A DNA stretch of 64,000 bases from the IMG/VR virus record IMGVR_UViG_3300002179_000002, positions 1 to 64,000 of that record. The stretch is one strand, 5' to 3'. Within the stretch, counting starts at the first letter, position 1. Each line of letters begins with the position of its first letter. This DNA comes from a virus. Lineage: Duplodnaviria; Caudoviricetes. Shown here piece by piece: positions 1 to 64,000 of this stretch. Made by a program: the position numbers and the translations under genes. A model generated the notes under the pieces. It was given only the letters and a program-made list of their open reading frames with translations, had not been told where the DNA came from and ran no database searches.

Positions 1-1755
1 TATGGTACGGGGGAAAATCCAATTATTACAGGTTTTACTACTGTTACTGCCTGGACGAATTTAGGTGGCAATATTTGGGAAAGCACTTCAGCTGTATCAA
101 CGCTTTCAACTTGCAATATGGTTGTTATAAATGGAGTAAATACTCCAATGGGGCGTTATCCTAATGCTGATGCAGCTAATGGAGGATATTTAACGTATCA
201 ATCTCATTCTGGAAAAACCTCAATTACAAGCAGTAGTTTAACAGGTACGACTGACTGGACAGGGGCAGAGGTAGTTGTACGTACTGTGCAATGGATTTTA
301 GATAGATCTTTTGTTACATCTCAATCAGGAAACACATTAACATACAGTCCATACGTAAGTACTTTTACACCAACAGATGGTTTTGGTTTTTTTATTCAAA
401 ACGATACCCGAACTCTTGATCAGCAAAATGAATGGTATTACAACCCTTCTACTAAAAAGATAAGAGTTTATAGTACAAGCATTCCAACAAATATACAGGT
501 AGCTTCTCAGGATGTTTTGGCGACTATTCATGCTGCGTTTATTACCATCGATGGACTTTCGTTTACGGGCGCCAATAGATATTCTATTCTTACTGAATAT
601 GGTGGGTTGAGGGATATTATTTTAAAAAATTGCACAGTCAATTTTAGTGGAATAGAAGGGATTCAATTAGGTACTCCTTATAGTACTATTGAAAATTGTA
701 TCATATCAAACTCAAATAGTACTGGCGTTAATCTGATTTATGATGTTGAATATTCTACAATAAGAAATAATACTATTCAAAATACAGGAATTTATCCAGG
801 AATGGGTGAAACTGGAGTAAGCGGTCGCGTGGGTATTTTGAAAGCAAATTCATACAAGGGGTTAATTATAGAATATAATAGAATCATAAAAACAGGCTAT
901 AATGGAATATATTTTTCAGGGGATTCCGCACTTATAAAAAATAACTTTATAGATACTTTTTGTACAGTTCTTCAAGATGGAGGCGGTATATATACAGGCG
1001 GTTTATCTTATGGTAACGTAATAACAGGAAATATTGTATTAAACGGGATTGGAGCTTTTGCAGGAACCAATAGTACAAGTTACACTCCTGCCAATGGTAT
1101 TTATATGGATGACAATGCTAAAAATGTAGAAATAACGGACAACACAATGGCTAATTGTGCGGGTAATGGTATTTTGCTTCATAATGCAAGTTATATCACA
1201 ATTACTAGTAACACTGTTTACAATAATAAGATACAATTTTACACACAGGATGATGCTACTAATGATGCTATTACAAATTGTTTACTTACGAACAATATAT
1301 TTTTGTCTAAAGATGCAAATCAGTATGTTGTAAATTTAATAACTTTACAGGCGACACTTCCAACGATGGGTACGTTTGATAATAATTATTACGCAAGACC
1401 AATAGATGATAATCAGACGTTTTATCTTCAGCCTAATGGGTGGAGTAATCCCCTATATCATTACACACTTACACAATGGCAGGCCTATTCAGGTCAGGAT
1501 GCCAATTCCCACAAATCACCTCAAGCAATTACTATGACAGACGATTTGCAATTTGAATATAATGCCACTACAACAGCAAAAACAGTAACATTAAGTCGTC
1601 CAATGATTGATGTGAAAGGAACTAAATACGCCATATCTGTGACCTTGCAACCTTATACATCAGTAGTACTAATGGTTGATCAGCATCCATTTGCTAGTCC
1701 TGTATTTCACAATGGTTCACCCCTGTTTCATAATGGGGTAATAATAACTTATTAA
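1..1755 (+). CDS. Right-handed parallel beta-helix (pectin-lyase-like) protein, 5' truncated by the window edge
   Basis: Frame 1 is open from base 1 (YGTGENPIITG...) into the 545-aa ORF. PbH-type repeats (IENCII, IRNNTI, ITGNIV, DGGGIYT, GIYMDD). Confidence 0.8.
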   Translation, partial: YGTGENPIITGFTTVTAWTNLGGNIWESTSAVSTLSTCNMVVINGVNTPMGRYPNADAANGGYLTYQSHSGKTSITSSSLTGTTDWTGAEVVVRTVQWILDRSFVTSQSGNTLTYSPYVSTFTPTDGFGFFIQNDTRTLDQQNEWYYNPSTKKIRVYSTSIPTNIQVASQDVLATIHAAFITIDGLSFTGANRYSILTEYGGLRDIILKNCTVNFSGIEGIQLGTPYSTIENCIISNSNSTGVNLIYDVEYSTIRNNTIQNTGIYPGMGETGVSGRVGILKANSYKGLIIEYNRIIKTGYNGIYFSGDSALIKNNFIDTFCTVLQDGGGIYTGGLSYGNVITGNIVLNGIGAFAGTNSTSYTPANGIYMDDNAKNVEITDNTMANCAGNGILLHNASYITITSNTVYNNKIQFYTQDDATNDAITNCLLTNNIFLSKDANQYVVNLITLQATLPTMGTFDNNYYARPIDDNQTFYLQPNGWSNPLYHYTLTQWQAYSGQDANSHKSPQAITMTDDLQFEYNATTTAKTVTLSRPMIDVKGTKYAISVTLQPYTSVVLMVDQHPFASPVFHNGSPLFHNGVIITY

Positions 1756-1881
1756 ATGATAATACTAATAATATTCGCAATAAGTTGGCTTTGGATTGGA
1801 TGGGAATTAAAGCATCCATTGAGATACGAAGATTTGCCTGATGGGTGGACTAAGGTTGAAACAAGAAATACAATAGACTAA
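1756..1881 (+). CDS. Small single-TM hypothetical protein (41 aa)
   Basis: ATG directly after the upstream TAA; MIILIIFAISWLWIGWELKHP... Translated by hand, not in the ORF track. Confidence 0.5.
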   Translation: MIILIIFAISWLWIGWELKHPLRYEDLPDGWTKVETRNTID

Positions 1882-1894
1882 ACTATACTAATAT

Positions 1895-3298
1895 ATGAAG
1901 AAAATACTTTTAACGTTATTACTATCATTGGTAGTAACGTTTTCTTTTTCACAAAAGAATCCTCCAGTAGGGTCAACTTTTAAGACTATAAGTAACCCTT
2001 CATTTGGCTATAACACATTAGATTCAGTTGTATGGATATATAAAGGAGTCACCTATAAATGGACTGATCTTGCTTCAATGGATAAGTTGAAACACAATAT
2101 TGATTCAGTGATGTTACTTGTATATAAGAAAGCACAGGTTGATGCAATGGTAGCAGGTAAAGCTCCAGCAACAGGTTCAACCTTCTATATATGGAATCAA
2201 AAAACAGTACCTCAGAATGCTAATATAAACATTGCAGGTTCTATTAATTCAGGGCAGGGATATTTCTTCAATGGGGCAATGGGTTTGAAGAGTGACTTGA
2301 ACTACAATACAACACTTGGTTCAGCTGCACTGGATTCAATAACTATATATGGAGTAAATAATACAGGCTCTGGAGCATATGCATTAAGATCAGCTAAGTA
2401 TGCCAATGGTAATACTGCCAATGGATACTCAGCTCTGTATCATAACCAGAATGGGAATTATAATACATCAGTAGGACAAGAAGCAGGGAGTCATATAACA
2501 GATGGAATTACTGGGGCAAGAAATTTAAACAACTGTATTTATATAGGGGCATTCACAAGAGCCAAACTTGATAGTATTGAGAATGAAATAGTGATAGGGA
2601 CATATGGAGTAGGTAATGGTTCGAATACGACAACCATAGGTACAGATTTGACTACTGACACCTATTTAAAAGGAAATGTGAGAGGGAAAACTTTCATAGC
2701 AGAAAACGGTTTAAATACAGAGTTTCTAAAGGCAGATGGAAGCAAAGATAGCACTTTATATAAGGCAGCTAACGATAGTGTGTTAGACAAAGGCTTTTAC
2801 ACCAATTTCAAGGCATTAAGCAAAATAAATACTTCTGACAGGGGTGCTTTAAACGGTGTGGCTTCACTCGTAAATGGTAAAGTACCTCTATCTCAAATGA
2901 ATGCAGCTTTAATAGGTGCAGTCAAATATCAAGGAGTTTACAATGCAGCTACAAATACACCCTCTATCCCAAACGCAGACACAACTAAAGGTTGGTACTA
3001 TATTGTAAACACGGCAGGAACTCAATCAGGACTAACTTATGGGGTAGGTGACTGGATTATCTCAAATGGAGTTCAATGGGGGAGAGTAAAAACCACAGCC
3101 TATTCAATAATGTATGAAATCTCAGTCACAACTTCTGGGGTGACTACTTTTATGATCCCATTTCCACTCACAGATATTTCCAACGTTTTTTACAATGGCA
3201 ATTCAATTTCGAGTGATATTTGGTCAGGGGTAGGCACTACCTCAATTACCTTACAGGCAGATACAAGGACTTACGATAAAATAAAAATACAGAACTAA
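1895..3298 (+). CDS. Signal-peptide-bearing fibre/adhesin-like protein
   Basis: Sec signal MKKILLTLLLSLVVTFSFS|Q; NTxxGxxAL repeats; FLKADG and YQGVYNAATNTP fibre-type modules. Confidence 0.65.
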   Translation: MKKILLTLLLSLVVTFSFSQKNPPVGSTFKTISNPSFGYNTLDSVVWIYKGVTYKWTDLASMDKLKHNIDSVMLLVYKKAQVDAMVAGKAPATGSTFYIWNQKTVPQNANINIAGSINSGQGYFFNGAMGLKSDLNYNTTLGSAALDSITIYGVNNTGSGAYALRSAKYANGNTANGYSALYHNQNGNYNTSVGQEAGSHITDGITGARNLNNCIYIGAFTRAKLDSIENEIVIGTYGVGNGSNTTTIGTDLTTDTYLKGNVRGKTFIAENGLNTEFLKADGSKDSTLYKAANDSVLDKGFYTNFKALSKINTSDRGALNGVASLVNGKVPLSQMNAALIGAVKYQGVYNAATNTPSIPNADTTKGWYYIVNTAGTQSGLTYGVGDWIISNGVQWGRVKTTAYSIMYEISVTTSGVTTFMIPFPLTDISNVFYNGNSISSDIWSGVGTTSITLQADTRTYDKIKIQN

Positions 3299-3299
3299 G

Positions 3300-5258
3300 A
3301 TGAAAAAAATACTAAGTTTTTTAATAGCAGTTTTACTGAGTGTTAACATTTACGCTCAAACTTCACCTATTATCTCAGTAAGAATAGCCAATGCTACTAC
3401 TGCACTAAATCAGAACTTCTCGGTAGGGAATGAAATTTATGATGTAGCAACTAAGAAAATATGGAGGGTGAATACTGCATTGACTTCTTCTTATACCATA
3501 ACTACAGCTTTGGCAGCAGGGTATATAGATTTAGTTAATGGTGGTGGTACGGTAACTTCTGTAGCTGCTTTAACCTTAGGTACAACAGGAACAGATTTAA
3601 GTAGTACAGTAGCAACGGGAACTACAACACCTGTAATTACCCTACAAGTACCTACTGCAAGTGCTTCTAATAGAGGTGCTTTAAGTGCTGCCGACTGGAC
3701 TACATTTAATAATAAACAAGCAGCAGGTAGCTACAAGCTAAGCAATGATAGTACAGCGGGTTATGGGTTTTACACCAACTTTAAAGCATTATCAAAAAAG
3801 GATAAATCTGACAGTATAGGCACTGATGGGTATGTTCGTAGGGACAGACTAACTTCATCTTTAGCCACAAAACTAAATTACAGAACTTTTGGTAGTGCTG
3901 CAAATTCGGCAACAACTGATTTTATTGCAGCCGTAACACCCTCGACAAGTGGCAACGTATTAACTTCAGATGGTTCAGCTTGGACTAGTGCTGCTTTACC
4001 TGCTTTTAACACTCCTAATTCCCTAACCTTTAACAATTCAGGTTCAGGTGATGCAAGTGGTGGTACTTTTAATGGTTCAGCAGCTAAGACTATTTCATAT
4101 AATAGTATTGGGGCTCTTGCTTTGCACGGAGTTGCTGATAATTCAGGTCAATGGCAGGGTGTAGCGGGTAATTTCACAGGACTTCAAGCATCAGGATTAA
4201 CAGATGGAATATTAGGGGAAGCTGCCGATGGAACTGTTTATAGGTTTAATTCTACTGCGGTTTTATCATATATTGGTGCTGCTCCTGCTGTAAGTGGTGG
4301 TTATCTCCCCCTATCAGCAGGTAGTGGTCAGGCTTTGACTGGTATGCTTTATGGAGTTGTTGCCACCTTTTCATCAACCGTTGCAGCTAGTCAGTTTAAT
4401 GCTTCGAGCTCAATTAGTACACCTGTAATCACTATAACAACAGGTGCAGTAGATGGATACTTTCTAAAAACAAACGGTTCAGGGGTTGCAACATGGGCGG
4501 CAGTAGCAACAAGTCAAGTTTATAAAGGAACATGGAATGCAAATACGAACACTCCGACACTTGCAAATGGCACAGGAACGGCAGGATGGTTTTATAGGTG
4601 TACAACAGCAGGTACTACAAATTTTGGTGCAGGTGGAATAGCCTTTAATGTAGGTGATGACGCAAGTTACAATGGTACTATTTGGGAGAGAATACCTGCC
4701 GCAGTAATTACAGGTAATGCCTTGACAAAAACAGACGATACAAATGTAACTTTAACTTTAGGAGGTTCGGCTTCAACTTCGCTATTAAATGCAGCAAGTA
4801 TAACAGTTGGATGGACAGGAACTTTAGCAAATGCAAGGTTAACTAATTCAAGTCTTACTATTGGTTCAACTAATATTGCATTAGGTGCAACAGCAACAAC
4901 TATTGCAGGACTAACTTCTGTTACATCAACTGGATTTACAGGTGCATTAACTGGAACATCAACAGGTTTAGCGGCAGCCTATATTGATTGGAATGCAACT
5001 TCGGGAGGTACTTTTATTCAAAACAAACCTACACTTTACAACGACCATCTCAAAACTCAGAAATTTGCAGAAGCTGCAAGTGGTTCAACAGGTCAAGTAA
5101 ACACGCTTTCAAATACACCAAAAGATGCAACAGGCGTAAGGGTTTCCCTAAATGGTTCAACACTTGACCCTGCAAATTATACTGTAAGTGGCGCAACAGT
5201 TCAAGTTACACTTCCTGTATATGCTTATGATGTCGTAACTATCTCATTCTTATATTAA
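3300..5258 (+). CDS. Signal-peptide-bearing tail-fibre-like protein
   Basis: Signal MKKILSFLIAVLLSVNIYA|Q; GTVTSVA, GALSAADWTTFNNK, GNVLTSDG, YLPLSAG and YKGTWNANTNTP motifs; T/G/S/A-rich. Confidence 0.65.
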   Translation: MKKILSFLIAVLLSVNIYAQTSPIISVRIANATTALNQNFSVGNEIYDVATKKIWRVNTALTSSYTITTALAAGYIDLVNGGGTVTSVAALTLGTTGTDLSSTVATGTTTPVITLQVPTASASNRGALSAADWTTFNNKQAAGSYKLSNDSTAGYGFYTNFKALSKKDKSDSIGTDGYVRRDRLTSSLATKLNYRTFGSAANSATTDFIAAVTPSTSGNVLTSDGSAWTSAALPAFNTPNSLTFNNSGSGDASGGTFNGSAAKTISYNSIGALALHGVADNSGQWQGVAGNFTGLQASGLTDGILGEAADGTVYRFNSTAVLSYIGAAPAVSGGYLPLSAGSGQALTGMLYGVVATFSSTVAASQFNASSSISTPVITITTGAVDGYFLKTNGSGVATWAAVATSQVYKGTWNANTNTPTLANGTGTAGWFYRCTTAGTTNFGAGGIAFNVGDDASYNGTIWERIPAAVITGNALTKTDDTNVTLTLGGSASTSLLNAASITVGWTGTLANARLTNSSLTIGSTNIALGATATTIAGLTSVTSTGFTGALTGTSTGLAAAYIDWNATSGGTFIQNKPTLYNDHLKTQKFAEAASGSTGQVNTLSNTPKDATGVRVSLNGSTLDPANYTVSGATVQVTLPVYAYDVVTISFLY

Positions 5259-5262
5259 TAAC

Positions 5263-5904
5263 ATGAAAAAGATTTTAATATTATTGCTATTTATTAGCAC
5301 AATTTCATTTGCACAAGTCACGCCTTCGGGTAATGTAAGGGTTGCAGACAGTGTAACTACTTTCGGAGAGACAATCCCAAGGGGAAAGATTATAACCAAT
5401 GCCAATAATGGTAATGTGTATTCTGCATTTCTAGGACTGGCTTCTACAAAAACCTTAAACACCTGTACATTAAATTCAGAATTGATTTTGATAGGTGGTA
5501 TCAATAAATTCATAAACAATGGAACCTCTGCCCAACCTGCTAATTTTAACATAACAGGAAACGGAGTTTTGGGTGGCTCAATCACAGCAGCAGGTGGTGG
5601 CTTTAACTCACTAAGAAGTCTAAAAAATGTACATAAAGATTGGACAGGTTCAGCTACTTTTGAACTTTCTAAATTTAAACCACGAGTTTTTAACTACAAG
5701 CAACGACCCGAAACTGACACTACATTTGCTTTTATTATTGACGAAATTCCTGCAAGTATAAGAAATTATATTTTAATGAATAATGGTTCTGCTATTAATA
5801 TCTACTCTTTGCATGGTTTTGAGATAAAAGCTATTCAGGAATTAACTAAAGAAAACCAAGATTTAAAAGCAAGGATTGAGAAACTTGAAAAGTTAATAAA
5901 ATGA
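5263..5904 (+). CDS. Signal-peptide protein with C-terminal peptidase S74-like intramolecular chaperone domain
   Basis: Signal MKKILILLLFISTISFA|Q; SLRSLKNV...FKPRVFNYK...IKAIQELTKENQDLKARIEKLEK. Confidence 0.7.
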   Translation: MKKILILLLFISTISFAQVTPSGNVRVADSVTTFGETIPRGKIITNANNGNVYSAFLGLASTKTLNTCTLNSELILIGGINKFINNGTSAQPANFNITGNGVLGGSITAAGGGFNSLRSLKNVHKDWTGSATFELSKFKPRVFNYKQRPETDTTFAFIIDEIPASIRNYILMNNGSAINIYSLHGFEIKAIQELTKENQDLKARIEKLEKLIK

Positions 5905-7175
5905 GAAAGTTACTTTTAATAGGGTTACTGTTTTTAAGTCTATTTGCTCAGGCTCAATTTGGGTGGTCGGGGTTGAGTTCTAATCAGTGGGTAAGTTCAT
6001 TGGATGCACAAGGCAGTGGGATTTATCAGAAAGTGCCAATGCCTAACGGAATAAATTGGATGACAAAACAGGTTGCTTTGTATTATTTGGATTTAAATCC
6101 TTCATATTTAAGTGCATTTACCGACAACCAATGGGTTCCTAAAGTAGATTTAGTGGCAAGCGGACACACACCATTTAATACCTTAAGCTGGTCATTTACG
6201 GAAGATAGTTGGATTACAGATGCGTATATGACAATTCAAAAAAACTATACACTAATGTTTACCGCCACAACCTATTCTTCTGGCTCCTTTACCGTTAATG
6301 ATGGAGATAATATCATAGTAACAGTGCGCTCGGCAAATAGTGGGAGTAATGGGAATGGTGCGACAATTAATATAGCTGGGAATAATGGACTTACCTATAA
6401 CAGTTCAGTATCTGGGTATAGTCAGACGATAACATATTCGTTTACTTGGCATTCTGTTAATGATGCAGTTGTAGTTCAAGGAATAATAGAAGGGTTGGGA
6501 GCATATTATACTAGCAACGCTTATTCATTTGACAGAATTAAAAGTGATTGTTCTTCTGGGTATGCCGGTTCTATAGTTACGTATGCTATATCTGCGGGCA
6601 AGTATGGATCATTCCTCAGTCAGGTAGATGCGGATAATCAGGCTTATTTAGATGTATATTATAATTCACAGGCATACGCAAACGCCAATGGTAGTTGTAC
6701 TGCTATCCCTTCGGGAGGATCAGGATGCACAAACTCTTTGACGGTATCATACAACCCAAGTCCCGCACAAGATTATGGGGATGCAGACGTATATTTGGCA
6801 TATATATCAGTTAATGGATACGTAATGGACTCGAAAGAAACACATACAGTCTCAATACATGATGGAGACTCTATTGTACTAAAAATACACATGCCACCTT
6901 CTGATAAAGGTATAACAGGGGTGAATATTAACTATAAGGATGATAGCAATAAGCCATTATTAAGTATTGCTAGTGTAATAGTGGGTGCAACAGGTGGTTT
7001 AGCCGGAGTGATATTGAGTTTATTCCAAAACTTTTTATCTTTTGAGTTAGCAAAGGGAACAACTACCAGTATCCACAATATAGTTATTGACCCCTACGAC
7101 ATATGGATTAGAGAAAAATATAGCTGTGACAAAGGGAATGTAAAGATAATTATTAATAACATGATTTATTTATAA
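5901..7175 (+). CDS. Signal-peptide protein with one DUF5977-like domain
   Basis: Signal MRKLLLIGLLFLSLFAQA|Q; KSDCSSGYAGSIVTY...SQVDADNQA...QAYANANGSC. Confidence 0.7.
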   Translation: MRKLLLIGLLFLSLFAQAQFGWSGLSSNQWVSSLDAQGSGIYQKVPMPNGINWMTKQVALYYLDLNPSYLSAFTDNQWVPKVDLVASGHTPFNTLSWSFTEDSWITDAYMTIQKNYTLMFTATTYSSGSFTVNDGDNIIVTVRSANSGSNGNGATINIAGNNGLTYNSSVSGYSQTITYSFTWHSVNDAVVVQGIIEGLGAYYTSNAYSFDRIKSDCSSGYAGSIVTYAISAGKYGSFLSQVDADNQAYLDVYYNSQAYANANGSCTAIPSGGSGCTNSLTVSYNPSPAQDYGDADVYLAYISVNGYVMDSKETHTVSIHDGDSIVLKIHMPPSDKGITGVNINYKDDSNKPLLSIASVIVGATGGLAGVILSLFQNFLSFELAKGTTTSIHNIVIDPYDIWIREKYSCDKGNVKIIINNMIYL

Positions 7176-7200
7176 AATTTATTACTTTTACAATAAAAAC

Positions 7201-7293
7201 ATGAGAAAAACAATTTTAACATTCCTATTAGTAGCGACAAGTCTCGCACTGATGGCACAGAAACCCGATTCAATTCAGGTTTACACAATATAA
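7201..7293 (+). pseudogene. Signal-peptide-only gene remnant (30 aa)
   Basis: MRKTILTFLLVATSLALMA|QKPDSIQVYTI*, the same signal+Gln pattern as the neighbours, but it stops 11 aa after the cleavage site. Confidence 0.45.
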
Positions 7294-7358
7294 TTAAATT
7301 TTAAAACAACAATAATTTTATTTAATTTTATAAAGTAAAAATTTAAAAATAGACAATT

Positions 7359-7724
7359 ATGAACAGCACAATTTTAAAAGGATTATTAGCAACAGTATTT
7401 ATGTTTGTATTAGCAACTATACAAGCATCAGGCTTCCCTGTAACAACAGTAGGGTGGGAAGTTTTAGGTATTACTACACTCGGTACAGTTTTAGTATACG
7501 TAGGTCAGAGTATGTGGTTAGTCACAACATCTGTAGCAGGAGCTATTAACTGGAAGGATATTATTAAAGGTGCAGTTATCATGATAGGTAATAGTTTTGC
7601 CACAGTAGCAGCAGCAACTTTAACAGGTACACTGGTTGATGTAAAAACACTTCTATATGGATTAGGTGCAATACTTGTAGTATATATCAGCAAACAGTTT
7701 GCTGTAAAACCTCCGAAAGCCTAA
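7359..7724 (+). CDS. Multi-TM membrane protein, possible holin/antiholin
   Basis: About 4 hydrophobic segments; directly upstream of the lysis genes. Confidence 0.55.
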   Translation: MNSTILKGLLATVFMFVLATIQASGFPVTTVGWEVLGITTLGTVLVYVGQSMWLVTTSVAGAINWKDIIKGAVIMIGNSFATVAAATLTGTLVDVKTLLYGLGAILVVYISKQFAVKPPKA

Positions 7725-7737
7725 GTAATTAAATATC

Positions 7738-7774
7738 TTGGAGACTTCTGAAATATGGAGTCTCCAATTATTTT
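7738..7774 (+). terminator. Intrinsic terminator
   Basis: TTGGAGACTTC-8nt-GGAGTCTCCAA stem (one G-U pair) followed by TTATTTT. Confidence 0.65.
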
Positions 7775-7782
7775 GGACAGCA

Positions 7783-8235
7783 ATGAGTATAAACATGACC
7801 AACCCGATGCCATATAGATTAACACCTTGGGTAGACATTCTTAAAGAACTTCTTAGTACACTTGTAGCATTTGTATTCCTGTTCTTAGCACCTATTAAAG
7901 ATTATGTCTATCTAGTCTTCGGACTTATCATTTTAGATTTCATTACAGGGAGTTATGCATCATATAGAGATGGTGAACACTTCACTGCTAAAAAAATGAG
8001 AAGAACTATTGAAAAATTTTTCTTCTATTCAATAGCTATTATATCAGCTTACATTCTACAGAAGATAATAGACGATGGGATTGAATGTCCAAGAATAGTG
8101 GCTCTGTTTATAGGGGCAACAGAATTAAAATCAATCTATGAGAATATAAGTAGAATAACAGGCGTATCAGTGTTTAAAGTAATTTGGACTTCTATAAAAG
8201 ATAAAGTGGATGGGTTGTTTACTAAAATAAAATAA
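7783..8235 (+). CDS. Holin (phage holin 4-like); start at 7783 or 7795
   Basis: LDFITG...KKMRRTIEK...ELKSIYENI pattern with 3 TMs. The TTG start at 7738 lies inside the terminator hairpin. Confidence 0.75.
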   Translation: MSINMTNPMPYRLTPWVDILKELLSTLVAFVFLFLAPIKDYVYLVFGLIILDFITGSYASYRDGEHFTAKKMRRTIEKFFFYSIAIISAYILQKIIDDGIECPRIVALFIGATELKSIYENISRITGVSVFKVIWTSIKDKVDGLFTKIK

Positions 8236-8236
8236 C

Positions 8237-8842
8237 ATGACAAATAAAACGTGGACATGGATTGGAGTTGCTCTTATATTTTTATTGGGAGCATTTTCAT
8301 TTTGGGGATTAAACAAGATATTTACTCCTTCACCACCAGTAGTGAAATCAGATACAATAAAAATTACAAACACCGATACAATTAGATTTAAAGTAAAAGA
8401 TACTATTTATAAAAAAATAATAAAAAGTGATACAATTACAAAGAAAATATGGGTACACGATACAGTAATGTCACATACTGATTCTATAAAGATAATTAGA
8501 GCATTTTTCAAAAAAACAGGTATAAATAGAATAATATTAGATAATGACACTATTTATTTAGAATTGAGAGATAGTATTACTCAGAATCAGATTATCTCAA
8601 GTGTAGGTAAATATGTCTGGAAACTTGCAACACAAACAATAAATAACAATCCACAACAACCATTAGCAAATATGTTGTTCATTGGAGGTGGTTTAGGAGC
8701 GAATATAGACTTGTTTTCTCTTAATGGTAGGATAACATTCAAAACAAAAAAGAATGTGTTATACACACCAGAGATTGAATATATACCTGTATTAAGCAAG
8801 CACCCTATATTCAAGTTCGCAGTACAATTTAAAATTTGGTAA
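8237..8842 (+). CDS. Membrane-anchored lysis accessory protein, spanin candidate
   Basis: N-terminal TM, DTI/DTV repeats, C-terminal amphipathic strands ending in W; lies between holin and endolysin. Confidence 0.5.
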   Translation: MTNKTWTWIGVALIFLLGAFSFWGLNKIFTPSPPVVKSDTIKITNTDTIRFKVKDTIYKKIIKSDTITKKIWVHDTVMSHTDSIKIIRAFFKKTGINRIILDNDTIYLELRDSITQNQIISSVGKYVWKLATQTINNNPQQPLANMLFIGGGLGANIDLFSLNGRITFKTKKNVLYTPEIEYIPVLSKHPIFKFAVQFKIW

Positions 8843-8845
8843 TAG

Positions 8846-9289
8846 ATGAGACACTATTCATTATCACTAGCAGGGGAGAGATTTATAAAAGGGTTTGAAC
8901 AACTAAGATTGACAGCCTATCATGATGAGGGAGGCAAGCCAACTATTGGATGGGGAACAACATATTATCCAAATGGAAATAGCGTCCAGATGGGAGACAC
9001 TTGTACAACAGAACAGGCTGAGATCTATTTCATGCATGACATTGACAAGTTTGATGATGATATTAATAAAAAACTATTAATGGACATTAAACAGAATCAG
9101 TTTGATTCAATGGTGTCACTATGGTATAACTGTGGTGGAAGCAGAACAATAATGTCATATATTAATGCTAAGGTCCAACCAACAGTAATATATAATTGGT
9201 GGTGTAACCATTATATTACTGCAGCTGGTAAAAAGAGCAATGGCTTGATAAGAAGAAGAAAAGCAGAAGCAGACAATTTTATGAAATAA
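8846..9289 (+). CDS. Endolysin, GH24 (T4-type) lysozyme
   Basis: FEQLRLTAYHDEGGKPTIGWG (E-x8-D-x5-T triad), QNQFD, GLIRRRKAE. Confidence 0.92.
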   Translation: MRHYSLSLAGERFIKGFEQLRLTAYHDEGGKPTIGWGTTYYPNGNSVQMGDTCTTEQAEIYFMHDIDKFDDDINKKLLMDIKQNQFDSMVSLWYNCGGSRTIMSYINAKVQPTVIYNWWCNHYITAAGKKSNGLIRRRKAEADNFMK

Positions 9290-9295
9290 AAAACA

Positions 9296-9445
9296 ATGAG
9301 TAAAGAGCACCTACATAATGACCCTATCAGATTTCCGAATTTACAGGCACCTATTGAAAATAGACTTATCAAAATGCATGAAAATAAAATGAAAGAGATG
9401 ATGGTAGATATAACAAGAGAACTTGTAAAACAAAAGAGTAAATAA
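9296..9445 (+). CDS. Small hypothetical protein (49 aa)
   Basis: MSKEHLHNDPIRFP...; TAATG overlap with the next gene. Confidence 0.55.
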   Translation: MSKEHLHNDPIRFPNLQAPIENRLIKMHENKMKEMMVDITRELVKQKSK

Positions 9446-10359
9446 TGTTCAGTTCAACAGATATACAGAGAATAGTTGATATAATCCAACATCACTATTC
9501 TTTTATGATATTTACATCATTGGGGACAGAAGTGTTATCTGATGAAGATAAACTGTTTTTGACAAATTATGGTATAGATATTGAGAAATTAGAAGAACGA
9601 TATCCACCCTATATGAGGAACTTTTTATTAGGGCGTCTAACTGCAGTATTAGAAGAGAAACAGGCAAAGGAGTTAACAAACGAAGATTTTGAGAAATATT
9701 TGGATAGGGGACAGTTTATACCACTATCAGAAAGAGAAAGAGCAGAATATAAGATAAGCAGGGAGATCACCTATAATCATCTGAAGGGATTAGCTAATAA
9801 AGTTGTTGGTGCTACAAAAGATATAATGCTCGAGGAGAACAAGAAGAACATTATATCAGAGACAATATCAGAAGGGATAAAGAATAGGAAGAGTATAGCC
9901 TCAGTTGTAAGTGATTTAGGTCATAGAACAGGTGAATGGGATAGAGACTGGAAGAGAATAGTTGTGACTGAGATGCAGAACATATACAATCAGGGGATTG
10001 CAAGTGAGATAATGAGAAAGTATACATTTAATTCATATGTGTATAAAGATGTCTTCCCCGGAGCCTGTCGACATTGCATAAAACTTTATTTGACAAATGG
10101 AGTAGGAAGTGAACCAAGGGTCTTTAAATTATCTGAATTAATTGCTAATGGAAGTAATGTTGGAAGAAAAGTAGATGAATGGAAACCAACGATAGATAGT
10201 ACTCATCCATTTTGCAGATGTAATTTAAGAGTATGGTTCTTAGGACAAGTTTGGGATAAAATAAAACAGGCATGGGAGTATACTGGGGAAAGAATAAGAA
10301 AAGTGATAAGACATTCTAAGATCAAAATCACAGTTGGAGACAAAGAATTTTATGTATAA
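9445..10359 (+). CDS. MuF/gp7-like minor head (head morphogenesis) protein
   Basis: RIVVTE...ACRHC...THPFCRC motif; upstream of the head genes. Confidence 0.8.
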   Translation: MFSSTDIQRIVDIIQHHYSFMIFTSLGTEVLSDEDKLFLTNYGIDIEKLEERYPPYMRNFLLGRLTAVLEEKQAKELTNEDFEKYLDRGQFIPLSERERAEYKISREITYNHLKGLANKVVGATKDIMLEENKKNIISETISEGIKNRKSIASVVSDLGHRTGEWDRDWKRIVVTEMQNIYNQGIASEIMRKYTFNSYVYKDVFPGACRHCIKLYLTNGVGSEPRVFKLSELIANGSNVGRKVDEWKPTIDSTHPFCRCNLRVWFLGQVWDKIKQAWEYTGERIRKVIRHSKIKITVGDKEFYV

Positions 10360-10364
10360 TTAAA

Positions 10365-10392
10365 TTCGTATTACAATTTATATTAACTTTAT
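10365..10392 (+). promoter_or_regulatory. Phage promoter motif TTCGTAT-N11-TTAACTTTAT
   Basis: One of four copies with identical spacing; the ATG follows 6 nt later. Confidence 0.65.
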
Positions 10393-10398
10393 AATCTT

Positions 10399-12936
10399 AT
10401 GGGAATTTTGCAGAACATATCAAACTATTTTAAGACAACTGATGAGAAACTTTCTCGTATAGCAGTTATTGAGTTTGAACTAAAAAAGATTGATTCTGTA
10501 AAAGACTTACTGATTGACCAGTATCAAGATATAAGTAAGGCACTGTCATCAGAGGAGTTTAATTGTAAAGAAGATGTTCACTTTGACAATAAGAAGTTCA
10601 CAAGAGAACTGGCCAAGATTAAACTACAAGAGAAAACGTTTCTAAAGGAGTTAGACATATTAAAGAGCAATAGTGATATAATCCATCACCTAAATAAAGA
10701 TAATCGGTCTAAGGCAGTTAGAATCATTAAATCACTATACAGATCAGGTAAGTTAACATTGGAAGATTATAACAAGGCTGCTGCTCAGCAAACAGAGAAA
10801 GGGCAGACTAAATATTCAGATGTAATAGTCATCAACAATAAGAATGAAATCCTATTAACAAAAAGAAGTCAGTGGGAAGACAACCACAAAGGAGCTTGGG
10901 TGATACCAGGTGGACATGTGGACGAAGGTGAAGAGTTTGAAGATGCAGCTAAGAGAGAACTGAGAGAAGAAACAGGGATAGACGCCGACATGCTCCTACA
11001 AGATGATAAGTTGAATGGCATCTATTGGAAACATCTAGGTATATTTGAAGATGAGAATGCATGTATTTATTACTATGTACTGAACATTCAATCAATTGAC
11101 AATATAGAGATATTATTGGATGAAGCTGAGACAAGAGACTATTTATGGGTGCCACGGGAAGAACTAAGTAACTACCCCATGATTTTCAATATGCGTGACA
11201 ATGTCGTTCAGATGATGGGTTGGGATTTTGATCCACAAGTAAAGATAATACAGAAGGCAGTAAGATTAGGTATATGTGGAGAAGATGTATTACAAAAAGC
11301 TCTGAATCATAAATACATTAGAAAAGAGTTCAAAGATAGTAAGTGGGGGTATATTTATGAAGAGAAGAAGAATAAGAAAGAGAAAGTAGAAGACTTTAAA
11401 GAAACTATAGTTGAGAAGTTAAATCAGTTTTCAGAAAGAAAGAATAACAATCAAGCTAACATATCTGAGTTTGTAGCAAAAGTATTACCAAAAGAAGATA
11501 TTGAGAGATATAAGAATCTATATGAACTTGCTTCAAGTGTTGGGGTACATGTAAATGTAGAAAAGGGGTCTGTTAGGTATGGAGCTGCTGCATGTTGGCA
11601 GTATAATCAAATGAATTTTGACCCATACATAACAAAACTTTATGAAGATAGGTCTAGTTTTACTGAGACTATTAACCATGAGACTCTCCATGGCATTATT
11701 TCCAAAGGTATTGGGGTAAATTCATATAATCTACACAGTGAATTGTTTCCTATAGCAAGAAAGATACTTGCTAATTTTGATTCTGCATCAGACAGCGTAA
11801 AACACATAATTTCATATATATTTGATGTTTCAATACAGCATAAAATACCAGATTTTTATAATGATGAATCTGGAAAGATAAAAGCAGATGATCTTGAAGA
11901 GTTAATTACATATGCATTTACTAATAAAGAATTTGCAGAATTTTTACAGACAATACCTTCAGATAGTGAAACTCCTACTGAGAAGAAAAGTATATTCTCT
12001 GAACTTAAAAATATTATAACAGGATTTATAAAGAAGTCATTTGGTAAGACTGCATTAGATGATATTGAAGAAGTAGTCAACAAATATTTCAATATTGATT
12101 GGAATGTTAACGAATATAAAGAAAGAAATGATAGATACTGGCATGAGAAGTTTAAAGTGTCAGAACACATCAAAAAAGCCATTCAACTCGGTATCATTCC
12201 TACTGAGAAAGTAAATGAGATAGTAAAAGCATTAAATCACAAATATCTCAAAAAGGAGATGAAGAATGGGAAGTGGGTGTACACTTACTATGAGAATCAA
12301 AATGACCAAGCTGTTGAGCGGAAAGAAGATTTCTTAGATGATTTAAAACAGAATTATGTTATTGATTATGATAAAAAGGATAAAATCGTATTCAACAACT
12401 TCTATAGGAATTATCCTAATGAAATGTTAAGTCACCAATGTTCTGTAAAGGTGATTGGAGCTTTGTCTAATAATCTACCTGAAAATATCGTTAGTCATTT
12501 GTCTAAAGCAAGACTACAGTTGGTTGATCAGAGTAAATACGAAAGAGAATCTAATGGATATTGGGTCGGAGCGTTTAATGAAGACTACAATGAAATAAGT
12601 ATAAATAAGCAACTATACGATGAAATTGCAACAGATTGGTATGGTCAAGAGCAATATACAAAAGTTATATTGCATGAATATGGACATAAGCTCTATAGAG
12701 ATGATAAAATAACCGCTGAGAATTTGGTTGATCTATGGTATACGAAAGAAAGAGTATCTCATCAGGCAGAAATGGATGAAGAAGAGAATTGGTGTGAATC
12801 CTTTGCTGCATTCGTTATGGCATTGGGTGATGAAGGTGATACAGAAGATAATAGAGATTTGAAAGATCTTAAAGAAGAATTCCCTAAGACATATGAAATT
12901 ATAAAGAACTTAATATCTGAAATGAATGAAAACTAA
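10399..12936 (+). CDS. Multidomain putative head cargo: Nudix hydrolase plus two HExxH zincin-like domains
   Basis: Nudix box GGHVDEGEEFEDAAKRELREETG; HETLH and HEYGH; two KALNHKY linker repeats. Confidence 0.8.
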   Translation: MGILQNISNYFKTTDEKLSRIAVIEFELKKIDSVKDLLIDQYQDISKALSSEEFNCKEDVHFDNKKFTRELAKIKLQEKTFLKELDILKSNSDIIHHLNKDNRSKAVRIIKSLYRSGKLTLEDYNKAAAQQTEKGQTKYSDVIVINNKNEILLTKRSQWEDNHKGAWVIPGGHVDEGEEFEDAAKRELREETGIDADMLLQDDKLNGIYWKHLGIFEDENACIYYYVLNIQSIDNIEILLDEAETRDYLWVPREELSNYPMIFNMRDNVVQMMGWDFDPQVKIIQKAVRLGICGEDVLQKALNHKYIRKEFKDSKWGYIYEEKKNKKEKVEDFKETIVEKLNQFSERKNNNQANISEFVAKVLPKEDIERYKNLYELASSVGVHVNVEKGSVRYGAAACWQYNQMNFDPYITKLYEDRSSFTETINHETLHGIISKGIGVNSYNLHSELFPIARKILANFDSASDSVKHIISYIFDVSIQHKIPDFYNDESGKIKADDLEELITYAFTNKEFAEFLQTIPSDSETPTEKKSIFSELKNIITGFIKKSFGKTALDDIEEVVNKYFNIDWNVNEYKERNDRYWHEKFKVSEHIKKAIQLGIIPTEKVNEIVKALNHKYLKKEMKNGKWVYTYYENQNDQAVERKEDFLDDLKQNYVIDYDKKDKIVFNNFYRNYPNEMLSHQCSVKVIGALSNNLPENIVSHLSKARLQLVDQSKYERESNGYWVGAFNEDYNEISINKQLYDEIATDWYGQEQYTKVILHEYGHKLYRDDKITAENLVDLWYTKERVSHQAEMDEEENWCESFAAFVMALGDEGDTEDNRDLKDLKEEFPKTYEIIKNLISEMNEN

Positions 12937-13363
12937 GATAGACACAAAACAAGTTCTTGAACTGGATGGGTTCTTTAAAAGATTTAGTACAAAGAGTGAC
13001 GATCCAAAGACAGAAGTTGTCGAAGAAAAAGACATAGAAAAAGCCTTCTCTCACATATCTGACCTCTATATAATGGATCAGATCAGTGATGAGATATACA
13101 ATGCAGCAAAAGAGAGATATGAGATACAGAAAGCACAAAAAGAAAAGTTGATCGGTGGCAGAGCTGATGGTAAGACATTAGAAGATATAGCTGCACATCA
13201 CAACATAGAGGTAAGTGCACTCCAGGAGCAGTACAAGATGGGTATGGAAGAAGAGAAAGAACATACGAGTGATGAAGAAGAGAGAAGTGAGATAACAAAA
13301 GATCATCTGATGGAAGATAGTAAGTACTATACAAAACTAGAGAAGAACATCGTTAGTGAATAA
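12926..13363 (+). CDS. DUF5661-like small head-region protein
   Basis: GMEEEKEHT...ITKDHLMEDSKYYTKL; DIEKA and EIQKA motifs. Confidence 0.6.
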   Translation: MKTKIDTKQVLELDGFFKRFSTKSDDPKTEVVEEKDIEKAFSHISDLYIMDQISDEIYNAAKERYEIQKAQKEKLIGGRADGKTLEDIAAHHNIEVSALQEQYKMGMEEEKEHTSDEEERSEITKDHLMEDSKYYTKLEKNIVSE

Positions 13364-13375
13364 TAGATAAATAAA

Positions 13376-14200
13376 ATGGAAGATAATAAATTTAATTTCT
13401 TTGTCCCTATTAATGATGAATTATTAGAGAAAGCATCTAAATTACCAAAATCAGATAGATATAAAAATATGTTTCTTGAAGGGATGGCTTCTGATAATTC
13501 ACAAGATATAGAAGGTGAAGTATTAGAACCTAACGGATATGAGATTGACCACTTTTTGAAAAATGGACTGATAAATTACGAACATTTGTCTAAAAGGAGC
13601 CCAAAATACTGGATTGGCTCTCCTGTTAAAGCTGAGATTAAAAATAATGAATTCCATATAAAAGCACAACTATGGGAGAACAGTGAAATAGCAAGAGACA
13701 CTTGGGATAAGATTATTGAGATGAAAGAGTCTGGATCTGATAGAAAAGTCGGTTGGAGCATCGAAGGAAAAGCACTGAATCGTTCTACTACTAATCCAAA
13801 ACATATCACCAGGGCACTTATAACTAACTGTGCCATAACATTTTCCCCGGTTAACGGAAATTCTTATGCGGATATAGCTAAAGGTCTTCAGAAGGAAGAT
13901 TATATAGATCCTACCTACGATCAGGATTCAGATGAGAAAGAATATATTATGGAGTTTGAGAACAAAGGTAAGAAGTATAGGGTAGGTAAAGACTATAAAG
14001 TATTTGAGGTATTAACTAAATCTATGGATGTAGCTGCAGTAAAACCACTCACACCTGAAAGTTTAGATAAGAAACCAAAAAATATTAGCCTACCTGACAT
14101 TAAAAAGGCATTAGATAATATATTGAAACATAAGAGTTTATTTGATGGAGACAGTGATTTTAAAAATAAAGTCATTAAATTAGTTAAAAATTCTTTGTAA
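13376..14200 (+). CDS. Prohead protease
   Basis: GMASDNSQDIEGE, INYEH, GWSIEG, CAITFSPVN motifs; precedes scaffold and capsid. Confidence 0.85.
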   Translation: MEDNKFNFFVPINDELLEKASKLPKSDRYKNMFLEGMASDNSQDIEGEVLEPNGYEIDHFLKNGLINYEHLSKRSPKYWIGSPVKAEIKNNEFHIKAQLWENSEIARDTWDKIIEMKESGSDRKVGWSIEGKALNRSTTNPKHITRALITNCAITFSPVNGNSYADIAKGLQKEDYIDPTYDQDSDEKEYIMEFENKGKKYRVGKDYKVFEVLTKSMDVAAVKPLTPESLDKKPKNISLPDIKKALDNILKHKSLFDGDSDFKNKVIKLVKNSL

Positions 14201-14283
14201 ATATTTTATTTATTCAAAATTATATTTTAATTTTATAAACTTAATAGTTAGTTTAGTATTCTGAACATAGAAACGACACAAGA

Positions 14284-15141
14284 ATGGAAAATCAAATTAA
14301 TATAATGTCTGTAGAGGAAGTTGATGAACTTAGAAAGTCATTGACTGATCTTGGCATGGAAGAAACAGAAGTCAACTCCTATATCGAAAAGGCTATGAAG
14401 GTCGAAAAGAAAGAAGAGAAAGAGTCTAGTTCAGAACAAACCATGGGAGAGAAAGCTGAAAAGACTGGCGAAGCAAATGAAACTTCTGCTGATGAAGCAA
14501 AAGAGACTCCTGCAGAACAAGCTGAAGAGAAAAAAGAAGGTGAAGAAAAACCTATAGTCAAGAGTGAAGATAAAGAAGAAGACTTAGAAAAATGTCTTAC
14601 TGAGATGAAGTCCAAGAAAGCTGAGATTGAGAAATCAATTGATGAGATGGAACTGAAGATGGGTAAGAAGAAACCAGAAGAGAAAAAGGAAGAAGAAATT
14701 CATAAATCAGTAGACATTGACATTGAGAAAGCCTTTGGTGAACGTTTCATGGACATTGAAAAGTCACTCACTGAGAAGTTCGAAGATAAGTTTGATGAAC
14801 AGAACGAGATCATAAAGAGCCTACAGTCTGAGATCAAGAAGATAGGTGACACTCCTATGGGAACAAAATCAGTTATTACTAAGGCTACTTTCTTTGAAAA
14901 GAGTTTGAGTAATGAAGAAGACGTAGAGAATGCTGAGAACAAAACACTCTCTATTTCTGGTAACAAAGATGAAATTTTAAAGGGTATGGAAGACATGCTC
15001 AATAAAGAGAAAGATGCCGACGTTAGACAAGTAATCGAAAACGGTATTTTAGACTATACAGTTAATACACGTCCTACTGGACACGGCTACAAGGCACTTG
15101 CTCTTTTAGCACATAGAAAAAATATTACTCTGGAGCAGTAA
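14284..15141 (+). CDS. Capsid scaffold protein
   Basis: Acidic coiled-coil between protease and capsid genes; about 11 hydrophobic-x-K-[ASG] motifs. Confidence 0.75.
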   Translation: MENQINIMSVEEVDELRKSLTDLGMEETEVNSYIEKAMKVEKKEEKESSSEQTMGEKAEKTGEANETSADEAKETPAEQAEEKKEGEEKPIVKSEDKEEDLEKCLTEMKSKKAEIEKSIDEMELKMGKKKPEEKKEEEIHKSVDIDIEKAFGERFMDIEKSLTEKFEDKFDEQNEIIKSLQSEIKKIGDTPMGTKSVITKATFFEKSLSNEEDVENAENKTLSISGNKDEILKGMEDMLNKEKDADVRQVIENGILDYTVNTRPTGHGYKALALLAHRKNITLEQ

Positions 15142-15177
15142 TTTTTAGTATTTCGTTAGATAATTAAATATAATAAT

Positions 15178-16668
15178 ATGTTTGACATTCATGATTCATT
15201 AGGCAAGAATGCTGAGAATTACTCCGATGAGGATATTATCAAAGCAATCGTTGCTGGTAGTCAGACAGGTCGCGATCTAACAGATACGCTATCGTCTGGA
15301 CCTTCCCTGAAACCTGAGTCACTTGACCCAGTTGTAAAGGTGTTGGAAAATAAAGAAAACCATATTGTACTTTGGAAATTACTTCCTAAAAAGAGTGTTT
15401 ACAATACAGTACATGAGTATAACCAATTAACCAGTTATGGTGCTGATGTAGGAATCTTCATGAATGAAGGTGAATCTCCAGAACAAACTGACTCTGTTTA
15501 CAGACGTAAGGCTGCTCTTGTAAAGTATGCTGGTATCCAAGGTGAACTGACACAACAGTCAATGCTTGTTCGCCAGGCTGACGGTAAAGATCCGTACACT
15601 CGTGAGGTTGAAAATAAGACCTTGAAACTCTTAACCCAGTTGGATCAGAAACTTTCAGGTTCTGACAATGCTATGGTTCCTCAGGAATTTGATGGTATTT
15701 TCAAACAACATTATGCAGGTGTCCTTGACATCACTGCTGGAACAGGTTTGGATACTTATGCTAACGACCCTACTTTCATTGATGCTCGTGGTAAAGCATT
15801 GAAAGATTCTCATGTAGAAGATGCAGTACAGGCAGTTGTTAATGATCGTTTTGGTGAAGCAACCAAAATCATCTCCAACCCTGTTGTTTTCAATGACTAT
15901 GTAAAACGTTTCCATGAAAGCAAACGTGTAATGGTTGGTGCACCTAGTTCAGCTACTGAAGGAGCTACTATGGGTCAGAAGGTTAATGATATCATGACTC
16001 AGTTTGGGAAAATTGATGTTGTCAATGATATCTTCTTCGATCGCAGAACTCCTAAGGCATACAATGCTGCAGCTGTTTCAGCTAAGGCTCCTGCCGTTCC
16101 TACTGCTGTGAATAACACCAGTTTGACTATCGCTTCTGCTGATACTTCAACCAAATTTACTGATGCTGCAGGTGGATACTTCTATGGAGTAACTGCTCGT
16201 AATCAGTATGGTGAATCAGCAATGTGTGCAATGAACACTACTATCAAGGCTATCGCAGCTACTGAATCTGTTGACTTAGTATTTGTTGCAGGTGTTGGTA
16301 CTTATGCTGCTACTTCCTTTACTGTTTATCGTACTGAGAAGAACGTCGCTGTATATACAACTGCTAAGTATTATCCATTGTTTGAAGTATCAGTAACACA
16401 ATTAGCTGCTGCTTCAGGTTATGATGGTGCTGCTCAGTATGGTGTACGTGATCGTAACCGAGTAATTGGTAACACACATTCAGCACTTGTTTTAGATCCT
16501 AATTCAGATATGTGGGAATATATCCAGTTAGCTGCCACGATGAAAATCGACTTTGCTATCACTACTTTGGCTCGTAGGTTTGCCGTAGTTAATTATGGTA
16601 CTCCAGTTTTATATATGCCAGGTAAGATCGCCATCATCCATAATATTGGACGAGATATCACTGCTTAA
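15178..16668 (+). CDS. Major capsid protein (SPO1/Twort-like)
   Basis: LKPESLD, TVHEYNQ, EFDG motifs; 496 aa; predicted maturation at K22|A23; followed by a terminator. Confidence 0.9.
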   Translation: MFDIHDSLGKNAENYSDEDIIKAIVAGSQTGRDLTDTLSSGPSLKPESLDPVVKVLENKENHIVLWKLLPKKSVYNTVHEYNQLTSYGADVGIFMNEGESPEQTDSVYRRKAALVKYAGIQGELTQQSMLVRQADGKDPYTREVENKTLKLLTQLDQKLSGSDNAMVPQEFDGIFKQHYAGVLDITAGTGLDTYANDPTFIDARGKALKDSHVEDAVQAVVNDRFGEATKIISNPVVFNDYVKRFHESKRVMVGAPSSATEGATMGQKVNDIMTQFGKIDVVNDIFFDRRTPKAYNAAAVSAKAPAVPTAVNNTSLTIASADTSTKFTDAAGGYFYGVTARNQYGESAMCAMNTTIKAIAATESVDLVFVAGVGTYAATSFTVYRTEKNVAVYTTAKYYPLFEVSVTQLAAASGYDGAAQYGVRDRNRVIGNTHSALVLDPNSDMWEYIQLAATMKIDFAITTLARRFAVVNYGTPVLYMPGKIAIIHNIGRDITA

Positions 16669-16694
16669 ACAATAGACGTATCAACGAAGAAATG

Positions 16695-16729
16695 ACGGGA
16701 GGGGTAGATCTCCTTCCGTTTTTCTTTTT
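16695..16729 (+). terminator. Intrinsic terminator after the capsid gene
   Basis: ACGGGAGGGG-5nt-CTCCTTCCGT stem (G-U pairs) plus T tract. Confidence 0.75.
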
Positions 16730-16752
16730 ATTCACATTTTTAATTTTGTTAT

Positions 16753-17295
16753 ATGATTAAGATTAGCACAGCAGTTTCAAGTAATTTCGGGCATGAAGTT
16801 ATTTTCGGAAGTTTAACATTGAAGTTTGATAAGTTAGGTAATGCAGAAGTCGCAGACCAGAAGATTGCAGACCAATTAACTACAAATTATGCAGGTTGGT
16901 TATTTCAGGGTGAAGTAACAATGAAAAAGGGTAATAAAGCAGTTGATGTAAATAATACCCAAATACAGGCTGATTTAGAAAGAGCACTTGAGAAAGTTGA
17001 ATCTAGAGAATCAGTTATCAGTTCATTGGAGAATGAAGTGAAAGAGTGGAAAGAACAAGTAAACTTATATAAAGACAAATCTGAGAAGGCAGAAGCTGAG
17101 TTAGAGGGTTACAAAATCCAGAGTGATAAAATCATTAAAGAACTCGAATTGAAAGTTGGTTTAACCAGCAAAACTCAGAAGGAACTGGTTGAGTTCTGCA
17201 TAAGACTGGAAATTCCAGAAGAAAGATACAAAAATCTTACTAACAAAGCCGAAATCATCAACGTTATACTCGACGAATCAAGAATTAAAGAATAA
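16753..17295 (+). CDS. Coiled-coil protein with C-terminal Rho-N/HeH-like helical domain
   Basis: Position after the capsid gene; C-terminal KTQKELVEFC...NKAEIINVI. Confidence 0.5.
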   Translation: MIKISTAVSSNFGHEVIFGSLTLKFDKLGNAEVADQKIADQLTTNYAGWLFQGEVTMKKGNKAVDVNNTQIQADLERALEKVESRESVISSLENEVKEWKEQVNLYKDKSEKAEAELEGYKIQSDKIIKELELKVGLTSKTQKELVEFCIRLEIPEERYKNLTNKAEIINVILDESRIKE

Positions 17296-17301
17296 GAAAA
17301 C

Positions 17302-18102
17302 ATGCCAACCATAACATATCAGGTTAGGTATCGAAAGAATGAAGGGCTTGTTATTTCACCAGAGGAACTAACAAGCCTTTATTTTTACGGTATAAGTACC
17401 AAGTCAAGAGATGGCTCAGAGATATCTAACGACTCTATGCGTATGTATATCTTGGCAGCACAGCAAGAGATTGAGAAGTACCTTGAGATCAGGTTCAACA
17501 AGAAGTACATAGAACAGACAGTCACCTATTTCAAGGATGACTATTGGGGTGGATTCCCTATCTTACCCACTAAATTGCCTGTTGCTAAGCCACTTTCTTT
17601 CATCGGTTACCTAAATGGTATAGAACAGATAAAGTACCCCTTAGATTGGCTTAATACAAAGAAAGACAACGAGGGTAACTACTATAAGAAGATACACCTC
17701 ATACCTACAGGTTCTACAACAAGCAGGGCAAATGCTGACATAATATTAACAGGTATCACTGCCTATTTAGGTCTTACTAGTTATGGTCAGGTGCCAAACT
17801 ACTTCAGCATACAATATGTGACAGGTTACAACTATGATGATGTGCCACTGGACTTAGTAAACGTAGTAGGGAAGTTAGCTTCTATACCAATATTTGCCAT
17901 GTTGGGTGATATCATTTTAGGTAGTCCAGGGGTAAATTCAATGTCGTTAGGTATAGATGGTTTATCACAATCCATCAATACAAATATGTCATCTGGGTCA
18001 GGTGGTTACTCAGGACGTATAAAACAGTATACAGAAGAGATCAATGAATGTCTTAAGAAACTGAGACTATTCTATAAGTCAATAAATATATCCTCACTAT
18101 AA
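17302..18102 (+). CDS. Head-tail adaptor/neck protein
   Basis: Synteny; YVTGY..P.DL and SLGIDGLSQS motifs typical of adaptors. Confidence 0.65.
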   Translation: MPTITYQVRYRKNEGLVISPEELTSLYFYGISTKSRDGSEISNDSMRMYILAAQQEIEKYLEIRFNKKYIEQTVTYFKDDYWGGFPILPTKLPVAKPLSFIGYLNGIEQIKYPLDWLNTKKDNEGNYYKKIHLIPTGSTTSRANADIILTGITAYLGLTSYGQVPNYFSIQYVTGYNYDDVPLDLVNVVGKLASIPIFAMLGDIILGSPGVNSMSLGIDGLSQSINTNMSSGSGGYSGRIKQYTEEINECLKKLRLFYKSINISSL

Positions 18103-18893
18103 TGAGCGGAAGTATCAGGACACAAGTGCCACCTAACATGGTTGGAGAACCTCAGATCAATATATTTGACAGAGGAGACTTCAACCAATTGCTGTGGAAT
18201 AGGGGATACGAAATCTCATTAGAAGAAGCTGTTGCATGTCCTTGTAAGGGTCAGAGTTCAGATAGCAGAACAACTTGTGGTAACTGCATGGGAACAGGCT
18301 GGGTATTTGTCAACCCTATTAATACTAAAGCAATATTGACCTCTATCAATAAGAATACGAAGTATAAGGACTGGTCTCCAGAGATGATAGGTACTATGGG
18401 AACGACATTTATGAATGTCAATAGGGTGTCATTTATGGATAAGATAACTTTACTCAAGAATTTTGGGATGATGAGTGAAGTATTGAAAGTGAGAGATAGT
18501 GATAGTGACATATATCCCAAGTTCACTTTCTCCACCTATAAAATGATTGAAATAAGATCAGTATTTATATTCAATGGTGATACTAATGTTTTGATCAAGT
18601 TAGCTGCATCCGATTATAGGATTAACATGACTAATGGTTATGTTTTAGACATTAAAGCAGATAATTTACCAAACGATTTTAATGGTAAGGTATCAGTCTC
18701 CTATAAACATCTTACGACGTACCATGTCATAGACATCCCTAATGACCTGAGAATCACGCAAGAATATTCTAATGCTGGTAAAAAAACAACAGAAGAAATG
18801 CCTGTACATGCTATAGCTCGTAAAGCTCAATATGAACTCGGAAGTGCTACAAATTATGAAGGAACTAACATTCTTAATAACTCCTATTTATAA
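18102..18893 (+). CDS. Neck/head-closure protein
   Basis: CPC...CGNCMGTGW motif as in SPO1-like neck proteins; synteny. Confidence 0.65.
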   Translation: MSGSIRTQVPPNMVGEPQINIFDRGDFNQLLWNRGYEISLEEAVACPCKGQSSDSRTTCGNCMGTGWVFVNPINTKAILTSINKNTKYKDWSPEMIGTMGTTFMNVNRVSFMDKITLLKNFGMMSEVLKVRDSDSDIYPKFTFSTYKMIEIRSVFIFNGDTNVLIKLAASDYRINMTNGYVLDIKADNLPNDFNGKVSVSYKHLTTYHVIDIPNDLRITQEYSNAGKKTTEEMPVHAIARKAQYELGSATNYEGTNILNNSYL

Positions 18894-18926
18894 TTTATAT
18901 TCTTTATAAATAATAAATAAAAATAT

Positions 18927-18954
18927 TTCGTATCAGTTTTAATATTAATTTTAA
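18927..18954 (+). promoter_or_regulatory. Phage promoter motif TTCGTAT-N11-TTAATTTTAA
   Basis: Second copy, upstream of the inserted gene at 18970. Confidence 0.65.
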
Positions 18955-18969
18955 CAAAAATTTAAAGCC

Positions 18970-19968
18970 ATGGACTTCCAACAGAAGATACGAGAAGAAC
19001 AAATAAGAGATAAAATTAATATCATCAAGGCTACACTGCCAGAAATTGAAAAAGGTGGAGAAGGCAGTAGAGGGGGTAAAATTATTGGTAGAACTAAGAG
19101 TGGTCAACCTATTTATGCCAAGTCTCATAATATGCCATATGAAACTTATAGTAAGGAAGACCATAAAGATGCTGCTGAAGCACATAGTTTTGAACATAGA
19201 TCTGCAGAAGACAAATTGGAGAATACTCACGACCCTGTAAAAAGAAAGCAATTACAAGAGAGTATTAAAATGCATAGAGAAAATGCAGAGGGTCATATCC
19301 GAAGAGGTGATTCTATTCAAAAATCAGCGTTTGATGAGTTCGAACCAGACATGGAGAACATAGAGAAGTCACTACATGTATTCGGTAAATATCTCGGTGA
19401 AGAAGAACTGGATAAGTTTGAGAAGTCAATCAACCATAAATATTTTAAGAGAGAGCCAGTAGCAGGTGGTGGATACAAGTACTACTACACTGAAGCTGAT
19501 TATAAGAAGGAGAAGGGCGTTGGCGAGAATAAATCAGATGAGAGTGATAAATTAGTTAATCTTGCAATAGCTTCTTTATTAAAAGAATACGGAAATCCAT
19601 TGTCAACAAAACATCGATCAGATGGTTCAGTTTTGAACTATAAGAAAAATAAATTTTTTGTTGACTTAGAGGGTAATATTAAAGCAGAAAAGAAAAGGAC
19701 GGGCGATAAGAAAGAAGAGAATGAACTTGAAAGCATTTTTCATAGATTAAATAAAGTTGAAGAGTCCAAGAATACAGAGAATAAGAGTGAAGAGAAATTT
19801 GATCATACATTTTTTGATGATTATTCTCTAACTGGTAAAGAAAGAGAAATCATTATGAGAGCTAAAGGAAAAGATAAAGATTTAAATGAATTACAAGATC
19901 TTCATGATAATTCTTCAAATATTGATCAAAAAGGAAGAGATTATATTAGAAAATTTATGCATAAATAA
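18970..19968 (+). CDS. Putative head cargo protein inserted in the neck operon
   Basis: IIK|A, IEK|GGEGSRGGKIIGRTKSGQPIY, IQK|S, IEK|S, FEK|SINHKY motifs. Confidence 0.65.
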   Translation: MDFQQKIREEQIRDKINIIKATLPEIEKGGEGSRGGKIIGRTKSGQPIYAKSHNMPYETYSKEDHKDAAEAHSFEHRSAEDKLENTHDPVKRKQLQESIKMHRENAEGHIRRGDSIQKSAFDEFEPDMENIEKSLHVFGKYLGEEELDKFEKSINHKYFKREPVAGGGYKYYYTEADYKKEKGVGENKSDESDKLVNLAIASLLKEYGNPLSTKHRSDGSVLNYKKNKFFVDLEGNIKAEKKRTGDKKEENELESIFHRLNKVEESKNTENKSEEKFDHTFFDDYSLTGKEREIIMRAKGKDKDLNELQDLHDNSSNIDQKGRDYIRKFMHK

Positions 19969-19984
19969 TTTATAAATATATCCA

Positions 19985-20746
19985 GTGCTCAACTTTTCAA
20001 TAGATTTATCCGATACGGTAAAGGAGTTCTCACTACAACCAAGTGAGACTTCTGATCTGTGTTCTTACATCCTTGATCGTGTTTGCGACGAATATTTTGC
20101 TAAGTGGACTGAATTAGTTAATACCCTTAATACTTCAAGAGATGAATACAAAAGGGGGATGTATTCAGAACGCCCTGACGATCATACTGCTATAATAGGA
20201 TTAACTGGAAGAGATAGTAAACTTGCTATGATGGTTGAATCTGGGGCATCAAGTTTCGACGAAAAGGATGGATTTTCTAATAGCAGTAAGAGAGTAATAA
20301 AGAGTGATGGTAAAGGTTGGTATCTAACTATACCATTCAGACACGGAACATCAGATGCTATAATGTCAGAGATGGTACCAGATTATAAGATATCGGTATT
20401 AGACTTAATGAAAGCAGGAGAGACACTTGGGCAAGCCGATTTACCAGTAGGATTTAATGAAGTCAATACAAATAGAATAGAACTGAATGGTGGATCACTT
20501 ATTACCTATAAACATAAATCTCCTATTTATGAAGGAATGCATCGTAGGGATATAAGTTCTACTGAAAAAGAAAAGAGGGGTGGATATTTCACATTCAGAA
20601 GGGTATCAGACAAATCTGATGATCAATCATGGTTCCACCCAGGAATAGAAGCACATAATTTTATGGATAAAGCATTAGCAGAAGCACAACTTGATCTAAC
20701 TGTAGATAATGCCGTTCAGGATTGGTTAGACGTTAAATTAGGATAA
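19985..20746 (+). CDS. Neck/tail-completion protein
   Basis: YLTIPFRHG, FRRVSDKSD..SW.HPG motifs; synteny; GTG start. Confidence 0.6.
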   Translation: MLNFSIDLSDTVKEFSLQPSETSDLCSYILDRVCDEYFAKWTELVNTLNTSRDEYKRGMYSERPDDHTAIIGLTGRDSKLAMMVESGASSFDEKDGFSNSSKRVIKSDGKGWYLTIPFRHGTSDAIMSEMVPDYKISVLDLMKAGETLGQADLPVGFNEVNTNRIELNGGSLITYKHKSPIYEGMHRRDISSTEKEKRGGYFTFRRVSDKSDDQSWFHPGIEAHNFMDKALAEAQLDLTVDNAVQDWLDVKLG

Positions 20747-20747
20747 G

Positions 20748-21689
20748 ATGGAAGTATCTATAGTTAAGTTAAAGAAAGTTGTAGGAGACCTATTAGAATG
20801 GGTAAGAGCAGATCTTATAGCACATACATCAACTCCTACTTTGAGTTGGTTGTATTTGGAATTTCATGGAGTAGAAATAGATGGTAGAAACTTCTATACC
20901 GATTTAAAGTCATTGATTGAAAAAGATGATACAGATAGAAGGAAGTTGGAAGTAAGGTTAATGTTTGATAAAGAAAGAGCTAACTTACCTACATTTCATA
21001 TTCACTATCCTTCAGAAGATGGACAGTCAGGTGACAATACAGTAGGAACAGGCTACCAAACTGGAGAAGATGAAAATGGTAATACAGTAAATCAATTCTC
21101 AAGATCATTCATAGGTCAATATGAGCTTATAATCACTGCAGGTAACTCGCTTGAAGTAGTTATGTTATATGAGTTCATAGATGCACTGTTAATAGCAGGA
21201 GCAGACACATTGACATATTACTTTGATATATTCAAGTTCTCAGGTAAGCAGTTAATGGCTAACCAAGAACTCATACCACTACCTATATTCTTCAGAGCAA
21301 TAGGGATATCACTACAGTGTAAGAAAATAGTTAGATCACTTATACAACCAACAGTAGCTACTGATATAGACTTCATTCCAGAGTTTTATGGAGATGATCA
21401 AGAACCTGCATTGTTAGAAGTATCAGTTTCAATAGCAGTTAATAATTTAACACCTCATATTGGCAATACAGTTGTATTCACAGCAACGCCTATTAATAGT
21501 GGAGAAAGTCCAGTTTACAATTGGTATAAGGGCATAAATGTTATATCTGGGCAAACAGGTGGTACTCTATCATATCATTTTTCAACAGTAGAGACTATTG
21601 AAGTACATTGTCAAGTGACGAGTTCATTAGAATATTTAGCAGATAGAGAGGATGTTTCGAATACAATAACTTTAACATCATTGACGTAA
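20748..21689 (+). CDS. Tail terminator-like protein with C-terminal Ig-like domain
   Basis: Position before the sheath; C-terminal VVFTATP..G..PVYNW...CQVTSS. Confidence 0.55.
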   Translation: MEVSIVKLKKVVGDLLEWVRADLIAHTSTPTLSWLYLEFHGVEIDGRNFYTDLKSLIEKDDTDRRKLEVRLMFDKERANLPTFHIHYPSEDGQSGDNTVGTGYQTGEDENGNTVNQFSRSFIGQYELIITAGNSLEVVMLYEFIDALLIAGADTLTYYFDIFKFSGKQLMANQELIPLPIFFRAIGISLQCKKIVRSLIQPTVATDIDFIPEFYGDDQEPALLEVSVSIAVNNLTPHIGNTVVFTATPINSGESPVYNWYKGINVISGQTGGTLSYHFSTVETIEVHCQVTSSLEYLADREDVSNTITLTSLT

Positions 21690-21895
21690 TGAAACTATTA
21701 GAACTAAAGAATTGTTATAAGCACAGATTGCTCGCTACTGAAAAAAGTATTGAAGTCTATCATAAACGATTTGAAAGTGAAGAGTTTATTAATATTGAAT
21801 TGTTACATAAGAAATTGTTATTAGAACATCAGGCAACACATCTGCGCAAATTTATTCAAGATCTAAATTTAATAAATGATGAAGAAGAAGATTAA
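21689..21895 (+). CDS. Hypothetical protein
   Basis: ORF track; TAATG coupling. Confidence 0.5.
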   Translation: MKLLELKNCYKHRLLATEKSIEVYHKRFESEEFINIELLHKKLLLEHQATHLRKFIQDLNLINDEEED

Positions 21896-22055
21896 AATAG
21901 AAGAAGATTCTACAGAAACATTAAATGTATTTCAAGCCTGCAATCATTTTCAGTTAAATGGAAGGAATAGAAGGGTGGCAGAAAAGAAGTATCAAAATTC
22001 AGTAATGATTGAGTCAGATTGGGAACAGATATTGACTGCAGATAAATTATTATAA
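21876..22055 (+). CDS. Small hypothetical protein (59 aa) before the sheath
   Basis: Hand-translated MMKKKIKIEEDSTETLNVFQAC...DWEQIL; fills the gap. Confidence 0.5.
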   Translation: MMKKKIKIEEDSTETLNVFQACNHFQLNGRNRRVAEKKYQNSVMIESDWEQILTADKLL

Positions 22056-22131
22056 GAATTTTTGTTTTACAAAATTTTTATTTAATTTTATAAACAATAT
22101 TATTTCGTTGAATAGATATACACTCACATAG

Positions 22132-24060
22132 ATGTCAACAAAAGTTCGCTTCGGCAATAAAATAGTTCAACTTCCAGGCACCTACTCTAGAATAGTAGCA
22201 GGACAGAATAATCCTCCTAGAGATTTAGATTATGGTAAGTTATTGATTATAGATAATCAAAACCTTAATGCGTCTCTTGCAAATAATGGCATGTTAGGCG
22301 GTGCTGGTATTGCTGGTACGCTTGTTTCAGGTAAGAATGCAGTTTACTCAGTAAAAGATATTCAAGCATTTAGAGACTTTGTTGGTGCTGGTTGGTGGTA
22401 TAAAGCCGCTGAAGGATTGTTTAATCCCGATGGCAACAATAATGGTGTATCCGAAATATTCATAGTTAAACCCGCCACTACAACCCCTGCTTTATTATCA
22501 TTCATTCCTACTGGAGGTGGAGCGGCTGGTGGTACATTCAAAGTCAAAACAAAAGATGAAGGTACAGCAGCTAACGGTAATCCTGATGAGACAAGAGCAA
22601 CTTCTACAGTGACAGTAACTGCTGCTGGATCAACTGCTGATAAAATCACAATTAAAGTATCTGGAGTAACAGTAGCTGAATATACCAATGCTTCAAGTGA
22701 TAGCATAGCAACTATGGTTGCAGGACTTGCTGCTAATATGACGTTATTGGGAATATGTTTAGTAGTATCTTCTACTTCTCCTGCATTAGCATTCAAAGCA
22801 CCTGTTGGATATGGAGCAACAACAGTAACTCCTACAGTAACAGTAACAGGCGGTGCAACAGGTTCTGCAGTAGCATTTGCAGGTGGAGTAACAGCAACTA
22901 ACCTTTTATCAGGTTATGCTTATAAGATTGAGACAGGTGTAGTTGATACAGCAAAATGGATTTTCAAGATTTGGAGAGGTAATTATAAAGGTTTATATTC
23001 AGACAATATTCCTTATGATGAAATCACTTCAGCTAATTCAAGACCTACATTAGTAGCACAGTCACCAGAGTTCAATAATGTTCAGACATTGATTGATTGG
23101 GCTTTGACTGACAGTACATTTGGTAAATTATTTGTATTGGATGCCACTTCTGCTAAGACAGGTGCAGGAACAGTTACTTCAGCTGACATAACAGCTAACA
23201 CTGGTTATAGGGTTGCTTCTACAGGTACTGCAACTTATGATTCTATTGATGATGCATTAGACGCAATTAAAGACTTAAATTATAGTGCAATATTAACTAC
23301 TTGTTCAACAGCTAACCCTTCAACTGATACTACTATTCTTAAGATAGTTGATCATATTGAAAACGAAGCTAAGTTCGACAAACATCTCTATATAGCAGGT
23401 GATGATAATGATGTTGATACTTCTGTTGGTTATGCTGAAACATTTGACTCAGAGAAAGTCATATTGGTTCATGGTGCTATTCAAAAAGTAAGCAGATTAG
23501 CTGCTAGTGGCTTTAGAGTTTGGGAACAGTTCTTTCATACAGCCTATAATGTAGGTAGGGTATTAGGATTAGCTCCACAAGTACCTTTGACATTCAAATC
23601 ACTTGATATTGATGGTTTAGTATCTCCACTGAATGTTAAAGACCAAGAGAAAGCTGATGCAGCAGGTGTATTGGTAACAGTATTTGATGAGGACTTTGGT
23701 AAGTTCATCAACCTACACGATGTAAACACATTACAGGATAGTGATTTTGTATTAACAAATGCAGGTACTTCACACCTTATTCAGATAGAACGTATCAAAG
23801 CTCAGTTGAACAAGGAACTTATCATCAATGCTAAACTTGACCTGATGTCTGATCCTAACGGTGTCAATCGTTCTTCATTAACCGAAGAGGATGCTATTGA
23901 ATGGACTAAAGGCTATTTAGGTCGTAAAATGGGAACCCTGATTGTAGCTTGGAGAAATGTTACTGCAACTACTTCTGGTGACTTCCTATTTGTAACTTAT
24001 GAGGCATCTCCTAATACTGAGATTAAAGGTGTTTTCTTCACTGGTGGACTTTACATATAA
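22132..24060 (+). CDS. Contractile tail sheath protein
   Basis: LPGTYSRI N-terminus, QVPLTFKSL, DVNTLQ; 642 aa; followed by the tube gene. Confidence 0.88.
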   Translation: MSTKVRFGNKIVQLPGTYSRIVAGQNNPPRDLDYGKLLIIDNQNLNASLANNGMLGGAGIAGTLVSGKNAVYSVKDIQAFRDFVGAGWWYKAAEGLFNPDGNNNGVSEIFIVKPATTTPALLSFIPTGGGAAGGTFKVKTKDEGTAANGNPDETRATSTVTVTAAGSTADKITIKVSGVTVAEYTNASSDSIATMVAGLAANMTLLGICLVVSSTSPALAFKAPVGYGATTVTPTVTVTGGATGSAVAFAGGVTATNLLSGYAYKIETGVVDTAKWIFKIWRGNYKGLYSDNIPYDEITSANSRPTLVAQSPEFNNVQTLIDWALTDSTFGKLFVLDATSAKTGAGTVTSADITANTGYRVASTGTATYDSIDDALDAIKDLNYSAILTTCSTANPSTDTTILKIVDHIENEAKFDKHLYIAGDDNDVDTSVGYAETFDSEKVILVHGAIQKVSRLAASGFRVWEQFFHTAYNVGRVLGLAPQVPLTFKSLDIDGLVSPLNVKDQEKADAAGVLVTVFDEDFGKFINLHDVNTLQDSDFVLTNAGTSHLIQIERIKAQLNKELIINAKLDLMSDPNGVNRSSLTEEDAIEWTKGYLGRKMGTLIVAWRNVTATTSGDFLFVTYEASPNTEIKGVFFTGGLYI

Positions 24061-24094
24061 TCGTTTATAAAAAGACTTCAAATAACACAAAGAT

Positions 24095-24574
24095 ATGCCT
24101 GACGAAAAAACAATGACCGCAGCTAAAGCAATTATCAAAGTAAATGGTAAGGCTGTTGGCTTAATGAGTAACCTCAGAATAACAGAGAACAACCAATTGG
24201 GCTCAGTAATGGGACTAGGTAGATTAACTAAGGTTGAAGTACCTATTTTATCTATTACTTGCACATGGGCTTGTGACTTCTATATGATTGACCTTGTCAA
24301 GTCAGGTATTCCTGGTTTGGACAATAAAGCTGTACAATCACTTGATCAATATGTAGACAGCAAAGTACTTATCCCAAATGTGGTTGATATCGTTGTCTAT
24401 AAGAAGGATGTCAAGACCATCACCAATGGTGTAGTAACTGCAACTAAAGGTAATGTATTGGCAGTTATCAGAGATGTATATCTTAATTCAACAGGTTGGA
24501 GTATCCAAGAAAATTCTATAACCATGATGCAACAGTCAGGGGAATATCTTACTCCAATATTTCAAGCAATTTAA
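24095..24574 (+). CDS. Tail tube protein
   Basis: 159 aa after the sheath; IKVNGKAVG...VMGLG...EYL.P pattern. Confidence 0.8.
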   Translation: MPDEKTMTAAKAIIKVNGKAVGLMSNLRITENNQLGSVMGLGRLTKVEVPILSITCTWACDFYMIDLVKSGIPGLDNKAVQSLDQYVDSKVLIPNVVDIVVYKKDVKTITNGVVTATKGNVLAVIRDVYLNSTGWSIQENSITMMQQSGEYLTPIFQAI

Positions 24575-24607
24575 CAATCAATAATTTATAAACCTAAACA
24601 AGTAAAA

Positions 24608-24967
24608 GTGGAAAGTTTTAATTTCGTCATCAAAGGAAAATCTTATTCAACAAAACCATTAGTAGTTGGTAACGTGATTGATCTTTGGAGACTCAGATCA
24701 GCTCTGTCAGGTGGAACATATGGTCACCTATATCGTATGGCATTAGATGGTGCAGACCAAGCACTGGTTGCTATTGATATTGAAGCATTCGTTTCTATTT
24801 TCAGTCCTCCACAGTTATTGAAAGATCTAAAGGTAGAAAGTATTAGAGATTTAGGTATTGAAGACTACATGGAATTGAATGAGATTTATATCGAACAGAT
24901 TAAACCTTGGCTGGATAAAGTTGAGGGCATGTTGAAGAAAAAAGAAGAGAAAACAGATAATGAATAA
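24608..24967 (+). CDS. Tail assembly chaperone
   Basis: Synteny between tube and tape measure. Confidence 0.6.
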   Translation: MESFNFVIKGKSYSTKPLVVGNVIDLWRLRSALSGGTYGHLYRMALDGADQALVAIDIEAFVSIFSPPQLLKDLKVESIRDLGIEDYMELNEIYIEQIKPWLDKVEGMLKKKEEKTDNE

Positions 24968-25338
24968 TGTGGAATCCATTTCGAAAGAAGCAAGTAAAAT
25001 CTGCTCCTATTATAATAAATGAGTTTGATGATGAATACATAAAAGACTTTGTATATAGATGGTCAGAAAATTTCCCGATAGACATTTGGTGGAGAACGAA
25101 GCATAAAGTTGCTTTTAATTCATCTGTTCATCGGGAAGTTTCGTTATTTGATATGAGGTTTGAGTATGAAGAAGATCAGTTATTTGATAGGCAAGACAAG
25201 AATTATAAACCAGACACTGGTGATTGGATAGACATTGGACCTTCTATTATGGAAGATGATACTTTGACTGAGGAACAAAAGATTAACAAATTCAAGAAGG
25301 AGTTTGAAAATTTAGATTTAGATAGATACGACGACTAA
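24967..25338 (+). CDS. Second tail assembly chaperone-like protein
   Basis: Synteny; TAATG coupling on both sides. Confidence 0.5.
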   Translation: MWNPFRKKQVKSAPIIINEFDDEYIKDFVYRWSENFPIDIWWRTKHKVAFNSSVHREVSLFDMRFEYEEDQLFDRQDKNYKPDTGDWIDIGPSIMEDDTLTEEQKINKFKKEFENLDLDRYDD

Positions 25339-27080
25339 TGGATTTAGATAAGAAAGTACGAATATCGGCAGATGCTAGTCAACTGGAAAGCACTTTTGAT
25401 AGAATCAAGAGAGATGCTACTGAGTTGGCTTCTGGTATGATGCAGGATGCTGAGAAGAGAGTTAGTTCATCAAGAGAACTTATCAAGTCATTAAATGACG
25501 AGATAAAGTTGATGGAGAGACGTAATTCTCTTGATGTAGTTGAACGTAAGTCTGGGGCACAAGATAGGCTTGATCGTAATCCACATGATGTTAATGCCAA
25601 AAGAGAGCTAAATAATATTAGTATTGAAGAAAAAGAAGCTAAGATACAAAATGAATTATTAAAGGATATACTTGAAGAGCTTAAAGGTGGCAAGGCTAAA
25701 GAACTTGATGAAAAGGAAAGAACAGAGAAAGAAACAATTGCTAATAAAAGACATGATCAAAAAGTACAAGATATTGATATAAGAGAGCAGGATAGAAGAG
25801 CTGGTAATTTTAAGAGTGGAGTACGTGGTTATGGGATGTCTATTATTGGGGCAAGAAATGGTGTTGATGCAGGTTTAAATATTGCAGGAGAGACAGGTGG
25901 AATGATGGCATCTGCCGAGGGTGCTGTTGGCGCAACAGGGGTAGCATTACTTATTGCTGCAGCTATTGGTAAACAAATAGTTTCTGCTGCTACTCCATAC
26001 CTACAGGGCAAAGGGGACATCTATGCAGTAACTGGACAAAGATTACCTACTAATATACCAAATTATAATCAATATGGATATAATGAGACACAATATTTAA
26101 ATACTGTACCAGGATTATCTAAAGCAAGAAGGTCATCAGTTGGAATATATAAGTCTGCTGAAGATCAGATGAAGTTTAAAAGAGGTATGGGTCTGGATGA
26201 AAGCACCTATTCTGATTTTGATAGAATGGCTTTGCTTGAAGGAACTACAGGGGCAAGTCAGTTACAACAAAGTATAGCAGGGTTACGAAGTGGTGGTGTT
26301 GTAAGAGGAGGAGATATGTCTTCAGCATCTGAATATTTAGGGATAATTGCAAACTTAGGTAAGGAACAAGTATCAAGGCTTGCTCGTATTGATCAAGGTA
26401 TGAATACTCGAGTTGTGGCTTCACTTGCGAGTATGAATGATTTTCTTCAAAGATCTCCAGAAGCATTATCTTCCTTAGTAAGTGGATTACAGAGTGGATT
26501 AACACATGCTTCTTCACCACAACAAGAATCTGTGACAATGGCAATATTATCTAAGATTCACCCTGAAATGAGTTTGTGGGATTTAAAGAAAGAAGAAGCA
26601 AGAGGGTTGACACCTGAGAGATTAAAAGGGGAAATGCAATGGGCAAAACAAGTTGGTGCTGGAAATAAGAATTCTGAGAGATGGAATCTTCAATCTAGAT
26701 TTCCTGCATTGTCTGGACAACAAATAGATGAACTCATAGATGGTTCTCCTAAACTGATTAAATCTTTACAAGACAAGAGCTTAATGACAGGTAAAGGTGT
26801 AGATGTAGATATTAGGGGGCAGGAAGCAACAGGTGGAATGACTTCTGCAGGTGCTAAGTTTGGTCAATTTTGGATAGATTTTGTTAAAGCAGGTGAGAAG
26901 GCAATGGCAGCAGCTCACAAAAATTATTTAGCGGATCCAAATCCAATAGGTGGAAAACAGAGACAATCTGAAGAGAGAGCTTTAGATAAAGCAGCTGACT
27001 CTATGAATAGGGTGGCAGATTCTTTGAACAATGCAATAGGTAAACCAGATTCTAAGATCATAAAAAAGAAAAATCAGTAA
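25338..27080 (+). CDS. Tape measure protein
   Basis: Helical, G/A-rich with a hydrophobic segment; follows the chaperones. Confidence 0.7.
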   Translation: MDLDKKVRISADASQLESTFDRIKRDATELASGMMQDAEKRVSSSRELIKSLNDEIKLMERRNSLDVVERKSGAQDRLDRNPHDVNAKRELNNISIEEKEAKIQNELLKDILEELKGGKAKELDEKERTEKETIANKRHDQKVQDIDIREQDRRAGNFKSGVRGYGMSIIGARNGVDAGLNIAGETGGMMASAEGAVGATGVALLIAAAIGKQIVSAATPYLQGKGDIYAVTGQRLPTNIPNYNQYGYNETQYLNTVPGLSKARRSSVGIYKSAEDQMKFKRGMGLDESTYSDFDRMALLEGTTGASQLQQSIAGLRSGGVVRGGDMSSASEYLGIIANLGKEQVSRLARIDQGMNTRVVASLASMNDFLQRSPEALSSLVSGLQSGLTHASSPQQESVTMAILSKIHPEMSLWDLKKEEARGLTPERLKGEMQWAKQVGAGNKNSERWNLQSRFPALSGQQIDELIDGSPKLIKSLQDKSLMTGKGVDVDIRGQEATGGMTSAGAKFGQFWIDFVKAGEKAMAAAHKNYLADPNPIGGKQRQSEERALDKAADSMNRVADSLNNAIGKPDSKIIKKKNQ

Positions 27081-29813
27081 ATGAAAATTACAAAGGGCAG
27101 TAGAGTTCCATATCTATATGATAGTTCGCAAAACTATGTTATAGGAGACTTCTATCACAATGGAGGTGAAACCCCTATTGGTACTTATGAACTTGATGAT
27201 AGGATAATGAGAGCTATTGTCGAGATATTTCATTTTTTTACATGCTCGAATAAAGTGATGATAATGTCTGCCTATAGATCTATTGAACACAATAAAGCAG
27301 TTGGTGGGTTAGATAAATCAGCTCATTTAAGGGGACAAGCAGTAGATTTTTATTTTCAGAAGAATAATAACTTTAGTAATACTGGTGCATTAGGTATTGT
27401 AAAAGATAATTTTGCAAAACAAGGAACACTATTCCGCATACTATTAAATTTAGGGATTGGGGAGATTGAATTTCATGAAACAACAATTCATATTGGTATA
27501 GTAAATCATGGGGGGTTAGTGTATGTAATAAATGAATATGCAAATACAAATCAAACTACAATTGCTAAAAAAGAACAGAAAGCTATAGCATTACTGCCAA
27601 TTTCAAAGGACTATAATGAGTATTATTATCAAGATTCAAGTTTAAACACTATAAATAAACTATTTAGTGATAGTAACTCTATCATCTCAAGAACCCAGAT
27701 TACACAGAAAGAGTTGCTTGAATACAAGAATAAAGATGGGGTTAGAAATTTAGATAGGATATGGGAATTATATACTGATACCCAGAAAAGTAAGTTTGCA
27801 GATGGATATAGCTTGTTAACGAATAATGATAAAAGAAAGTATAGGCCAACATATACTAATGTTGACTATGATATGCCAGTAGGAGCACTATTGTCTATTC
27901 CAAACAATAGGATAAATCTTGAAGTGTTTTTTGCTACAGGTAAAAATTTATTTATGGAGCAACAAGATTTAAAAGCCTTCATGGGAGATGAATTAAAGAC
28001 TCTTATTAATGATCCCACCTTTATTCAAACTCAGAAACTTACTATTGTCAATAACCAGTATTCAGTCAACTATCTTTATATTGCATTTAGCGTTTGGATA
28101 TATTTGAGAACTGAAGATAAGATATTGAATATCTCACCATTTGTTAAATCGGTAGATACTACTGTTGCAGATGGTGGTGGTACCTTCAACATATCATTAA
28201 ATGAAATTAACAGTTTAGAAGATATAAGAAAGTATTCAGAGACTTACTACTCTTATATTCAGAAGACAGAGAGTGGTAAATATAATTTGTCTTTCTTTGA
28301 GAAGAACGTCCAACAAAATGATATAGTGTGGATAAGATTTGAGAGACTGGATATTGAAGGTAAAGTAAATATAGATAGTTCTGTTGATTTGTTCGTAGAT
28401 AAGTCTTCTATTTCTAATACAGAAAAGTCAATTAAAGTGTATGATATGATAGGACTTGTAGATATAAGTTCAGAGGCATACTCTTCTTCCACAAATGAGC
28501 CTATATTTAATGTATCAGGTAGAGATTTTACAAAGTTGTTAATAGAAGATAGTAGTATATTTTTACCTTGGGCGTTAGTTAATGGTGCGCAAGATATGTT
28601 TTTAAATTTAGATGTACGCAATACAATATTTAAGAGAGTCAGTGCCGATAAGACTTATCAGACATTTTTTACTCAGGCATATAGGTCAATAAGGGATTCA
28701 ATTGGATTTATTTTTAATCAATTAACTAATGTTGGGGTTTTACCAAAAGGGAATAATTTATTCGACTCCTATAAGAATTCATACGATATTTTTAAGAAGA
28801 TAACAACAGATAGAACTAGTGAAGTATATGATATAAGTAATGTAAAGAAAGATGTCATTAATGAGTCTGAACAGAATGGAGTGTGGAAGATAATCAAAGC
28901 TATTGTTGATCATCAGATAGACGATAGAAGACTTAATAATGGAGAGTTGACAGCTCCTGAAGGTGCTATCATTGATTTAGTAATGAGAATGTGCCAAGAG
29001 CCATTTGTTGAATTTTGGGGTGATACCATTGGAGATCAATTTATATTTATGGCAAGACAACCTCCATTCACAAGAAAACAGATAGAAGACTATTTTCAAA
29101 GTAATAATTATATTACAGTAACAGCAGATAAAGTAACGGACTTTGATTTATCATGGGATGAGACTTACTATACTATGTATCAACTTGATATATTGAATGG
29201 ATTAGTTGGAGTTGGTGATTTGATAAGTGCTTCTAATATGCCATTAGTTTATTTTGAAGAATATGCTAACTTGTTTGGTATGCACAAAAAAGTGGTTCCA
29301 GATAGTTATCTGACCTCTTCTGTATTGAGTGGTAGTAATAAGAATGAAAACTTGAATGTGTTTAGAATATCTTATGCCAATGATATGAAGTTTCTTATTG
29401 AAACCAATGCAATATTACCATTCACTAGAAAAGGTAGAATAGTTATTAGTGGTGGAGATAGGAGAATAAAAAAGGGGATGTGGATACTTTTTGAACCAAC
29501 AAATGAGATATGTTATGTTAAATCAGTAACTAATTCAGTAAATGTGTCAGGAAATGATTTGAATAGAACTACAGTTTTGATAGTTGAAAGATGTATGCTT
29601 AAAGAATTTGTGCTTGGTGGTTCTGGAATAACAAATAAAACTAATGGCAAAGAGAACAATTACTTTGATATTGTGAATATAGATGTTATTTATGAGGGTT
29701 TGATAGTAGGGACAAAAGATACAGTCAAAGTAGATAATAAGACAGCTACAAATAAAAAGTTAATAAACACAGAGTTATTTGAATTCTTTTCAAAAAGACA
29801 ACAATGGAAGTAG
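27081..29813 (+). CDS. Baseplate hub/tail lysin with N-terminal peptidase M15 domain
   Basis: SAYRS..HN..VGG...SAHL.G.AVDF...IHIG; hub-like VSGRDFTKLL, EPFVEFWGD. Confidence 0.75.
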   Translation: MKITKGSRVPYLYDSSQNYVIGDFYHNGGETPIGTYELDDRIMRAIVEIFHFFTCSNKVMIMSAYRSIEHNKAVGGLDKSAHLRGQAVDFYFQKNNNFSNTGALGIVKDNFAKQGTLFRILLNLGIGEIEFHETTIHIGIVNHGGLVYVINEYANTNQTTIAKKEQKAIALLPISKDYNEYYYQDSSLNTINKLFSDSNSIISRTQITQKELLEYKNKDGVRNLDRIWELYTDTQKSKFADGYSLLTNNDKRKYRPTYTNVDYDMPVGALLSIPNNRINLEVFFATGKNLFMEQQDLKAFMGDELKTLINDPTFIQTQKLTIVNNQYSVNYLYIAFSVWIYLRTEDKILNISPFVKSVDTTVADGGGTFNISLNEINSLEDIRKYSETYYSYIQKTESGKYNLSFFEKNVQQNDIVWIRFERLDIEGKVNIDSSVDLFVDKSSISNTEKSIKVYDMIGLVDISSEAYSSSTNEPIFNVSGRDFTKLLIEDSSIFLPWALVNGAQDMFLNLDVRNTIFKRVSADKTYQTFFTQAYRSIRDSIGFIFNQLTNVGVLPKGNNLFDSYKNSYDIFKKITTDRTSEVYDISNVKKDVINESEQNGVWKIIKAIVDHQIDDRRLNNGELTAPEGAIIDLVMRMCQEPFVEFWGDTIGDQFIFMARQPPFTRKQIEDYFQSNNYITVTADKVTDFDLSWDETYYTMYQLDILNGLVGVGDLISASNMPLVYFEEYANLFGMHKKVVPDSYLTSSVLSGSNKNENLNVFRISYANDMKFLIETNAILPFTRKGRIVISGGDRRIKKGMWILFEPTNEICYVKSVTNSVNVSGNDLNRTTVLIVERCMLKEFVLGGSGITNKTNGKENNYFDIVNIDVIYEGLIVGTKDTVKVDNKTATNKKLINTELFEFFSKRQQWK

Positions 29814-30634
29814 GAGATGGCATTTATAAAGATTCTGATCCAACACTCAGAAAGTCTATTAACACAGGATATATCATAATACCTGAGAATGTAGATAGAG
29901 TGCAGTTTATAAAACAATGTCTTAGAACTGAATTGTTCTCTATTTTAGTTGAAGGCGGTGGAGGTATAGCACATAATTGTTATATCACTAAATCTGCACT
30001 TAGGGATGTTGAATTCCCTATTGAAAATAATACCCTTGGCAGTTGTGTAACTTTCTTTACTGAACCATTTGGTGGTAAAGCTATTATAACAGGAGTAATA
30101 TCAAAGGGTGAAGAAACTGGGTTAATTGAAGAGAGCACTATAGTATTTAAGAAGACTAAGAATGGAAACTATGCTTTATTATCAGTAGATGGTAATGGGC
30201 AGATAACAATTGATATAATAGGTACAGCACAACAGGGAAAACTCAATATTAATGTCAGGAATGATGACTACTCTGCTGAAGTTAACTTACATGTAAAAGG
30301 TAACATTAATATTTACACTGAAGGAAACATAGATATCAACACAGTTGGTGGAGATATTACAATGACAACAGATCAGACAATAAGTATGATGAATGGTGAC
30401 AATTCAGTGGTAGTTGATAAGACAGGTATTTCAATAGATTCAGGTAAAAAGGACATTCTGATATATAACGAGGATAGCAGTATAGGTATAACTGACTCAG
30501 GTATAGAACTTGATTCAAGCCAACCTATATTGATAAATGGTCAGAAGAATGTCCTCTATTCAAAAGTGCCAGATGCTACAGAGATATTAGATGTAAGCGA
30601 GATAGGAGTTTCAACAAAAGTAAAAGTAGGGTAA
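29804..30634 (+). CDS. Baseplate spike-like protein
   Basis: Beta-repeat-rich C-terminal half; follows the hub. Confidence 0.55.
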   Translation: MEVGDGIYKDSDPTLRKSINTGYIIIPENVDRVQFIKQCLRTELFSILVEGGGGIAHNCYITKSALRDVEFPIENNTLGSCVTFFTEPFGGKAIITGVISKGEETGLIEESTIVFKKTKNGNYALLSVDGNGQITIDIIGTAQQGKLNINVRNDDYSAEVNLHVKGNINIYTEGNIDINTVGGDITMTTDQTISMMNGDNSVVVDKTGISIDSGKKDILIYNEDSSIGITDSGIELDSSQPILINGQKNVLYSKVPDATEILDVSEIGVSTKVKVG

Positions 30635-30635
30635 G

Positions 30636-31022
30636 ATGAATCAAAAGATAAAGTTTCAGAAAGATTTAAAAGCTAAATTAGGTGTTACTATGACTCCTAA
30701 TATGGGTGTAAAAGAGATTCTGAGTGCGTTTAACAGACTTTCTTCTCCAGCCTTGAATAACCTACCGAGTAATATACAATCTATCGTTACAACTGCTAAA
30801 ATCGCCTTGCAAACAGCTGAAACAGCAAGAACTGCATATGCTACTGCAAAAAAGACATATGTAACTTGTCAAGCAGCAATTGAAACAGCTGCAGCAGTAA
30901 CAGCAGGACAATTACAACAACCAGCTTTGAAGGCGGGAGCAATGATAGCAAAGGTAGCAGAGGTGAAGCAAGACGACATTATTTATGGCTTGGGTAATAA
31001 ACTACTGGACTCTTTAAGTTAA
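30636..31022 (+). CDS. Hypothetical Ala-rich helical protein
   Basis: ORF track; within the baseplate operon. Confidence 0.55.
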   Translation: MNQKIKFQKDLKAKLGVTMTPNMGVKEILSAFNRLSSPALNNLPSNIQSIVTTAKIALQTAETARTAYATAKKTYVTCQAAIETAAAVTAGQLQQPALKAGAMIAKVAEVKQDDIIYGLGNKLLDSLS

Positions 31023-31058
31023 TTTTAAAAGTAAAGAAAATTTAATTAATTTTATAAC

Positions 31059-31808
31059 ATGATTACTGATCAAATTTTCGGGGCAGCATCAAAGATTCTT
31101 TCACAAGTTGGGAAAGATGCTTTACACAATCAATATCCACGGGATTTTGAGGTGTATATGTGTGCTCTGGAATTAGTTGGTTATGATAATCACACTGTTG
31201 ATTATTTCTCATTCCCTATTATGCCAAAGTCTATAACTAAGACTGAAGCAGAAGCTACCACAATACAAACTTCTTTCTCAGGGATAACAGTATTTAATAA
31301 ATCAGGATTTATCCCAAAAGAACTTAATATACAAGGAGATTTTGGGAGATCACTTAAACTCACTTCATTTGAACAGGATGCCTTCTCAAAAGGATATGCA
31401 TATTCAATGGACATGGGATATTATACTGCGGATGATGTCAACTCAGGAAAGTCAAATAAGGTTAAAGAGTTTCCATTTGGAATAAAGACAGGATATGGGT
31501 GTAGTAAGGTGTTGCAGTCAATTATAGATAAAGCAAAAGCACACGATCCTTCAGGGCAGACATACAAGCTGTTTTTTTATAATCCAGCACTTGGTGAATC
31601 CTATTTAGTAGTGCCTTCAAAGAATCCTTTGACTTGGTCACAGAATGAATCCACCAACATGATATGGCAATATACTTTGAATCTTATTGCAATAGCTAAT
31701 ATGTCGGATGTAGGTGGTTTATATAAAAACAATAAGAAGTCTTTACAATACAGTTTTGGTTTAGATAAGGTGGTAAGAAGTCTCACTTCAATGAAAAACA
31801 TATACTAA
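31059..31808 (+). CDS. Baseplate/tube-initiator-like protein
   Basis: FPIMP.SI, I.GDFG, WQYTLNL motifs; synteny. Confidence 0.55.
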   Translation: MITDQIFGAASKILSQVGKDALHNQYPRDFEVYMCALELVGYDNHTVDYFSFPIMPKSITKTEAEATTIQTSFSGITVFNKSGFIPKELNIQGDFGRSLKLTSFEQDAFSKGYAYSMDMGYYTADDVNSGKSNKVKEFPFGIKTGYGCSKVLQSIIDKAKAHDPSGQTYKLFFYNPALGESYLVVPSKNPLTWSQNESTNMIWQYTLNLIAIANMSDVGGLYKNNKKSLQYSFGLDKVVRSLTSMKNIY

Positions 31809-32710
31809 TGACTATTATAGAAAAGTTCACCAAAGTAACAAATTATGATCTGCAGAAATTCTTTGCAGACTATAATACTTTTCTGAGCAATGATATAAGT
31901 TCATTGGTATCATATTTTAAGGGTGGATCAAGTCTTAATAAGACAGCATTTTCAGAGCTTGTTAGATTAACTTCCGAATCAAATAAGATAGAACACATCA
32001 TATCTATATTCAACACTGGACTCTCTGCTACTACAGAATTTTGGGACTTGATTGATAACTTATCAGAAGTAAAGACAAGACTTGAGACAACTATCAACTT
32101 AGCCAAGTGGACGCGTTCATCTTATGTTTATGGCTATGATGGACAGTCAAAGTTCAAATACATATTGAAGCAGAATCAGACCTTTGAGAACTTATCCAAG
32201 GAGCTTGGTAATGCTGATCCTAATCAAGATTGGATTGATCTGGCAGTAGCAAATGGTGTGATGGAACTAGATTATACTAGAGCAGGTGGGAATGTGTTAG
32301 ACCTAAGTAAAACCGATAATACGCTATATAATATCACCACTGTTGTTGATGTGATGGTAGGAGATAATATTCTTGGTAAAGACATGCAAAGGAAAGTAGA
32401 GATATTGGATGATGACTTTGTATCACTCACTACTCAAGACACCATGGAGCAGTCAGCAGAGATTTGTTTAGGGGTGACTCAAGGCAGTGTTCCAGAATAT
32501 CAGAGTCTTGGCTACCCTAAAGATTTAGTTGGCTCAAATATAAATGCATTGAGATTCAGTTCACTTATGAGAGATGTTCAGAATAATTTTAAGACTGATG
32601 ATTCTTTTGCAAGTGTAGAAATGATAGATAACCAAGTTGATCAAGATGCAGCATTCTATACATTTCAGATAACTTCTCGATTAAACAATCAGATAAATAA
32701 AACTTTATAA
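31808..32710 (+). CDS. Baseplate protein (LysM-like middle, gp25-like C-terminus)
   Basis: YILKQNQTFE...WIDLAVAN; GSVPEY..LG. Confidence 0.55.
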   Translation: MTIIEKFTKVTNYDLQKFFADYNTFLSNDISSLVSYFKGGSSLNKTAFSELVRLTSESNKIEHIISIFNTGLSATTEFWDLIDNLSEVKTRLETTINLAKWTRSSYVYGYDGQSKFKYILKQNQTFENLSKELGNADPNQDWIDLAVANGVMELDYTRAGGNVLDLSKTDNTLYNITTVVDVMVGDNILGKDMQRKVEILDDDFVSLTTQDTMEQSAEICLGVTQGSVPEYQSLGYPKDLVGSNINALRFSSLMRDVQNNFKTDDSFASVEMIDNQVDQDAAFYTFQITSRLNNQINKTL

Positions 32711-33885
32711 TGGTAGACAAGTTATTAACCAATGTACTCCCTATTCCAGACTTAAAGGAGATCTATATAGAGACACTGTTAAATCACACAAGCAAGATCT
32801 CAAAGATATCAGATCTGTCTGTGGTGAACGCACATGCATTCGGTGTCTCTAAAATATTTCAAAAGAATTTAAAGGATGTGGCAATTTTGGAGTCACAGGT
32901 ATTTCCAGAATTGAGTTCAGGAACATATTTGGATAATGCTGCCAAACTTGTAGGATCAATACAGAGACTATCGGCATCAGGGTCATCTACATTTGTTTTA
33001 GTAATAGCTGAACCAGCCACAGTATATGTCCCAGGAGAATCAAGTTTCACTTCAAATCAAGGTGTAGCATTCAGTATAACAGAGTTAATCGTAGTTGGAA
33101 TTAATGGTTATGCTTATATCCCAGTAAGAAGCTATTCGGTTGGTGTTAATACAAATGTAAATGCTCTGACAATAAATAGTATCACTTCACCTCCTATTGG
33201 CCATATAAGCTGTACTAACGAGTATTCTGCTACGGGAGGGCGAGATGCAGAGAATGATGAAGACTTTAAATTAAGAATCTCAACTTTTAGTCAATTTGCT
33301 GCTAAGAGCAATTTTGATAATATGATTGATAATCTGAGAACTTTAGATGCCGACATATTAGATATAAAGAGAGCAGGATATACTGAAGACGGGCAGATAA
33401 AACTGAATATAGTTACTTGTAATGGTAAGTCATTCACTGTCGATGAATTAAATGCATTTGAGAATCAGTTAAGTTCTTTTATGTCACTATCAGATGTAGA
33501 TGAACAATCAGGGGTGCTAGGTGTGAAACTCGGTAATATTGAGTGGCATTCTGTAGGTGGAACAGGTGGTGTTGATTTTAGAATTGATCTTCAGTCTGGT
33601 TACTCAGAGACAGATGTAAGAAAAGCCATACAAGTACAGATGACTAAGTACTTTGATTTTAGATTCTGGACAAAGACAAAAATAGAGTGGGATGACCTGT
33701 TACAAATAGTCAAGAGTATTGCAGGAGTCAAATATGTGCCAGATGAATACTTCCTACCACATGTCGATACAAGTGTAGCTACAACTAAACTGCCAAGAGT
33801 GATTAAATTCATAATGAGAGACATGTTAGGCAATATATTGTATGATAACAATAGTGCAATTTTACCTATTTATTACAACGTGTAA
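32710..33885 (+). CDS. Baseplate J-like wedge protein
   Basis: GTYLD, GVNTNV, ATGGRDAENDEDFKLRI. Confidence 0.85.
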   Translation: MVDKLLTNVLPIPDLKEIYIETLLNHTSKISKISDLSVVNAHAFGVSKIFQKNLKDVAILESQVFPELSSGTYLDNAAKLVGSIQRLSASGSSTFVLVIAEPATVYVPGESSFTSNQGVAFSITELIVVGINGYAYIPVRSYSVGVNTNVNALTINSITSPPIGHISCTNEYSATGGRDAENDEDFKLRISTFSQFAAKSNFDNMIDNLRTLDADILDIKRAGYTEDGQIKLNIVTCNGKSFTVDELNAFENQLSSFMSLSDVDEQSGVLGVKLGNIEWHSVGGTGGVDFRIDLQSGYSETDVRKAIQVQMTKYFDFRFWTKTKIEWDDLLQIVKSIAGVKYVPDEYFLPHVDTSVATTKLPRVIKFIMRDMLGNILYDNNSAILPIYYNV

Positions 33886-34766
33886 TGGAAGACATTCAAA
33901 AATCAATTCAAGACAGTTTCGATCTACAGAAAGAGTGGATTGAAAAATCTATTGAAGGAGTTGTTGGTGAAATCAGATTCTGGGGTGGTGAGAGATATCA
34001 GAAACAATCTGATAAATCTTGGAAGAGAATAAGTTTAAAAGATACTTTCGTTGAAATAGATAATTTGACTGAAGGCAACTCAACACTTAGATGGTTATTT
34101 TATAATATGTCAATGTTTGATCAAACTTCAATACCATTCAAAAACAAAAAATTTATTTACAAGTCAATTTATCCATTAAAATCAAAATATAAGATAAAGG
34201 GAGATAAATATTGGTTAATTGACTTGAATGATAACACTAAATATGCTGGGGCAAATAGTAATACTATGGAACTTAATCCATATTATTTTATAGATCTTGA
34301 TGCATTTGAAGTATTGATAGATAAAGATATTAGAGATAATCATCATCCTAAAGTCAAAAATAAAATTCAATCGCTTATATATCATGAGTTTTCTCATTCT
34401 TTAACACAATCTGATATAAAGTTTAAAAGTGGTTCATTTAATGAACTATCTACTATTTACAATGAATACGTAAGCGAAGTTGTGAGTGCTAGAAATAAAA
34501 TTAAAGATGAGATAATCACTCTATCAAATACTATTACAACTTTGAGTTCAGGTACAGAAAGAGATACTTTAATCAGTGGTCTTAGAGTACTAAGTAGTGA
34601 ACTTACAGAACTAACAATAAATAATAATCAATTTGTTTCTGAATACGCAGAACAAGATGTAGATGAGTTTACATCGGAATGTTTTGCAATGACAGCAGAT
34701 TCAGATTGTAAGAATAAATATGCTTTGAAAGTTAAACAAGTAATCAATAAATACTATAAGAAATAA
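33885..34766 (+). CDS. Putative head cargo protein with HExxH zincin-like domain
   Basis: Leader MEDIQKSIQDSFDLQKEWIEKS; HEFSH and VSEYA...EFTSECFA. Confidence 0.65.
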   Translation: MEDIQKSIQDSFDLQKEWIEKSIEGVVGEIRFWGGERYQKQSDKSWKRISLKDTFVEIDNLTEGNSTLRWLFYNMSMFDQTSIPFKNKKFIYKSIYPLKSKYKIKGDKYWLIDLNDNTKYAGANSNTMELNPYYFIDLDAFEVLIDKDIRDNHHPKVKNKIQSLIYHEFSHSLTQSDIKFKSGSFNELSTIYNEYVSEVVSARNKIKDEIITLSNTITTLSSGTERDTLISGLRVLSSELTELTINNNQFVSEYAEQDVDEFTSECFAMTADSDCKNKYALKVKQVINKYYKK

Positions 34767-34969
34767 TGTTTAGATCTCCAGATTGTTACGATTGTAAATA
34801 TAAAATATGTCTTCATGGGATTCATATTTGTGAAGCTTTTTTTAATGGTATTCCTAATGAAATATTTTTTAAGGGAGTGAAACATGATAAAAAGATGTTT
34901 GATCAAACTAATGATCTTATTTTTGAATTAGAAGAAAAACCTGCTATCTCTGATGATAAAACGATATAA
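34766..34969 (+). CDS. Small Cys-rich partner protein
   Basis: CYDC...CEAFFNGIPNEI...H; coupled to the zincin gene. Confidence 0.6.
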   Translation: MFRSPDCYDCKYKICLHGIHICEAFFNGIPNEIFFKGVKHDKKMFDQTNDLIFELEEKPAISDDKTI

Positions 34970-36746
34970 CAAGACATCTTTGTCTGACTTCTTTAAGTAC
35001 AATGACCCACAGATAGCTGCGTGGGCAGATAATGTATATGAGAAGATTAGACAATCAGGTGAATTGGCTAATTATATAGAAAGAGAGAAGGCAAGTAGGG
35101 AACATTTCACTGTGGTGGATGGAACAACTAATCCTCCTATTGAAGTGGTAGATGATAGATTCACTTTTGGTCAAGCATATTCGGGAGATTTACTTACTAT
35201 AGATAATAGTTTGAGAGAGAATATTGGCAGAATATATGATATAGAATTTGAACTCCTATTCAACGAGATAAGTTTTATTGATATATTTCTGATGGATAGT
35301 AATATAGTCATTCATAATACTCCGTCTATTGTCATACATGGATTGACCTTTAGCGGATTCACTGCTTTCAATACAGGTCAGATTTATCAGATAAGAATAT
35401 CAAGAGTAAACAATACAGTAAGTCTTTATATTGACAAAGTATTGATTGGGACAAGTCTTTTAAGTTCAGACATTGATACAGAATTCACTGTTTTATATAG
35501 TTCAGATCAAGGAGCACTACCAGACAACTTCACATTATCAGTAAACTCATTGACGCCTAATAGTGGGGTTACTATAACTACTTCTAATCTCGACATAAAC
35601 GGAGACTCAGACGGCAATACTCAATTCAATAGGATATATGCACATGGAACAGCTGTAACGTTCACAGCGCCTCTAACTACGCCAGATAACAACTTCAAAC
35701 GTTGGATACTTGATGGGATAAATCAGCCACAGGGACTGAGAACAATGACTGTAATTATGAACGCAAATCATACTATTACAGCATTATTCGTCATACCAAC
35801 TCTATTTTATAATGCTGAGAGAAGTCAGACATTCACAAGAAACAATTGTATTGGGGGATTAATAGGTAGCGACGTACCATATGTAGTAGCGGCTGGTTCG
35901 TATTCATCTTTGATAAGCCAAGCAGATGCCGATGCTCAGGCTGCAGCAGATATCGCTTCTAACGGTCAGACTTATGCCAATGATAATGGTACTTGCTCAG
36001 TGGTTTATTGGAATGTAGAAGAATCACAAGCTTTCACAAGAAATGATTGTGAGATAGGTTATTCTGGTTCATCAGAGACATATGTAGTAGCGGCACACAC
36101 CTATTCATCATTTATAAGTCAGATAGACGCCAATAATCAAGCACTTGCTGAAATAGCTGTTAACGGTCAAATTTATGCAAATGTACACGGCACTTGTGGT
36201 ATCTATTTCAATGTAGAAGTCTCAAACGAATATACGAGAGACGATTGTGGATCTGGTTACGTAGGTTCAACAGAATTATATACTGTATCTGCGGGAACAT
36301 ATAGCTCAGCAATAAGTCAAGTTGATGCAGATAGTAAAGCAACTGCTGATATGGCAGTCAATGGTCAGAACTACGCCAATACAAACGGAACTTGTACGGT
36401 GATGGTGATAGGCTTAGTCAATTGGTCGTTTGCAGCAGGGATGTCAACTCCAGATAAATATCTGAAAGTCTGGATTAATGGAAATCCTGTTGTAAATGTT
36501 ACAGAGACCGCTTCAAGTAATTTCCATCTATATGAAGGAGATATTGTAATCGTTGAAGCTAAATCAGCTAGTAGTGGAGATTTTTATGGTGAAAGCGTAG
36601 ATTTAGTAATAACTGGAAGCGGAACATTTGTTAACTATAGCGAATCAATAGATGGTTTTAATCAAATACTAACGCATACATTTACTTGGACAACCGCTAA
36701 TGGCACCATAACAATATTAAGTAGAATACCAACAGTTTTAGAATAA
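34953..36746 (+). CDS. Baseplate-associated protein with LamG-like part, B-repeat-like domain and three DUF5977-like repeats
   Basis: Three repeats of about 66 aa, FTRNxC..G..GS...Y.V.A..YSS.ISQ.DA...NGQ.YAN..GTC. Confidence 0.7.
   Translation: MIKRYNKTSLSDFFKYNDPQIAAWADNVYEKIRQSGELANYIEREKASREHFTVVDGTTNPPIEVVDDRFTFGQAYSGDLLTIDNSLRENIGRIYDIEFELLFNEISFIDIFLMDSNIVIHNTPSIVIHGLTFSGFTAFNTGQIYQIRISRVNNTVSLYIDKVLIGTSLLSSDIDTEFTVLYSSDQGALPDNFTLSVNSLTPNSGVTITTSNLDINGDSDGNTQFNRIYAHGTAVTFTAPLTTPDNNFKRWILDGINQPQGLRTMTVIMNANHTITALFVIPTLFYNAERSQTFTRNNCIGGLIGSDVPYVVAAGSYSSLISQADADAQAAADIASNGQTYANDNGTCSVVYWNVEESQAFTRNDCEIGYSGSSETYVVAAHTYSSFISQIDANNQALAEIAVNGQIYANVHGTCGIYFNVEVSNEYTRDDCGSGYVGSTELYTVSAGTYSSAISQVDADSKATADMAVNGQNYANTNGTCTVMVIGLVNWSFAAGMSTPDKYLKVWINGNPVVNVTETASSNFHLYEGDIVIVEAKSASSGDFYGESVDLVITGSGTFVNYSESIDGFNQILTHTFTWTTANGTITILSRIPTVLE
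35805..36398 (+). repeat. Three tandem ~200-nt DUF5977-like coding repeats
   Basis: Units start near 35805, 36006 and 36204. Confidence 0.8.
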
Positions 36747-36750
36747 CAAT

Positions 36751-38742
36751 ATGTCAACATATATAGCTAACATAAAAGTAACAAGTCAAGATGTCATCAA
36801 GAACTGGTGGAAGCTCAACTATGTCAATATAGGTGATAAATTCACTGATGTTGGAGAGGGAGATGTTGACTTCTACACCTATTGGTATTCTATCTGTTAT
36901 TATGCAGCAATGCTCAATGCCTACAAACAGATATTCAGAGATGTAAGTGAATATCAAGAGATGATGCGAAGGTTCTTGCAGTCAAGAGATATCGCTTTCA
37001 TTAATGATTCCGCATTAGATACTCTTGCTTATCTATATGATAATTGGGTTGAGGAAATACAGAAGAGAGGGACGATAAAGGTAAATGACTTCAAAGGACA
37101 GTCTGAAGAGAATGGATTAACTGATTATACTGATGCTGGAGTAATTGCTGATGATACTTTCAATAATGAAGGAATAGGCCTATTTGTTGGTAGTAATAGT
37201 TTGGAGGGATTACTCTTGACAGGGATTGGCTTAGGAGAGTATCACTCAATACAATTTGATACTTTACTTTCAGATCCAAATGACGCACAGATAGCAATAA
37301 ATGGCACCTTGCTCAATGGTTTAAACACCGGGATAACTATTCTAAACAATAATACTCCTACAAATGGCATAGCTTCATACAATATCATTTATAAGTGCAA
37401 TAGTATAAGTACGGCCTTCACTCTAAATTTAGATGTGAGAATATTAAACACTATTAAGTTTGTACGTAACTCAGATAAGATCTCATTATACGTCAATGGT
37501 TCATTCATCGAATCTAAGATAGCAGCTTTCACGGTCTTCTCACCGTTCGATGCAGCATATCTATTTTTAGGTGTTCTACCTATTATAGCAAATATTGAGG
37601 TGGTACAGAAAGATATTGATTTCAATAACATCGCCACTACTACTTGGAAGTGTAATGAGGGTTCTGGATTCACATTAGAGAGTAATCACTCGCCCGTGAA
37701 CTCAGCAGTGTTGAATATTGCTAATGATATAGACTGGGAGACGCTCTGGGTGAGAGATGGCAGACTGCAGAATACTAATTACATAGGCATAGATGGAGAA
37801 TTAAAAAGGATATTGAATTATAGTTTTGGTGAATGCCTGAATGAACTTATCTCAACCTCTGAGATGGGATTGGTGCTAGATGTTAGTTCACCTATCTCAG
37901 AAGAAGCAAGTTGCTGGAATCTCAATAAAATGTATGGCAAAGGATCGGTTGATAGATTGAGTAAATTTCCTTTGATATTTTCTGCAGCTATTAAACCTTA
38001 CATTGAGAATGACAGAATCAAATATGCTATCCCAGATTCTAATACAGACTTCTGGGGAATAAATGCTCAATTAGTGACCCCTTCAGATTGGAAGACACTT
38101 GCGAGCATGAAGCCACTCGGAGCAATACCATTTATGCCAATACCTGTAGCTTCAGGATTGGATGAGATAGAGGGATATGAGATAAGTTTTGTTATACAAT
38201 CGAGTGAGAATATAAATATCAAGTTTGGACTACTGCCGTATGACTCGGAATATGTGCTGATGACAAACACCATGAAGGGCACCTCAGCAAGTCTGTTCAA
38301 CAATATGTTTTTAGACGAGACTAATTTCAGTTTGTGCAAGAATAGAGATCTTTGGATCAGAGGAGTCTACACTTTGACACACGATGTCAACGTAAGCCAG
38401 AAGCTCAATATCAATTTTGGGACTAATCTATATAATATACTTGTCACGGATGATGTCAAATTCCTGCTACCTATTATAGCATTCGCAGGAGTTAGTTTAG
38501 AGACATTTGACGAAACATTTGATCAGACATTTGATCAAGTACTGCACACAACGGTAGTTCAAATAAAAGACTTAGTATTTAGACCATTATCATTGAACAC
38601 AAGTAAGGGAGTAGTTCAGAATAAGAATAAGATGATAAGCTTTATAAAGAATAATTCAGGGCAATCACAAGATTCGATAAGTAAGTTCATCAATGAGAAG
38701 TTGATACCATATAACTGCACAAACAATATTAAATATTTATAA
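36751..38742 (+). CDS. Baseplate wedge-type protein with internal LamG-like domain
   Basis: EEIQKRGT...DGELKRIL wedge-like motif; WKCNEGSG. Confidence 0.55.
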   Translation: MSTYIANIKVTSQDVIKNWWKLNYVNIGDKFTDVGEGDVDFYTYWYSICYYAAMLNAYKQIFRDVSEYQEMMRRFLQSRDIAFINDSALDTLAYLYDNWVEEIQKRGTIKVNDFKGQSEENGLTDYTDAGVIADDTFNNEGIGLFVGSNSLEGLLLTGIGLGEYHSIQFDTLLSDPNDAQIAINGTLLNGLNTGITILNNNTPTNGIASYNIIYKCNSISTAFTLNLDVRILNTIKFVRNSDKISLYVNGSFIESKIAAFTVFSPFDAAYLFLGVLPIIANIEVVQKDIDFNNIATTTWKCNEGSGFTLESNHSPVNSAVLNIANDIDWETLWVRDGRLQNTNYIGIDGELKRILNYSFGECLNELISTSEMGLVLDVSSPISEEASCWNLNKMYGKGSVDRLSKFPLIFSAAIKPYIENDRIKYAIPDSNTDFWGINAQLVTPSDWKTLASMKPLGAIPFMPIPVASGLDEIEGYEISFVIQSSENINIKFGLLPYDSEYVLMTNTMKGTSASLFNNMFLDETNFSLCKNRDLWIRGVYTLTHDVNVSQKLNINFGTNLYNILVTDDVKFLLPIIAFAGVSLETFDETFDQTFDQVLHTTVVQIKDLVFRPLSLNTSKGVVQNKNKMISFIKNNSGQSQDSISKFINEKLIPYNCTNNIKYL

Positions 38743-38743
38743 T

Positions 38744-40381
38744 ATGACACCAAATTTCAATGGCAAACAAATAATCTCAAAGGAAGAGCTGACAGCTTGG
38801 GATGAATCTCTACGAGAACTCCTCGGGAACGTATTGTTTTATAATCGCAATACAGCTCAAGTTGGCGGTATACTTGATGCATATGACACTGATACACTTA
38901 CATATATAAATGATTTCTTTAGTGTGAGTGTAGGATCCATACCAAGTAGTGGTTTCAATACTCTGAAGATAGGTATTGGGAGAGGGGTTTTAGATGTCAA
39001 GAATACTACAACCGAAGAGATATCTGGGTTAGTCACAAATAATAATTCGCTAAAGAATTCGCTTGTCTCATTATTCAAATGGGCAGAGACTGACAATATA
39101 GTCATTGATGGAATATCTGGATATACTTCTGGTAATGTCATTTATTTTGGATTCATACCAGTTTGGAATCCACTTGAAGCTGGTTTATGCTCTATCACTT
39201 CAGCTAATCAAGTTAGCATCTCAGGAGGTGATTTCGATAAGGTAAGAGGACAGTCAACTAAGAACCCTACTAAAGTGCGCTTCTATCAAGAGAATGGTTC
39301 TCCCGCAAGTAATGATGATATATACGAGGTGATATCAGTTGATCATACTGCAAATACTTTGATTATCTCAGGCGCAGTCAATACAGAAGGCAATTTGAAG
39401 ATGATGATAGTGGGATCATATGATCTATCAGCACAAGGCAGTTTGACTGATGTTTTTGCATATGTAAAGGCAGAGGGCAAACTTACATTCTCAGCAACAG
39501 CAAGTGATATCACTGGAGTAGGTGGTTTTATAATTGGCAGTCTTACTTTTGGTTCAGCAGGAGCATTCACTATAAATGATTTACGTTCGGCAAATTTGTT
39601 CCAGTTCGCATACTCGCCTGACATTGTCTATAAGAGCCTTGACCAGACTATAACTGGACAGAAGACCTTTACTACCAAGAGTCCAGAATTTGGAATACCC
39701 GTTGTAGATATACCTAATACAGCTACTTTTGCTTCACCATTACTTTTAAATACAGTTAGTGGTAATCTGAAGACAATCACAATACCTACAACAGAGGGAA
39801 GTGTGTTTATGATTAAAGCAAATAGTATTAGTAATTTGAATATCTTAAAGTATATCAAATTCGCAGGGACACTTGAGGCAGGTAAACGTTTCTACTTATT
39901 GATAGACCCAACAGGTTCTGACCTTATTATAGAGGCAAGCACTGACCAGTATGGCATTCTTAGTTATGATAATTTTGGTGCTCTCTCAGGACTGACAATA
40001 ACGAGAGGTAATACATTAGAATTTTGGGCAGATTCTAATTTAATTTGGCATTTACACAATGTGGTGTCACAGGCATTCTCAACGATATCTTTAGCAAAGG
40101 GATCATTCTTAGCTAGTGGAGCTGAGCATATAACAGACCCTGCTATAGCAACAGTTATTACTATACCAATTGGTTCAACGCTTCCTACAATTAGTTATCA
40201 AGTATTTTTAACAGTAGTATCGAGATCATTAAGTGGTGGTAGCCCAAATCCCGGCAATGATGATCTCGTTGCCCATGGAGTAAAGAATACATTGACATAT
40301 ACTTCTTTTGGAGTTTCATTTTTGGAATTCACTTCTAATGTTCAAGATGTAGACTTAGAATGGATAATTTTTGCTAAATAA
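38744..40381 (+). CDS. Baseplate/tail fibre protein
   Basis: DQTITGQKTF fibre motif; end of the tail operon. Confidence 0.6.
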   Translation: MTPNFNGKQIISKEELTAWDESLRELLGNVLFYNRNTAQVGGILDAYDTDTLTYINDFFSVSVGSIPSSGFNTLKIGIGRGVLDVKNTTTEEISGLVTNNNSLKNSLVSLFKWAETDNIVIDGISGYTSGNVIYFGFIPVWNPLEAGLCSITSANQVSISGGDFDKVRGQSTKNPTKVRFYQENGSPASNDDIYEVISVDHTANTLIISGAVNTEGNLKMMIVGSYDLSAQGSLTDVFAYVKAEGKLTFSATASDITGVGGFIIGSLTFGSAGAFTINDLRSANLFQFAYSPDIVYKSLDQTITGQKTFTTKSPEFGIPVVDIPNTATFASPLLLNTVSGNLKTITIPTTEGSVFMIKANSISNLNILKYIKFAGTLEAGKRFYLLIDPTGSDLIIEASTDQYGILSYDNFGALSGLTITRGNTLEFWADSNLIWHLHNVVSQAFSTISLAKGSFLASGAEHITDPAIATVITIPIGSTLPTISYQVFLTVVSRSLSGGSPNPGNDDLVAHGVKNTLTYTSFGVSFLEFTSNVQDVDLEWIIFAK

Positions 40382-40387
40382 TAAGAT

Positions 40388-40966
40388 ATGAGATTATATT
40401 ATACAGTTGCTTCGGCACCAGAAGATATACAGACCAAGACTAATCTGAGTCTTGGTGGCTATAAATCAGTCAATCCAGTGCAGAATGCTGCCATTGGGAA
40501 TATGTTCGGAGATATATCCATGTATACGGTTAAGAACTCTAATGGCAATAGGTATATAGGACTAATACTCAAGAATGAGGGTTTATATGATGCCACAGAT
40601 ATTCTTGTATGGTTCGTGTATCCTACAGGCTGCTCTTCAAAGTTGAGTATAGCCGCAGTTGACCTCATCGCAGATGCAGAGAGCAATAAGTTCATGGAGC
40701 ATATTCCAACAACAGAGAGCAAGCCATTATATGCAACATTTTCAGAAGCAGATGGGGAGAGCGATCAGGTCAATATTGGAGACTTAGATAAATTAGCTTT
40801 GCTTGGTATATGGATTGAGAGAGAACTTTTGTTAGATGATATTAAAGCTGAGCAGAATGCTATCTACACAGTTAACCCTAATGACCCCTATCGCTACAAC
40901 GAAGTAGTGCTGGGGAAAGAAGACTTGATCGAGATTCATATTAGTTGGACAGACGTCACTCCTTAA
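40388..40966 (+). CDS. Putative structural protein
   Basis: SLGGY.S...N.FGDIS, GIWIER motifs; last gene of the tail block. Confidence 0.5.
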   Translation: MRLYYTVASAPEDIQTKTNLSLGGYKSVNPVQNAAIGNMFGDISMYTVKNSNGNRYIGLILKNEGLYDATDILVWFVYPTGCSSKLSIAAVDLIADAESNKFMEHIPTTESKPLYATFSEADGESDQVNIGDLDKLALLGIWIERELLLDDIKAEQNAIYTVNPNDPYRYNEVVLGKEDLIEIHISWTDVTP

Positions 40967-40998
40967 TTATAATCATTTTAAATTAAGCCAATTATTTT

Positions 40999-41026
40999 TT
41001 CGTATTACTATTTATATTAATTTTAT
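40999..41026 (+). promoter_or_regulatory. Phage promoter motif TTCGTAT-N11-TTAATTTTAT
   Basis: Third copy; heads the small-gene block. Confidence 0.65.
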
Positions 41027-41037
41027 GCCGTGTTAAG

Positions 41038-41058
41038 GAAATATAAGATTTATATTTC
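41038..41058. promoter_or_regulatory. Palindromic operator-like site GAAATATAA-GAT-TTATATTTC
   Basis: Perfect 9-bp inverted arms; a 20-nt identical copy lies at 53721. Confidence 0.55.
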
Positions 41059-41081
41059 TGAATAAGTAACAAGAGAAGAAG

Positions 41082-41330
41082 ATGAATGAAATTAATTGGG
41101 AAGATGAATTAAAGAAAGTCAGTAGATATGATGAATATATGAAAATAATGCATAAACCAACTCCACCAATAAGGTGCGCTGTTATAGTTGATTCAACAAA
41201 AGAAAGATGTCCTGAAGTTGGTGTTCACGATATGGGAGATGGTGATTATTTATGTGACAAATGTTTCAGGGCATGGAATATCAGACATAAGAAAAGTAAA
41301 GAAGGTGAAATAAAGTATATTAAATTTTAA
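41082..41330 (+). CDS. Small Cys-rich hypothetical protein
   Basis: C..C..LCDKC. Confidence 0.55.
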   Translation: MNEINWEDELKKVSRYDEYMKIMHKPTPPIRCAVIVDSTKERCPEVGVHDMGDGDYLCDKCFRAWNIRHKKSKEGEIKYIKF

Positions 41331-41807
41331 ATGAAGGAACTTCTATTCGATATATTCAATCAAATTTATTTAAGAGTTTATGGTTCAGAATACACCTTTA
41401 TAAACAAGAAGGTTCTGAAGTGTGTAGATGAGTTTCTTAAGAAAATACCAGAGGGAGCAGGTGAAGAGTGGTTGATGGACTATATGATATTCCAGTTCTC
41501 TTGGTACTCTACAATGAAGATGAGATTCGAAAGAGTATATGCTACTTGGATATTTGGACCTGCTGCATTACAACGATGGAATGAGAGAACAGAAGAACAA
41601 TCCTATTTTGCTGGTAAGTATAAAGCTAATTTAGGCATTAAGAAAGAGTTTGAAAAGATTGAGATGAATGAATATGAAGAAACAGAGAGAGGAAGATTCG
41701 ATGATATGAGCAGACAACTTATACATTGTAATGATCTCTCACTATTCTGGGAGAAAGCTGAAACGTGTAAAGAATGTGAATTATTTGAAATATGTAAAAT
41801 AAGTTGA
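41331..41807 (+). CDS. Hypothetical protein with C-terminal Cys cluster
   Basis: HC...CKEC...C. Confidence 0.6.
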   Translation: MKELLFDIFNQIYLRVYGSEYTFINKKVLKCVDEFLKKIPEGAGEEWLMDYMIFQFSWYSTMKMRFERVYATWIFGPAALQRWNERTEEQSYFAGKYKANLGIKKEFEKIEMNEYEETERGRFDDMSRQLIHCNDLSLFWEKAETCKECELFEICKIS

Positions 41808-41808
41808 T

Positions 41809-42045
41809 ATGAGTATGAAAAAGTATTTAATGATGGCTATGGGAATGGCTATGATTACTTCGGGTGGACAGAACAACAGTGGAGTATATTCTGAAGAATT
41901 AACCGATGAAGAGAAAGAAGAGAAACGAATCAAACTTTTAAAATCTAAAGGGATGAAACAGTTTTGGATTGAAGATACTGAAATCTGGGCAAGAGATGAA
42001 AAGAATGCTATTCGTAAATTTAATAATTTAAGGCACGAAATATGA
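41809..42045 (+). CDS. Hypothetical protein
   Basis: ORF track; ATGA overlap with the next gene. Confidence 0.55.
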   Translation: MSMKKYLMMAMGMAMITSGGQNNSGVYSEELTDEEKEEKRIKLLKSKGMKQFWIEDTEIWARDEKNAIRKFNNLRHEI

Positions 42046-42257
42046 AACACATCAAAAATGTATTATTAATTTGTGGTATAATAGCCTTTGTATTCTTTAT
42101 GTGGCTATATGATAAGAGTAACAGGGCAACAGTCATTTATCAGGACTCAGTAGCAACACGATTGGATTCTATAAGGATCAATGATTCAATTATAAACAGA
42201 CAAGATTCAATCGATTTACTGGAACCAGATTCATTAAATAAACCAAAAGGAAGATGA
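42042..42257 (+). CDS. Small single-TM protein
   Basis: N-terminal hydrophobic helix; DS repeats. Confidence 0.55.
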   Translation: MKHIKNVLLICGIIAFVFFMWLYDKSNRATVIYQDSVATRLDSIRINDSIINRQDSIDLLEPDSLNKPKGR

Positions 42258-42508
42258 AAAAATTATTAATTGGACTTTCAATAATGACTTTGCTTTTTGT
42301 TGCCGTTTGGTATGGGTTTGCAGGTCTTGGTTATATAGGAATGAAGATTTTGCCAAAATTTCTTATAATGGATTTTCCATATTCAAATTACACAACAAAT
42401 TGTTTTATGAATGGAATATTACCATTCTTAGGTCTATGTATAATTATTTTATTATTAATGGTATGCTATCAAATTGGAAGTGCAATTATAAAATATAAAA
42501 CCAAATGA
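42254..42508 (+). CDS. Small two-TM membrane protein
   Basis: Two hydrophobic segments; ATGA overlaps. Confidence 0.55.
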   Translation: MKKLLIGLSIMTLLFVAVWYGFAGLGYIGMKILPKFLIMDFPYSNYTTNCFMNGILPFLGLCIIILLLMVCYQIGSAIIKYKTK

Positions 42509-42843
42509 AAACATTGAAATTATTAATTGGTATTGCAATAGTATTAATTGTTTGCTATCTGTCATTTTTAAGCATAAGAAATGACATTCGTGAGAACAAA
42601 ATTGGTGTACAAAAAGATAAAACTATTGATAGTTGCTTTTTAAAAATGGACGCTATAAATAAAGAAGCAGATATCTATAATGACTCTATTTCATATTGGT
42701 CTAACAGATTGAAAGCAAGTTCTTATGCAAATAAGGAATATAAAAAGTATTTAGTCTTTAGAGATAGAAACGACGCACATCAAAAAATTAACAACAAAGA
42801 GTTTTGGGAACTTCAATCAATTTTTACAAAAGCAAACAAATGA
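42505..42843 (+). CDS. Single-TM hypothetical protein
   Basis: N-terminal TM. Confidence 0.55.
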   Translation: MKTLKLLIGIAIVLIVCYLSFLSIRNDIRENKIGVQKDKTIDSCFLKMDAINKEADIYNDSISYWSNRLKASSYANKEYKKYLVFRDRNDAHQKINNKEFWELQSIFTKANK

Positions 42844-43499
42844 AAACACTAACATTTTTATTACTGATAATGTCCTTAGTTGGATATGGTCAAAATAAAT
42901 TACAGGTATTGGATAATAATACGCTTTATACAAAATCTGGTGAACCCTATTATAAGTGTCCCGTTTGTAAGATTGGGATAATGACAAAAATGGCACAGTA
43001 TAAAGATAACCCATACATACACGCATTCCAGTGTGGAAAATGTGGCAATATGGCAGATGAAAAAATGTTAGTGTATAAAGCAAAGAAACCTGTTATTAAA
43101 ACAAAACAACCAAACCGATTTGACAAAGAATTTAAGAAGGCAGATTCGACATTTGATATTGCAACCCCAAAACATTTATCTGATTTTACTATCAGTAGAA
43201 CAAATTATGATAATAATTATCCTTCTATTGGTTCTTATAATTCAGATGTTAATACAGCAAAAGTAACCATTGAATCAAACGGTAAATTTACAATTAACCT
43301 TGATGGATTTAAAGTTACAGATACGATTTGGATAACAGCAGGAAAGCGAAAAGTGGGAATACCGGCATTTAAGTTTTTGGAATATTTTAAAGATGAACCA
43401 ACTGTGATATGGAGTAATGGAAGTTTATTTAATCATATAACTCCTACAGATGGTCGGACATTAGAATATAAAATAGTTACTGAACTACCAATTAAATAA
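42840..43499 (+). CDS. Signal-peptide protein with zinc-ribbon-like CxxC pair
   Basis: Start re-called at 42840 (ATGA overlap): MKTLTFLLLIMSLVGYG|Q; CPVC...CGKC. Confidence 0.55.
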   Translation: MKTLTFLLLIMSLVGYGQNKLQVLDNNTLYTKSGEPYYKCPVCKIGIMTKMAQYKDNPYIHAFQCGKCGNMADEKMLVYKAKKPVIKTKQPNRFDKEFKKADSTFDIATPKHLSDFTISRTNYDNNYPSIGSYNSDVNTAKVTIESNGKFTINLDGFKVTDTIWITAGKRKVGIPAFKFLEYFKDEPTVIWSNGSLFNHITPTDGRTLEYKIVTELPIK

Positions 43500-43501
43500 T
43501 T

Positions 43502-44044
43502 ATGGCTTGTCAATGTGGTTCAGAATATATAGTGAATAAGAAGTATAATTGTTGTCAAAGCTGCAATTTTTTACGAATTCATGGAAAAACGGAGTTTGAG
43601 GTATCTATAACGAAGGCAAAGCAAAAGATGAAGGATAATATCAATAAAGAAAGATCTATTGTTACACCTAAGAAAAAACGTGTTGATCATAGTAAATCTG
43701 ATGCTACAAAGCTGAAAAGGCAGGAAGTGGTGAGAAAAGACAGAGAGACATATGAAGAAGTCTGGTTGAACAAGCCTAATGAATGTGAGAACTGCGGCAG
43801 TCCACTTCCATCTTTCTTTCTTGATGAAGAGGATAATATAAATGCTATCTGGCAGTATAGCCATATTTTGGGGAAGGGGAACTGCCCTGAGTTTAGACAT
43901 AAGGTTGAAAATTTCAATCGATTATGTTTTAAATGTCATGGATTATGGGAGTTCGCACCTATTGAAGAAAAGAAAAAGATGAAGATATATGAACCAAATC
44001 AAATAATTATTCAACAACTATATGATGAAAGGAACGGACTATGA
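43502..44044 (+). CDS. HNH-type nuclease
   Basis: CENC...SHILGKG...NFNRLCFKCH. Confidence 0.65.
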   Translation: MACQCGSEYIVNKKYNCCQSCNFLRIHGKTEFEVSITKAKQKMKDNINKERSIVTPKKKRVDHSKSDATKLKRQEVVRKDRETYEEVWLNKPNECENCGSPLPSFFLDEEDNINAIWQYSHILGKGNCPEFRHKVENFNRLCFKCHGLWEFAPIEEKKKMKIYEPNQIIIQQLYDERNGL

Positions 44045-44460
44045 GAGAACATTTATTTAGAGGTAAAATATTTGCAAGCAATTTTTGGATTTCTGGATAT
44101 TTTTATAAAATAAATGATTTACGCTATCTCAGATGGGGTGAAAGATCTCATCAGGTTATACCAGAATCAGTTTGTGAATTCACTGGTAAGTATCTCAAGA
44201 AGAAACAGAAGCTATTTGAAAATGACATAGTTTTTGATGAAATAGAAGAGGATGAAGGTGATAGAAGAATCTACTATGTTTGTAAGTATGTAGAAGCATG
44301 GGGCAAGTATGTATTCCTAACACAAGGAGATTTATATTGCTTAGAAGTTGGTGACCTTAGTAATGAACCAGAACTAGGTATAGACGACTCAGAAATGCTG
44401 CATTATGCAGGGACATATTTTGACAACCCAGAATTATTAGAAAATGGCCAACAAAATTGA
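44041..44460 (+). CDS. YopX-family protein
   Basis: MREHLFRGK...W..G...PESVCEFTG...FENDIV...FDNPELL. Confidence 0.75.
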   Translation: MREHLFRGKIFASNFWISGYFYKINDLRYLRWGERSHQVIPESVCEFTGKYLKKKQKLFENDIVFDEIEEDEGDRRIYYVCKYVEAWGKYVFLTQGDLYCLEVGDLSNEPELGIDDSEMLHYAGTYFDNPELLENGQQN

Positions 44461-44656
44461 AATGAATTCGGCGTATGAATTTTTATCATATTTTACGTTG
44501 ATAAGCACAGAAAAGAAGCGTAAATATTGGGATGATCTAATGCGTGCTGAATACTATAAGATGGATAATGATCAGGTTGATTTAATGGTGTTTTATGGGA
44601 TTTATGATAAGTTTGATAAACAAGTCAATTTATTGAGACAAATTAATCTGAATTAA
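44444..44656 (+). CDS. Hypothetical protein
   Basis: ORF track. Confidence 0.5.
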   Translation: MANKIEMNSAYEFLSYFTLISTEKKRKYWDDLMRAEYYKMDNDQVDLMVFYGIYDKFDKQVNLLRQINLN

Positions 44657-44672
44657 GAAAATAATAGAGGAT

Positions 44673-45203
44673 ATGAAGCAACATCTTAAAGAAGCTATTA
44701 AAAAATATAACAGAGAGGATAACAACAAACTCATCCACCCTATATCAGAGATAGACGGTCAAATAATAACTGAGATACTAGAGCTATTCAAGAAGATGAA
44801 CTTTATAGCAGCTATTGACATAGTAGACAAGTGGAAGATGCAATCAGACGATGATACAGCATTGGCGTTATTGGATCTTAACACCATCATAGCAAGAGAA
44901 CAAGGAGACAATCCAGAGCAAGGAGATAAGGTAGTAAAGACTCCACCTATACCTGATAGGTTTGTACTGGCATTAGGGAGAAGACTTGACATGTGGTATG
45001 TATTGACCTACGACTGCATCGATTATATAGTGGGAGAAGAAATAAAATATTGTATCAAGCTCAACCCTACACCAGAGAATGTGAAACAAGTACCTATGTA
45101 CAGCAATGAGCTGCTTATTTTTAAAAATGAAGAAGATAGAGAGGAAATACTTGAGATAATGGATAGTTGGATGGAAACACATAGGGGTAAGTTCATAGGA
45201 TAA
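44673..45203 (+). CDS. Hypothetical protein
   Basis: ORF track, 176 aa. Confidence 0.6.
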   Translation: MKQHLKEAIKKYNREDNNKLIHPISEIDGQIITEILELFKKMNFIAAIDIVDKWKMQSDDDTALALLDLNTIIAREQGDNPEQGDKVVKTPPIPDRFVLALGRRLDMWYVLTYDCIDYIVGEEIKYCIKLNPTPENVKQVPMYSNELLIFKNEEDREEILEIMDSWMETHRGKFIG

Positions 45204-45232
45204 TTTCGAAAGTAAAATAAAAAGATGAAAGA

Positions 45233-45436
45233 ATGTTTCTAAAGCAAAACATGACACTACGAGTGTTCGTAAATTTTCTAAATAAAAATAAGGTGAAGAA
45301 GACAGGTAAACCATTCACTTCATCCGACGCACAAGCCTATTGTAGGAGAGGACACATACCCTTCTATTTGGGTGGTAATACGGTGACAGAGAACAGAAAG
45401 ATTGAGGGATTAATTTTATATAATATTGAACAATGA
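45233..45436 (+). CDS. Small putative DNA-binding protein
   Basis: Basic; KTGKPFTSSDAQAYCRRGHIP resembles a winged-helix/excisionase-like pattern. Confidence 0.45.
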   Translation: MFLKQNMTLRVFVNFLNKNKVKKTGKPFTSSDAQAYCRRGHIPFYLGGNTVTENRKIEGLILYNIEQ

Positions 45437-45864
45437 TAAAGGCAAGTGAATTACGAATTGGTAACTATGTATTTGACGACAAGGGATCAATACAAACCAT
45501 TGAAGGAATAAGTAGAAAAGGGTCAATACATGAAGAGATAAGACTACTCTACTTTCATGGAGTTAAAGAACCAGACTTTGATAGAGCTTGTAACTCTATT
45601 CCATTAAATGAAGAATTAGTTCTAAAATTAGGTTTTATTGAAATCCCTGATGGATATTGGACAGGGAGAGGAGATAAATCATTTAGGGCTTTTCAATTAG
45701 ATGGTTTTAATCTAGTTTTAAATGATGAAGATAATTGTTTTTATACATGGAGCTATTGTGAAGATGAATGGTATTCTGAACTAGATATAAAAGTAGAGAG
45801 TGTGCATGATTTACAAAATACACACCATTCAAAATATAAGGAAGAAATTAAAATACAACTATAA
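45433..45864 (+). CDS. Conserved Bacteroidota-phage-type hypothetical protein
   Basis: ASELRIGNYV...IPLNEE.L.KLGF...VHDLQN. Confidence 0.6.
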   Translation: MIKASELRIGNYVFDDKGSIQTIEGISRKGSIHEEIRLLYFHGVKEPDFDRACNSIPLNEELVLKLGFIEIPDGYWTGRGDKSFRAFQLDGFNLVLNDEDNCFYTWSYCEDEWYSELDIKVESVHDLQNTHHSKYKEEIKIQL

Positions 45865-45867
45865 ATT

Positions 45868-46524
45868 ATGGATTCACCTTACAAGAATTGGATTTCTATT
45901 GACACAGAAACCGGAGGTTTGCCGAATGGTAAAGATAAAAAAGCCTTCTTGGATATAGCATTAACGGAAATTGCGATGGTCTCTATTAATCAGAATTTAG
46001 AGATAGAAGACAAAGCATCATGGTTAGTCAAACCATATAAAGAAGGTTTGATTTATGACAAAGGGGCAGAAATAGCTTCAGGGATTTCGAAGCAGATGGT
46101 AGAGGAACAAGGTTATGATTTATCAATAGTTCTTAAAGGGATGATTGATTTCTTTAAGAAGAATAAGGTGGGAGGGAAATTACCTGTAGCATTTGGCCAT
46201 AATTTTTGCAAATTTGACATGCCATTCATCATAAACATGTTTGAGTATTGTAAGGAAGATCTTGGGAAGTACATCCAACCAGAAGTAGAAGATACTCTGA
46301 AGTGGGGAAGGATGTGCTGGACTGAGAGCAATAATTTCAAGTTGGGAACCTGCTGTGAGAATGCAGGAATCACTTTAATGGACGCCCATCGTGCTGGCAG
46401 TGACACGCTAGCTACTGCAGAATTGATGATTTATTTTCAAAAAAGATTACGAGGCGAAGGGCAAGTAACTATATCAGAATCAACTACTACAACTAAAACA
46501 TTCAGAGAACAATTCCAACTATGA
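45868..46524 (+). CDS. DEDDh 3'-5' exonuclease (DnaQ/epsilon-like)
   Basis: IDTETGG, GHN..FD, HRA.SD. Confidence 0.88.
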   Translation: MDSPYKNWISIDTETGGLPNGKDKKAFLDIALTEIAMVSINQNLEIEDKASWLVKPYKEGLIYDKGAEIASGISKQMVEEQGYDLSIVLKGMIDFFKKNKVGGKLPVAFGHNFCKFDMPFIINMFEYCKEDLGKYIQPEVEDTLKWGRMCWTESNNFKLGTCCENAGITLMDAHRAGSDTLATAELMIYFQKRLRGEGQVTISESTTTTKTFREQFQL

Positions 46525-48209
46525 GCAAAGTAATAGATTTAGAGTCTAAGAATGTACCTCTCTCCAAACAACAAATTCTGAACGTTTATAAATACACTGG
46601 TGAGATCATTAACAACCTATCAGACAAGGCACTACAAGAACTGATGGATGGTTATAGTAATGATTTGGACAAGTTGTTGAATGAAATGACTATCCAAGTA
46701 AGCAGTGTAATTAACTATAATTCAGCTACTTTAGAGAGTGAAAAGCTTGATTATCTTGAGTATCTGGAGAAGGCCATAGATGAGAATTTGAAGATAATGA
46801 ACTTCTCATATTTCTGCACTACAGTGTTGACAAATTTCGTGATGCATACGCGTAACATCGAGTGGGCTAACTTAGTAGAGCTCTACCCCTGGTCAGCTTA
46901 TTTATGTCAACGAGGGAGTGGGAAGAGTTTTCAGTTCTGTTACGCACTACCACTGTTTAAACTTTACGGGTATAAGAGACCACACCCACTGATAGCAGAA
47001 ACAAAAGTTGAGCATTTAAGAAAAGAAACATGTATAATTACTAACACCTCTATTTTAGGTGGTTTACATGTGGCTAAGATTGTGGAGGAGATAAATCTAA
47101 ATGATATACTATCCTATAAGTTGAACCCAAATGGGAAAGCTAATCTAGGGAAGGAATCAATAACAACAGAAACAGGGTCAATATTACACAGACGGTCAAA
47201 AGATTCCGCGCTCCGTGGCTTACATGTGGGTACAGCAATAACGGATGACTTTCTTGATAAGTCAAGTTTATATTCAAGAGAACAGCGTGAGAAGGTATTA
47301 GAAGTTTTCAATGCCGAAATTTGTAATATTGTCGATCAAGGTGGATCAAATATTGTCAGTGGTACACCATTTCACCAACAGGACTTATATTCATCGTTAA
47401 GAGATGGTAAATTATTTAAAGTATTCTCTTACCCTGGTATCATGCCTAATATGGAGTTACTTGCACCAGATAGATTTTCTTTTGACTATTTAATGGATCT
47501 AAAGAAGTCTTTAGGTTCTATAGTATTTGCAAGAGAAATTCTTGTGTCTCCTATTTCAGACTCTTCAACACTCTTCCCCTATGAGTATTTAATGCGAAGT
47601 ACAATAGGAATGGAGAATATTAGATATGTAGAAAATATTGAGTCTTTTCCAATAAAAATGGAGAGAATAGCAGTAGGTTGTGATTTTGCAATATCAGGGG
47701 CAATAGGTGCTGACTCCTCAGTATTCTCAGTATTAGGCAGAGATAAGAATAAGAATATTTATCTTCTCTCCTACTGGCGGGCTAAAGGCGCATCACATAA
47801 TGAACAAGTGTCGCAGATTGTTTCTATTAATGATAGATTTAAACCTAATGTTATAGTAATGGAGTCAAATGGCTTCCAGAAGATTCTCGCGGACATGGTC
47901 AAACAAAGAGGTGTAAGAAATGTAAAGGAATTCACTACCACTTCAGGTGTAAAACGAGACTTGTATGTTGGTTTGCCAAGTATGTCAGCTGTTTTTGAAC
48001 GTGGAGAGATAAAGATTCCTTATAACCCAGATGAAGAGACACAGGAGAAGACACAGTTAATTTTCTCGGAATTTAATGGTGTTACGTTTAATGAGGATAG
48101 TGGTAAGTTGGAGAATTCTGTAGATCATGACGATTTGGTAATGTCCATTTTTATGGCTGCTACAGAGTTGAGAGAGAACAATAAAATGCTTGAAATGTTT
48201 ATGGTTTAA
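46521..48209 (+). CDS. terL: Terminase large subunit
   Basis: Walker A QRGSGKS, RG.H...ITDD, GTPFH, nuclease VGCDFA and HDDLVMS. Confidence 0.88.
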   Translation: MSKVIDLESKNVPLSKQQILNVYKYTGEIINNLSDKALQELMDGYSNDLDKLLNEMTIQVSSVINYNSATLESEKLDYLEYLEKAIDENLKIMNFSYFCTTVLTNFVMHTRNIEWANLVELYPWSAYLCQRGSGKSFQFCYALPLFKLYGYKRPHPLIAETKVEHLRKETCIITNTSILGGLHVAKIVEEINLNDILSYKLNPNGKANLGKESITTETGSILHRRSKDSALRGLHVGTAITDDFLDKSSLYSREQREKVLEVFNAEICNIVDQGGSNIVSGTPFHQQDLYSSLRDGKLFKVFSYPGIMPNMELLAPDRFSFDYLMDLKKSLGSIVFAREILVSPISDSSTLFPYEYLMRSTIGMENIRYVENIESFPIKMERIAVGCDFAISGAIGADSSVFSVLGRDKNKNIYLLSYWRAKGASHNEQVSQIVSINDRFKPNVIVMESNGFQKILADMVKQRGVRNVKEFTTTSGVKRDLYVGLPSMSAVFERGEIKIPYNPDEETQEKTQLIFSEFNGVTFNEDSGKLENSVDHDDLVMSIFMAATELRENNKMLEMFMV

Positions 48210-48268
48210 ATTATATTTTTGTTTCTGAATTGAAAATATTAATTTTATTGAATAATTAAATTTCGTAA

Positions 48269-49660
48269 ATGGCCACTACCGCACTCTCAACAGTCTTCCT
48301 CGAGGAAACGCTAAGGTTGGCGTTCTTGAAGAAGAGCTTCTTAGAAAAAATCACTCCGCATCTTAAATTCCAGTACTTACCTTCTCCCGAATTAAAGCAG
48401 ATCTACAAGGATATCACTAACCACTATTCTCTGACTGGGACTCTACCTACTATAGGCACGATCTATGAGAAGAATAAGGACAATGATAAGCTCCTGAATG
48501 TCTTAAATAGGATAAAGGAGAGCGAAATTGTTGATCCTCAAACGTTGCTTGTGCAACTGGAAAAGTATGTGAAAGATGTGCGTTTCGCTGAGCTGTGGGA
48601 TAAAGTGATGCAGAAGCATCAGTCAGGCGAGAAGGAGCAGGCAGTCAAGATGATGGCCGAAGGCAGTCAAGAGATAGTTGAGTTCTCCATATTGAAAGAC
48701 AATGGAAATTTCCTGAAGGTGTTCGAAGATTTCCAGAAAGTGCAACTGGAGAAACAGATAAAGAAAGAGGAGAACATTGTCAATTATGATAAAATACCTT
48801 TTGGCATATTACCATTAGACATAGTTACAGAAGGCGGAATGGATAGAAAAGACACTGTTCTTTTCATCCTACGTTCAGGAATAGGCAAGTCAACTGTATT
48901 GAAGTGGATAGGGATGTATGCCTGCAGATTAGGGTATGATGTTTTGCACATTCAACTTGAAGGAAGTTCTGAGGAATGCATGGATAAGTACACTCAAGTA
49001 TGGTCTGCAATTAGTTATAGCGCAGCTAAAACTGGAAATATAGAGTCTGAGAAATATCATAAACTTCTTTCTATTGCTCAAGATATGGTCGTCTTGAAAC
49101 ATGATATATCTATAAAATCATTTGAGTCTTTCGATGAGAGCACTATGGTCGATGTCAGAGATGCAGTGGTCGAATATATAAAAGAGAGAGGCAAAGCTCC
49201 AGATTTATTGCTGTTTGATAGTATGGACTTAGCTGATCCTGGTGATGGAGTTAAGTATAGTGCTGATACTCAATCAGTTAAGATGAAAATTAACAACTCA
49301 TCAAGGAAATTTAAAAATATATGTAATGAATTCGATATGCGAGGAATTACAGCTTTACAAGCATCTGAAGTAAAAGCTGAAGTTTGGAATGACCCAGGGA
49401 GAACAATCACTCGTAGTGACGCTGCTGGAGATAAGTCGGTAGCCAACTCGTATTCGATGGTTTTCACTGGAAATCAGACACTCGATGAGGAGAAGAGAAG
49501 AACAATGAGGATATATATCGACAAGATGCGTTATTATTCTATGAGGAATAGAACATATCCCATATGCACGAATTTTGCCATCGGACGCTTCTTTGATCTG
49601 CAGCGTACAAAACGCGTTTTTAAGGATATTTATTTCCAAAGTGAGGAAGACAAACAATAA
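48269..49660 (+). CDS. DnaB-like replicative helicase
   Basis: LRSGIGKST, IQLEG, LLFDSMD, ALQA, DKMR. Confidence 0.88.
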   Translation: MATTALSTVFLEETLRLAFLKKSFLEKITPHLKFQYLPSPELKQIYKDITNHYSLTGTLPTIGTIYEKNKDNDKLLNVLNRIKESEIVDPQTLLVQLEKYVKDVRFAELWDKVMQKHQSGEKEQAVKMMAEGSQEIVEFSILKDNGNFLKVFEDFQKVQLEKQIKKEENIVNYDKIPFGILPLDIVTEGGMDRKDTVLFILRSGIGKSTVLKWIGMYACRLGYDVLHIQLEGSSEECMDKYTQVWSAISYSAAKTGNIESEKYHKLLSIAQDMVVLKHDISIKSFESFDESTMVDVRDAVVEYIKERGKAPDLLLFDSMDLADPGDGVKYSADTQSVKMKINNSSRKFKNICNEFDMRGITALQASEVKAEVWNDPGRTITRSDAAGDKSVANSYSMVFTGNQTLDEEKRRTMRIYIDKMRYYSMRNRTYPICTNFAIGRFFDLQRTKRVFKDIYFQSEEDKQ

Positions 49661-49663
49661 AAT

Positions 49664-50695
49664 ATGGATTATCAGAAAATTTATGATCAAATAGTTATTA
49701 GAGCTAGATCTGAGAATAGAAAAAAGAAACAGGGAATTTACTACGAGAATCATCATATTTTGCCCAGAGGCTTAGGTGGTAGTGACATTGATGAAAATTT
49801 AGTTTTGCTTACTGCCAGGGAGCATTATATCTGTCATAGATTACTAGTTGAGATATATGTAGGAAATTCAACATTGGCTTATGCTTTGTGGATGATGGTT
49901 CATTCAAAGACAAAATTTCAACAACGAGATTATAAAATATCTTCGCGAGAATATGAGAGGCATCGAATTATGCATGCCGAGAATGTTTCTAAGAATCAAA
50001 GTGGAGAGAACTCGTCGTTTTATGGCGTTCATAGATATGGAGAGGATTCTTATAGATGGGGGATGACGCATACAGAAGAAACTAAATTAAAAATTAGTAT
50101 TACTAAGACAGGGGTAACAATGTCTGTGGAAGTGAGAGAAGCAATAAGTAAAGGGCATTCGGGCGAGAAAAGCATATGGTTCGACGTTCATAGATATGGA
50201 GAAGATAATCCAAATTTTGGACATTTGTGGACAGAGGAAATGAAACTTAGAGATAAAGAAATAATGCTGAATAAAGAAGATATTATTTGCCCCTACTGTG
50301 GCGTGTCTGGTCATCCCTCTATAATGAAAAGGTGGCATTTCGATAATTGCAAAATGAATCCCAATAGAGAGAAGAAATTATTATTTAAGTGTGATTGGTG
50401 CGATTATACTAGTGAAAACGAAGTTAACATACGTAGAAGGCATAATGATAAATGCAAAGAAAATCCAGATAGAATCATAACGATTTATGAGTGCGAATTC
50501 TGTGGGTTTACTTCAACTGAAAAAGGACACATTACTAATCATAAACGATTTTGTGAGTTAAATCCCGAAGGAAAAGCAAGACCCATAATAACTTGCGAAT
50601 ATTGTGGACTACAGAGTACTAATCAAGCTAATATGACACGCTTTCATGGAGACAAATGCCCCTCTCCAAACAACCCTTTAAATGAACAAGTCTAA
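49664..50695 (+). mobile_element. Free-standing HNH homing endonuclease with NUMOD3-like and four zinc-finger-like repeats
   Basis: HHILPRGLGG...NLVLLTAREHYICH; HTEETKLKIS; four CxxC...H...C units. Confidence 0.8.
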
Positions 50696-51656
50696 GATCA
50701 TATCTGAATTCTCCCTCACCACTTTCGGAAGTAAGGGGTTTCTTAAGGGTCAATTGTACTGTCCAGAATGCAGTCGTAATGATAAGTTTGGAATCCTATT
50801 CAAAGAGAACGGAGCTCTCTGTCACTGTTTCTACTGCTCGACATCATACTCCCTCAACAAGATACTGAGAGATATCGGCAGAACAGACCTGCTCGAGTAC
50901 GACTTCGATTACGAGCCGACATCTTCGTTGGCTCCCCTCAAGAAAGAAGAGGAGATAGCAGATGACAAAGACACAAAGCTGCCTATTGGCTTTATGAGGA
51001 TCAAGCAGGATGACTATCTCGATGCGAGAGGCTTCACGCCTGAGCAGTACGATCAGTTCCATGTAGGGGTCGCTGAGTTGGACCCAAAGACTGAGGATAA
51101 GATAGTATTCCAACTGTATCAGCACGACGTCCCTGCTGGATGGATGGCGAGGTCCAGGAAGTCCAAGGAGTGGCATCATGAGAATCTTAGGCGGCACAGA
51201 GAGCTTGGAGAGCCACTCGTGCTGAGATACAGGAACTCAAACAATGACTTCAGCAGGATGCTTGGCGGATTGGACGAGATAATGAAAGACACTCATACTC
51301 TGATCTTGGTCGAGGGCATCATGGACAAAGCCAACATAGATCGGTTGATGCATCTGAATGAGCAGCAGGAGATAAAGTGCTGCTTCACATTCGGCTCTGA
51401 CCTTAGCATCAACCAGATAGACCTCATTCCAGAGTCAGTAGATACGGTCATACTGATGTATGACGCTGGGACCATAAAGATGATGAAGCTGGCTGGAGGC
51501 AGGTTGATGTCAAGCTTTGATGTCCAAGTGGCGCTGATAGAGGGCAGAGATGCAGACCCTGGCAGCATATCTGAAAAAGAATTGTCGAAATTACTTTCTA
51601 ATCTGAAAAGTTTTATTTATTTTTATAGCTTCCTAGACAACTTCAAGACAATTTAG
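50682..51656 (+). CDS. DNA primase (zinc finger + TOPRIM)
   Basis: CPEC...HCFYC; LVEGIMD; LMYD; DADPG. Confidence 0.85.
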   Translation: MNKSKIISEFSLTTFGSKGFLKGQLYCPECSRNDKFGILFKENGALCHCFYCSTSYSLNKILRDIGRTDLLEYDFDYEPTSSLAPLKKEEEIADDKDTKLPIGFMRIKQDDYLDARGFTPEQYDQFHVGVAELDPKTEDKIVFQLYQHDVPAGWMARSRKSKEWHHENLRRHRELGEPLVLRYRNSNNDFSRMLGGLDEIMKDTHTLILVEGIMDKANIDRLMHLNEQQEIKCCFTFGSDLSINQIDLIPESVDTVILMYDAGTIKMMKLAGGRLMSSFDVQVALIEGRDADPGSISEKELSKLLSNLKSFIYFYSFLDNFKTI

Positions 51657-53168
51657 ATGGAAGATATTTTTAAATCGATTCAAGAGGGTATTAATTTACA
51701 GAGAGAGTGGATCGCGAAGTCGTTTACGATCAATATTGATATCGAAAAGGGAAAGAAGTCTCCTATTGGAGCTATTCACGTTAATAAACAAGGAACTTGG
51801 GTCAAAGTATCTGATACTGGTAATGGTCACAAGGATTGGGTTTTGGAGAAAAAAGTTAAGTCTGAATCTAAAATCGAAGAGAAGGAAGAGTGTTCAAAAT
51901 CAGAATTAAAATCAGAGAAAATTAAAATGAATGAGAGTTTCCCGAAAAATTTTAATATTGCTAGGGAGAATCTGACGACATCAGAAATGTTTCAAAAAAC
52001 ATCAAAAGGAAAATTTAAAGATCAAAATGAACTATATGATAAATTAGGAGGCAAAGAGAATTTAGAGAAAAAATTAAAAAGTTTTATTAATGACAGTGCC
52101 GTTTATATGGCTATTAAGAGTGGAACGCTTATTAGAGAGATTATTAATAAATCAGACGCATTTAAAAATAGTCTTGAAACGGGAAAAGGGTCTTTTAAAA
52201 CGATTGGAGAAGAGAGAACGCTGAAAGAGAAGTTTATTTTTGGCATAGATACAGAAGCTAATTCAAGCGAAGCAGATAATTTTCCAAAATACGGATTTAT
52301 TTCTTCAAAAGAAGAGATGAGTTATGAACCTATCTCCGAAGGAAATTATGGAAATGCATATGTAAAATTTAAGACATCTGCTGTCAAAGATAGAACTAGT
52401 ATTACTTTGGGAGATTCGTTCAATGATAATGGTTCTATCTCGTATAAAGGTCAAATAGATTTAACTTCTGTAGCGCCCCCTACTAAATTAAATGATGTAG
52501 ATGATAAACTCATTTGGGGCATTAATAATAATGATCCTAACTCAGATATGTGGAATAAAATAAATGAAGCTAAAAATATTGATGAATTTACAGAAGCATC
52601 TGTTTCTTCATATATGGAAGCTCAAATATATGGGAAGCTGTCTATAGATGATGTTGATAGCATTTTTGTAAGTTCTATAAAGGAAGCAGATTCTTTTAAC
52701 GCAGCGTTGAAAAAGGCAGGTAGAGAAATAAAAGTTTTGCCTTGTAAATTTGATAATAGATTAAACAATCTTGTGGGTGGTTATCATAGAGGGGATGGTC
52801 CTAGATATCGCGCTTCATTAAATCCAAGTGATATTGATAATCTTGGCGATTATTACATAGATATATTAGCTAATAAATGGCTTGCTGAGTCAGAAGTTGA
52901 AGTTAAGCATAATGCATTACCCTCTGGACTAGTTTTACTTGCTAAAAAATATAATCAGTTTACTAAAGATGAGCAAGGTCGTAAGGTAAGAATTCATTCA
53001 GATATAAGTATGGAAGACAAAAGAAATTGGCTTAAGAAATTCTACGAACTAATGTCTAATGGAGATGATGGAGGAATGCCTTTCTTTTGGCGTGAAGATT
53101 ATAGAAAAACAATAGGAGGATTCACTGATGATGTGATGAATAAGAAACTATTGATAAAATATAAATAA
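51657..53168 (+). CDS. Putative head cargo protein with DUF3626-like domain
   Basis: Leader MEDIFKSIQ...WIAKS...DIEKG; FKNSLETG, PKYG, YG...RTSITLGDS, YMEAQIYG. Confidence 0.65.
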   Translation: MEDIFKSIQEGINLQREWIAKSFTINIDIEKGKKSPIGAIHVNKQGTWVKVSDTGNGHKDWVLEKKVKSESKIEEKEECSKSELKSEKIKMNESFPKNFNIARENLTTSEMFQKTSKGKFKDQNELYDKLGGKENLEKKLKSFINDSAVYMAIKSGTLIREIINKSDAFKNSLETGKGSFKTIGEERTLKEKFIFGIDTEANSSEADNFPKYGFISSKEEMSYEPISEGNYGNAYVKFKTSAVKDRTSITLGDSFNDNGSISYKGQIDLTSVAPPTKLNDVDDKLIWGINNNDPNSDMWNKINEAKNIDEFTEASVSSYMEAQIYGKLSIDDVDSIFVSSIKEADSFNAALKKAGREIKVLPCKFDNRLNNLVGGYHRGDGPRYRASLNPSDIDNLGDYYIDILANKWLAESEVEVKHNALPSGLVLLAKKYNQFTKDEQGRKVRIHSDISMEDKRNWLKKFYELMSNGDDGGMPFFWREDYRKTIGGFTDDVMNKKLLIKYK

Positions 53169-53196
53169 AATGATTAGACGAACATAGATAAATAAA

Positions 53197-53697
53197 ATGG
53201 AACAACCAGTAACCAAGTCAAGGGATCTTTCGTTAATAGACTTCTATTCTGTACTTCAACAAGAATTCATCTCCTATTATGTACGTTCGAAGATCTACCC
53301 GAAACCTTTCTCAGAGAAGTATAAGAACTATTGTATCTGCAAGAGGGACAAGATTGAGAAGATAAGTGAGAAGAATAACTTGCCTTCTATCTTCAACAGC
53401 AACAGCACAAAAGAACGATGTATCAGAGAGTTTTTTGCTGAGTATGGCCTCCCTAATTTTGAGTATAGAGATGAGAAGTCAAAGTCTATAATGGGACGTT
53501 GGGACTCAATCTATTTCTTCCGAGAGGGAGTGAAAGTGAGGATCAAACTCGACAGTGAATATCTCGACCTGCCCGTCATTAAGAATATGTTCTCAGATAA
53601 TAGCGTCACAGTAAAAGTAAAGGGAGAATTGGAGCAGTTCAATTACTCCTATGTATCTAGAATACTGACTGACTCGTTGGTCGATTGGGACATCTAA
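53197..53697 (+). CDS. Hypothetical protein
   Basis: ORF track, 166 aa. Confidence 0.6.
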   Translation: MEQPVTKSRDLSLIDFYSVLQQEFISYYVRSKIYPKPFSEKYKNYCICKRDKIEKISEKNNLPSIFNSNSTKERCIREFFAEYGLPNFEYRDEKSKSIMGRWDSIYFFREGVKVRIKLDSEYLDLPVIKNMFSDNSVTVKVKGELEQFNYSYVSRILTDSLVDWDI

Positions 53698-53720
53698 TCA
53701 ATAACGATTATAAATTATGA

Positions 53721-53768
53721 GAAATATAAGATTTATATTTTTCGTATCAGTTTAATTATTAATTTTAT
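53721..53768 (+). promoter_or_regulatory. Operator-like palindrome (53721-53740) abutting promoter motif TTCGTAT-N11-TTAATTTTAT (53741-53768)
   Basis: Fourth promoter copy; second palindrome copy. Confidence 0.65.
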
Positions 53769-53790
53769 GGCAAATTAAAAAGAGAAGATC

Positions 53791-53967
53791 ATGAAACCAT
53801 TTGAAATTGATATTGAATTGGAAACTGTTACAATTAAACTTTTTGCCAAAAATAAAACTGAAGCCAAAAAGAAAGCTCTATTAAAGTTGAGTAAAATTAA
53901 TCCCACTAAACTTATTAGTAAAAGCTGGCCTGATAAAAAGAAAAACATTGATGTAAACGAAGTGTAA
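53791..53967 (+). CDS. Small basic protein (58 aa)
   Basis: Hand-translated MKPFEIDIELETVTIKLFAKNKTEAKKKAL...; directly downstream of the promoter. Confidence 0.55.
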   Translation: MKPFEIDIELETVTIKLFAKNKTEAKKKALLKLSKINPTKLISKSWPDKKKNIDVNEV

Positions 53968-54011
53968 TGAATTTTAATTAATAATTTTAACGCTACAAAA
54001 TATTCAACAAA

Positions 54012-55271
54012 ATGAGCATAGAAGACGACATCCGCAAAGCACAAGAACAACAGAAAGAGATACTAAAATCTTTTTATGGCAGTGAGGCCACTCCCGATCT
54101 TGTGAAGAGAGTAGAGACTGATATCGAGAAGGCTAAGAAATCTCCCATCGGGACGATCCACGTGAACTCAGCCGGGACATGGAAGAAGATGACAGACACT
54201 GGCGATGGCCATAAAGACTGGGTAAGAGTTAAGAAAGGTGACAAAGATCATCCTGAAACACCTAAGACTGAAGAAAAGAAAGAAGAACCTAAGAAAATTG
54301 ATTGGGCTGCTAGAACTGCTCCTGAAGAGAAACCTACATATGATTTTAAAGTTGGAGATAAGGTTAAATTAGGCGATGATATTAATCTAGTGTCTTTATC
54401 TGATTTAAAAGGAAAAACATTAGAAGTAGTTGGGGAAGAGAAAACAGATTTGATTAGTCAACCTACTTTTATTAAAGTTAAACTTCCTGATGGTGAAGTA
54501 AAGTCATTTAGTCCAGACTATCTGAAGAAGTTTGATGAGAAGGAAGAGAAAAGTAAAGAAGAGAAAGATGAATTTTATATGAAAAGGGAATTAATATCTT
54601 CTATAGATAATTCAGAACATGAAAAAGTTTCAGAACTTTCAGATAGAGATTTAAAATATCGTTTAGACACCCTTACTTCTATATCCAGACATACAATTCT
54701 TAATGCTTCAGCTTCAAAAATGTTGCGTTCATTAATTCAAGAAAAACAGTCTAGGTATGCTAAGTCTGAACCCAAGAAAGAAGAAGAATTCAAAGTTGAA
54801 GTTCCCAAGGAAGAAATTGTTTTATTAAATAAAATTAACGCATTAGATAAAGAATTTAAAGCAAAAAATATTAAGAGTGATTATGATTATTTTATGACAA
54901 GTGAAGGAGTGAAAGCTAAAGATAAAATTGATGAGTTGAGAGTTAAATATAATGATTTAAGAGTTAAAAGATTCATTGCATTATTAGCTGATAGTAAAGC
55001 TAAGCCTGAACCCAAGAAAGAAGAAGTAAAACCAGTAGAAGAGAAGAAGGAAGACAATTCACTTGAAGAAGCTAACAGGGAATTTAGAGATCGTAAGAAA
55101 TCTCTTTATAAAACATTTGCTGCAATGTCATCTAATCAATGCAGTATCAAGGCAGCTAAAGAAGTAGCAAAGAAATTCAAAATCAGATATCAAGACATTC
55201 TTAAAACCAAAACTCCTGATAATAATCTTGAAGGAGATAAAGGGTGGGATAAGAATGGAGATATTAAATAA
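54012..55271 (+). CDS. Putative head cargo protein, modular, with SH3/KOW-like domain
   Basis: Leader DIRK|A, EILK|S, DIEK|AKKSPIGTIHVN; FKVGDKVKL. Confidence 0.65.
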   Translation: MSIEDDIRKAQEQQKEILKSFYGSEATPDLVKRVETDIEKAKKSPIGTIHVNSAGTWKKMTDTGDGHKDWVRVKKGDKDHPETPKTEEKKEEPKKIDWAARTAPEEKPTYDFKVGDKVKLGDDINLVSLSDLKGKTLEVVGEEKTDLISQPTFIKVKLPDGEVKSFSPDYLKKFDEKEEKSKEEKDEFYMKRELISSIDNSEHEKVSELSDRDLKYRLDTLTSISRHTILNASASKMLRSLIQEKQSRYAKSEPKKEEEFKVEVPKEEIVLLNKINALDKEFKAKNIKSDYDYFMTSEGVKAKDKIDELRVKYNDLRVKRFIALLADSKAKPEPKKEEVKPVEEKKEDNSLEEANREFRDRKKSLYKTFAAMSSNQCSIKAAKEVAKKFKIRYQDILKTKTPDNNLEGDKGWDKNGDIK

Positions 55272-55365
55272 ATAATCAAACCCAATTTCGCAATATGCTC
55301 GTAAAATTCAAAGAACTTCGTGAAGGTTTTGTCTTACCTAAAAAGCATTTGATACTGAACGTCAC

Positions 55366-55392
55366 ATGAGCAGATACTCTTCTGCTCATTTC
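55366..55392. terminator. Perfect 9-bp hairpin, possible terminator
   Basis: ATGAGCAGA-TACTCT-TCTGCTCAT; the T tract is weak. Confidence 0.4.
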
Positions 55393-55499
55393 AACTATTA
55401 TCTATAATCTTTACAAATTTCACTTTTATTTTATATCATTTGTAAAATAGAAGTATAAATGTTATACTTTTACAGAGTCACAACTATAAGATATCAACC

Positions 55500-56336
55500 A
55501 TGAGAACTGACAGAGAATTGAGAAACATGACCACCATCCAGTTGGGGAAAGAAGCAACACTATTAGGAATAACAAAAACAGGAATAATGGATAAAGTTAA
55601 ATTAATCGAGAAGATCAAAGTAGCTCAGGCTGCAACGCCAGCATCTGATGAATACACTGATCGCAACAGCGATATCATCGCAGCAGATGACAGGGCAAAT
55701 TTCAGGGTAGGGGGCAAGTGGTTCCCTGGCACAATTACAAAATTCAAATCAATCGAGGACGACCAGTATGCGTATGCTCTGCTGGACGGAAGCGAAAAAG
55801 TAAAGATGTTCCACACTATGGACGTCGAATTGGACAAGAACGCAAAATCTAAAAGCAATATGAAGAAGAAAGAAGTTCCTCAGGAGCAAGTTGAGGAAGT
55901 AAAGAAAGAATCAAAGAAGGCAGTGCTCGCTGAGCTCCTTGAGCAGCCATCAGTTGAAGAACAGGAAGTAGAACAGGTAGAAGAGCAAGAAGTTGCCCCT
56001 ATTGAAGTAAAAACATCTACTCGTACCTCGCTGCCTCCAGCATCCATGAAGATCGCAAAAGCAGACGCTCCAGTCATCAAGACGAAAGAGGCTGATAAGA
56101 ACATTGCCAAAGACAAGAAAGCTCCTGCAGCATCGTCAGATGACATGCTTGCATGTATTTTCGCCAAGGGCGATGATGTGACATTCACATCTGCCAAGAA
56201 CTCCAAGCTGGCTTCTAATCAGGAGCTGAAGGGCAAAGTTGTATCTGTCAAGACTGATAAGGGCAAGTACTGGCTGTCCATCAAAGTAGAGGGCTTGGGA
56301 CACTTCATGAAAGAGGCATCTAAATGCCAGAAGTAA
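55500..56336 (+). CDS. Rho-N-like domain protein with SH3/Tudor-like domains and acidic linker
   Basis: MTTIQLGKEATLLGITKTGIMDKVKLIEKI resembles the Rho N-terminal helical motif. Confidence 0.45.
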   Translation: MRTDRELRNMTTIQLGKEATLLGITKTGIMDKVKLIEKIKVAQAATPASDEYTDRNSDIIAADDRANFRVGGKWFPGTITKFKSIEDDQYAYALLDGSEKVKMFHTMDVELDKNAKSKSNMKKKEVPQEQVEEVKKESKKAVLAELLEQPSVEEQEVEQVEEQEVAPIEVKTSTRTSLPPASMKIAKADAPVIKTKEADKNIAKDKKAPAASSDDMLACIFAKGDDVTFTSAKNSKLASNQELKGKVVSVKTDKGKYWLSIKVEGLGHFMKEASKCQK

Positions 56337-56641
56337 ATCAGATCACGGTGACTCCTGACTCATCCAAACTGGGCCAGGAGTTCCTAGATGCTCTCGATAG
56401 AGTGCTCATCACCAGAGCAGATAGAGCAGATCAGTATGGAGACACCTATCTCGGAGACGACTATATGTTCCTCTACTATCAGGTGCTCAACAAGATGAAG
56501 CGATTCAAGCTCCAGATGAGCATGGAGAGCGGACAAGAGCAGATAATCAACAGAGAGGTGGCTCTGGACTCAGCCATCGATTGCGCAAACTATGCAATAT
56601 TCATAATAGCAAAGATTCTGAAAGATGAGAGTGAGAGATAA
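56324..56641 (+). CDS. DUF1599/nucleotide-modification-associated all-alpha protein
   Basis: RADQYGD...KMKR...DSAIDCANYA. Confidence 0.6.
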   Translation: MPEVNQITVTPDSSKLGQEFLDALDRVLITRADRADQYGDTYLGDDYMFLYYQVLNKMKRFKLQMSMESGQEQIINREVALDSAIDCANYAIFIIAKILKDESER

Positions 56642-57866
56642 CTATATCCTCGGCGCAGGCATAAGCGGCCTAATATACGCTTACTACAACAGAGATTTCA
56701 CGATCATATCCCCAGATATCGGGGGCAAGCTCAACAACAAATTCTTCGAGAACATATTCTACCTACACGCCACTCCATTCACCGAGAGGCTGCTCGAGGA
56801 CCTCAAGCTCCCAATAGTAAAGAAGACGCAGCTCATAAAATATGTCAAGTCTGACAAGATATTGACAAAGCTCACGATAGAGGACAAGAAGAAGTTCATA
56901 TCGAAGAAGCTCAACGACCCTGAGTTCGACGCTAAAGACCTCTCGCTCAGCACCAGCGACAACTTCATCTCAGTCTTCGAAGTATCGTTCCAGGACATCC
57001 TATCCAGACTGAGAGAGGGAGTAGAGGTCATAAATGAGACGGTCATCAAGATAACTGAGACAGAGATCATCACTCACGACACTCGATACAAATATGACAA
57101 GCTGGTCTCGACTATCAGCGCCAGAGCATTCTGGGGCATGTACTACCAGCAGAGGACCGAGGAGCTGAAATCTGAGACGATAACCTTCCTATTGTGCGAT
57201 AAGCTACCTGATTGCCTCTCGAAAGAGAAGTTCGACCTCGCTTATTTTGTGGACGCAGATGTCAAGTACACCAGAATATCAAAGCGTAGGAGGGACCAGT
57301 CTGACGCATTCCTATATGAGTTCTCAGGGAGGCTATCTCAAGAGGACTGCGTAGAGCATCTCCCTACTGGAGCAGCAGTGTTGGACTTCTATCACGAGAT
57401 CGATGGACTCATATTCTCTGACAGCAATAACATACCTCCTAACAGAGTGGAGTTTGTGGGCAGGTTCGCCACTTGGGACCACTCATTCAAGCAGCAGGAT
57501 GTCATTGAGAAGGCTCTATCATCATTCGATATGTCCAACATCTGGAACATGCAGAAGAGATTCACTTCCAATTTCGTGGACTTCAACAGCCTGACCGAGA
57601 CTCATCAGAGGGAATCGCTCACGAAGGACTACTTCACAGCCATGATCATAGAGCTATCCGAAGTGATGAATGAGATTAACTACAAGCAGCACAAGCCGAA
57701 GAAGACGGTGGACATAGATCTATTATCCGAAGAGCTCATAGATGCGTTCAAGTACTTCGTCAACATCTGCCTGATGTGGGACATAACTCCCCAGAAGTTC
57801 ATTGAGTTATTCGAGATGAAATCAAAGAAAGTCACAGAGAGATATGAGAAACAAAAACAGCAGTAA
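56625..57866 (+). CDS. FAD-dependent oxidoreductase fused to an all-alpha dUTPase/dCTPase-like domain
   Basis: ILGAGISGL, GRFATW; C-terminal ELSEVMNEINYKQHK...EELIDAFKY. Confidence 0.75.
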   Translation: MRVRDNYILGAGISGLIYAYYNRDFTIISPDIGGKLNNKFFENIFYLHATPFTERLLEDLKLPIVKKTQLIKYVKSDKILTKLTIEDKKKFISKKLNDPEFDAKDLSLSTSDNFISVFEVSFQDILSRLREGVEVINETVIKITETEIITHDTRYKYDKLVSTISARAFWGMYYQQRTEELKSETITFLLCDKLPDCLSKEKFDLAYFVDADVKYTRISKRRRDQSDAFLYEFSGRLSQEDCVEHLPTGAAVLDFYHEIDGLIFSDSNNIPPNRVEFVGRFATWDHSFKQQDVIEKALSSFDMSNIWNMQKRFTSNFVDFNSLTETHQRESLTKDYFTAMIIELSEVMNEINYKQHKPKKTVDIDLLSEELIDAFKYFVNICLMWDITPQKFIELFEMKSKKVTERYEKQKQQ

Positions 57867-57868
57867 AA

Positions 57869-58753
57869 ATGAAAATAGAGAAGATAAAGAGAATGTTTGA
57901 GATTAAACAAGGAGAGATACCGAAGACTAAGTTCATCGACAACCTATCTGCAGTCCAAGTGGACATGATCGACTGGCCAGATCCAGAGAGATTGAAACGA
58001 GTATTCGTGAACATGAGCCAGGCATCTTGGTTTGAGAACTTCTACGACAATGCTACTCCAGAAGACAGGGACGAAGTGGTCAATGACCTATTCTCGGGAA
58101 AGATACTCGGCCAGGGCATGGAGCACCCTCAGTTCTGCTTCATAGTCAAGGGACTCTCCCTGCACGGAACGCACGCCCTAGTCAGGAACAGGATAGGCAT
58201 AGCATACATGCAGCAGTCACAGGCTGTGAAGGATTTTAGGCACTCAGATGTGCTTGTCCCGAGGGCATTCACCAAGCTACCCGACATGCTCAAACGATAC
58301 GAAGAATGGGTCCAACAGGGAAAGAGGCTGTACGCCGACATGCTCGACTCTGGAGAGATAGCAAACACTGACGCAAGGTTCTGCCTCCCTAAGACGATAC
58401 CTTCTTGGATATACGTAGCAGTCGCTCTGCCCACCCTACTGTCGATCTATGGCAAGCGTACCGACTCCCAAGAGGAGCACCCAGAGATGAATGCCATGGC
58501 TGAGCAGATGAGGAATCTGATAGTAGATAAATTCCCATACATGGCGTCCTATTTCGTGTCGCACGATGACAATGGCAAGTGCCTGCATCTTAGAAAGGGG
58601 TACGCCGCAAACTGCATCTTCAAACGAGATGAGGATCACGCTATCGAGGGATATACAGATGAGTGGACATTACACGATAAGACTAAGCAGGAGCTCATGC
58701 TCGACTGCGAGAAGTATAAGGGCTCATACTACATAGGAGGTGATAAGATATGA
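57869..58753 (+). CDS. Divergent ThyX-fold flavoprotein
   Basis: MEH, HALVRNR-x8-S, DARFCLP; lacks the canonical RHR and SxR. Confidence 0.7.
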   Translation: MKIEKIKRMFEIKQGEIPKTKFIDNLSAVQVDMIDWPDPERLKRVFVNMSQASWFENFYDNATPEDRDEVVNDLFSGKILGQGMEHPQFCFIVKGLSLHGTHALVRNRIGIAYMQQSQAVKDFRHSDVLVPRAFTKLPDMLKRYEEWVQQGKRLYADMLDSGEIANTDARFCLPKTIPSWIYVAVALPTLLSIYGKRTDSQEEHPEMNAMAEQMRNLIVDKFPYMASYFVSHDDNGKCLHLRKGYAANCIFKRDEDHAIEGYTDEWTLHDKTKQELMLDCEKYKGSYYIGGDKI

Positions 58754-59607
58754 TGATACAAGACATATACAGGCGCGAGCCATGGAAGATGCTCGTCTGC
58801 TGCATCCTGCTCAACCAGACTACTGGAGTGCAAGTCAAGAAGATGATGAGAGAGTTCTTCAGGACGTTTCCTACTCTCAATGACTTAAGGGACATAGATG
58901 AGAATACTCTGGCAGGAGAGATTGAGAGTTTGGGGATGCAGAATGTGAAGGCAAAGAGAATAAAAGCTTTCGTAGCATCTTTCACTGAAGATGTAGATGT
59001 TATGAAGGACTCAGTCATAGGGTATCCTGGACTAGGGAGCTATGCTTGCGAATCAGCAGATGTCTTCATATGCAGGAATAATGATGTCAAGCCAGAAGAC
59101 AAAGAGATCTCATCCTATCTCTCAAAGATTGAGACGGGAGATGTGTTCGTAGAGGGAATGAGAAAGTATCTAGAATTATGCGGAGTCGAGAGAGTCACTG
59201 TTGGTTGTAGAGTCAAAGAGATACTGAACCACTCGTATCATTTCTTCTCCAACGTATTCTGGCGCATCACAGATGATAGACTTCCCTATGTGAAGGATAA
59301 GTTGATCATGTATAGAACTGCTCTAAGAGACGCCATAAAGCGACTTGAGAGAGACAATACGAGTCGACAGGCGATCATTCAGTTCGATCAGAGCGATCCA
59401 TTGCCAAACTGCACAGTATCTATTCAGTTCCAGATCAAAGACGACATCCTATTCACCACAGTCTACCAGAGGTCTCAGGACATTGATAAAGTGGAGATGG
59501 ACTGCGAGATATTCGCTCTCATGTCTCTCGAAGTCATAAAAGCTATTGAGGGCGTTGATGATTATCGAGTTGCAGTATTTGTTGGAAACTTTCATCTATA
59601 TCTATAG
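58750..59607 (+). CDS. MBD4-like HhH DNA glycosylase fused to a minimal thymidylate-synthase-fold domain
   Basis: PWKMLVCCILLNQT, LGM, PGLGSY, VKPED; then SRQAII, PNC, QRSQD, GNFHLY. Confidence 0.78.
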   Translation: MMIQDIYRREPWKMLVCCILLNQTTGVQVKKMMREFFRTFPTLNDLRDIDENTLAGEIESLGMQNVKAKRIKAFVASFTEDVDVMKDSVIGYPGLGSYACESADVFICRNNDVKPEDKEISSYLSKIETGDVFVEGMRKYLELCGVERVTVGCRVKEILNHSYHFFSNVFWRITDDRLPYVKDKLIMYRTALRDAIKRLERDNTSRQAIIQFDQSDPLPNCTVSIQFQIKDDILFTTVYQRSQDIDKVEMDCEIFALMSLEVIKAIEGVDDYRVAVFVGNFHLYL

Positions 59608-59608
59608 G

Positions 59609-62600
59609 ATGGAGAAACTGATAAGACATCTAGAGGACAACAAGCTGGACTATGAGACTCTCGAGATCAAGAGCAAGTTCAAGATAGCAGATCAGACTTT
59701 CGAGTTCATCTGGCCAGACTCCACTGGCAGGCTATTCGATGATGACCTGCATCTACAAGCAGATGATACAGACTGCGACAATTATGCATTTAGATTCGGT
59801 GGGGACTACTACTACATAAACAAAGCAGACAAGGATAAACCGACATTCAAAGAGCTCAGATATATTGGCCAGTCGAAGAGAGAGATAGAGACTGATGCTT
59901 TTCTTGGAGTCAGAGGGGCGTATGAGATACTCAATGGCTCTAGAATCTATGAGGACTGGTGCGCTAAAGCAAAGTTCTTGGGAGTCAAATCTCTCGGCAT
60001 CATAGAGAAGAACACATTGGCTGGAGCTCTCAAGTTTCAGATTGAGTGCAAGAACCTCGATATCAAGCCGATACTTGGAGCGACTTACACTGTCGTCAGG
60101 AAGGGCGAAGATTACAAGCAGGATATCAAGTGCTTCGCAAAGTCAGAGACTGGCTGGACCAACCTACTGATGATCAACAAAGAGGTCAATGTCATCAACA
60201 ACAAGTTCATATACGAGGATAGGTTCATAGAGCTCTTGGAGGATGTGATAGTGATCGTAGATCCAAAGAGTGGATCATATGATAAATTGGGCAGGATGAG
60301 GAGCTACATGAAGTACTATCAGCTGGATACTGTCATATATAATGATCAGTCCAAAGATCAGGAGTATCTTCTGAATCTAAAGGCGTTTGTCAGAGATGGC
60401 AGCCTGAAGCCGATATTCATATGCGATGCATTCTACCTAGATAGGGATCACAGCCACATAAAGAAGACGCTGAATGGGATATCTGGAGTCAGGGAGTATG
60501 AGTCATCCAACCAGTATTTCAAAGACGCCGATGACTATCTGGCAGAGTTAGAGCTGTTATTCTCTACAGAGGATGAGTCGTTCTACGATATAGCATCAAA
60601 AGCCATCAAGAATGCCAACACACTGTCTGAGATCTGCAACTTCCAGATCGATACAGAGCACTTCTATCTGCCTGACTATGTACTAACAGAGGAGCAGTTA
60701 ACGAAGTATAAGGATAAGATAGACCTATTCTGGGGCCTCATAGGCGAGGGGATGGATGAGAAATGCTCGGACGAGGACAGAGAGAAATATCTGGACAGGA
60801 TTGAGATAGAGTATTCAGTCATCATGAAGGGCCAGAATCTGATTGATTACTTCCTCATCCTATGGGATATCATAGACTGGTGCGGCAAACAGAACATATT
60901 AGTCGGATATGGCCGAGGATCATCTGCTGGAAGTCTCATCGCATACCTATTGGGGATAACCAACATCGATCCATTCGAGTACGACCTCCTGTTCGAGAGG
61001 TTCTTGAATGAGAATAGGGTCAAGAAATCAATCCCTGACATTGACTCAGACTTTGAGGGACTGAGAAGGGATGAGGTAAAGCACTATATGGAGCAGAGAT
61101 TCGGATACGATCAGGTGTGCTCTGTAGGGACATACGGCAACCTGAAACTGAAGATGATATTCACAGACCTTGCAAAACGTAGCAACATTCCTATTCAGGA
61201 GGTCAAGATGATGACAAGCATACTCGGAGAGGGAGAGAAGGACGGCACCGATTGGTCTGAGATATTCCATCTTGCATCTAAGTCTCAGAAACTGAAGGAC
61301 TTTGTGATGCGCAATCCAGACATAGTTCACGACGCTAAATTGTGTCTGATGCAGCCTAGATCTGGATCAGTCCATGCATGCGCCACCATCATCACTCCAG
61401 CAGACAAGGACATCTATCACTGGTTCCCAGTCAAGAAGGTCCTATCTAAAGATGGAGAGGAGCTGCTCGTCAGCGAGTGGGAGGGCATTCAGCTGGACAA
61501 AGCAGGATTCTTAAAAGAAGATATATTAGGTATTCAACAATTGGATAAGTTCGCCAGCTGCATAAAGCTCATAGAGGAGAACAAGGGGATAAAGATCGAC
61601 TTCAAGAAGATACCATTAGATGACGATGCTGTATATAGGTACTTTGGAAAGGGGTGGAACTCTGATGTGTTCCAGTTCGGGACTCAGGGACTGAAGAAAT
61701 ATACTAAAGAATTGAAGCCTGATTCGATGGAAGAGCTCAGCGCAACCAATGCATTATATCGTCCTGGCGCCATGAAATCTAATGCTCACAATGACTTTGT
61801 GATGATTAAATGGGGTATGAAAGAGCCTGAATACGACTATATGCTTGAAAGTGTGACTAAAAAGACTTACGGTCTATATATCTACCAAGAACAGACAATG
61901 AGGGCTGCTCAGGTACTTGGCGGATTCACTTTAGTTGAGGCAGACATGATGAGAAAAGTGATGCTTGGCAGGGGAAAGAAACAGTTTAGAGATCAGTTCT
62001 ATATCTATCATGATAAATTTGTTTTGGGAGCTGTAGCAAATGGATGCGAAGCAAGTGTTGCAGAAAAGATCTGGGATAAGCTAGAAGCGTTTGCGGGTTA
62101 CGGGTTTAATGCCAGCCATGCGGCTGCCTATGCGATAACTGGGTATATTAGTCAGTGGTTTAAGGTCAATCACCCAATCGAATTCTGGACTACAGCATTC
62201 AAGTTTGCTAAAGATGAATTGGTAGCTGATTTCATATCTGAGATCCATGCCACTGGAGCCATAAAGATATCTCCACCAGACATAAATGAGTCGCTGTTCG
62301 ATATGACTTCGAACTTCAAGAAGAACACCATCTACTGGGCGCTCACGAGCATCAAGTCAGTCGGTGGAGTTGCTGCTGAGCAGATCATGAAAGATAGGGA
62401 TGAGAATGGACCATATTTCAGCTTCGAGGAGTTCCTGAGCAGGCACACTTTCAAGGGCAGCAAGGTCAACAAGACTCATGTAGAGAATCTCATATTCTCA
62501 GGTGCATTCGACAAGGTCGAGGAGATAGAGGACTCTCTCAAGCGCAAGCGACTGATAGACTTCTACCGGACTGAGAAGAAGACTAAGATAGATGCCGAGA

Positions 62601-63049
62601 AGGATCTCATGACGCTGAGCGAGAAGGACATCTCCGATGACTGGTGGTGGGACCTCAGGCAGAAGAGGCTGACTGGCATAGCATTCTTCGACTACAAGAC
62701 TATGTGCGACAAGTATCTGACAGATGGAAAGTATCTCGATCAGGATGAGTGGCAGTCAGAGTCGCTAAGTAACATCTACTACTCGATAGGCGGCTACATA
62801 GTAGAGGTGATTGAGCGGACATCCAAGAAGAGTGGCAAATACTGCTCGATCAGGATTGAGAGCAACTACACATTCATCTGGGTGTCTATATTTCCCTGCC
62901 AGTATCAGCAGCTCACAAAATCTGGCATCGAGCTGATAGGACAGGAGGGCAACATCCTACTGCTCACAGGGATGATCAAACTCGACACCTACAAGAAAGA
63001 GAACGCATGCAAGTTCTGGGACAACAGCGAATTAGTAATCTTAAAATAA
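59609..63049 (+). CDS. dnaE: DNA polymerase III alpha subunit (family C)
   Basis: GRGSSAGSL, LLFERFLN, PDIDSDF, KEDILG, VFQF, ALYRPG, YQEQ, YGFNASHA; start re-called at ATG 59609. Confidence 0.95.
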   Translation: MEKLIRHLEDNKLDYETLEIKSKFKIADQTFEFIWPDSTGRLFDDDLHLQADDTDCDNYAFRFGGDYYYINKADKDKPTFKELRYIGQSKREIETDAFLGVRGAYEILNGSRIYEDWCAKAKFLGVKSLGIIEKNTLAGALKFQIECKNLDIKPILGATYTVVRKGEDYKQDIKCFAKSETGWTNLLMINKEVNVINNKFIYEDRFIELLEDVIVIVDPKSGSYDKLGRMRSYMKYYQLDTVIYNDQSKDQEYLLNLKAFVRDGSLKPIFICDAFYLDRDHSHIKKTLNGISGVREYESSNQYFKDADDYLAELELLFSTEDESFYDIASKAIKNANTLSEICNFQIDTEHFYLPDYVLTEEQLTKYKDKIDLFWGLIGEGMDEKCSDEDREKYLDRIEIEYSVIMKGQNLIDYFLILWDIIDWCGKQNILVGYGRGSSAGSLIAYLLGITNIDPFEYDLLFERFLNENRVKKSIPDIDSDFEGLRRDEVKHYMEQRFGYDQVCSVGTYGNLKLKMIFTDLAKRSNIPIQEVKMMTSILGEGEKDGTDWSEIFHLASKSQKLKDFVMRNPDIVHDAKLCLMQPRSGSVHACATIITPADKDIYHWFPVKKVLSKDGEELLVSEWEGIQLDKAGFLKEDILGIQQLDKFASCIKLIEENKGIKIDFKKIPLDDDAVYRYFGKGWNSDVFQFGTQGLKKYTKELKPDSMEELSATNALYRPGAMKSNAHNDFVMIKWGMKEPEYDYMLESVTKKTYGLYIYQEQTMRAAQVLGGFTLVEADMMRKVMLGRGKKQFRDQFYIYHDKFVLGAVANGCEASVAEKIWDKLEAFAGYGFNASHAAAYAITGYISQWFKVNHPIEFWTTAFKFAKDELVADFISEIHATGAIKISPPDINESLFDMTSNFKKNTIYWALTSIKSVGGVAAEQIMKDRDENGPYFSFEEFLSRHTFKGSKVNKTHVENLIFSGAFDKVEEIEDSLKRKRLIDFYRTEKKTKIDAEKDLMTLSEKDISDDWWWDLRQKRLTGIAFFDYKTMCDKYLTDGKYLDQDEWQSESLSNIYYSIGGYIVEVIERTSKKSGKYCSIRIESNYTFIWVSIFPCQYQQLTKSGIELIGQEGNILLLTGMIKLDTYKKENACKFWDNSELVILK

Positions 63050-63053
63050 ATAT

Positions 63054-63377
63054 ATGACAAATCAAGAATTTCTAACCTATCACCAAGAGTGTTTAGATAA
63101 ACTCAAATCTATCGTGGCGTCCAAGAATCACGACTATGCTGGCTTCAGCAAGGACGACTGTTTCGCCAATTTCAAGCTGGTCGAGAATATCGGTATAGCG
63201 TCCGCAGAACAGGGCTTCCTGACTCGGATGATGGATAAGGTGTCTCGAGTCAATTCGTTCGTCCAGCAGGGCGTGCTTAACGTAGCAGACGAGAAGATCG
63301 AGGACACATTGTTGGACCTCGCAAACTACTCGATATTGATGGCTGGCTATATCAAATCAAAGAAAGAGGGAATATGA
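63054..63377 (+). CDS. DUF1599/nucleotide-modification-associated protein
   Basis: KNHDYAG...NF...RMMDKVSR...EDTLLDLANY. Confidence 0.75.
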   Translation: MTNQEFLTYHQECLDKLKSIVASKNHDYAGFSKDDCFANFKLVENIGIASAEQGFLTRMMDKVSRVNSFVQQGVLNVADEKIEDTLLDLANYSILMAGYIKSKKEGI

Positions 63378-63703
63378 AGATCTATCTAGCAATACCCTAT
63401 AGTGGCTTCGAAGAGGAGAGCTTCTCAGTAGCCAATAAGATCGCAGCAGAACTCATGCTAGAGGGTCACATCGTCTTCTCTCCCATCTCGCACACTCATC
63501 CCATTGCTTTATCGGGAGATCTTCCCAAAGGATGGCAGTACTGGAAGACTTTCGATGAATCATTTATCGAGTGGTGCGACCAATTGGCCGTAGTCATAAT
63601 GAAGAATCAGGGCGAGGAGAGAGTTAGAAATAGTCAAGGAATTGCTGGAGAATTGACTCTAGCAGATGTTTATAATAAACCAATCTACTACATAAAAGAA
63701 TGA
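63374..63703 (+). CDS. DUF1937 / nucleoside 2-deoxyribosyltransferase-like protein
   Basis: IYLAIPYS, VFSPISHTH, WCD, S.G...E. Confidence 0.7.
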   Translation: MKIYLAIPYSGFEEESFSVANKIAAELMLEGHIVFSPISHTHPIALSGDLPKGWQYWKTFDESFIEWCDQLAVVIMKNQGEERVRNSQGIAGELTLADVYNKPIYYIKE

Positions 63704-64000
63704 GACTAATAAAACCATATTTCGAGATCATCACTCCTATTAATGGAGAACAGATTCTGAATCAAATTGAACTAGCAGCAAGAACCTGTTATAAGTCAGA
63801 AGATAGAATAGCTCCTGGTTCTGCTGAAAAACTTATCAAGAATGTTTTAATGGCTAGAGGACATAATGCCATGCTTGAATTCGGTGGAATGATTACAGTC
63901 AAATTTGTCTGCGACAGAGGCGTATCACATGAATTAGTTCGGCATAGATTAGCTTCTTTTGCTCAAGAAAGCACAAGATTCTGCAATTATACAGATGATA
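63700..64000 (+). CDS. thyX: FAD-dependent thymidylate synthase, 3' truncated by the window edge
   Basis: Hand-translated: ARTCYKS, GH.AMLE, SHELVRHRLASFAQESTRFCNY (canonical RHRx7S). Confidence 0.9.
   Translation, partial: MRLIKPYFEIITPINGEQILNQIELAARTCYKSEDRIAPGSAEKLIKNVLMARGHNAMLEFGGMITVKFVCDRGVSHELVRHRLASFAQESTRFCNYTDD

Follow-up and report, generated by a model that had tools for sequence, protein, structure and literature searches.

Scattered phage genes bearing a probable prohead-protease motif are candidate portable head cargo

Why should enzyme genes scattered along a phage genome carry the lysine motif that is repeated in the phage's own scaffold? The 64,000-nucleotide stretch of DNA analyzed here (the window) belongs to a 75.9-kb record of an uncultured myovirus with an SPO1/Herelleviridae-type capsid gene; the nearest named relatives have Bacteroides and Chryseobacterium as hosts, and the portal gene is absent from the record, which is 69% complete. 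The sharing of the scaffold's motif by six scattered genes points to probable loading of their products into the capsid and release by the head protease. The best overall explanation, to which we give a probability of roughly two in three, is a lysine-cutting prohead protease that would act on portable, polyvalent head cargo.

A lysine motif in the head maturation proteins

The head cargo module opens with a gene (9445..10359, + strand) weakly assigned to a MuF-like minor head protein (phrog_115, E 4.9e-4). Its product contains an HPFCRC motif, and DAC19 (30% identity) and MA9V-3 (36%) encode homologues in syntenic positions; a Pfam search gave no family and BLASTP against a MuF-fused protein was not significant. 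Two of the six genes, 10399 and 12926 (named by their start positions), lie between this gene and that for the prohead protease (13376..14200, +; phrog_1028, E 7e-38; no Pfam and no PDB sequence match), whose His (NYEH) and Ser (GWSIEG) residues are invariant in all six aligned proteases. The scaffold (14284..15141, +) and an SPO1 Gp6.1-like major capsid protein (15178..16668, +; phrog_752, E 1e-62; PDB 9vel_C Gp6.1, E 1.7e-45) follow.

We counted a broad motif, [ILVF]-x-K-[ASG], against the mean of 500 composition-preserving shuffles of each protein, and also a strict form, I-x-K-[AS]. The preliminary description had placed the motif about 11 times in the scaffold, in the protease, and at capsid K22|A23 (the bar marks the predicted cut), and all three hold: the broad motif occurs 11 times in the scaffold (1.33 expected) and five times in the protease (1.48 expected; sites include a conserved K169|G and, in the tail, K244|A), and the capsid has I-I-K22|A23 at 15235-15246 (+), a predicted maturation cut. 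Protease and scaffold together carry 16 broad (2.92 expected) and nine strict copies (0.68 expected).

These sites are kept in the scaffold, at the capsid N terminus, and in the tail of the protease, among close relatives and as far away as Bacillus Herelleviridae. The protease-tail site is conserved in 8/8 relatives and the capsid reads DEDI[IVL]K|AI in 8/8, and the site columns of the scaffold are conserved amid otherwise variable sequence. The protease-scaffold fusion of MA9V-3 has 20 copies (2.34 expected), and the capsids of MA9V-3 and DAC19 read ELQK|AM. The Bacillus phages Nachito and CampHawk have 10 and 11 copies in their scaffolds (1.48 and 1.27 expected), nine and eight in their proteases (1.03 and 1.54 expected), and LSK|AL and LNK|AL in their capsids. 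PDB chain 9row_B (439 amino acids [aa]) equals 5lii_P (463 aa) less its first 24 residues and starts after ..VVK, which we read as a mature N terminus after h-x-K|S (h, hydrophobic); both chains are presumably from Staphylococcus phage 812. The motif is thus very probably the prohead-protease site.

Capsid maturation of this kind is familiar, with HK97 gp5 cut at K103|S104 and A511 Cps after Lys23. The likeness to HK97-type and Herelleviridae phages lies in the Ser/His prohead protease and in the predicted loss of about 23 N-terminal capsid residues after a lysine and before a small residue; we know of no report of dispersed motif-bearing cargo genes in those phages. The most likely specificity of the serine protease encoded at 13376 is cleavage after Lys in hydrophobic-x-K|[A/S/G], found here mainly in the form D/E-I-x-K|[A/S]; the enzyme would trim the capsid at K22, make about 11 cuts in the scaffold, and remove its own tail. 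A similar arrangement is described for gp245 of the giant SPN3US/phiKZ phages (PMC10052503), where the protease also loses its C-terminal tail and head and ejection proteins have long propeptides in which its motif is repeated several times. In that separate lineage, however, the motif ends in Glu, the propeptides span 111-254 residues in contrast to the portable 20-80-residue tag seen here, and the cuts are proven by mass spectrometry, whereas ours are read from sequence (PMC10052503).

Enrichment in six genes

All six candidate ORFs are present, and comparison with shuffled proteins bears out the suspected enrichment. The broad motif occurs 11 times in 10399 (3.27 expected; seven copies are strict) and five times in 18970 (1.55 expected); counts for 33885 (3 versus 1.34), 51657 (5 versus 3.10), 54012 (4 versus 2.55), and 12926 (2 versus 0.59) are not significant alone. 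Pooled (2537 aa), the six have 30 broad copies (12.3 expected) and 21 strict copies (2.98 expected), and neither count was reached in any of 200 shuffles. The remaining 82 proteins (21305 aa) are at chance level (broad, 88 versus 79.7; strict, 15 versus 16.6). When all 90 ORFs are ordered by their strict-motif count, only the scaffold and these six have two copies or more; 16 ORFs have one copy and 67 have none. Control patterns within the six are flat, whether Lys is replaced by Glu (12 versus 10.1) or Arg (3 versus 3.1), P1' is D/E (12 versus 13.4), or the motif is reversed (15 versus 12.0); [ILVF]K[ASG] shows mild enrichment (21 versus 12.4). Sites are concentrated toward the N terminus, 11 of 19 in the five smaller proteins falling within the first 45 residues, a region that accounts for 13.3% of the total sequence of these proteins (binomial P 6e-6).

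Two limits apply to these counts. The enrichment is partly due to descent, since the leaders and modules are homologous, and not every match is a cut site, because several lie inside predicted helices or folded parts, such as K165 and K353 of 51657 in its AlphaFold2 (AF2) model; K436 of 10399 directly follows an HExxH motif.

Leaders and junction modules

The leaders align in pairs: 51657 with 54012 (45% identity over about 90 aa, E 2e-16), 33885 with 51657 (68% over 22 aa, E 1.6e-4), and 10399 with 18970 (32% over 71 aa, E 4e-4). The matches first counted by eye (15/23, 29/39, and three copies of K[AS][LI]NHKY) agree with this, but the description of the six genes as otherwise unrelated does not stand, as they have junction modules in common and share a published polyvalent-protein theme (PMC5512222). 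Comparison with relatives bears out the portability of the leaders, which are attached to different payloads from one genome to another; homologues of the 54012 leader, for example, are found on proteins of 85 and 323 aa (P0108 and P0123).

The N-terminal module is an amphipathic helix that begins at a motif site. Four junction modules, A to D, lack detectable mutual similarity and all start directly after a site, which immediately precedes 15/15 copies of A (consensus HKYIRKE..G.W.Y.Y, a hairpin), 5/5 of B, and 4/4 of D. All 10 locally aligned copies of module C (GKKxxIGEIRxWxGKKYxKxxxGKWxxV) are preceded by the site, one of them (L010) with V in place of A/S/G after the Lys. In public data, module C is represented by 1054 cluster representatives; the two window copies tested against Pfam had no match. 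Among public matches the site is found on 186 of 203 module C cores (92%), a figure that is partly circular because the profile included the I-E-K columns; for cores without I-E in the profile alignment, it is present in 22 of 42, against 7.4% of random windows. In two matches the module starts at residue 2 (M-GKRAG..) and the site is missing, which is what an N terminus that is already free would predict. Recombination break-points among homologues of the NUDIX protein (10399) also fall at I-V-K|A, where one homologue (L006) stops 8 aa later and another (L008) changes to DUF5661.

These data bear on another account, in which the motif is a structural part of homologous helical and junction modules and of Lys/Glu/Ile-rich coiled coils, a helix end and hairpin start that is inherited with the modules and never cut, so that virions could lack all six proteins. 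Common descent of the sites through homologous leaders and modules fits this, as do the conserved I-E-K column of module C and the AF2 models, which place most sites near helix ends rather than in loops. Yet four mutually dissimilar modules all begin at the site, and the motif is also at the capsid N terminus and protease tail, which are no such modules; the 439-aa Herelleviridae capsid chain begins right after V-V-K. A helix bias also predicts enrichment of the Glu, Arg, and reversed patterns, none of which is enriched, nor are the genome's other Lys-rich proteins. We regard this account as unlikely.

Payloads and known systems

The largest candidate, 10399 (10399..12936, +; 845 aa; Pfam NUDIX, E 5e-23), is a polyvalent protein with a helical leader (residues 1-125), NUDIX domain (141-260), module A (~283-322), zincin HExxH (427-431), a second module A (~590-632), and a second zincin HExxH (759-763). 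Its homologues carry ART-PolyVal, Kinase-PolyVal, DUF5661, and GNAT domains, and LPD1 also belongs to the joint set. The linker position of its sites rests on Pfam envelopes and homology breaks, as its AF2 model is poor (pLDDT 59.7). Its neighbor 12926 (12926..13363, +; 145 aa) has module B between IEK|A (K39) and IQK|A (K69), followed by DUF5661 (Pfam, E 1.5e-11); in L007, L008, and P0048 this domain is an internal part of the polyvalent protein.

The other four are dispersed. 18970 (18970..19968, +; 332 aa), which occupies a variable position among the neck genes, has K20|A and K28|G in its leader, sites at K118 and K133, and module A at K152; Pfam and PHROG searches gave no family, and its C-terminal part is without assignment. 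The tagged zincin 33885 (33885..34766, +; 293 aa) has a leader helix (K6|S, K21|S), module C, and an HExxH domain (167-171); as leads only, it falls in a Pro-Pro endopeptidase-like Atlas cluster (score 0.95) and matches a cluster that is 99% Phage_Mu_F in structure (TM 0.73). 51657 (51657..53168, +; 503 aa; AF2 pLDDT 83.7) has an ADP-ribosyltransferase fold by AF2 and Foldseek (top match SopF, 7dn9_A, E 4.3e-5, then OspC3 and DarT), with a below-cutoff Pfam match to DUF3626 (E 2.8e-5). Its leader helix (2-22; K6|S, K21|S) and a disordered stretch (22-91) with K31|G and module C precede the folded payload (95-503), so that in the AF2 model K6, K21, and K31 all lie ahead of the fold. The Lys-rich 54012 (54012..55271, +; 419 aa) has K9|A and K19|S in its leader, then K40|A with module C; its remainder had no usable Atlas match and no fold is assigned (model pLDDT 0.57). 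The payloads thus comprise NUDIX, three zincin-like domains, DUF5661, a SopF-like ADP-ribosyltransferase fold, and two without assignment.

We assign the six genes, as modules, to the polyvalent proteins, a class known from phages and conjugative elements (Iyer, Burroughs, Anand, de Souza, and Aravind 2017, PMC5512222). Those multienzyme proteins likewise have MuF and head genes as neighbors, and their packaging and injection are predicted (PMC5512222); NUDIX, zincin metallopeptidases (MPTases), ART-PolyVal, Kinase-PolyVal, DUF5661, and LPD1 recur in 10399 and its homologues. In contrast to our reading, the text of PMC5512222 puts processing mainly down to MPTase autoproteolysis and invokes assemblin-like peptidases only when fused. 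Its main text describes no lysine junction motif, modules A to D, or leader-tagged single-payload genes, and the words linker, spacer, and boundary are absent from it. A literature search on polyvalent proteins together with prohead proteases returned nothing on dispersed motif-tagged cargo genes.

Autoproteolysis suggests that the cargo might be processed by its own zincin domains, with the lysine motif as the zincin site. There are two HExxH domains in 10399 and one in 33885, and MPTase autoproteolysis before or after packaging is proposed in PMC5512222. But 51657, 54012, 18970, and 12926 have the motif without any zincin; the Nachito and CampHawk scaffolds are full of it and their capsid N termini are marked by it, and cutting there is the classical job of a prohead protease; and the same source has assemblin-like peptidases take part in processing as virions are assembled. 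We consider self-processing very improbable, the least probable of the readings weighed here.

Jamet et al. 2017 are said to have described MuF-fused (polymorphic) toxins of temperate phages. The 51657 payload family resembles these in being fused to Phage_Mu_F (PF04233) in 9 of the 44 homologues listed, and the structural lead for the 33885 payload suggests a likeness to MuF proteins outside their MuF domain; unlike them, 51657 and 33885 lack a MuF domain and have a short leader and module C instead.

Proposed pathway and genome placement

From motif statistics, conservation, homology, synteny, and folds, all observed, we infer cleavage, packaging, injection, and host targets. Leader and junction modules would carry the precursor into the prohead, cuts at the junctions by the protease would free single enzymes, and these would exit together with the genome and work at an early stage in the newly infected cell, in the manner of T4 Alt and the internal proteins. 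T4 gp21 cuts at (L/I)-x-E. [quoted passage not shown] Propeptide targeting in T4 is covered in PMC10052503, with reference to Mullaney and Black 1996, and T4 Alt is described as a packaged, injected ADP-ribosyltransferase in PMC5512222.

The tagged proteins might instead enter the prohead without being injected effectors: they could act inside it, serve as accessory core or DNA-condensing proteins, or, like scaffold, be broken down and expelled. In favor of this, both 54012 and 18970 are rich in Lys and fold poorly, no fold was matched to the 54012 payload, whose model has low confidence, 18970 and one G001 protein (g6355) have a scaffold-like density of sites, and of the best 150 module C matches, 60 are under 250 aa, many barely extending beyond tag and module. 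Against this, the recognizable payload folds are enzymes acting on host-type substrates (ART fold, NUDIX, and zincins), relatives with module C bear SAM lyase, RadC, topoisomerase IB, and UvrD, and there is the parallel with T4 Alt and the published polyvalent proteins. We judge a noninjected role improbable, to the same degree as a purely structural motif.

Under the preferred reading of injected head cargo, the payload cassettes are portable, and the same payloads are found singly behind a leader, within a polyprotein adjacent to MuF, or, in other phages, joined to MuF itself. The six genes had been likened to morons, and three are indeed insertions relative to the 94-kb relative G001, which has no gene at the 33885 position (after a baseplate wedge gene) or the 51657 position and no homologue of 54012. 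They are not classical morons, as 33885 and 51657 adjoin their upstream genes and a scan of one stretch, 50000-56500, gave promoter and terminator signals no stronger than chance. The 18970 slot has no gene in DAC19 and MA9V-3 and is occupied by other leader-tagged genes in L005, L006, and L008/G001. A 1459-aa head-module protein of the Chryseobacterium phage MA9V-3 is not enriched in the motif (4 versus 3.75). The proposal of a plug-in leader system gains partial support from comparison, in the motif as protease site, portable leaders, head-associated payloads, and the insertion of three of the genes. In relatives the head-module polyprotein incorporates DUF5661 and DUF3626-like payloads, and elsewhere payloads are joined to MuF, which supports their placement among head-associated cargo.

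Motif enrichment in six dispersed genes

Six genes dispersed across the window (named by their start coordinates: 10399, 12926, 18970, 33885, 51657, and 54012) share a lysine-centered motif, h-x-K/[ASG], where h is I, L, V, or F and the slash is the predicted cut, with the scaffold (14284) and the prohead protease (13376). In per-protein shuffles the motif is enriched in the scaffold (11 observed versus 1.33 expected), 10399 (11 versus 3.27), the protease (5 versus 1.48), and 18970 (5 versus 1.55), and enrichment of this broad form is not significant individually in the remaining four candidates (12926, 33885, 51657, and 54012). The strict form, I-x-K-[AS], occurs 21 times in the pooled six candidates (2.98 expected) and nine times in the protease plus scaffold (0.68 expected), but is at chance in the remaining 82 proteins (15 versus 16.6 in 21,305 residues). 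In the six candidates, control patterns in which P1 is E or R, P1' is acidic, or the motif is reversed are also at chance. When all 90 open reading frames are ranked without prior choice, only the scaffold and the six genes have at least two strict motifs; no enrichment is seen in other lysine-rich proteins (55500, 16753, and 72760 among them).

The sites are concentrated near the N termini, and 11 of 19 in the five smaller tagged proteins lie within the first 45 residues (P 6e-6). Leader sites are at K6 and K21 in both 33885 and 51657, at K9 and K19 in 54012, and at K20 and K28 in 18970, with the same motif as in the scaffold and at capsid residue K22 (15178; predicted cut K22/A23). Leader homologies among the tagged genes are significant by BLASTP. 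The preliminary description had reported a motif shared by these genes and the head proteins and clustered in homologous leaders, and this observation is confirmed. Some motif matches fall within folded parts of proteins.

The motif in head proteins of related phages

A single motif is present and conserved in capsid, scaffold, and protease alike, both in the window and in its relatives. Among seven related contigs with capsids 74 to 85% identical to that of the window, I-[EQ]-K-[SA] columns persist in the scaffolds while the surrounding sequence drifts, and capsid DEDI[IVL]K/AI and protease-tail [DE]I[KS]K/[AS] sites are present in 8/8. The protease and scaffold of Chryseobacterium phage MA9V-3 form a single 532-aa fusion protein (positions 12336 to 13934 of that locus). 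There are 20 sites in this fusion (2.34 expected), and the 1459-aa polyprotein beside it is not enriched (4 versus 3.75). The capsids of MA9V-3 and Bacteroides phage DAC19 have ELQK/AM at the equivalent position. The Bacillus phages Nachito and CampHawk show the same enrichment in their scaffolds (10 versus 1.48 and 11 versus 1.27 expected, respectively) and proteases (9 versus 1.03 and 8 versus 1.54), with capsid cut-site contexts of LSK/ALEAG and LNK/ALEAG. We note that their protease tails (MSK/SLEAGYATSP and LDK/SLEAGYEVDP) are near copies of the capsid LSK/ALEAGYATTP, and from this similarity each looks like a capsid-mimicking self-cleavage site.

One Herelleviridae capsid protein, which we take to be that of Staphylococcus phage 812, is in the PDB twice, as 5lii_P (463 residues) and 9row_B (439 residues). 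The latter lacks exactly the first 24 residues of the former and begins after V-V-K, and we read it as the mature capsid form. Set beside HK97-type or assemblin-like serine proteases, protease 13376 has His and Ser residues invariant in 6/6 aligned proteases and matches phrog_1028 (E 7e-38), with neither a Pfam family (E 0.01) nor a match to PDB sequences (E 1). Across these proteins the motif behaves as a prohead-protease site, at which cleavage would follow the lysine.

Junction modules

Four short recurrent modules are situated between or before payloads, and every one begins at a site. Module A (K/[AS]x[NS]HKY[IF][KR][KR]E..G.W.Y.Y) has a site before 15/15 copies and is predicted to be a beta hairpin after two helices in the AF2 model of 10399 (pLDDT 59.7). 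Sites likewise precede 5/5 copies of module B (K/[AS]F..IS[ED]LY.KG) and 4/4 copies of module D (K/[AG]..G[IV]Y..T..N[RK]KLGRVGQ). For module C (K/[GAS]KKxxIGEIRxWxGKKYxKxxxGKWxxV), a lysine at the same position precedes 10/10 aligned local copies, one of which (locus L010) has V rather than A, S, or G after the lysine. Neither window copy of module C has a Pfam match, and Pfam searches at E up to 5 with the excised modules A, B, and C and with payload pieces yielded no meaningful hit.

Module C is widespread. Searched against 1.84 billion proteins, a 46-position profile hits 1054 cluster representatives with an E cut-off of 1e-3, of which 110 also pass 1e-10; the carriers have 78 to 2551 residues and up to four copies each. 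Among the best 150 hits, h-x-K-[ASG] is 6 to 9 residues upstream of 186 of 203 module cores, with the logo D/E, D/E, I/L/F, E, K, cut, G>A>S, K, a count that is partly circular because the profile contained the I-E-K columns; in alignments starting after those columns the motif is still present in 22/42, versus 7.4% of random 9-residue windows. The first module C is within 100 residues of the start in 108 of these 150 hits, and one to five sites precede it in 106 of the 108. Two hits beginning M-GKRAG have no site.

A Pfam scan covering 7 of the 21 hits longer than 1000 aa found ART-PolyVal (3), DUF5661 (3), NUDIX (2), and LPD1 (1) domains in these carriers, together with RadC, topoisomerase I, S-adenosylmethionine (SAM) lyase, and UvrD domains. 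P0074, a polyvalent-type protein of 1092 aa with four module C copies, has a SAM lyase domain (Pfam E 2.9e-10), an enzyme type with a known role in anti-restriction by T3. In a search of 50,697 phage records, the module C protein P0059 matches only MA9V-3, and a second one, P0084, has no tblastn match among named phages. A word-based search with the leader of 51657 alone (residues 1 to 75) found only 51657 itself.

Payloads of the tagged genes

The tagged gene 10399 encodes a helical leader, a NUDIX domain (Pfam E 5e-23), and two HExxH domains, each preceded by a junction module. Its homologues recombine the same parts with GNAT, Kinase-PolyVal, ART-PolyVal, DUF5661, and a DUF3626-like end, and homologues of the NUDIX protein diverge exactly at I-V-K/A. 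DUF5661 is a separate gene in the window (12926) and is fused into the polyprotein in two related loci (L007 and L008) and in the public homologue P0048. The AF2 model of 10399 is poor (pLDDT 59.7), and its sites are therefore not mappable onto linkers.

Polyvalent proteins carry at least two unrelated effector or enzyme domains per polypeptide, and their packaging is predicted in the main text of Iyer et al. 2017 (PMC5512222). 10399 is alike in having several enzyme domains (NUDIX and two HExxH regions) and in its head neighborhood; the five other tagged genes differ in having a single payload. The MuF-like gene 9445 and the protease gene 13376 flank 10399 and 12926, 18970 is in the neck module, and 33885, 51657, and 54012 are outside the head neighborhood. 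Domains specific to polyvalent proteins are found in homologues of 10399 (ART-PolyVal in P0048; Kinase-PolyVal in P0049 and locus L005), and the window's own proteins have no ART-PolyVal, Kinase-PolyVal, or LPD domains.

The AF2 model of 51657 (pLDDT 83.7) has a leader helix (residues 2 to 22), a disordered stretch (22 to 91), and a fold (95 to 503), and its top PDB matches (17 listed, ranks 1 to 17) are all ADP-ribosyltransferase (ART)-fold chains. SopF is the best (7dn9_A, E 4.3e-5, TM 0.46 by target), followed by OspC3, DarT, CopC, and CteC. The modeled payload has an ART fold, as the SopF/DUF3626 ADP-ribosyltransferases do; it scores 23.7 bits against PF12294, below the gathering cut-off of 27. 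Among 44 homologues of this payload, nine are listed with Phage_Mu_F, seven with DUF3626 (PF12294), and one each with DRAT and ADPrib_exo_Tox, and in loci L005 and L008 a 51657-type domain forms the end of the head-module polyprotein. The six tagged proteins differ from MuF-fused toxins in that Phage_Mu_F (PF04233) is absent from all of them. The payload of 33885 carries HExxH and resembles both a Pro-Pro-endopeptidase-like cluster and the non-MuF part of MuF proteins, which we regard as a lead only. Pfam and PHROGs gave no identity for the payloads of 18970 and 54012, nor did a structure-model search for that of 54012, and PHROGs returned nothing for five of the six tagged genes.

Portability and insertion

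Searches of viral contigs with whole 51657 and whole 33885 found no related loci, and their context was obtained from conserved neighbors and from a 94-kb relative (G001). In this relative the fiber gene comes immediately after the baseplate wedge gene, with no 33885 between them; the homologue of 53197 likewise comes immediately after that of 50682, with no 51657, and 54012 has no homologue. It has tagged genes of its own elsewhere (g86924 and g90329), and the slot of 18970 is occupied by a different tagged gene; the same slot is empty of genes in DAC19 and MA9V-3. In another related locus (L006) the variable neck slot also has a 248-aa open reading frame (10756 to 11502) with Cys-rich repeats and, by eye, a GIY-YIG-like start, which adjoins a fiber-like gene and a tagged gene that has module C twice.

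The preliminary description likened the tagged genes to morons. We reject the idea of classical morons, each with a promoter and a terminator of its own: 33885 and 51657 abut the genes upstream, and a promoter and terminator scan of 50 to 56.5 kb, with Bacteroidota-type promoters outside its scope, was below the shuffle mean.

A candidate addressing-and-release code

We favor a T4-like scheme in which P1 is lysine. Leaders and junction modules would carry precursors into the prohead, the prohead protease would cut at the junctions, and the freed enzymes would travel along with the DNA. The tagged genes are like those with a T4-type leader in having an N-terminal leader with the putative site of the prohead protease. 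Experimental precedent for protease-addressed head cargo is provided by T4 and SPN3US, as outlined in PMC10052503. The polyvalent protein description (PMC5512222) proposes, in its main text, autoproteolysis by MPTase and notes assemblin-like peptidases only as C-terminal fusions; that main text has no cleavage motif and none of the words 'linker', 'spacer', or 'boundary', and our search for literature joining polyvalent proteins with the prohead protease found nothing else pertinent.

The plug-in cargo system put forward in the preliminary description is largely supported by comparison, through leader homology, portability, and motif conservation, and we regard the six genes as polyvalent-type head cargo; their cleavage, packaging, and injection we infer. 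Points against include the matches inside folded parts, the unenriched MA9V-3 polyprotein, the weak MuF and protease family assignments, and the poor model of 10399. A complex prediction of capsid protein, scaffold, and an 80-residue leader, run without controls, scored 0.00 and has no bearing either way.

A broader reading, to which we give a probability of about one-half, is that the short tag is a general code by which enzymes are loaded into the prohead, freed by a lysine-specific prohead protease, and delivered with the DNA. The tag would consist of an acidic helix, one to four hydrophobic-x-K/small sites, and then GKKxxIGEIRxWxGKKYxKxxxGKWxxV, and could serve at any genomic location or within a polyprotein. 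If so, the proteins that a large group of uncultured phages pack into their capsids and inject could be listed from sequence, by identifying the motif of the scaffold and then collecting every protein in which a leader or junction module precedes it. Candidates for anti-defense and host takeover would emerge from this list: an ART fold, NUDIX, and zincins in the window, and SAM lyase, kinase, RadC, and topoisomerase IB in relatives. The code would further decide how polyvalent proteins are processed, which the 2017 description left open, and would supply a tag, already to hand, for packing foreign proteins into the capsids of Bacteroidota phages.

Genome context

The record (75,860 bp, of which the window is the first 64 kb) is judged 69% complete, and no close relative emerged when 25 kb was compared by megablast with 50,697 phage records. 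The capsid protein 15178 matches phrog_752 and SPO1 Gp6.1 (PDB 9vel_C, E 1.7e-45), and by tblastn is 33 to 35% identical to those of Bacteroides phages DAC19-23/SJC03 and Chryseobacterium phage MA9V-3 and about 29 to 32% identical to those of Bacillus Herelleviridae. Nearly all genes of the window are on the plus strand. Beta-helix and fiber genes at the 5' end are followed by lysis genes and the MuF-like gene 9445, a weak assignment (phrog_115, E 4.9e-4) with no Pfam family and no significant BLASTP match to a MuF-fused protein. Next are 10399, 12926, the protease (13376), scaffold (14284), capsid (15178), and neck genes, then sheath, tube, and baseplate genes, with terminase, helicase, dUTPase, ThyX, and Pol III alpha later in the window. 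No portal gene was found in the whole 75,860-bp record, and BLASTP gave no match in it for the portal-sized genes that MA9V-3 and DAC19 have 5' of the MuF-like gene. Lysis genes occupy that place in the window, and the portal gene is therefore probably in the missing third or displaced.

Several other features are evident. The DnaB-like helicase gene and 50682 are separated by a 343-aa open reading frame with a NUMOD3 motif of the homing-endonuclease type (49664 to 50695); G001 has no gene at this place, its helicase gene g38354 being followed by g39723. Positions 56001 to 64000 have a G+C content of 0.44 to 0.46, versus 0.32 to 0.39 elsewhere, and encode dUTPase_2, ThyX, a single open reading frame with HhH-GPD and a partial thymidylate synthase (58750 to 59607), and Pol III alpha (1167 aa, TTG start). 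A right-handed beta-helix protein is encoded at 118 to 1755, and paralogous fiber-like genes are present at 1895 to 7175, 22132 to 24060, and 34953 to 36746 (1895 versus 3300, E 1e-11; 3300 versus 22132, E 3e-7; 5901 versus 34953, E 2e-18).

Follow-up and report, generated by a model that had tools for sequence, protein, structure and literature searches.

Introduction

According to excerpts of PMC13326640, phage homologues of thymidylate synthase (TS) with Asp at ThyA position 177 act on dCMP, some of them with flavin and O2 rather than folate, and dCTPase, Tmk-like kinases and a UDP-galactopyranose mutase (UGM) belong to such clusters. The same excerpts describe phage RL38JI as pairing its 5-hydroxy-dCMP (5hodCMP) synthase with a phage UGM. 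In thymidine hypermodification, as covered in excerpts of PMC8989533, C5 substituents are tailored by flavin oxidoreductases and radical SAM enzymes.

The locus analysed here lies in a 64,000-nt stretch (the window), positions 1 to 64,000 of the 75,860-bp contig IMGVR_UViG_3300002179_000002 (Caudoviricetes), a sequence held only by assembled contigs of peat metagenomes. A block of genes near the end of the window had been proposed, in an original prediction made from the sequence, to be a pyrimidine-modification operon. Our preferred reading, to which we give a probability of about 55%, is that the block encodes a pathway acting on the nucleotide pool, with a C5-modified deoxypyrimidine, probably derived from cytosine, as its product.

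Results

Layout of the block

The translationally coupled, GC-rich block spans positions 56324-64000 of the window and extends to 64416 of the contig. All eight predicted genes were found on the + strand at the expected coordinates, and their identities and single coupled run were borne out gene for gene by Pfam matches, coordinates and overlaps. The block and the ORF preceding it are as follows.

55500..56336, + strand: 278-aa Lys/Glu-rich ORF; no Pfam or PHROG family
56324..56641, + strand: P0001, 105-aa helical protein, first gene of the conserved module; sub-threshold DUF1599 similarity
56625..57866, + strand: P0002, 413 aa, flavoprotein fused to an NTP pyrophosphatase (Pfam dUTPase_2 and structure model)
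57869..58753, + strand: P0003, 294-aa non-canonical ThyX-fold flavoenzyme (Thy1, 81.5 bits)
58750..59607, + strand: P0004, 285 aa, MBD4-type HhH-GPD domain fused to a minimal ThyA fold (Pfam, PDB profile, structure model)
59609..63049, + strand: DnaE-type (Pol III alpha, PHP domain) replicative polymerase (four Pfam domains; phrog_405, E 8e-202)
63054..63377, + strand: 107-aa DUF1599 (Nmad1) protein (PF07659, 25.9 bits, cut-off 25; phrog_1485, E 2.7e-15)
63374..63703, + strand: 109-aa DUF1937 protein, nucleoside 2-deoxyribosyltransferase-like fold (PF09152, 46.8 bits; phrog_355)
63700..64000, + strand: 5' part of canonical ThyX, 238 aa (Thy1, 128.6 bits; full ORF L001:7700-8416)

A 17-nt overlap joins the genes at 56324-56641 and 56625-57866, 2 nt separate 57866 from 57869, and 58750-59607 overlaps 57869-58753 by 4 nt; 4-nt overlaps also join, in series, 63054-63377, 63374-63703 and the gene beginning at 63700. 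DnaE most likely starts at ATG 59609, one base past TAG 59605-59607, rather than at TTG 59546. The canonical ThyX gene ends at contig position 64416, 416 nt past the window, and GC drops after it.

A GC island (~55700-64400, GC 0.41-0.49 versus 0.28-0.40) coincides with the block, which is not an assembly chimera: contigs from two runs, which may themselves be the source samples, bridged 50000-60189 and 50000-64000 with even depth. The 278-aa ORF is an uncertain member of the module. Its 3' third lies within the island, GC rising from ~55700, and its residues 192-277 share 39% identity (E 8e-5) with the ORF immediately upstream of the module in another locus (L002). Across the whole 75.9-kb contig, 69% complete by CheckV, the families tested for dNMP kinase, Glycos_transf_1, Glycos_transf_2, SDR and radical SAM gave no match, so the earlier remark that no kinase or glycosyltransferase is visible holds for the entire contig within those families.

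Domains of the four module proteins

P0001 is the weakest of the gene calls. The predicted gene is present, but its similarity to DUF1599 ('nucleotide modification associated domain 1') was sub-threshold only (13.2 bits, cut-off 25), as it was in three of six family members, and hhalign against the window's own DUF1599 protein (63054) gave a probability of 27% (E 7e-4). It may be classed, below threshold, as a distant DUF1599-like protein.

P0002 had been predicted to join an FAD oxidoreductase to a dNTP pyrophosphatase, and each half found support. Residues 303-404 matched dUTPase_2 (27.4 bits, cut-off 22.9), a family matched by 22 of the 26 P0002 relatives, and a PDB profile search returned the MazG-like structures 2q73 and 4qgp. 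The ExxE...ExxD acidic motifs are kept, E343, E346, E370 and D373 being at least 90% conserved, and the sequence points to an all-alpha NTP pyrophosphatase of the dimeric-dUTPase/MazG type. The flavoprotein half had no Pfam match over threshold. The P0002 model (pLDDT 89.9) matched the folds of UGM, PPO and amine oxidases (Z 22.5-17.5), including UGM 4dsg (Z 22.5, rmsd 3.5, 307 aligned) and PPO (Z 20.3), and residues 1 to ~300 are confirmed, at the level of a predicted structure, as a compact FAD-type flavoprotein of amine-oxidase/PPO/UGM fold.

P0003 is the best conserved member of the module (57-80% identity across loci). Its family profile reached solved ThyX structures (E 9e-22), whereas a search with the single sequence found no PDB chain. 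The motif reads RNR...SQAV versus the usual RHR...SQRY, and R106, R108, R170 and R197 are invariant in the family; both FDTS substrate arginines are kept, which was counted against a modified pyrimidine. A representative search recovered 650 proteins at E<=1e-3, 109 at <=1e-10 and 11 at <=1e-30.

In P0004, Pfam placed HhH-GPD at residues 16-109 (41.1 bits) and Thymidylat_synt at residues 192-284 (24.8 bits, cut-off 24.3). The profile matched PDB MBD4 with E 2.7e-17, and the model (pLDDT 92.4, pTM 0.89) superposed on MBD4 with Z 17.6 (rmsd 2.4, 128 aligned), so residues 1 to ~127 are assigned as a predicted HhH-GPD mismatch glycosylase of MBD4 type. The rest of the protein (residues 128-285) has a minimal ThyA fold, here called the mini-TS, whose entire 157 residues superpose on TS-fold enzymes. 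Its top structural match was the flavin-dependent dCMP hydroxylase AfhB (9iqu; Z 16.1, rmsd 2.2, 157 aligned), tied with ThyA (15.6) and MilA (15.4). Fusion of the two domains was seen in 18 of 22 family members; in the other four the mini-TS stands alone.

Across these 22 sequences 27 columns are invariant, the nucleophilic Cys included. R206, C221, Q240, R241, S242, D244, D251 and H282 are among the invariant residues, and the mini-TS thus retains the catalytic Cys221 and the phosphate clamp of Arg206, Arg241 and Ser242. At the ThyA positions it has Asp at 177, Leu at 143 and a retained Asp at 169. HMMER aligned Asp251 with ThyA Asn177, the Asn of dUMP enzymes, an equivalence that requires a gap of one residue, and the alignment is weak (E about 1e-3). 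The proposal that the modified base is probably cytosine gains from this residue, since excerpts of PMC13326640 give Asp at that position in dCMP-specific enzymes, and is tempered by the gapped alignment.

Recurrence across other loci

The neighbourhood search suggested with the original prediction recovered the four-gene order P0001, P0002, P0003 and either the MBD4::mini-TS fusion or the mini-TS alone in six further loci, all distinct and of viral or metagenomic origin. These and the related arrangements are listed below.

L002, L003 (left edge cut), L004/L009, L005, L008, L010: the four-gene order, with P0001 homologues in first position in all but L003
L013, L015: pyrophosphatase, Tmk-like kinase, flavoprotein, extended SDR, ThyX-like, mini-TS, PolB
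L014: the order of L013 and L015, with the kinase supported by BLAST alone and, in the SDR position, a 260-aa ORF with no SDR similarity detected
L011, L012: flavoprotein::pyrophosphatase, ThyX-like, kinase; L012 also has a radical SAM gene

The mini-TS occurred without the glycosylase in L005, L008 and L013-L015, and NAD-dependent epimerase/dehydratase genes lay within the module in L002, L003, L005, L013 and L015. A DUF1937 gene follows the module in L003 as it does here. The operon had been described as wrapped around DnaE; DnaE does lie within the block, but what is conserved as a module is the set of four genes preceding it, and among relatives DnaE varies in position, lying upstream of the module in two, or is replaced by PolB.

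A core of pyrophosphatase, compact flavoprotein and non-canonical ThyX recurs over many uncultured-virus contigs, where kinases resembling thymidylate kinase join it along with extended SDRs, a polymerase and radical SAM enzymes. Of 80 IMG/VR loci with ThyX relatives, 38 had the pyrophosphatase and 21 the flavoprotein according to local HMMs. The mini-TS was present in only three and absent from most, which was counted against the modified-pyrimidine reading. Non-canonical ThyX genes of the '...C[ST]GD/GTGD' type adjoined a pyrophosphatase or flavoprotein in 11 of 13 cases and those of the 'GGRD/GGRN' type in 17 of 23, versus only 10 of 42 for the remaining, mostly canonical-motif genes; L019 and L022, unclassed by the motif regex, have pyrophosphatase/flavoprotein genes as well.

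Discussion

Conservation of the module and the kinase, SDR and radical SAM genes of sister loci lend the modification-operon interpretation partial support. All of its conserved parts (a pyrophosphatase of dUTPase type, the ThyX fold and the U/T:G glycosylase, to which relatives add dCMP deaminase and UDG) would also suit ordinary dTMP supply with uracil exclusion and canonical DNA, the leading alternative, to which we give a clear minority of the probability. The pyrophosphatase, whose best Pfam family is dUTPase_2, would then be a dUTPase making dUMP, and MBD4-type or UDG glycosylases would clear uracil from DNA. The divergent ThyX, with its ThyX fold and two substrate arginines, would be a two-component FDTS relying on the fused or adjacent flavoprotein to reduce its flavin, and the mini-TS a degenerate, regulatory or dUMP/dCMP-binding relic. 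A dCMP deaminase and a UDG are typically found where dTMP is supplied and uracil kept out; L010 has both in or beside its module, which was counted against a modified pyrimidine, and 14 of the wider set of 80 loci have a UDG-like gene. Thy1 and Thymidylat_synt matched nothing in G001, G002 and G005, three fairly complete relatives, beyond the divergent ThyX and the mini-TS, so this ThyX, their only full-size TS-type gene, could simply be their thymidylate synthase. The argument that three TS folds are present although one suffices therefore applies to this genome and L005, where canonical and divergent ThyX occur together, and not family-wide. Closest relatives G001 (88% complete) and G002 had no match to Glycos_transf_1, Glycos_transf_2 or Thymidylate_kin. 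Against dTMP supply, the canonical ThyX is already in the same block in this genome and L005, and in the divergent ThyX the His of RHR is gone, as is the Arg-Tyr pair of the Ser-x-Arg-Tyr substrate loop, and conserved extensions that bear Cys/His have been acquired. The strong constraint on the mini-TS, with Asp rather than Asn at the specificity position, also argues against it, as do the recurrent enzymes of sister modules that plain dTMP synthesis does not call for: extended SDRs, dedicated Tmk-like kinases and radical SAM enzymes.

Two further pathways would keep a modified base. In a glycosylated 5-hydroxycytosine route of the RB69/RL38JI kind, the mini-TS would be a reduced flavin-dependent 5hodCMP synthase, and a furanose NDP-sugar, later put on DNA, would come from the UGM-like flavoprotein, joined in relatives by a GalE-like SDR. 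The AfhB and UGM matches, the epimerase/dehydratase genes and the RL38JI precedent (excerpts of PMC13326640) speak for this route, which we nevertheless judge improbable. The mini-TS lacks D169N, which is diagnostic of 5hodCMP synthases; it keeps Asp244, where all the 5hodCMP synthases tested in those excerpts have Asn, and has Leu instead of Glu/Asp at 143. Moreover, AfhB and ordinary ThyA are less than 1 Z apart, PPO scores nearly as high as UGM, and none of the 26 flavoprotein family members matched a Pfam UGM family at E<=10 among the 20 families listed. Glycos_transf_1 and Glycos_transf_2 were unmatched in this contig, G001 and G002, and no SDR was found on this contig. Less probable still is post-replicative modification, in which the MBD4-type domain would flip a pyrimidine from the duplex for C5 chemistry in the polymer by the fused mini-TS. 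The frequent fusion, modelled as a single rigid body (pTM 0.89), fits this idea, and HhH-glycosylase-fold modifiers of C5 substituents in DNA, the aGPT-Pplases, are described in excerpts of PMC8989533. It is countered by the family members and loci with the mini-TS alone, by its mononucleotide phosphate clamp, and by the catalytic Asp117 kept in the glycosylase domain, which makes a real glycosylase more likely.

In the preferred nucleotide-pool pathway, the MazG/dimeric-dUTPase-type domain of P0002 would hydrolyse dCTP and/or dUTP to the dNMP, depleting the normal triphosphate and supplying the modifier with substrate. C5 chemistry would fall to the non-canonical ThyX and the mini-TS, in which the Cys221 thiolate would attack C6, Arg206, Arg241 and Ser242 would hold the phosphate and Asp251 would set base specificity; because the ThyA folate-binding segments are missing, the electrophile is probably flavin-borne. 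The amine-oxidase-fold domain of P0002 may serve as redox partner or tailoring oxidase, and the MBD4-type domain would excise T or U opposite G, arising by deamination or misincorporation. The triphosphate would be made by a kinase not detected on this incomplete contig, sister-locus modules having a thymidylate-kinase-like kinase, and the C5-modified nucleotide, probably from dCMP, would be incorporated by the phage's own DnaE, making the pathway replication-linked. Our single best guess for the product is 5-methyl-dC, suggested by the Asp177/Leu143/Asp169 signature and fitting the fused T:G glycosylase; 5-hydroxy-dC and 5-hydroxymethyl-dC are the next candidates.

Geobacillus phage GR1 is the only cultured phage with a related gene set. 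There, a nitroreductase-type NAD(P)H:flavin oxidoreductase takes the flavoprotein's place, a replacement that fits the plain flavin-reductase role of the dTMP-supply alternative. The original prediction had likened the block to phage base-substitution pathways that combine a pyrophosphatase, a TS-fold modifier and their own polymerase, and conservation of the module in six other loci strengthens that likeness.

Gene block and genomic setting

The IMG/VR record is a single linear contig of 75,860 bp (CheckV completeness 69%), and the window covers its first 64,000 bp. Between 56324 and contig position 64416 lie eight consecutive plus-strand genes, neighbours either overlapping by 4-17 nt or being separated by 1-4 nt. 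Pfam and PHROGs bore out the gene list of the original prediction for this run, apart from the family of the first gene. The absence of a kinase and a glycosyltransferase, predicted for the window, held for the whole 75,860-bp contig with the families tested; families for short-chain-dehydrogenase-type tailoring enzymes (SDR) and radical SAM enzymes likewise gave no match on this 69%-complete contig. The first four genes are referred to as the module, and mini-TS denotes the minimal ThyA fold at the C-terminus of P0004.

Genes of the block, with position, strand and assignment.
56324-56641, +, P0001, 105 aa, no significant family
56625-57866, +, P0002, 413 aa, final 100 residues dUTPase_2
57869-58753, +, P0003, 294 aa, Thy1
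58750-59607, +, P0004, 285 aa, N-terminal HhH-GPD, C-terminal middle portion of Thymidylat_synt
59609-63049, +, DnaE (Pfam/PHROGs)
63054-63377, +, DUF1599 (Pfam/PHROGs)
63374-63703, +, DUF1937 (Pfam/PHROGs)
63700-64416 (contig), +, canonical ThyX, 238 aa

A GC island of 8.7 kb extends from ~55700 to ~64400 (GC 0.41-0.49, versus 0.28-0.40 in the flanks). Its extent is exactly that of the module with DnaE, DUF1599, DUF1937 and ThyX, which suggests acquisition as one unit, or else a distinct codon regime. Logan contigs of two peat-metagenome runs, which may be the source samples, were used as a chimera test. These independent contigs cross the left edge uninterrupted, so an assembly chimera at the GC step was ruled out; the sequence occurs as assembled contigs in four peat-metagenome runs. 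A frameshift or fusion between mini-TS and DnaE was also ruled out, as the TS frame stops at a TAG just before the ATG, with AGGA upstream.

Upstream of the block are exonuclease, terminase, DnaB-like helicase and primase genes. The terminase large-subunit-like gene (Terminase_6C, 46521-48209) stands amid these replication genes, with the exonuclease upstream and the helicase downstream, and is distant from the structural genes. Between the DnaB-like helicase and the primase, a 343-aa ORF (49664-50695) with a NUMOD3 motif and zinc-ribbon-like matches may, from its sequence, be a homing-endonuclease-type insertion. Downstream are genes for Metallophos/SbcD-like, RecA, small MazG-like dATP/dGTP pyrophosphohydrolase, SbcC-like and resolvase proteins. 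The MazG-like protein (104 aa, contig 69179-69493, or 13179-13493 in L001, the extracted block of this contig; best Pfam family PF04447, dATP/dGTP pyrophosphohydrolase) is encoded between RecA and the SbcC-like gene and is another house-cleaning candidate of this genome, one directed at purines.

Proteins of the module

P0001 is a small helical protein whose gene opens the module across loci. Its predicted likeness to DUF1599 stood as a sub-threshold resemblance but did not reach family membership, with 13.2 bits against PF07659 (DUF1599/Nmad1) at a gathering cut-off of 25. Comparable sub-threshold DUF1599 matches were obtained for 3 of 6 relatives, and hhalign against the true DUF1599 protein of the window gave a probability of 27%. 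The Nmad domains were reportedly defined by Iyer et al. in 2013.

The structure of P0002 was modelled from a 26-sequence alignment (pLDDT 89.9). Residues 1 to ~300 are predicted to form a two-domain FAD fold of the amine-oxidase/PPO/UGM group. The top fold match of this domain of only ~300 residues was UGM (4dsg, Z 22.5, rmsd 3.5, 307 aligned), followed by PPO (Z 20.3) and by MAO and LAAO (~17.6), and Foldseek ranked renalase first. The UDP-galactopyranose-mutase Pfam family was absent among the 20 families matched by the 26 members at E<=10, and no Pfam flavoprotein family was matched save for weak NAD_binding_8 hits in 5/26. A PDB search with the single sequence gave nothing meaningful, with matches only to LOV domains at E 0.025. 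In the Protein Atlas the flavoprotein has many stand-alone viral relatives of 250-314 aa, in clusters named viral 'hypothetical protein' together with bacterial PPO/UGM-named ones. All 26 P0002 relatives have the full fusion length except two that are shorter. Proteins identical to P0002 and P0004 are recorded on a contig of 114,111 bp.

The C-terminal domain of P0002 scored 27.4 bits against dUTPase_2 (cut-off 22.9), a family matched by 22 of the 26 members, and its best profile matches in the PDB were MazG-like chains. The ExxE...ExxD metal motifs are present, with E343, E346, E370 and D373 at least 90% conserved and aligned to those chains. The domain belongs to the all-alpha NTP pyrophosphatases (dUTPase_2/MazG) and, judged from these motifs, is probably catalytically active.

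P0003 scored 81.5 bits against Thy1 (PF02511, gathering cut-off 24.8). As a single sequence it matched no solved ThyX in the PDB, and its family profile matched solved ThyX at E 9e-22. What we take to be the canonical ThyX motif, RHR-x7-S-x-R-Y, was seen in the aligned PDB chains; P0003 has R106-N-R108...S117-Q-A-V instead of RHR...S-Q-R-Y, retaining R106 and R108, and members of the wider family read ...C/S-T-G-D. None of 27 sequences varies at R170 or R197, and both residues line up with a pair of Arg in the M. tuberculosis and Corynebacterium chains. With R170 and R197, P0003 has the substrate-binding/activating arginines of flavin-dependent thymidylate synthase (FDTS), presumably R147 and R174 in T. 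maritima. About 40 additional N-terminal and 70 additional C-terminal residues bear conserved Cys/His. With 57-80% identity across loci, P0003 is the best conserved member of the module. Its Protein Atlas label is 'ThyX' only, and one scan of genome contigs found no prophage or cellular copies.

P0004 begins with an MBD4-type glycosylase domain (residues 1-127; profile E 2.7e-17 over profile positions 3-125), whose model superposed on the MBD4 structure with Z 17.6, rmsd 2.4 and 128 aligned residues. The whole HhH-GPD domain is present with the catalytic residue, as Asp117 aligns to the catalytic Asp of MBD4, which is Asn in inactive crystal forms. The base-flip-contacting Gln and Tyr are aligned as well, on what we take to be the residue numbers of human MBD4.

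Residues 128-285 are modelled as a complete yet minimal ThyA fold, all 157 residues of which superpose on TS-fold enzymes. The best structural match was AfhB of phage HY126, a flavin-dependent dCMP hydroxylase (Z 16.1, rmsd 2.2, 157 aligned), in a tie, to within 1 Z, with ThyA of S. aureus and L. casei (15.6) and with MilA (15.4). The fold, the Cys and the Q-R-S-x-D motif place it in the ThyA superfamily (PF00303, 24.8 versus 24.3 bits). It is not a full-length ThyA: it covers profile positions 112-211 of 266, is without the folate-binding segments and stops just past H282-L-Y-L, the DnaE start following directly. Invariant across 22 members are R206, C221, Q240-R-S-Q-D244, D251, C252, N280 and H282. 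HMMER aligned C221 with the ThyA nucleophile and, with a one-residue gap in the alignment, D251 with the uracil-reading Asn.

PMC13326640 states that Asp at ThyA position 177 gives dCMP specificity, that Leu at 143 is the methyl-type, water-excluding residue, and that all 5-hydroxy-dCMP synthases tested have Asn at 169. Asp251 corresponds to N177D in the alignment with the one-residue gap. The signs of a 5-hydroxy-dCMP synthase are absent, in that D169N is missing (Asp244 is invariant) and position 143 is Leu218, not acidic; this position is hydrophobic in most of the 22 P0004-family sequences. Since every tested 5-hydroxy-dCMP synthase has Asn at 169, Asp244 speaks against this activity. The 21 relatives of P0004, from a set of 5.8 billion proteins, are all metagenomic; 18/22 aligned sequences (P0004 included) are fusions and 4/22 are stand-alone mini-TS of ~160 aa.

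Conservation of the module

The neighbourhood check suggested with the original prediction recovered the order P0001, P0002, P0003, (MBD4::)mini-TS in other viral and metagenomic loci, namely L002, L004/L009 (one virus in two records), L005, L008 and L010; the left end of L003 is cut off. Insertions differ among them: L002, L003 and L005 carry an NAD-dependent epimerase/dehydratase SDR, L005 also an RNase T-type exonuclease, L004/L009 a radical SAM/SPASM enzyme, and L010 a dCMP deaminase between P0002 and P0003 plus a UDG-family gene. In L004/L009 and L008 the module has DnaE immediately 5' of it, whereas in the present contig DnaE is on the 3' side. A canonical ThyX accompanies the divergent one in the present contig and L005. 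Among the fairly complete genomes of relatives, the divergent ThyX is the sole full-size TS-type gene in G001, G002 and G005, and the near-complete G001 and G002 gave no match to Glycos_transf_1, Glycos_transf_2 or Thymidylate_kin.

Two further observations concern individual loci. Immediately 5' of the stand-alone mini-TS of L005, a 187-aa ORF (9349-9912) has a weak mini-TS HMM match (E 1.7e-5) and may be a tandem paralogue by sequence. L010 carries an N6/N4 DNA methyltransferase gene (5415-6326) 650 bp 3' of the module.

Wider ThyX family and sister clades

When all 1.84 billion representatives were searched with P0003 in HMMER, 650 matched at E<=1e-3; 109 of these reached <=1e-10 and 11 reached <=1e-30. 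The 109 are clusters at 50% identity that include ordinary ThyX relatives. A pattern scan of IMG/VR with the sister-clade alignment gave 80 loci, in which HMMs built locally from our alignments detected the pyrophosphatase in 38, the flavoprotein in 21, mini-TS in 3, a P0001-like ORF in 5 and the MBD4 domain in 0. The ThyX homologues were classed by a simple regular expression on the motif following R-x-R, which left two loci unclassed. A pyrophosphatase or flavoprotein neighbour was present in 11/13 loci of the '...C[ST]GD/GTGD' type, in 17/23 of the 'GGRD/GGRN' type (five of the six without one have the upstream DNA missing at a contig end) and in 10/42 remaining loci, mostly with canonical-like RHR...SQR motifs. 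These frequencies indicate that the association is specific to the non-canonical ThyX clades.

In L013 and L015 the order is pyrophosphatase, thymidylate-kinase-like (Tmk-like) kinase, flavoprotein, extended SDR, ThyX-like, mini-TS and PolB. L014 has this order with a 260-aa ORF without detected SDR similarity at the SDR place. L011 has the flavoprotein::pyrophosphatase, ThyX-like protein and kinase, to which L012 adds a radical SAM enzyme and a 1152-aa ORF that we take for DnaE on its size. The kinase within the module was identified by Pfam in L011, L012, L013 and L015 and by BLAST similarity only in L014. Homology links the radical SAM enzyme of L004 to that of L012, and likewise joins the SDRs of L002, L003, L005, L013 and L015. 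In L015, a Fic/DOC-domain protein (4038-4562) is encoded immediately 5' of the Tmk-like kinase.

L026-L044 and L056-L065 hold a further clade of non-canonical ThyX, ~346 aa long and with GGRD at the end of the motif. It is always preceded by a 320-aa protein that contains dUTPase_2 and by a flavoprotein-like ORF of 276 aa. The 'GGRD'-type protein had no match at E 1e-10 among 50,697 GenBank phage records.

Cultured phages

In a DNA search of the same 50,697 records, no place covered more than 3% of the block. P0004 gave six partial matches and P0002 one, and P0003 was matched with at least 80% coverage in Geobacillus phage GR1 only. The type-A protein query matched 28 GenBank phage records, at full length again only in GR1, the only cultured phage with a full-length relative. 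No paper on this phage was found in the literature searched.

In GR1 (OK896991.1, 27.1-34.8 kb; L007, 21770-36546) a related gene set is spread within 13 kb. The order is P-loop kinase (E 2.6e-9 to the L011 kinase), RNase HI, nitroreductase-type flavin oxidoreductase, ThyX-like protein (hhalign probability 100, E 1e-50), a weakly mini-TS-like protein of 151 aa (E 1e-3), DnaE and all-alpha dUTPase; a glycosyltransferase, an HD protein and NDT are upstream. GR1 shares with the present module the ThyX-like protein followed by a weakly mini-TS-like protein and PHP/DnaE, with the all-alpha dUTPase and kinase nearby. It differs in its nitroreductase-type flavoprotein, the lack of an MBD4 domain and the upstream glycosyltransferase/HD/NDT genes.

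Interpretation

We read the block as a nucleotide-pool pyrimidine modification pathway, with a probability of roughly 55%. A dNTP pyrophosphatase, pyrimidine-C5 enzymes, a Tmk-like kinase and a dedicated polymerase would together repeat the logic of phage base substitution; of these, the 69%-complete contig has the pyrophosphatase, candidates for the modifier and DnaE, and no kinase was found on it. This reading is favoured by that logic, by the hypermodification-like tailoring genes and by a precedent for a folate/flavin swap, the ThyA-fold enzymes of 5-hydroxycytosine pathways being able to exchange folate for flavin (PMC13326640). Cytosine is assigned as the probable base on three grounds: Asp251, the presence of a canonical ThyX beside the divergent one in this contig and in L005, and the fusion to a T:G/U:G glycosylase. 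Such a glycosylase would be of use should the modified cytosine deaminate to a T-like base. The first true substrate could equally be dUMP, because the ThyX-like core keeps the uracil-activating Arg and mini-TS occurs only in a subset. More tentatively, and with the balance slightly against it, the loci may represent a widespread, hitherto unrecognised viral system that produces a new DNA pyrimidine by flavin-borne one-carbon/oxygen chemistry on dCMP/dUMP. Its core would be the non-canonical ThyX, the compact amine-oxidase-fold flavoprotein and the all-alpha pyrophosphatase, with the minimal folate-free ThyA fold, MBD4 glycosylase, SDRs, radical SAM enzymes and Tmk-like kinases as putative clade-wise add-ons. 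We know of no description of such chemistry for ThyX-fold enzymes.

The dUTPase-type pyrophosphatase, ThyX fold, dCMP deaminase, UDG and MBD4 domain would also make a coherent kit for ordinary dTMP supply and uracil exclusion. That explanation, which we hold to be rather unlikely, accords with the divergent ThyX standing alone as full-size TS-type gene in G001, G002 and G005 and, in the families tested, with the lack of kinase, glycosyltransferase, SDR and radical SAM genes on the contig and of glycosyltransferase and Thymidylate_kin genes in G001 and G002. A pathway to glycosylated 5-hydroxycytosine would be in keeping with the UGM-like fold of the flavoprotein, with the SDRs and with the match to AfhB. 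It is improbable in view of Asp244 and Leu218, and because transferases and a UGM sequence signature are lacking. Modification at the DNA level by the MBD4::mini-TS fusion, which physically joins a glycosylase to a TS fold, is rated lower still, as highly improbable, because mini-TS also stands alone and retains the mononucleotide phosphate clamp.

Phage DNA base substitutions evade restriction and CRISPR and are a source of biotechnology enzymes. To our knowledge, every characterised pyrimidine pathway begins with a full-length ThyA homologue; the conserved core here is, in contrast, a ThyX-fold enzyme without the canonical substrate loop, whose partners are a pyrophosphatase and a small flavoprotein. 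The present clade adds a T:G glycosylase joined to a folate-free mini-TS. If nucleotide-pool modification does yield a modified base, this would be a new enzyme family for C5 chemistry and would explain why many proteins of uncultured viruses are annotated as 'thymidylate synthase' (109 clusters, including ordinary ThyX), with Geobacillus phage GR1 as the cultured entry point. A two-component thymidylate synthase would instead be a less striking, still new variant of FDTS biochemistry.

Comparison with known systems

Judged from the genes, the type of system appears to be already known and its enzyme set (non-canonical ThyX core, compact flavoprotein::pyrophosphatase, MBD4::mini-TS fusion) undescribed in the literature found. 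Literature on DUF1599, Nmad and aGPT-Pplase proteins yielded nothing on this gene set, and the titles and abstract openings among the matches listed describe no ThyX-like modification enzyme.

P0003 shares with canonical ThyX (PDB 3ge9, 2af6, 1o26) the fold, the RxR of the motif and both substrate arginines. It is without the His of RHR and the Arg-Tyr of S-x-R-Y. Its gene consistently occurs alongside those for a pyrophosphatase and a compact flavoprotein, and the present contig encodes a canonical ThyX as well. The N-terminal domain of P0004 resembles MBD4 (PDB 3iho, 4ew4) in profile, fold and catalytic Asp, and differs in lacking the methyl-CpG-binding domain, in having Gln for Arg in the LNRTSG segment and in the TS-fold fusion.

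Base substitution in T4 uses the gp56 dCTPase/dUTPase, gp42 dCMP hydroxymethylase, gp1 dNMP kinase and its own polymerase. The present block likewise combines a dNTP->dNMP pyrophosphatase and a phage polymerase; a kinase is added in sister loci, and none was found on this contig. Also in common is a ThyA-fold enzyme in which Cys is the nucleophile and Asp occupies the specificity position (PMC13326640). Unlike in T4, the ThyA fold is trimmed to 157 residues, without folate-binding segments and fused to a glycosylase, and two flavoproteins (ThyX fold, amine-oxidase fold) are core members.

The flavin-dependent 5-hydroxy-dCMP synthases HY126 AfhB (PDB 9iqu/9iqc), RB69 gp48 and DLP3 gp80 resemble mini-TS in the shortened ThyA fold, Asp at 177 and, as predicted for mini-TS, flavin instead of folate chemistry. 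Mini-TS is ~60-80 residues shorter and has Asp244 and Leu218 instead of D169N and L143E/D, and no arabinose or glycosyltransferase genes were found on the present contig.

In the thymidine hypermodification clusters of M6, PaMx11 and ViI, flavin oxidoreductase, radical SAM and other tailoring enzymes occur combinatorially (PMC8989533), and a similar combinatorial toolkit, around a putative C5-modified pyrimidine, is seen here. 5-HMUDK and aGPT-Pplase did not appear among the Pfam matches in a general scan of the ORFs. Those clusters modify 5-hmdU in DNA by 5-HMUDK and aGPT-Pplase, whereas the present set looks to act at the nucleotide level.

Follow-up and report, generated by a model that had tools for sequence, protein, structure and literature searches.

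Phage DNA base modifications decide the success of restriction, CRISPR and glycosylase defences, and the enzymes that make them have been a source of tools for biotechnology. To our knowledge, all characterised pyrimidine-modification pathways begin with a full-size homologue of thymidylate synthase (TS). ThyA, T4 gp42 and MilA represent this family (PF00303), which is built on a common core fold with a P-x-C nucleophile, an RSxD motif, a GxxH His and a TS-type dimer in which an Arg reaches across the subunit boundary. These enzymes are ~246-316 residues long and also contain a C-terminal lid and an inserted helical region (Glu58, Trp80, Tyr94), both of which we take to serve folate binding in TS. 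Members specific for dCMP or CMP have an Asp at the position of Asn177, and Lee et al. 2026 (PMC13326640) report that N177D confers dCMP preference. The same study describes D169N as diagnostic of all tested 5-hydroxy-dCMP synthases and places Asp or Glu at the Leu143 position in hydroxymethylases and hydroxylases. AfhB from phage HY126 (9iqu/9iqc), RB69 gp48 and DLP3 gp80 are shortened, folate-free TS homologues with N177D that depend on flavin and belong to a phage DNA-modification context.

Two further systems bear on the locus described here. The base glycosylase MBD4 (human and mouse; 4ofa, 6vjw, 4e9g, 1ngn) has an HhH-GPD fold, and PMC3479182 assigns base reading to Gln449 and Tyr540 and gives Arg468 the task of occupying the space that the flipped base vacates. 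In the phages SP-15 and YerA41, whose genomes contain modified T, uracil-DNA glycosylase (UDG) is fused to A-family polymerases (PMC13697223). The present locus likewise couples a phage uracil-type glycosylase to replication or modification machinery, and module relatives have a UDG-polymerase fusion (L003, L010). It differs in that the glycosylase is of MBD4 type and has a nucleotide-metabolism domain, not the polymerase, as its fusion partner. The polymerase is a C-family DnaE, and any base modification would concern cytosine.

A conserved glycosylase-TS fusion gene

The window analysed comprises the first 64,000 nucleotides of a 75.9-kb virus record (IMGVR_UViG_3300002179_000002) that is 69% complete. 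An open reading frame of 285 codons at 58750..59607, on the plus strand like every window feature below, encodes an MBD4-like glycosylase joined to a minimal TS fold, an assignment that draws on the reading frame, Pfam, phmmer, structure alignment, homologues and an AF2 model. A GGAGG ribosome-binding site (58736..58740) lies 9 nt 5' of the ATG, and start and preceding stop are interlocked as ATGA, the TGA being that of the ThyX-like gene; the stop codon TAG (59605-59607) is followed 1 nt later by the ATG of DnaE at 59609. The initial annotation had allowed that the fusion might be an assembly artefact or its TS domain unfolded. An artefact or frameshift was ruled out by this tight coupling on both sides and by 17 full-length homologues, recovered in one search, that share the same length and end. 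Another search added further homologues, and the fusion is real and conserved. AF2 predicts the protein confidently (pLDDT 96.8, pTM 0.92), consistent with a folded TS domain. Judged from sequence and structural models, the gene product is a conserved two-part phage enzyme that combines a uracil/thymine-type base glycosylase with a cut-down relative of cytosine-type TS. It is probably part of an undescribed pathway that alters cytosine in phage DNA.

The MBD4-type glycosylase domain

Residues 1-134 (58750..59151) constitute the glycosylase domain, identified by Pfam, phmmer and structure alignment, and its original reading as an MBD4 homologue over ~130 residues holds. Pfam HhH-GPD (PF00730) matches residues 16-109 above its cut-off (E 2.4e-10), and a phmmer search of the PDB returns MBD4 glycosylase domains over residues 2-123 (E 7.5e-10), with VKPEDKEI set against VHPEDHKL. 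The modelled domain superimposes on MBD4 with Z 18.6 and an rmsd of 2.1 A over 131 aligned residues. Identity to MBD4 is 23-26%. Both domains have the catalytic Asp, a Gln for reading N3/O2 and a Tyr in the HhH hairpin, both are ~130 residues long, and neither has an Fe-S cluster loop.

The catalytic residue, Asp117 (codon 59098-59100; Asp560 in the human enzyme), is kept in 20 of 21 aligned fused sequences, as is Tyr98 (59041-43; Tyr540 position). Gln4 (58759-61; human Gln449 position) is present in every fused sequence that possesses the N-terminus (18/18 of the 21 aligned). The phage domain departs from MBD4 in having no methyl-CpG-binding domain, in its fusion to a TS fold and in the replacement of the Arg468 'plug' by Gln23 (58816-18). 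This position is occupied by Q in 14, R in 5 and K in 2 of the 21 fused forms and varies among the same three residues in nine aligned stand-alone relatives.

A minimal TS-fold domain

The C-terminal mini-TS domain (residues 127-285, ~155 aa; 59128..59604) was delineated by Pfam, structure alignment and profile alignment. Residues 192-284 match positions 112-211 of the 266 in the Pfam Thymidylat_synt profile (PF00303), narrowly above the cut-off (24.8 versus 24.3 bits; E 1.5e-5), and the modelled domain aligns with TS-family structures (AfhB, TS, MilA) at Z 16.0-16.8. The closest of these is AfhB (9iqu, Z 16.8, 158 residues aligned), with TS and MilA within 1 Z of it. The TS core that the initial annotation had recognised in the last ~150 residues is thus borne out by profile and predicted fold, with all four of its motifs in place: Cys221 of PNC (59410-12), which aligns to the TS catalytic Cys in the mini-TS profile; Arg241-Ser242-Gln243-Asp244 of RSQD (59470-81); Asp251 of VEMD (59500-02); and Asn280 and His282 of GNFHLY (59587-95). 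The domain and motif matches of both halves are beyond what chance would give.

The proposal that Asp251 occupies the specificity site is likewise upheld by profile alignment. A profile of 23 mini-TS sequences ('...RSlDvknkleqD...') aligned to that of TS ('...RSCDLGLGVPFN...') places Asp251 at Asn177, the specificity Asn. Asp251 lies 7 residues past Asp244, reflecting a one-residue deletion in the fused clade; stand-alone mini-TS relatives have the canonical +8 spacing. Conservation is high in both groups, with Cys221 in 19/21, Arg241 in 18/21 and Asp251 in 20/21 fused sequences and each of them in 19/19 stand-alone forms, while Asp244 is kept in 19/21 and 18/19, respectively. Leu218 (59401-03), at the Leu143 position, is Leu in 15 of the 21 fused forms. 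In the phosphate clamp, which we presume to consist of Arg166, Ser167, Arg126', Arg127' and Arg21 in TS numbering, Arg241, Ser242 and Arg206 (59365-67) are retained, Arg127 is replaced by Gln207, and the mini-TS alignments revealed no conserved counterpart of Arg21. The retained phosphate-binding Arg and Ser argue for a mononucleotide substrate.

The difference from ThyA, gp42 and MilA lies chiefly in what surrounds this core. Nothing matches the Pfam profile before position 112 or after 211, parts that presumably represent the folate-binding elements (the N-terminal helical insert and the C-terminal lid). The 158 aligned mini-TS residues are spread across TS chain positions 1..262, and all family members end 1-15 residues past GNxH, the fusion protein 3 residues after the His. 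Because the folate-binding segments are absent, the methylene-tetrahydrofolate reaction of gp42, for which the initial annotation had proposed assays, is unlikely for the mini-TS alone. Compared with the 5-hydroxy-dCMP synthases, the domain has neither D169N nor L143E and is ~60 residues shorter than AfhB (217 residues). Membership among classical TS, gp42 or AfhB was accordingly rejected; by sequence, the mini-TS matches no characterised dCMP-modifying subtype, since the folate segments are absent, Asp244 is kept and the Leu143 position holds a non-acidic Leu218.

Structure prediction suggests that the fusion protein forms a homodimer (ipSAE 0.80, best control 0.00; pLDDT 92). In the calibration of the method, 20 of the 30 homomers and one of the 23 monomers with solved structures reach this ipSAE mark. 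The dimer runs share at least 98% of contacts. The predicted interface is confined to the mini-TS, where Arg206' contacts Ser242 and Asn280 as in TS, an arrangement that the model may simply have carried over from TS dimers it had learned.

A three-gene module at the replicative polymerase

The fusion was initially annotated as an isolated gene. Its strongest context proves to be a conserved module of three genes, other copies of which contain a stand-alone mini-TS with no glycosylase domain. The first gene (56625..57866) encodes an FAD amine-oxidase/protoporphyrinogen-oxidase-like domain (residues ~1-300) followed by an all-alpha NTP pyrophosphatase (dUTPase_2, residues 303-404; E 4.8e-6). 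An Atlas structure of the FAD domain resembles Amino_oxidase/NAD_binding_8 clusters with TM 0.79-0.85, and phmmer of the 413-aa protein against the PDB gave only chance-level LOV-domain matches (E 0.025 or worse). The AF2 model of this protein was poor (pLDDT 48.7, from a 5-row alignment) and was left unused. The second gene (57869..58753, 294 aa; Thy1 E 8.7e-23) encodes a rewired ThyX paralogue that reads RNR...QQSQA in place of the RHR...QESTR of the same phage's canonical ThyX and has a C-terminal extension bearing Cys/His. This paralogue is conserved at 55-80% identity beside a canonical ThyX and lies directly 5' of the mini-TS gene in 6/6 loci. The complete order, FAD-pyrophosphatase, rewired ThyX and mini-TS, is kept at DnaE in all six: the window, L001, L002 and L003 carry the fusion, and in L004 and L010 the same position is filled by a stand-alone mini-TS devoid of any glycosylase domain.

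Downstream in the window are the DnaE-type replicative polymerase (59609..63049), here without a UDG domain, a DUF1599 protein ('nucleotide modification associated domain 1'; 63054..63377, E 1.3e-5), a DUF1937/nucleoside 2-deoxyribosyltransferase-like protein (63374..63703, E 5.4e-12) and the start of the canonical ThyX (63700..64000; Thy1 E 3.3e-37), whose end lies beyond the window at 64416 of the full record. To judge from the relatives of this DnaE, the hosts of the phage clade are probably Bacteroidota. Elsewhere, the module is adjoined by genes for NAD-dependent sugar epimerases (L001, L004), UDP-glucose dehydrogenase (L004) and radical-SAM/SPASM proteins (L003, L004). No epimerase or glycosyltransferase was detected among the window ORFs scanned, and the 75.9-kb, 69% complete record yielded neither a dNMP kinase (PF02223) nor a DNA glycosyltransferase; the same holds, at that completeness, for a Zn-dependent dCMP deaminase (PF00383) and a trimeric dUTPase (PF00692).

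Recurrent recruitment of glycosylases

The association with base excision recurs in other forms. In one homologue (P0151), the mini-TS is fused to UDG, a member of the UDG superfamily that is non-homologous to the MBD4 type, and in L003 and L010 the DnaE that adjoins the module carries a fused UDG. Uracil-type glycosylases are therefore tied to the module through three architectures, MBD4-mini-TS, UDG-mini-TS and UDG-DnaE, which independently strengthens the case, first drawn from the single fusion, that the cytosine-type TS fold and the removal of uracil-type bases are functionally connected. Since L003 has both a DnaE-UDG and an MBD4-mini-TS fusion, the MBD4 domain may handle a lesion that UDG does not.

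Some relatives have lost one half of the apparatus. Three of the 21 fused homologues (P0027, P0029, P0042) have a degenerate mini-TS site, lacking Cys221 and/or Arg241 and His282, and retain Gln4, Tyr98 and Asp117; in one other (P0018) the glycosylase is degenerate. The two activities are thus separable, with the fusion not obligatory for either.

Possible functions of the module

The domains, residues, conservation, dimer, synteny and glycosylase recruitment were all analysed in silico, and from them we infer a substrate, a chemistry and a possible DNA modification. The best reading, to which we give slightly less than an even chance, is a dCMP-level modified-cytosine pathway coupled to excision of its deaminated product. 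The fusion product would be a homodimeric, bifunctional phage enzyme whose N-terminal domain acts as an MBD4-type monofunctional glycosylase, flipping and excising U, T or 5-substituted U opposite G. The mini-TS core would dimerise in the manner of TS and hold a dCMP-type nucleotide through Arg241, Ser242, Arg206' and Asp251, allowing Cys221 to attack C6 of the cytosine mononucleotide. With the folate-binding parts lost, this core would have to rely on another cofactor or partner. The module as a whole would convert dCTP to dCMP and then to a C5-modified dCMP bound for phage DNA, and around the time of replication the glycosylase would clear either the deaminated, uracil-type form of the modified base or U/T:G mispairs of other origin. 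Counting against this reading are the canonical ThyX in the same phage, the failure to find a dNMP kinase or DNA glycosyltransferase (in a record only 69% complete), the lack of a match to any characterised dCMP-modifying subtype, the separability of the two activities and the Gln at the Arg468 position. It is possible, though doubtful, that the mini-TS and the rewired ThyX make up a split hybrid TS-type system, in which the ThyA-derived core gives only the Cys nucleophile and the dCMP pocket, the flavin enzyme or enzymes (the ThyX paralogue and the FAD domain) deliver the C5 group, and the MBD4 domain proofreads the deaminated form of an undescribed modified cytosine.

Other chemistries would account for part of the evidence. 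Covalent attack at C6 speeds cytosine deamination in DNA C5-methyltransferases, and the mini-TS might similarly be a cofactor-free, Cys-dependent deaminase that converts dCMP to dUMP via a 5,6-dihydrocytosine adduct. The module would then supply uracil and dTMP, the pyrophosphatase making dCMP and dUMP, the deaminase feeding ThyX and the glycosylase clearing uracil leaked into DNA. Loss of the folate parts fits an enzyme with no need of a cofactor site, all module-linked glycosylases are uracil-type, and the failure to find PF00383 and PF00692 is compatible with such a role, if weakly so in a record of this completeness. We nevertheless regard it as unlikely, because it leaves unexplained the second, rewired ThyX, the amine-oxidase-like FAD domain and the radical-SAM/SPASM genes, and because MBD4-type enzymes require an opposite G, whereas misincorporated dU pairs with A. 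Distinctly unlikely, too, is a flavin/O2-dependent dCMP 5-hydroxylase of the AfhB/RB69 gp48 kind, with the FAD neighbour supplying or recycling flavin, sugar-nucleotide enzymes decorating the hydroxyl and the MBD4 domain removing 5-hydroxyuracil opposite G. AfhB, itself a shortened TS homologue, is the top structural match, the N177D equivalent is present, and the module offers an FAD fold and, at L001 and L004, sugar-nucleotide genes; but both D169N and L143E are missing, the domain falls well short of AfhB in length, and the window ORFs scanned include no candidate for the decorating step.

Two remaining explanations place the emphasis on the glycosylase. A mini-TS that serves mainly as a dimerisation or nucleotide-sensing scaffold, itself non-catalytic, would suit the three degenerate homologues with intact glycosylase residues and a predicted interface lying wholly in the mini-TS. 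This is very unlikely given a catalytic set that shows no variation among the remaining 18 fused sequences or, at 25-47% identity, among 19/19 stand-alone forms, and given the stand-alone mini-TS of L004 and L010, which have no glycosylase domain attached. Highly improbable is a two-step attack on unmodified (host) cytosine, in which the TS core deaminates a flipped C in DNA and the glycosylase excises the U from the resulting U:G. Deamination of C within a duplex would yield the exact substrate of MBD4-type and UDG enzymes, both independent fusions involve DNA-flipping enzymes, and loss of the TS lid together with a variable residue at the Tyr209 position (Y, F, L, I, H or R) would open the pocket. 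We know of no TS-fold enzyme that acts on polynucleotides, however. The retained phosphate-clamp residues, which are characteristic of mononucleotide binding, are invariant, the dimer prediction puts the active site at the interface, and the module includes an NTP pyrophosphatase and occurs without the glycosylase fusion. The alternative in the initial annotation, a glycosylase that attacks unmodified DNA, drew no direct support.

Whichever chemistry applies, the module presents a TS fold reduced to a nucleotide-binding core with a cytosine-type specificity residue. This core is tied to an FAD enzyme and the rewired ThyX, and three distinct gene architectures connect it with the excision of uracil-type bases. 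Were it to make a new cytosine derivative, the known chemistry of both thymidylate-synthase families would be extended, and the fusion would be the first of a modification enzyme to a repair enzyme for its own deamination product.

Searches for counterparts

Counterparts were sought in several collections. In 50,697 phage records, tblastn found six records, each matching one domain only and none reaching at least 80% query coverage, and the Foldseek matches in BFVD were all either TS homologues of full size or HhH-GPD proteins on their own. Two scans of prokaryote genome contigs yielded no relative of the fusion; scans of viral contigs gave no match with alignment A4 and only ordinary TS homologues (L006-L008) with alignment A5. 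Searches for longer fused forms recovered only near relatives or two ordinary TS-like proteins. A literature search, to which most subscription journals were external, found no publication on a mini-TS or on its fusion to MBD4/HhH-GPD, although related TS homologues may appear in the supplementary tables of PMC13326640. One candidate locus, L005, proved to encode a full-size TS homologue rather than a mini-TS. In L004, the 187-aa ORF 5' of the mini-TS does not encode a glycosylase; towards its C-terminus it resembles the first half of a mini-TS (hhalign probability 90%). The DUF1937/nucleoside 2-deoxyribosyltransferase-like family encoded downstream of DnaE in the window is also found 3' of the fusion gene in L002.

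A thymidylate synthase core fused to an MBD4-type glycosylase

The 285-residue product of the + strand ORF at 58750-59607 joins an N-terminal HhH-GPD domain (Pfam, residues 16-109, E 2.4e-10) to a C-terminal thymidylate synthase (TS) domain, the latter matched by Thymidylat_synt over residues 192-284, which cover positions 112-211 of the 266-position profile (E 1.5e-5; 24.8 bits, just above the 24.3 cut-off). Its top PDB matches by phmmer are MBD4 glycosylase domains (E 7.5e-10, residues 2-123), aligned such that VKPEDKEI of the fusion pairs with VHPEDHKL of MBD4. AlphaFold2, run on an alignment of 49 rows, gives a model of very high confidence (mean pLDDT 96.8, pTM 0.92), and VIA-align places residues 1-134 of this model on MBD4 with Z 18.6 and an rmsd of 2.1 Å over 131 aligned residues, a comparison proposed in the initial annotation. 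Residues 127-285 match the phage HY126 dCMP hydroxylase AfhB with Z 16.8 over 158 aligned residues and, each with Z 16.3, the TS of L. casei and S. aureus and MilA, a tie within one Z unit. Because the TS matches extend across chain positions 1..262, the C-terminal domain is, as modeled, a whole TS core running from helix A to the GNxH strand, without the helical insert inside it or the C-terminal part; the alternative of a mere TS fragment is rejected. Both domain assignments of the initial annotation are thus borne out, the MBD4-like domain with its retained catalytic Asp by the Pfam match, PED alignment and superposition, and the TS core by the profile match and the structural likeness to the TS family (Z 16.3-16.8).

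Of 550 candidates from a word-indexed search, 22 proteins score E ≤ 0.001, the query being one; 17 of them (258-299 aa, 46-59% identity) cover 88-100% of the query, and four (160-162 aa) match its C-terminal half only. Exhaustive HMMER searching finds 949 representatives at E ≤ 0.001, and among the 150 listed, nine contain both halves, 20 the mini-TS only, and the remainder the glycosylase only. The 17 near-complete homologues argue against an assembly artefact, and sequence comparison shows the fusion to be real and conserved. ESM Atlas clusters from phages (170-184 aa, scores 0.81-0.82) carry a weak PF00303 signal that is only a lead. No counterpart of the fusion or mini-TS was found among the cultured phages or solved structures searched, no relative in representative prokaryote genomes, and no published description of either in full-text literature searches. 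The protein is a variant of two known groups, the TS superfamily and HhH-GPD, within a pathway that is probably new.

Conservation was tallied in an alignment of 21 of 25 fused sequences (omitting P0008, P0009, P0016, and the partial P0030), 19 stand-alone mini-TS proteins, and nine stand-alone glycosylases. In the fused forms, Asp117 and Tyr98 are each conserved in 20/21 and Gln4 in all 18 that possess the N-terminus; the sole exception among glycosylase residues is P0018, which also lacks its N-terminus. The position of human MBD4 Arg468 holds Gln in 14, Arg in five, and Lys in two. Within the fused mini-TS domains (n = 21), Asp251 is retained in 20, Cys221, Ser242, Asp244, and Arg206 in 19 each, and Arg241 and His282 in 18 each, with losses clustered in P0027, P0029, and P0042. 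The stand-alone proteins keep all of these residues in 19/19, except Asp244 (18/19). Further invariant residues (Gly145, Glu157, Tyr163, Tyr180, and Lys184) lie outside the Pfam-matched part. By these tallies, either domain can decay separately in rare lineages, and both are normally under catalytic-type constraint.

The specificity site and the predicted dimer

A profile of 23 mini-TS sequences matches TS chains at E 5e-10, pairing PnC with PPC, RSlD with RSCD, and gnlH with GNAH, and sets the invariant mini-TS Asp on the Asn of the TS VPFN motif. The alignment thus assigns Asp251 to the TS specificity site, in agreement with the dCMP-type Asp initially annotated there. Spacing from the RSxD Asp is the canonical +8 in stand-alone relatives and +7 in the fused clade, owing to a one-residue deletion. 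According to Lee et al. 2026 (PMC13326640), N177D confers dCMP preference.

Two-copy prediction of the fusion gives an ipSAE of 0.80 in three runs versus 0.00 for three controls, a mark reached in the tool's calibration by 20/30 solved homomers and 1/23 solved monomers. The runs share at least 98% of contacts (pLDDT 92). The predicted interface lies wholly within the mini-TS (residues 148-164, 202-242, and 275-280), where Arg206 of one chain contacts Ser242 and Asn280 of its partner, a TS-type shared site. The score may stem from TS dimers that the model has memorized, and it is evidence of likeness, not of binding.

A conserved module with recurrent uracil-type glycosylases

The fusion is the third of three genes in a row. 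The first (56625-57866; Atlas and Pfam) encodes a 413-residue protein whose N-terminal 300 residues resemble FAD amine oxidases, protoporphyrinogen oxidase, and UGM (Atlas structure TM 0.79-0.85), and whose C-terminal part is an all-alpha NTP pyrophosphatase of the dUTPase_2 type. The FAD part has look-alikes in stand-alone phage clusters of ~304-314 aa (Atlas score 0.98). The second (57869-58753) is a 294-residue ThyX paralogue with RNR...QQSQA, versus RHR...QESTR in the same phage's canonical ThyX (63700-64416); it has Asn in place of the His of RHR, lacks the Arg that follows the conserved Ser, has one residue inserted, and is extended at the C-terminus by a stretch in which Cys and His are conserved (GKCLH...ANCI...H...WTLHDKT). 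Its identity across five loci is 55-80%. Gene order is kept in 6/6 readable loci, with the fusion in the window and the loci L001, L002, and L003 and with a stand-alone mini-TS in L004 and L010.

Glycosylases accompany this module repeatedly. In P0151 (346 aa), an independent fusion of opposite domain order, the mini-TS precedes a UDG-superfamily domain (PF03167, E 9.5e-15) whose nearest PDB chains are the family-4 UDGs 4zbx and 1ui0. The DnaE adjoining the module carries a C-terminal UDG-superfamily domain in L010 (92-3454, E 2.9e-20), where it also contains an intein, and in L003 (166-4446, E 4.7e-23), where it is combined with the MBD4::mini-TS fusion. These C-family DnaE::UDG proteins are a counterpart of UDG::A-family polymerase fusions described in PMC13697223. 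The record that holds the window (75,860 bp, 69% complete) has no UDG-superfamily match. The association is thus seen in three gene architectures, with two glycosylase folds that are unrelated to each other. Nothing else in the data argues as strongly that the module makes it necessary to excise uracil-type bases from DNA.

Proposed function

Conservation in the phosphate clamp, where Arg241, Ser242 and Arg206 are kept, Gln207 stands at the Arg127 position and no conserved counterpart of Arg21 was identified, suggests, together with the partnership with an NTP pyrophosphatase, a mononucleotide substrate for the mini-TS, and Asp251 suggests cytosine as its base, which together point to a cytosine mononucleotide. 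Every family member ends 1-15 residues past GNxH, and with its folate parts lost the mini-TS, judged from sequence, cannot be a self-sufficient methylene-THF enzyme. Deamination of 5-substituted cytosines yields 5-substituted uracils, which, opposite G, would suit the glycosylase domain. On these grounds, together with the absent hydroxylase and hydroxymethylase signatures discussed below, the reading tentatively favored is that the module would form a new cytosine-modification pathway at the dCMP level, in which the fused glycosylase would be a built-in proofreader for the deaminated form of the modified cytosine.

AfhB is among the closest structural matches, and an AfhB-like hydroxylase is nonetheless improbable: according to PMC13326640, 5-hydroxy-dCMP synthases carry D169N and L143E signatures, both absent from the mini-TS, as is the acidic residue at L143 of hydroxymethylases. 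A cofactor-free dCMP deaminase coupled to uracil management would accommodate the lost folate parts and the glycosylases, and is unlikely. No dNMP kinase or dCMP deaminase was found in the 75,860-bp record, which is weak evidence because the record is incomplete. The dimer interface within the mini-TS would fit a mere scaffold, a role that is quite unlikely given the constraint on its residues. Deamination followed by excision at the DNA level is very unlikely; it would require a DNA substrate, against the indicated mononucleotide. Radical-SAM/SPASM genes adjoin the module in GC-rich metagenomic relatives (L003:4798-5706, L004:530-1492), and none occurs among the window ORFs scanned. NAD-dependent sugar epimerases lie nearby in L001 and L004, UDP-glucose dehydrogenase in L004, and DUF1599 and DUF1937 genes in the window.

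Genomic setting

The window covers the opening 64 kb of a linear IMG/VR virus record with a CheckV completeness of 69%, nearly all of whose genes lie on the + strand. It encodes a terminase, DnaB-like helicase, primase-like protein, RecA, and a DnaE-type polymerase with nearest relatives in Cellulophaga, Tenacibaculum, Chryseobacterium, and Bacteroides phages (34-41% identity). A GGAGG box (58736-58740, +) lies 5' of the fusion ORF, whose ATG overlaps the TGA of the gene upstream and whose TAG stop (59605-59607) precedes the DnaE ATG at 59609 by one base. G+C is 0.45 across the nucleotide-metabolism and DnaE block (56324-64000) versus 0.35 at 1-56000.

Between the DnaB-like helicase and primase-like genes, a 343-residue ORF (49664-50695) with NUMOD3 and zinc-ribbon motifs is probably a homing-endonuclease-like gene. 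A 503-residue ORF (51657-53168) has a weak, below-cut-off DUF3626 match (E 2.8e-5). In L004, the last ~85 residues of the ORF at 7349-7912, 5' of the stand-alone mini-TS, resemble the mini-TS first half (hhalign probability 90%); this ORF may be what is left of a copy that was duplicated or disrupted.
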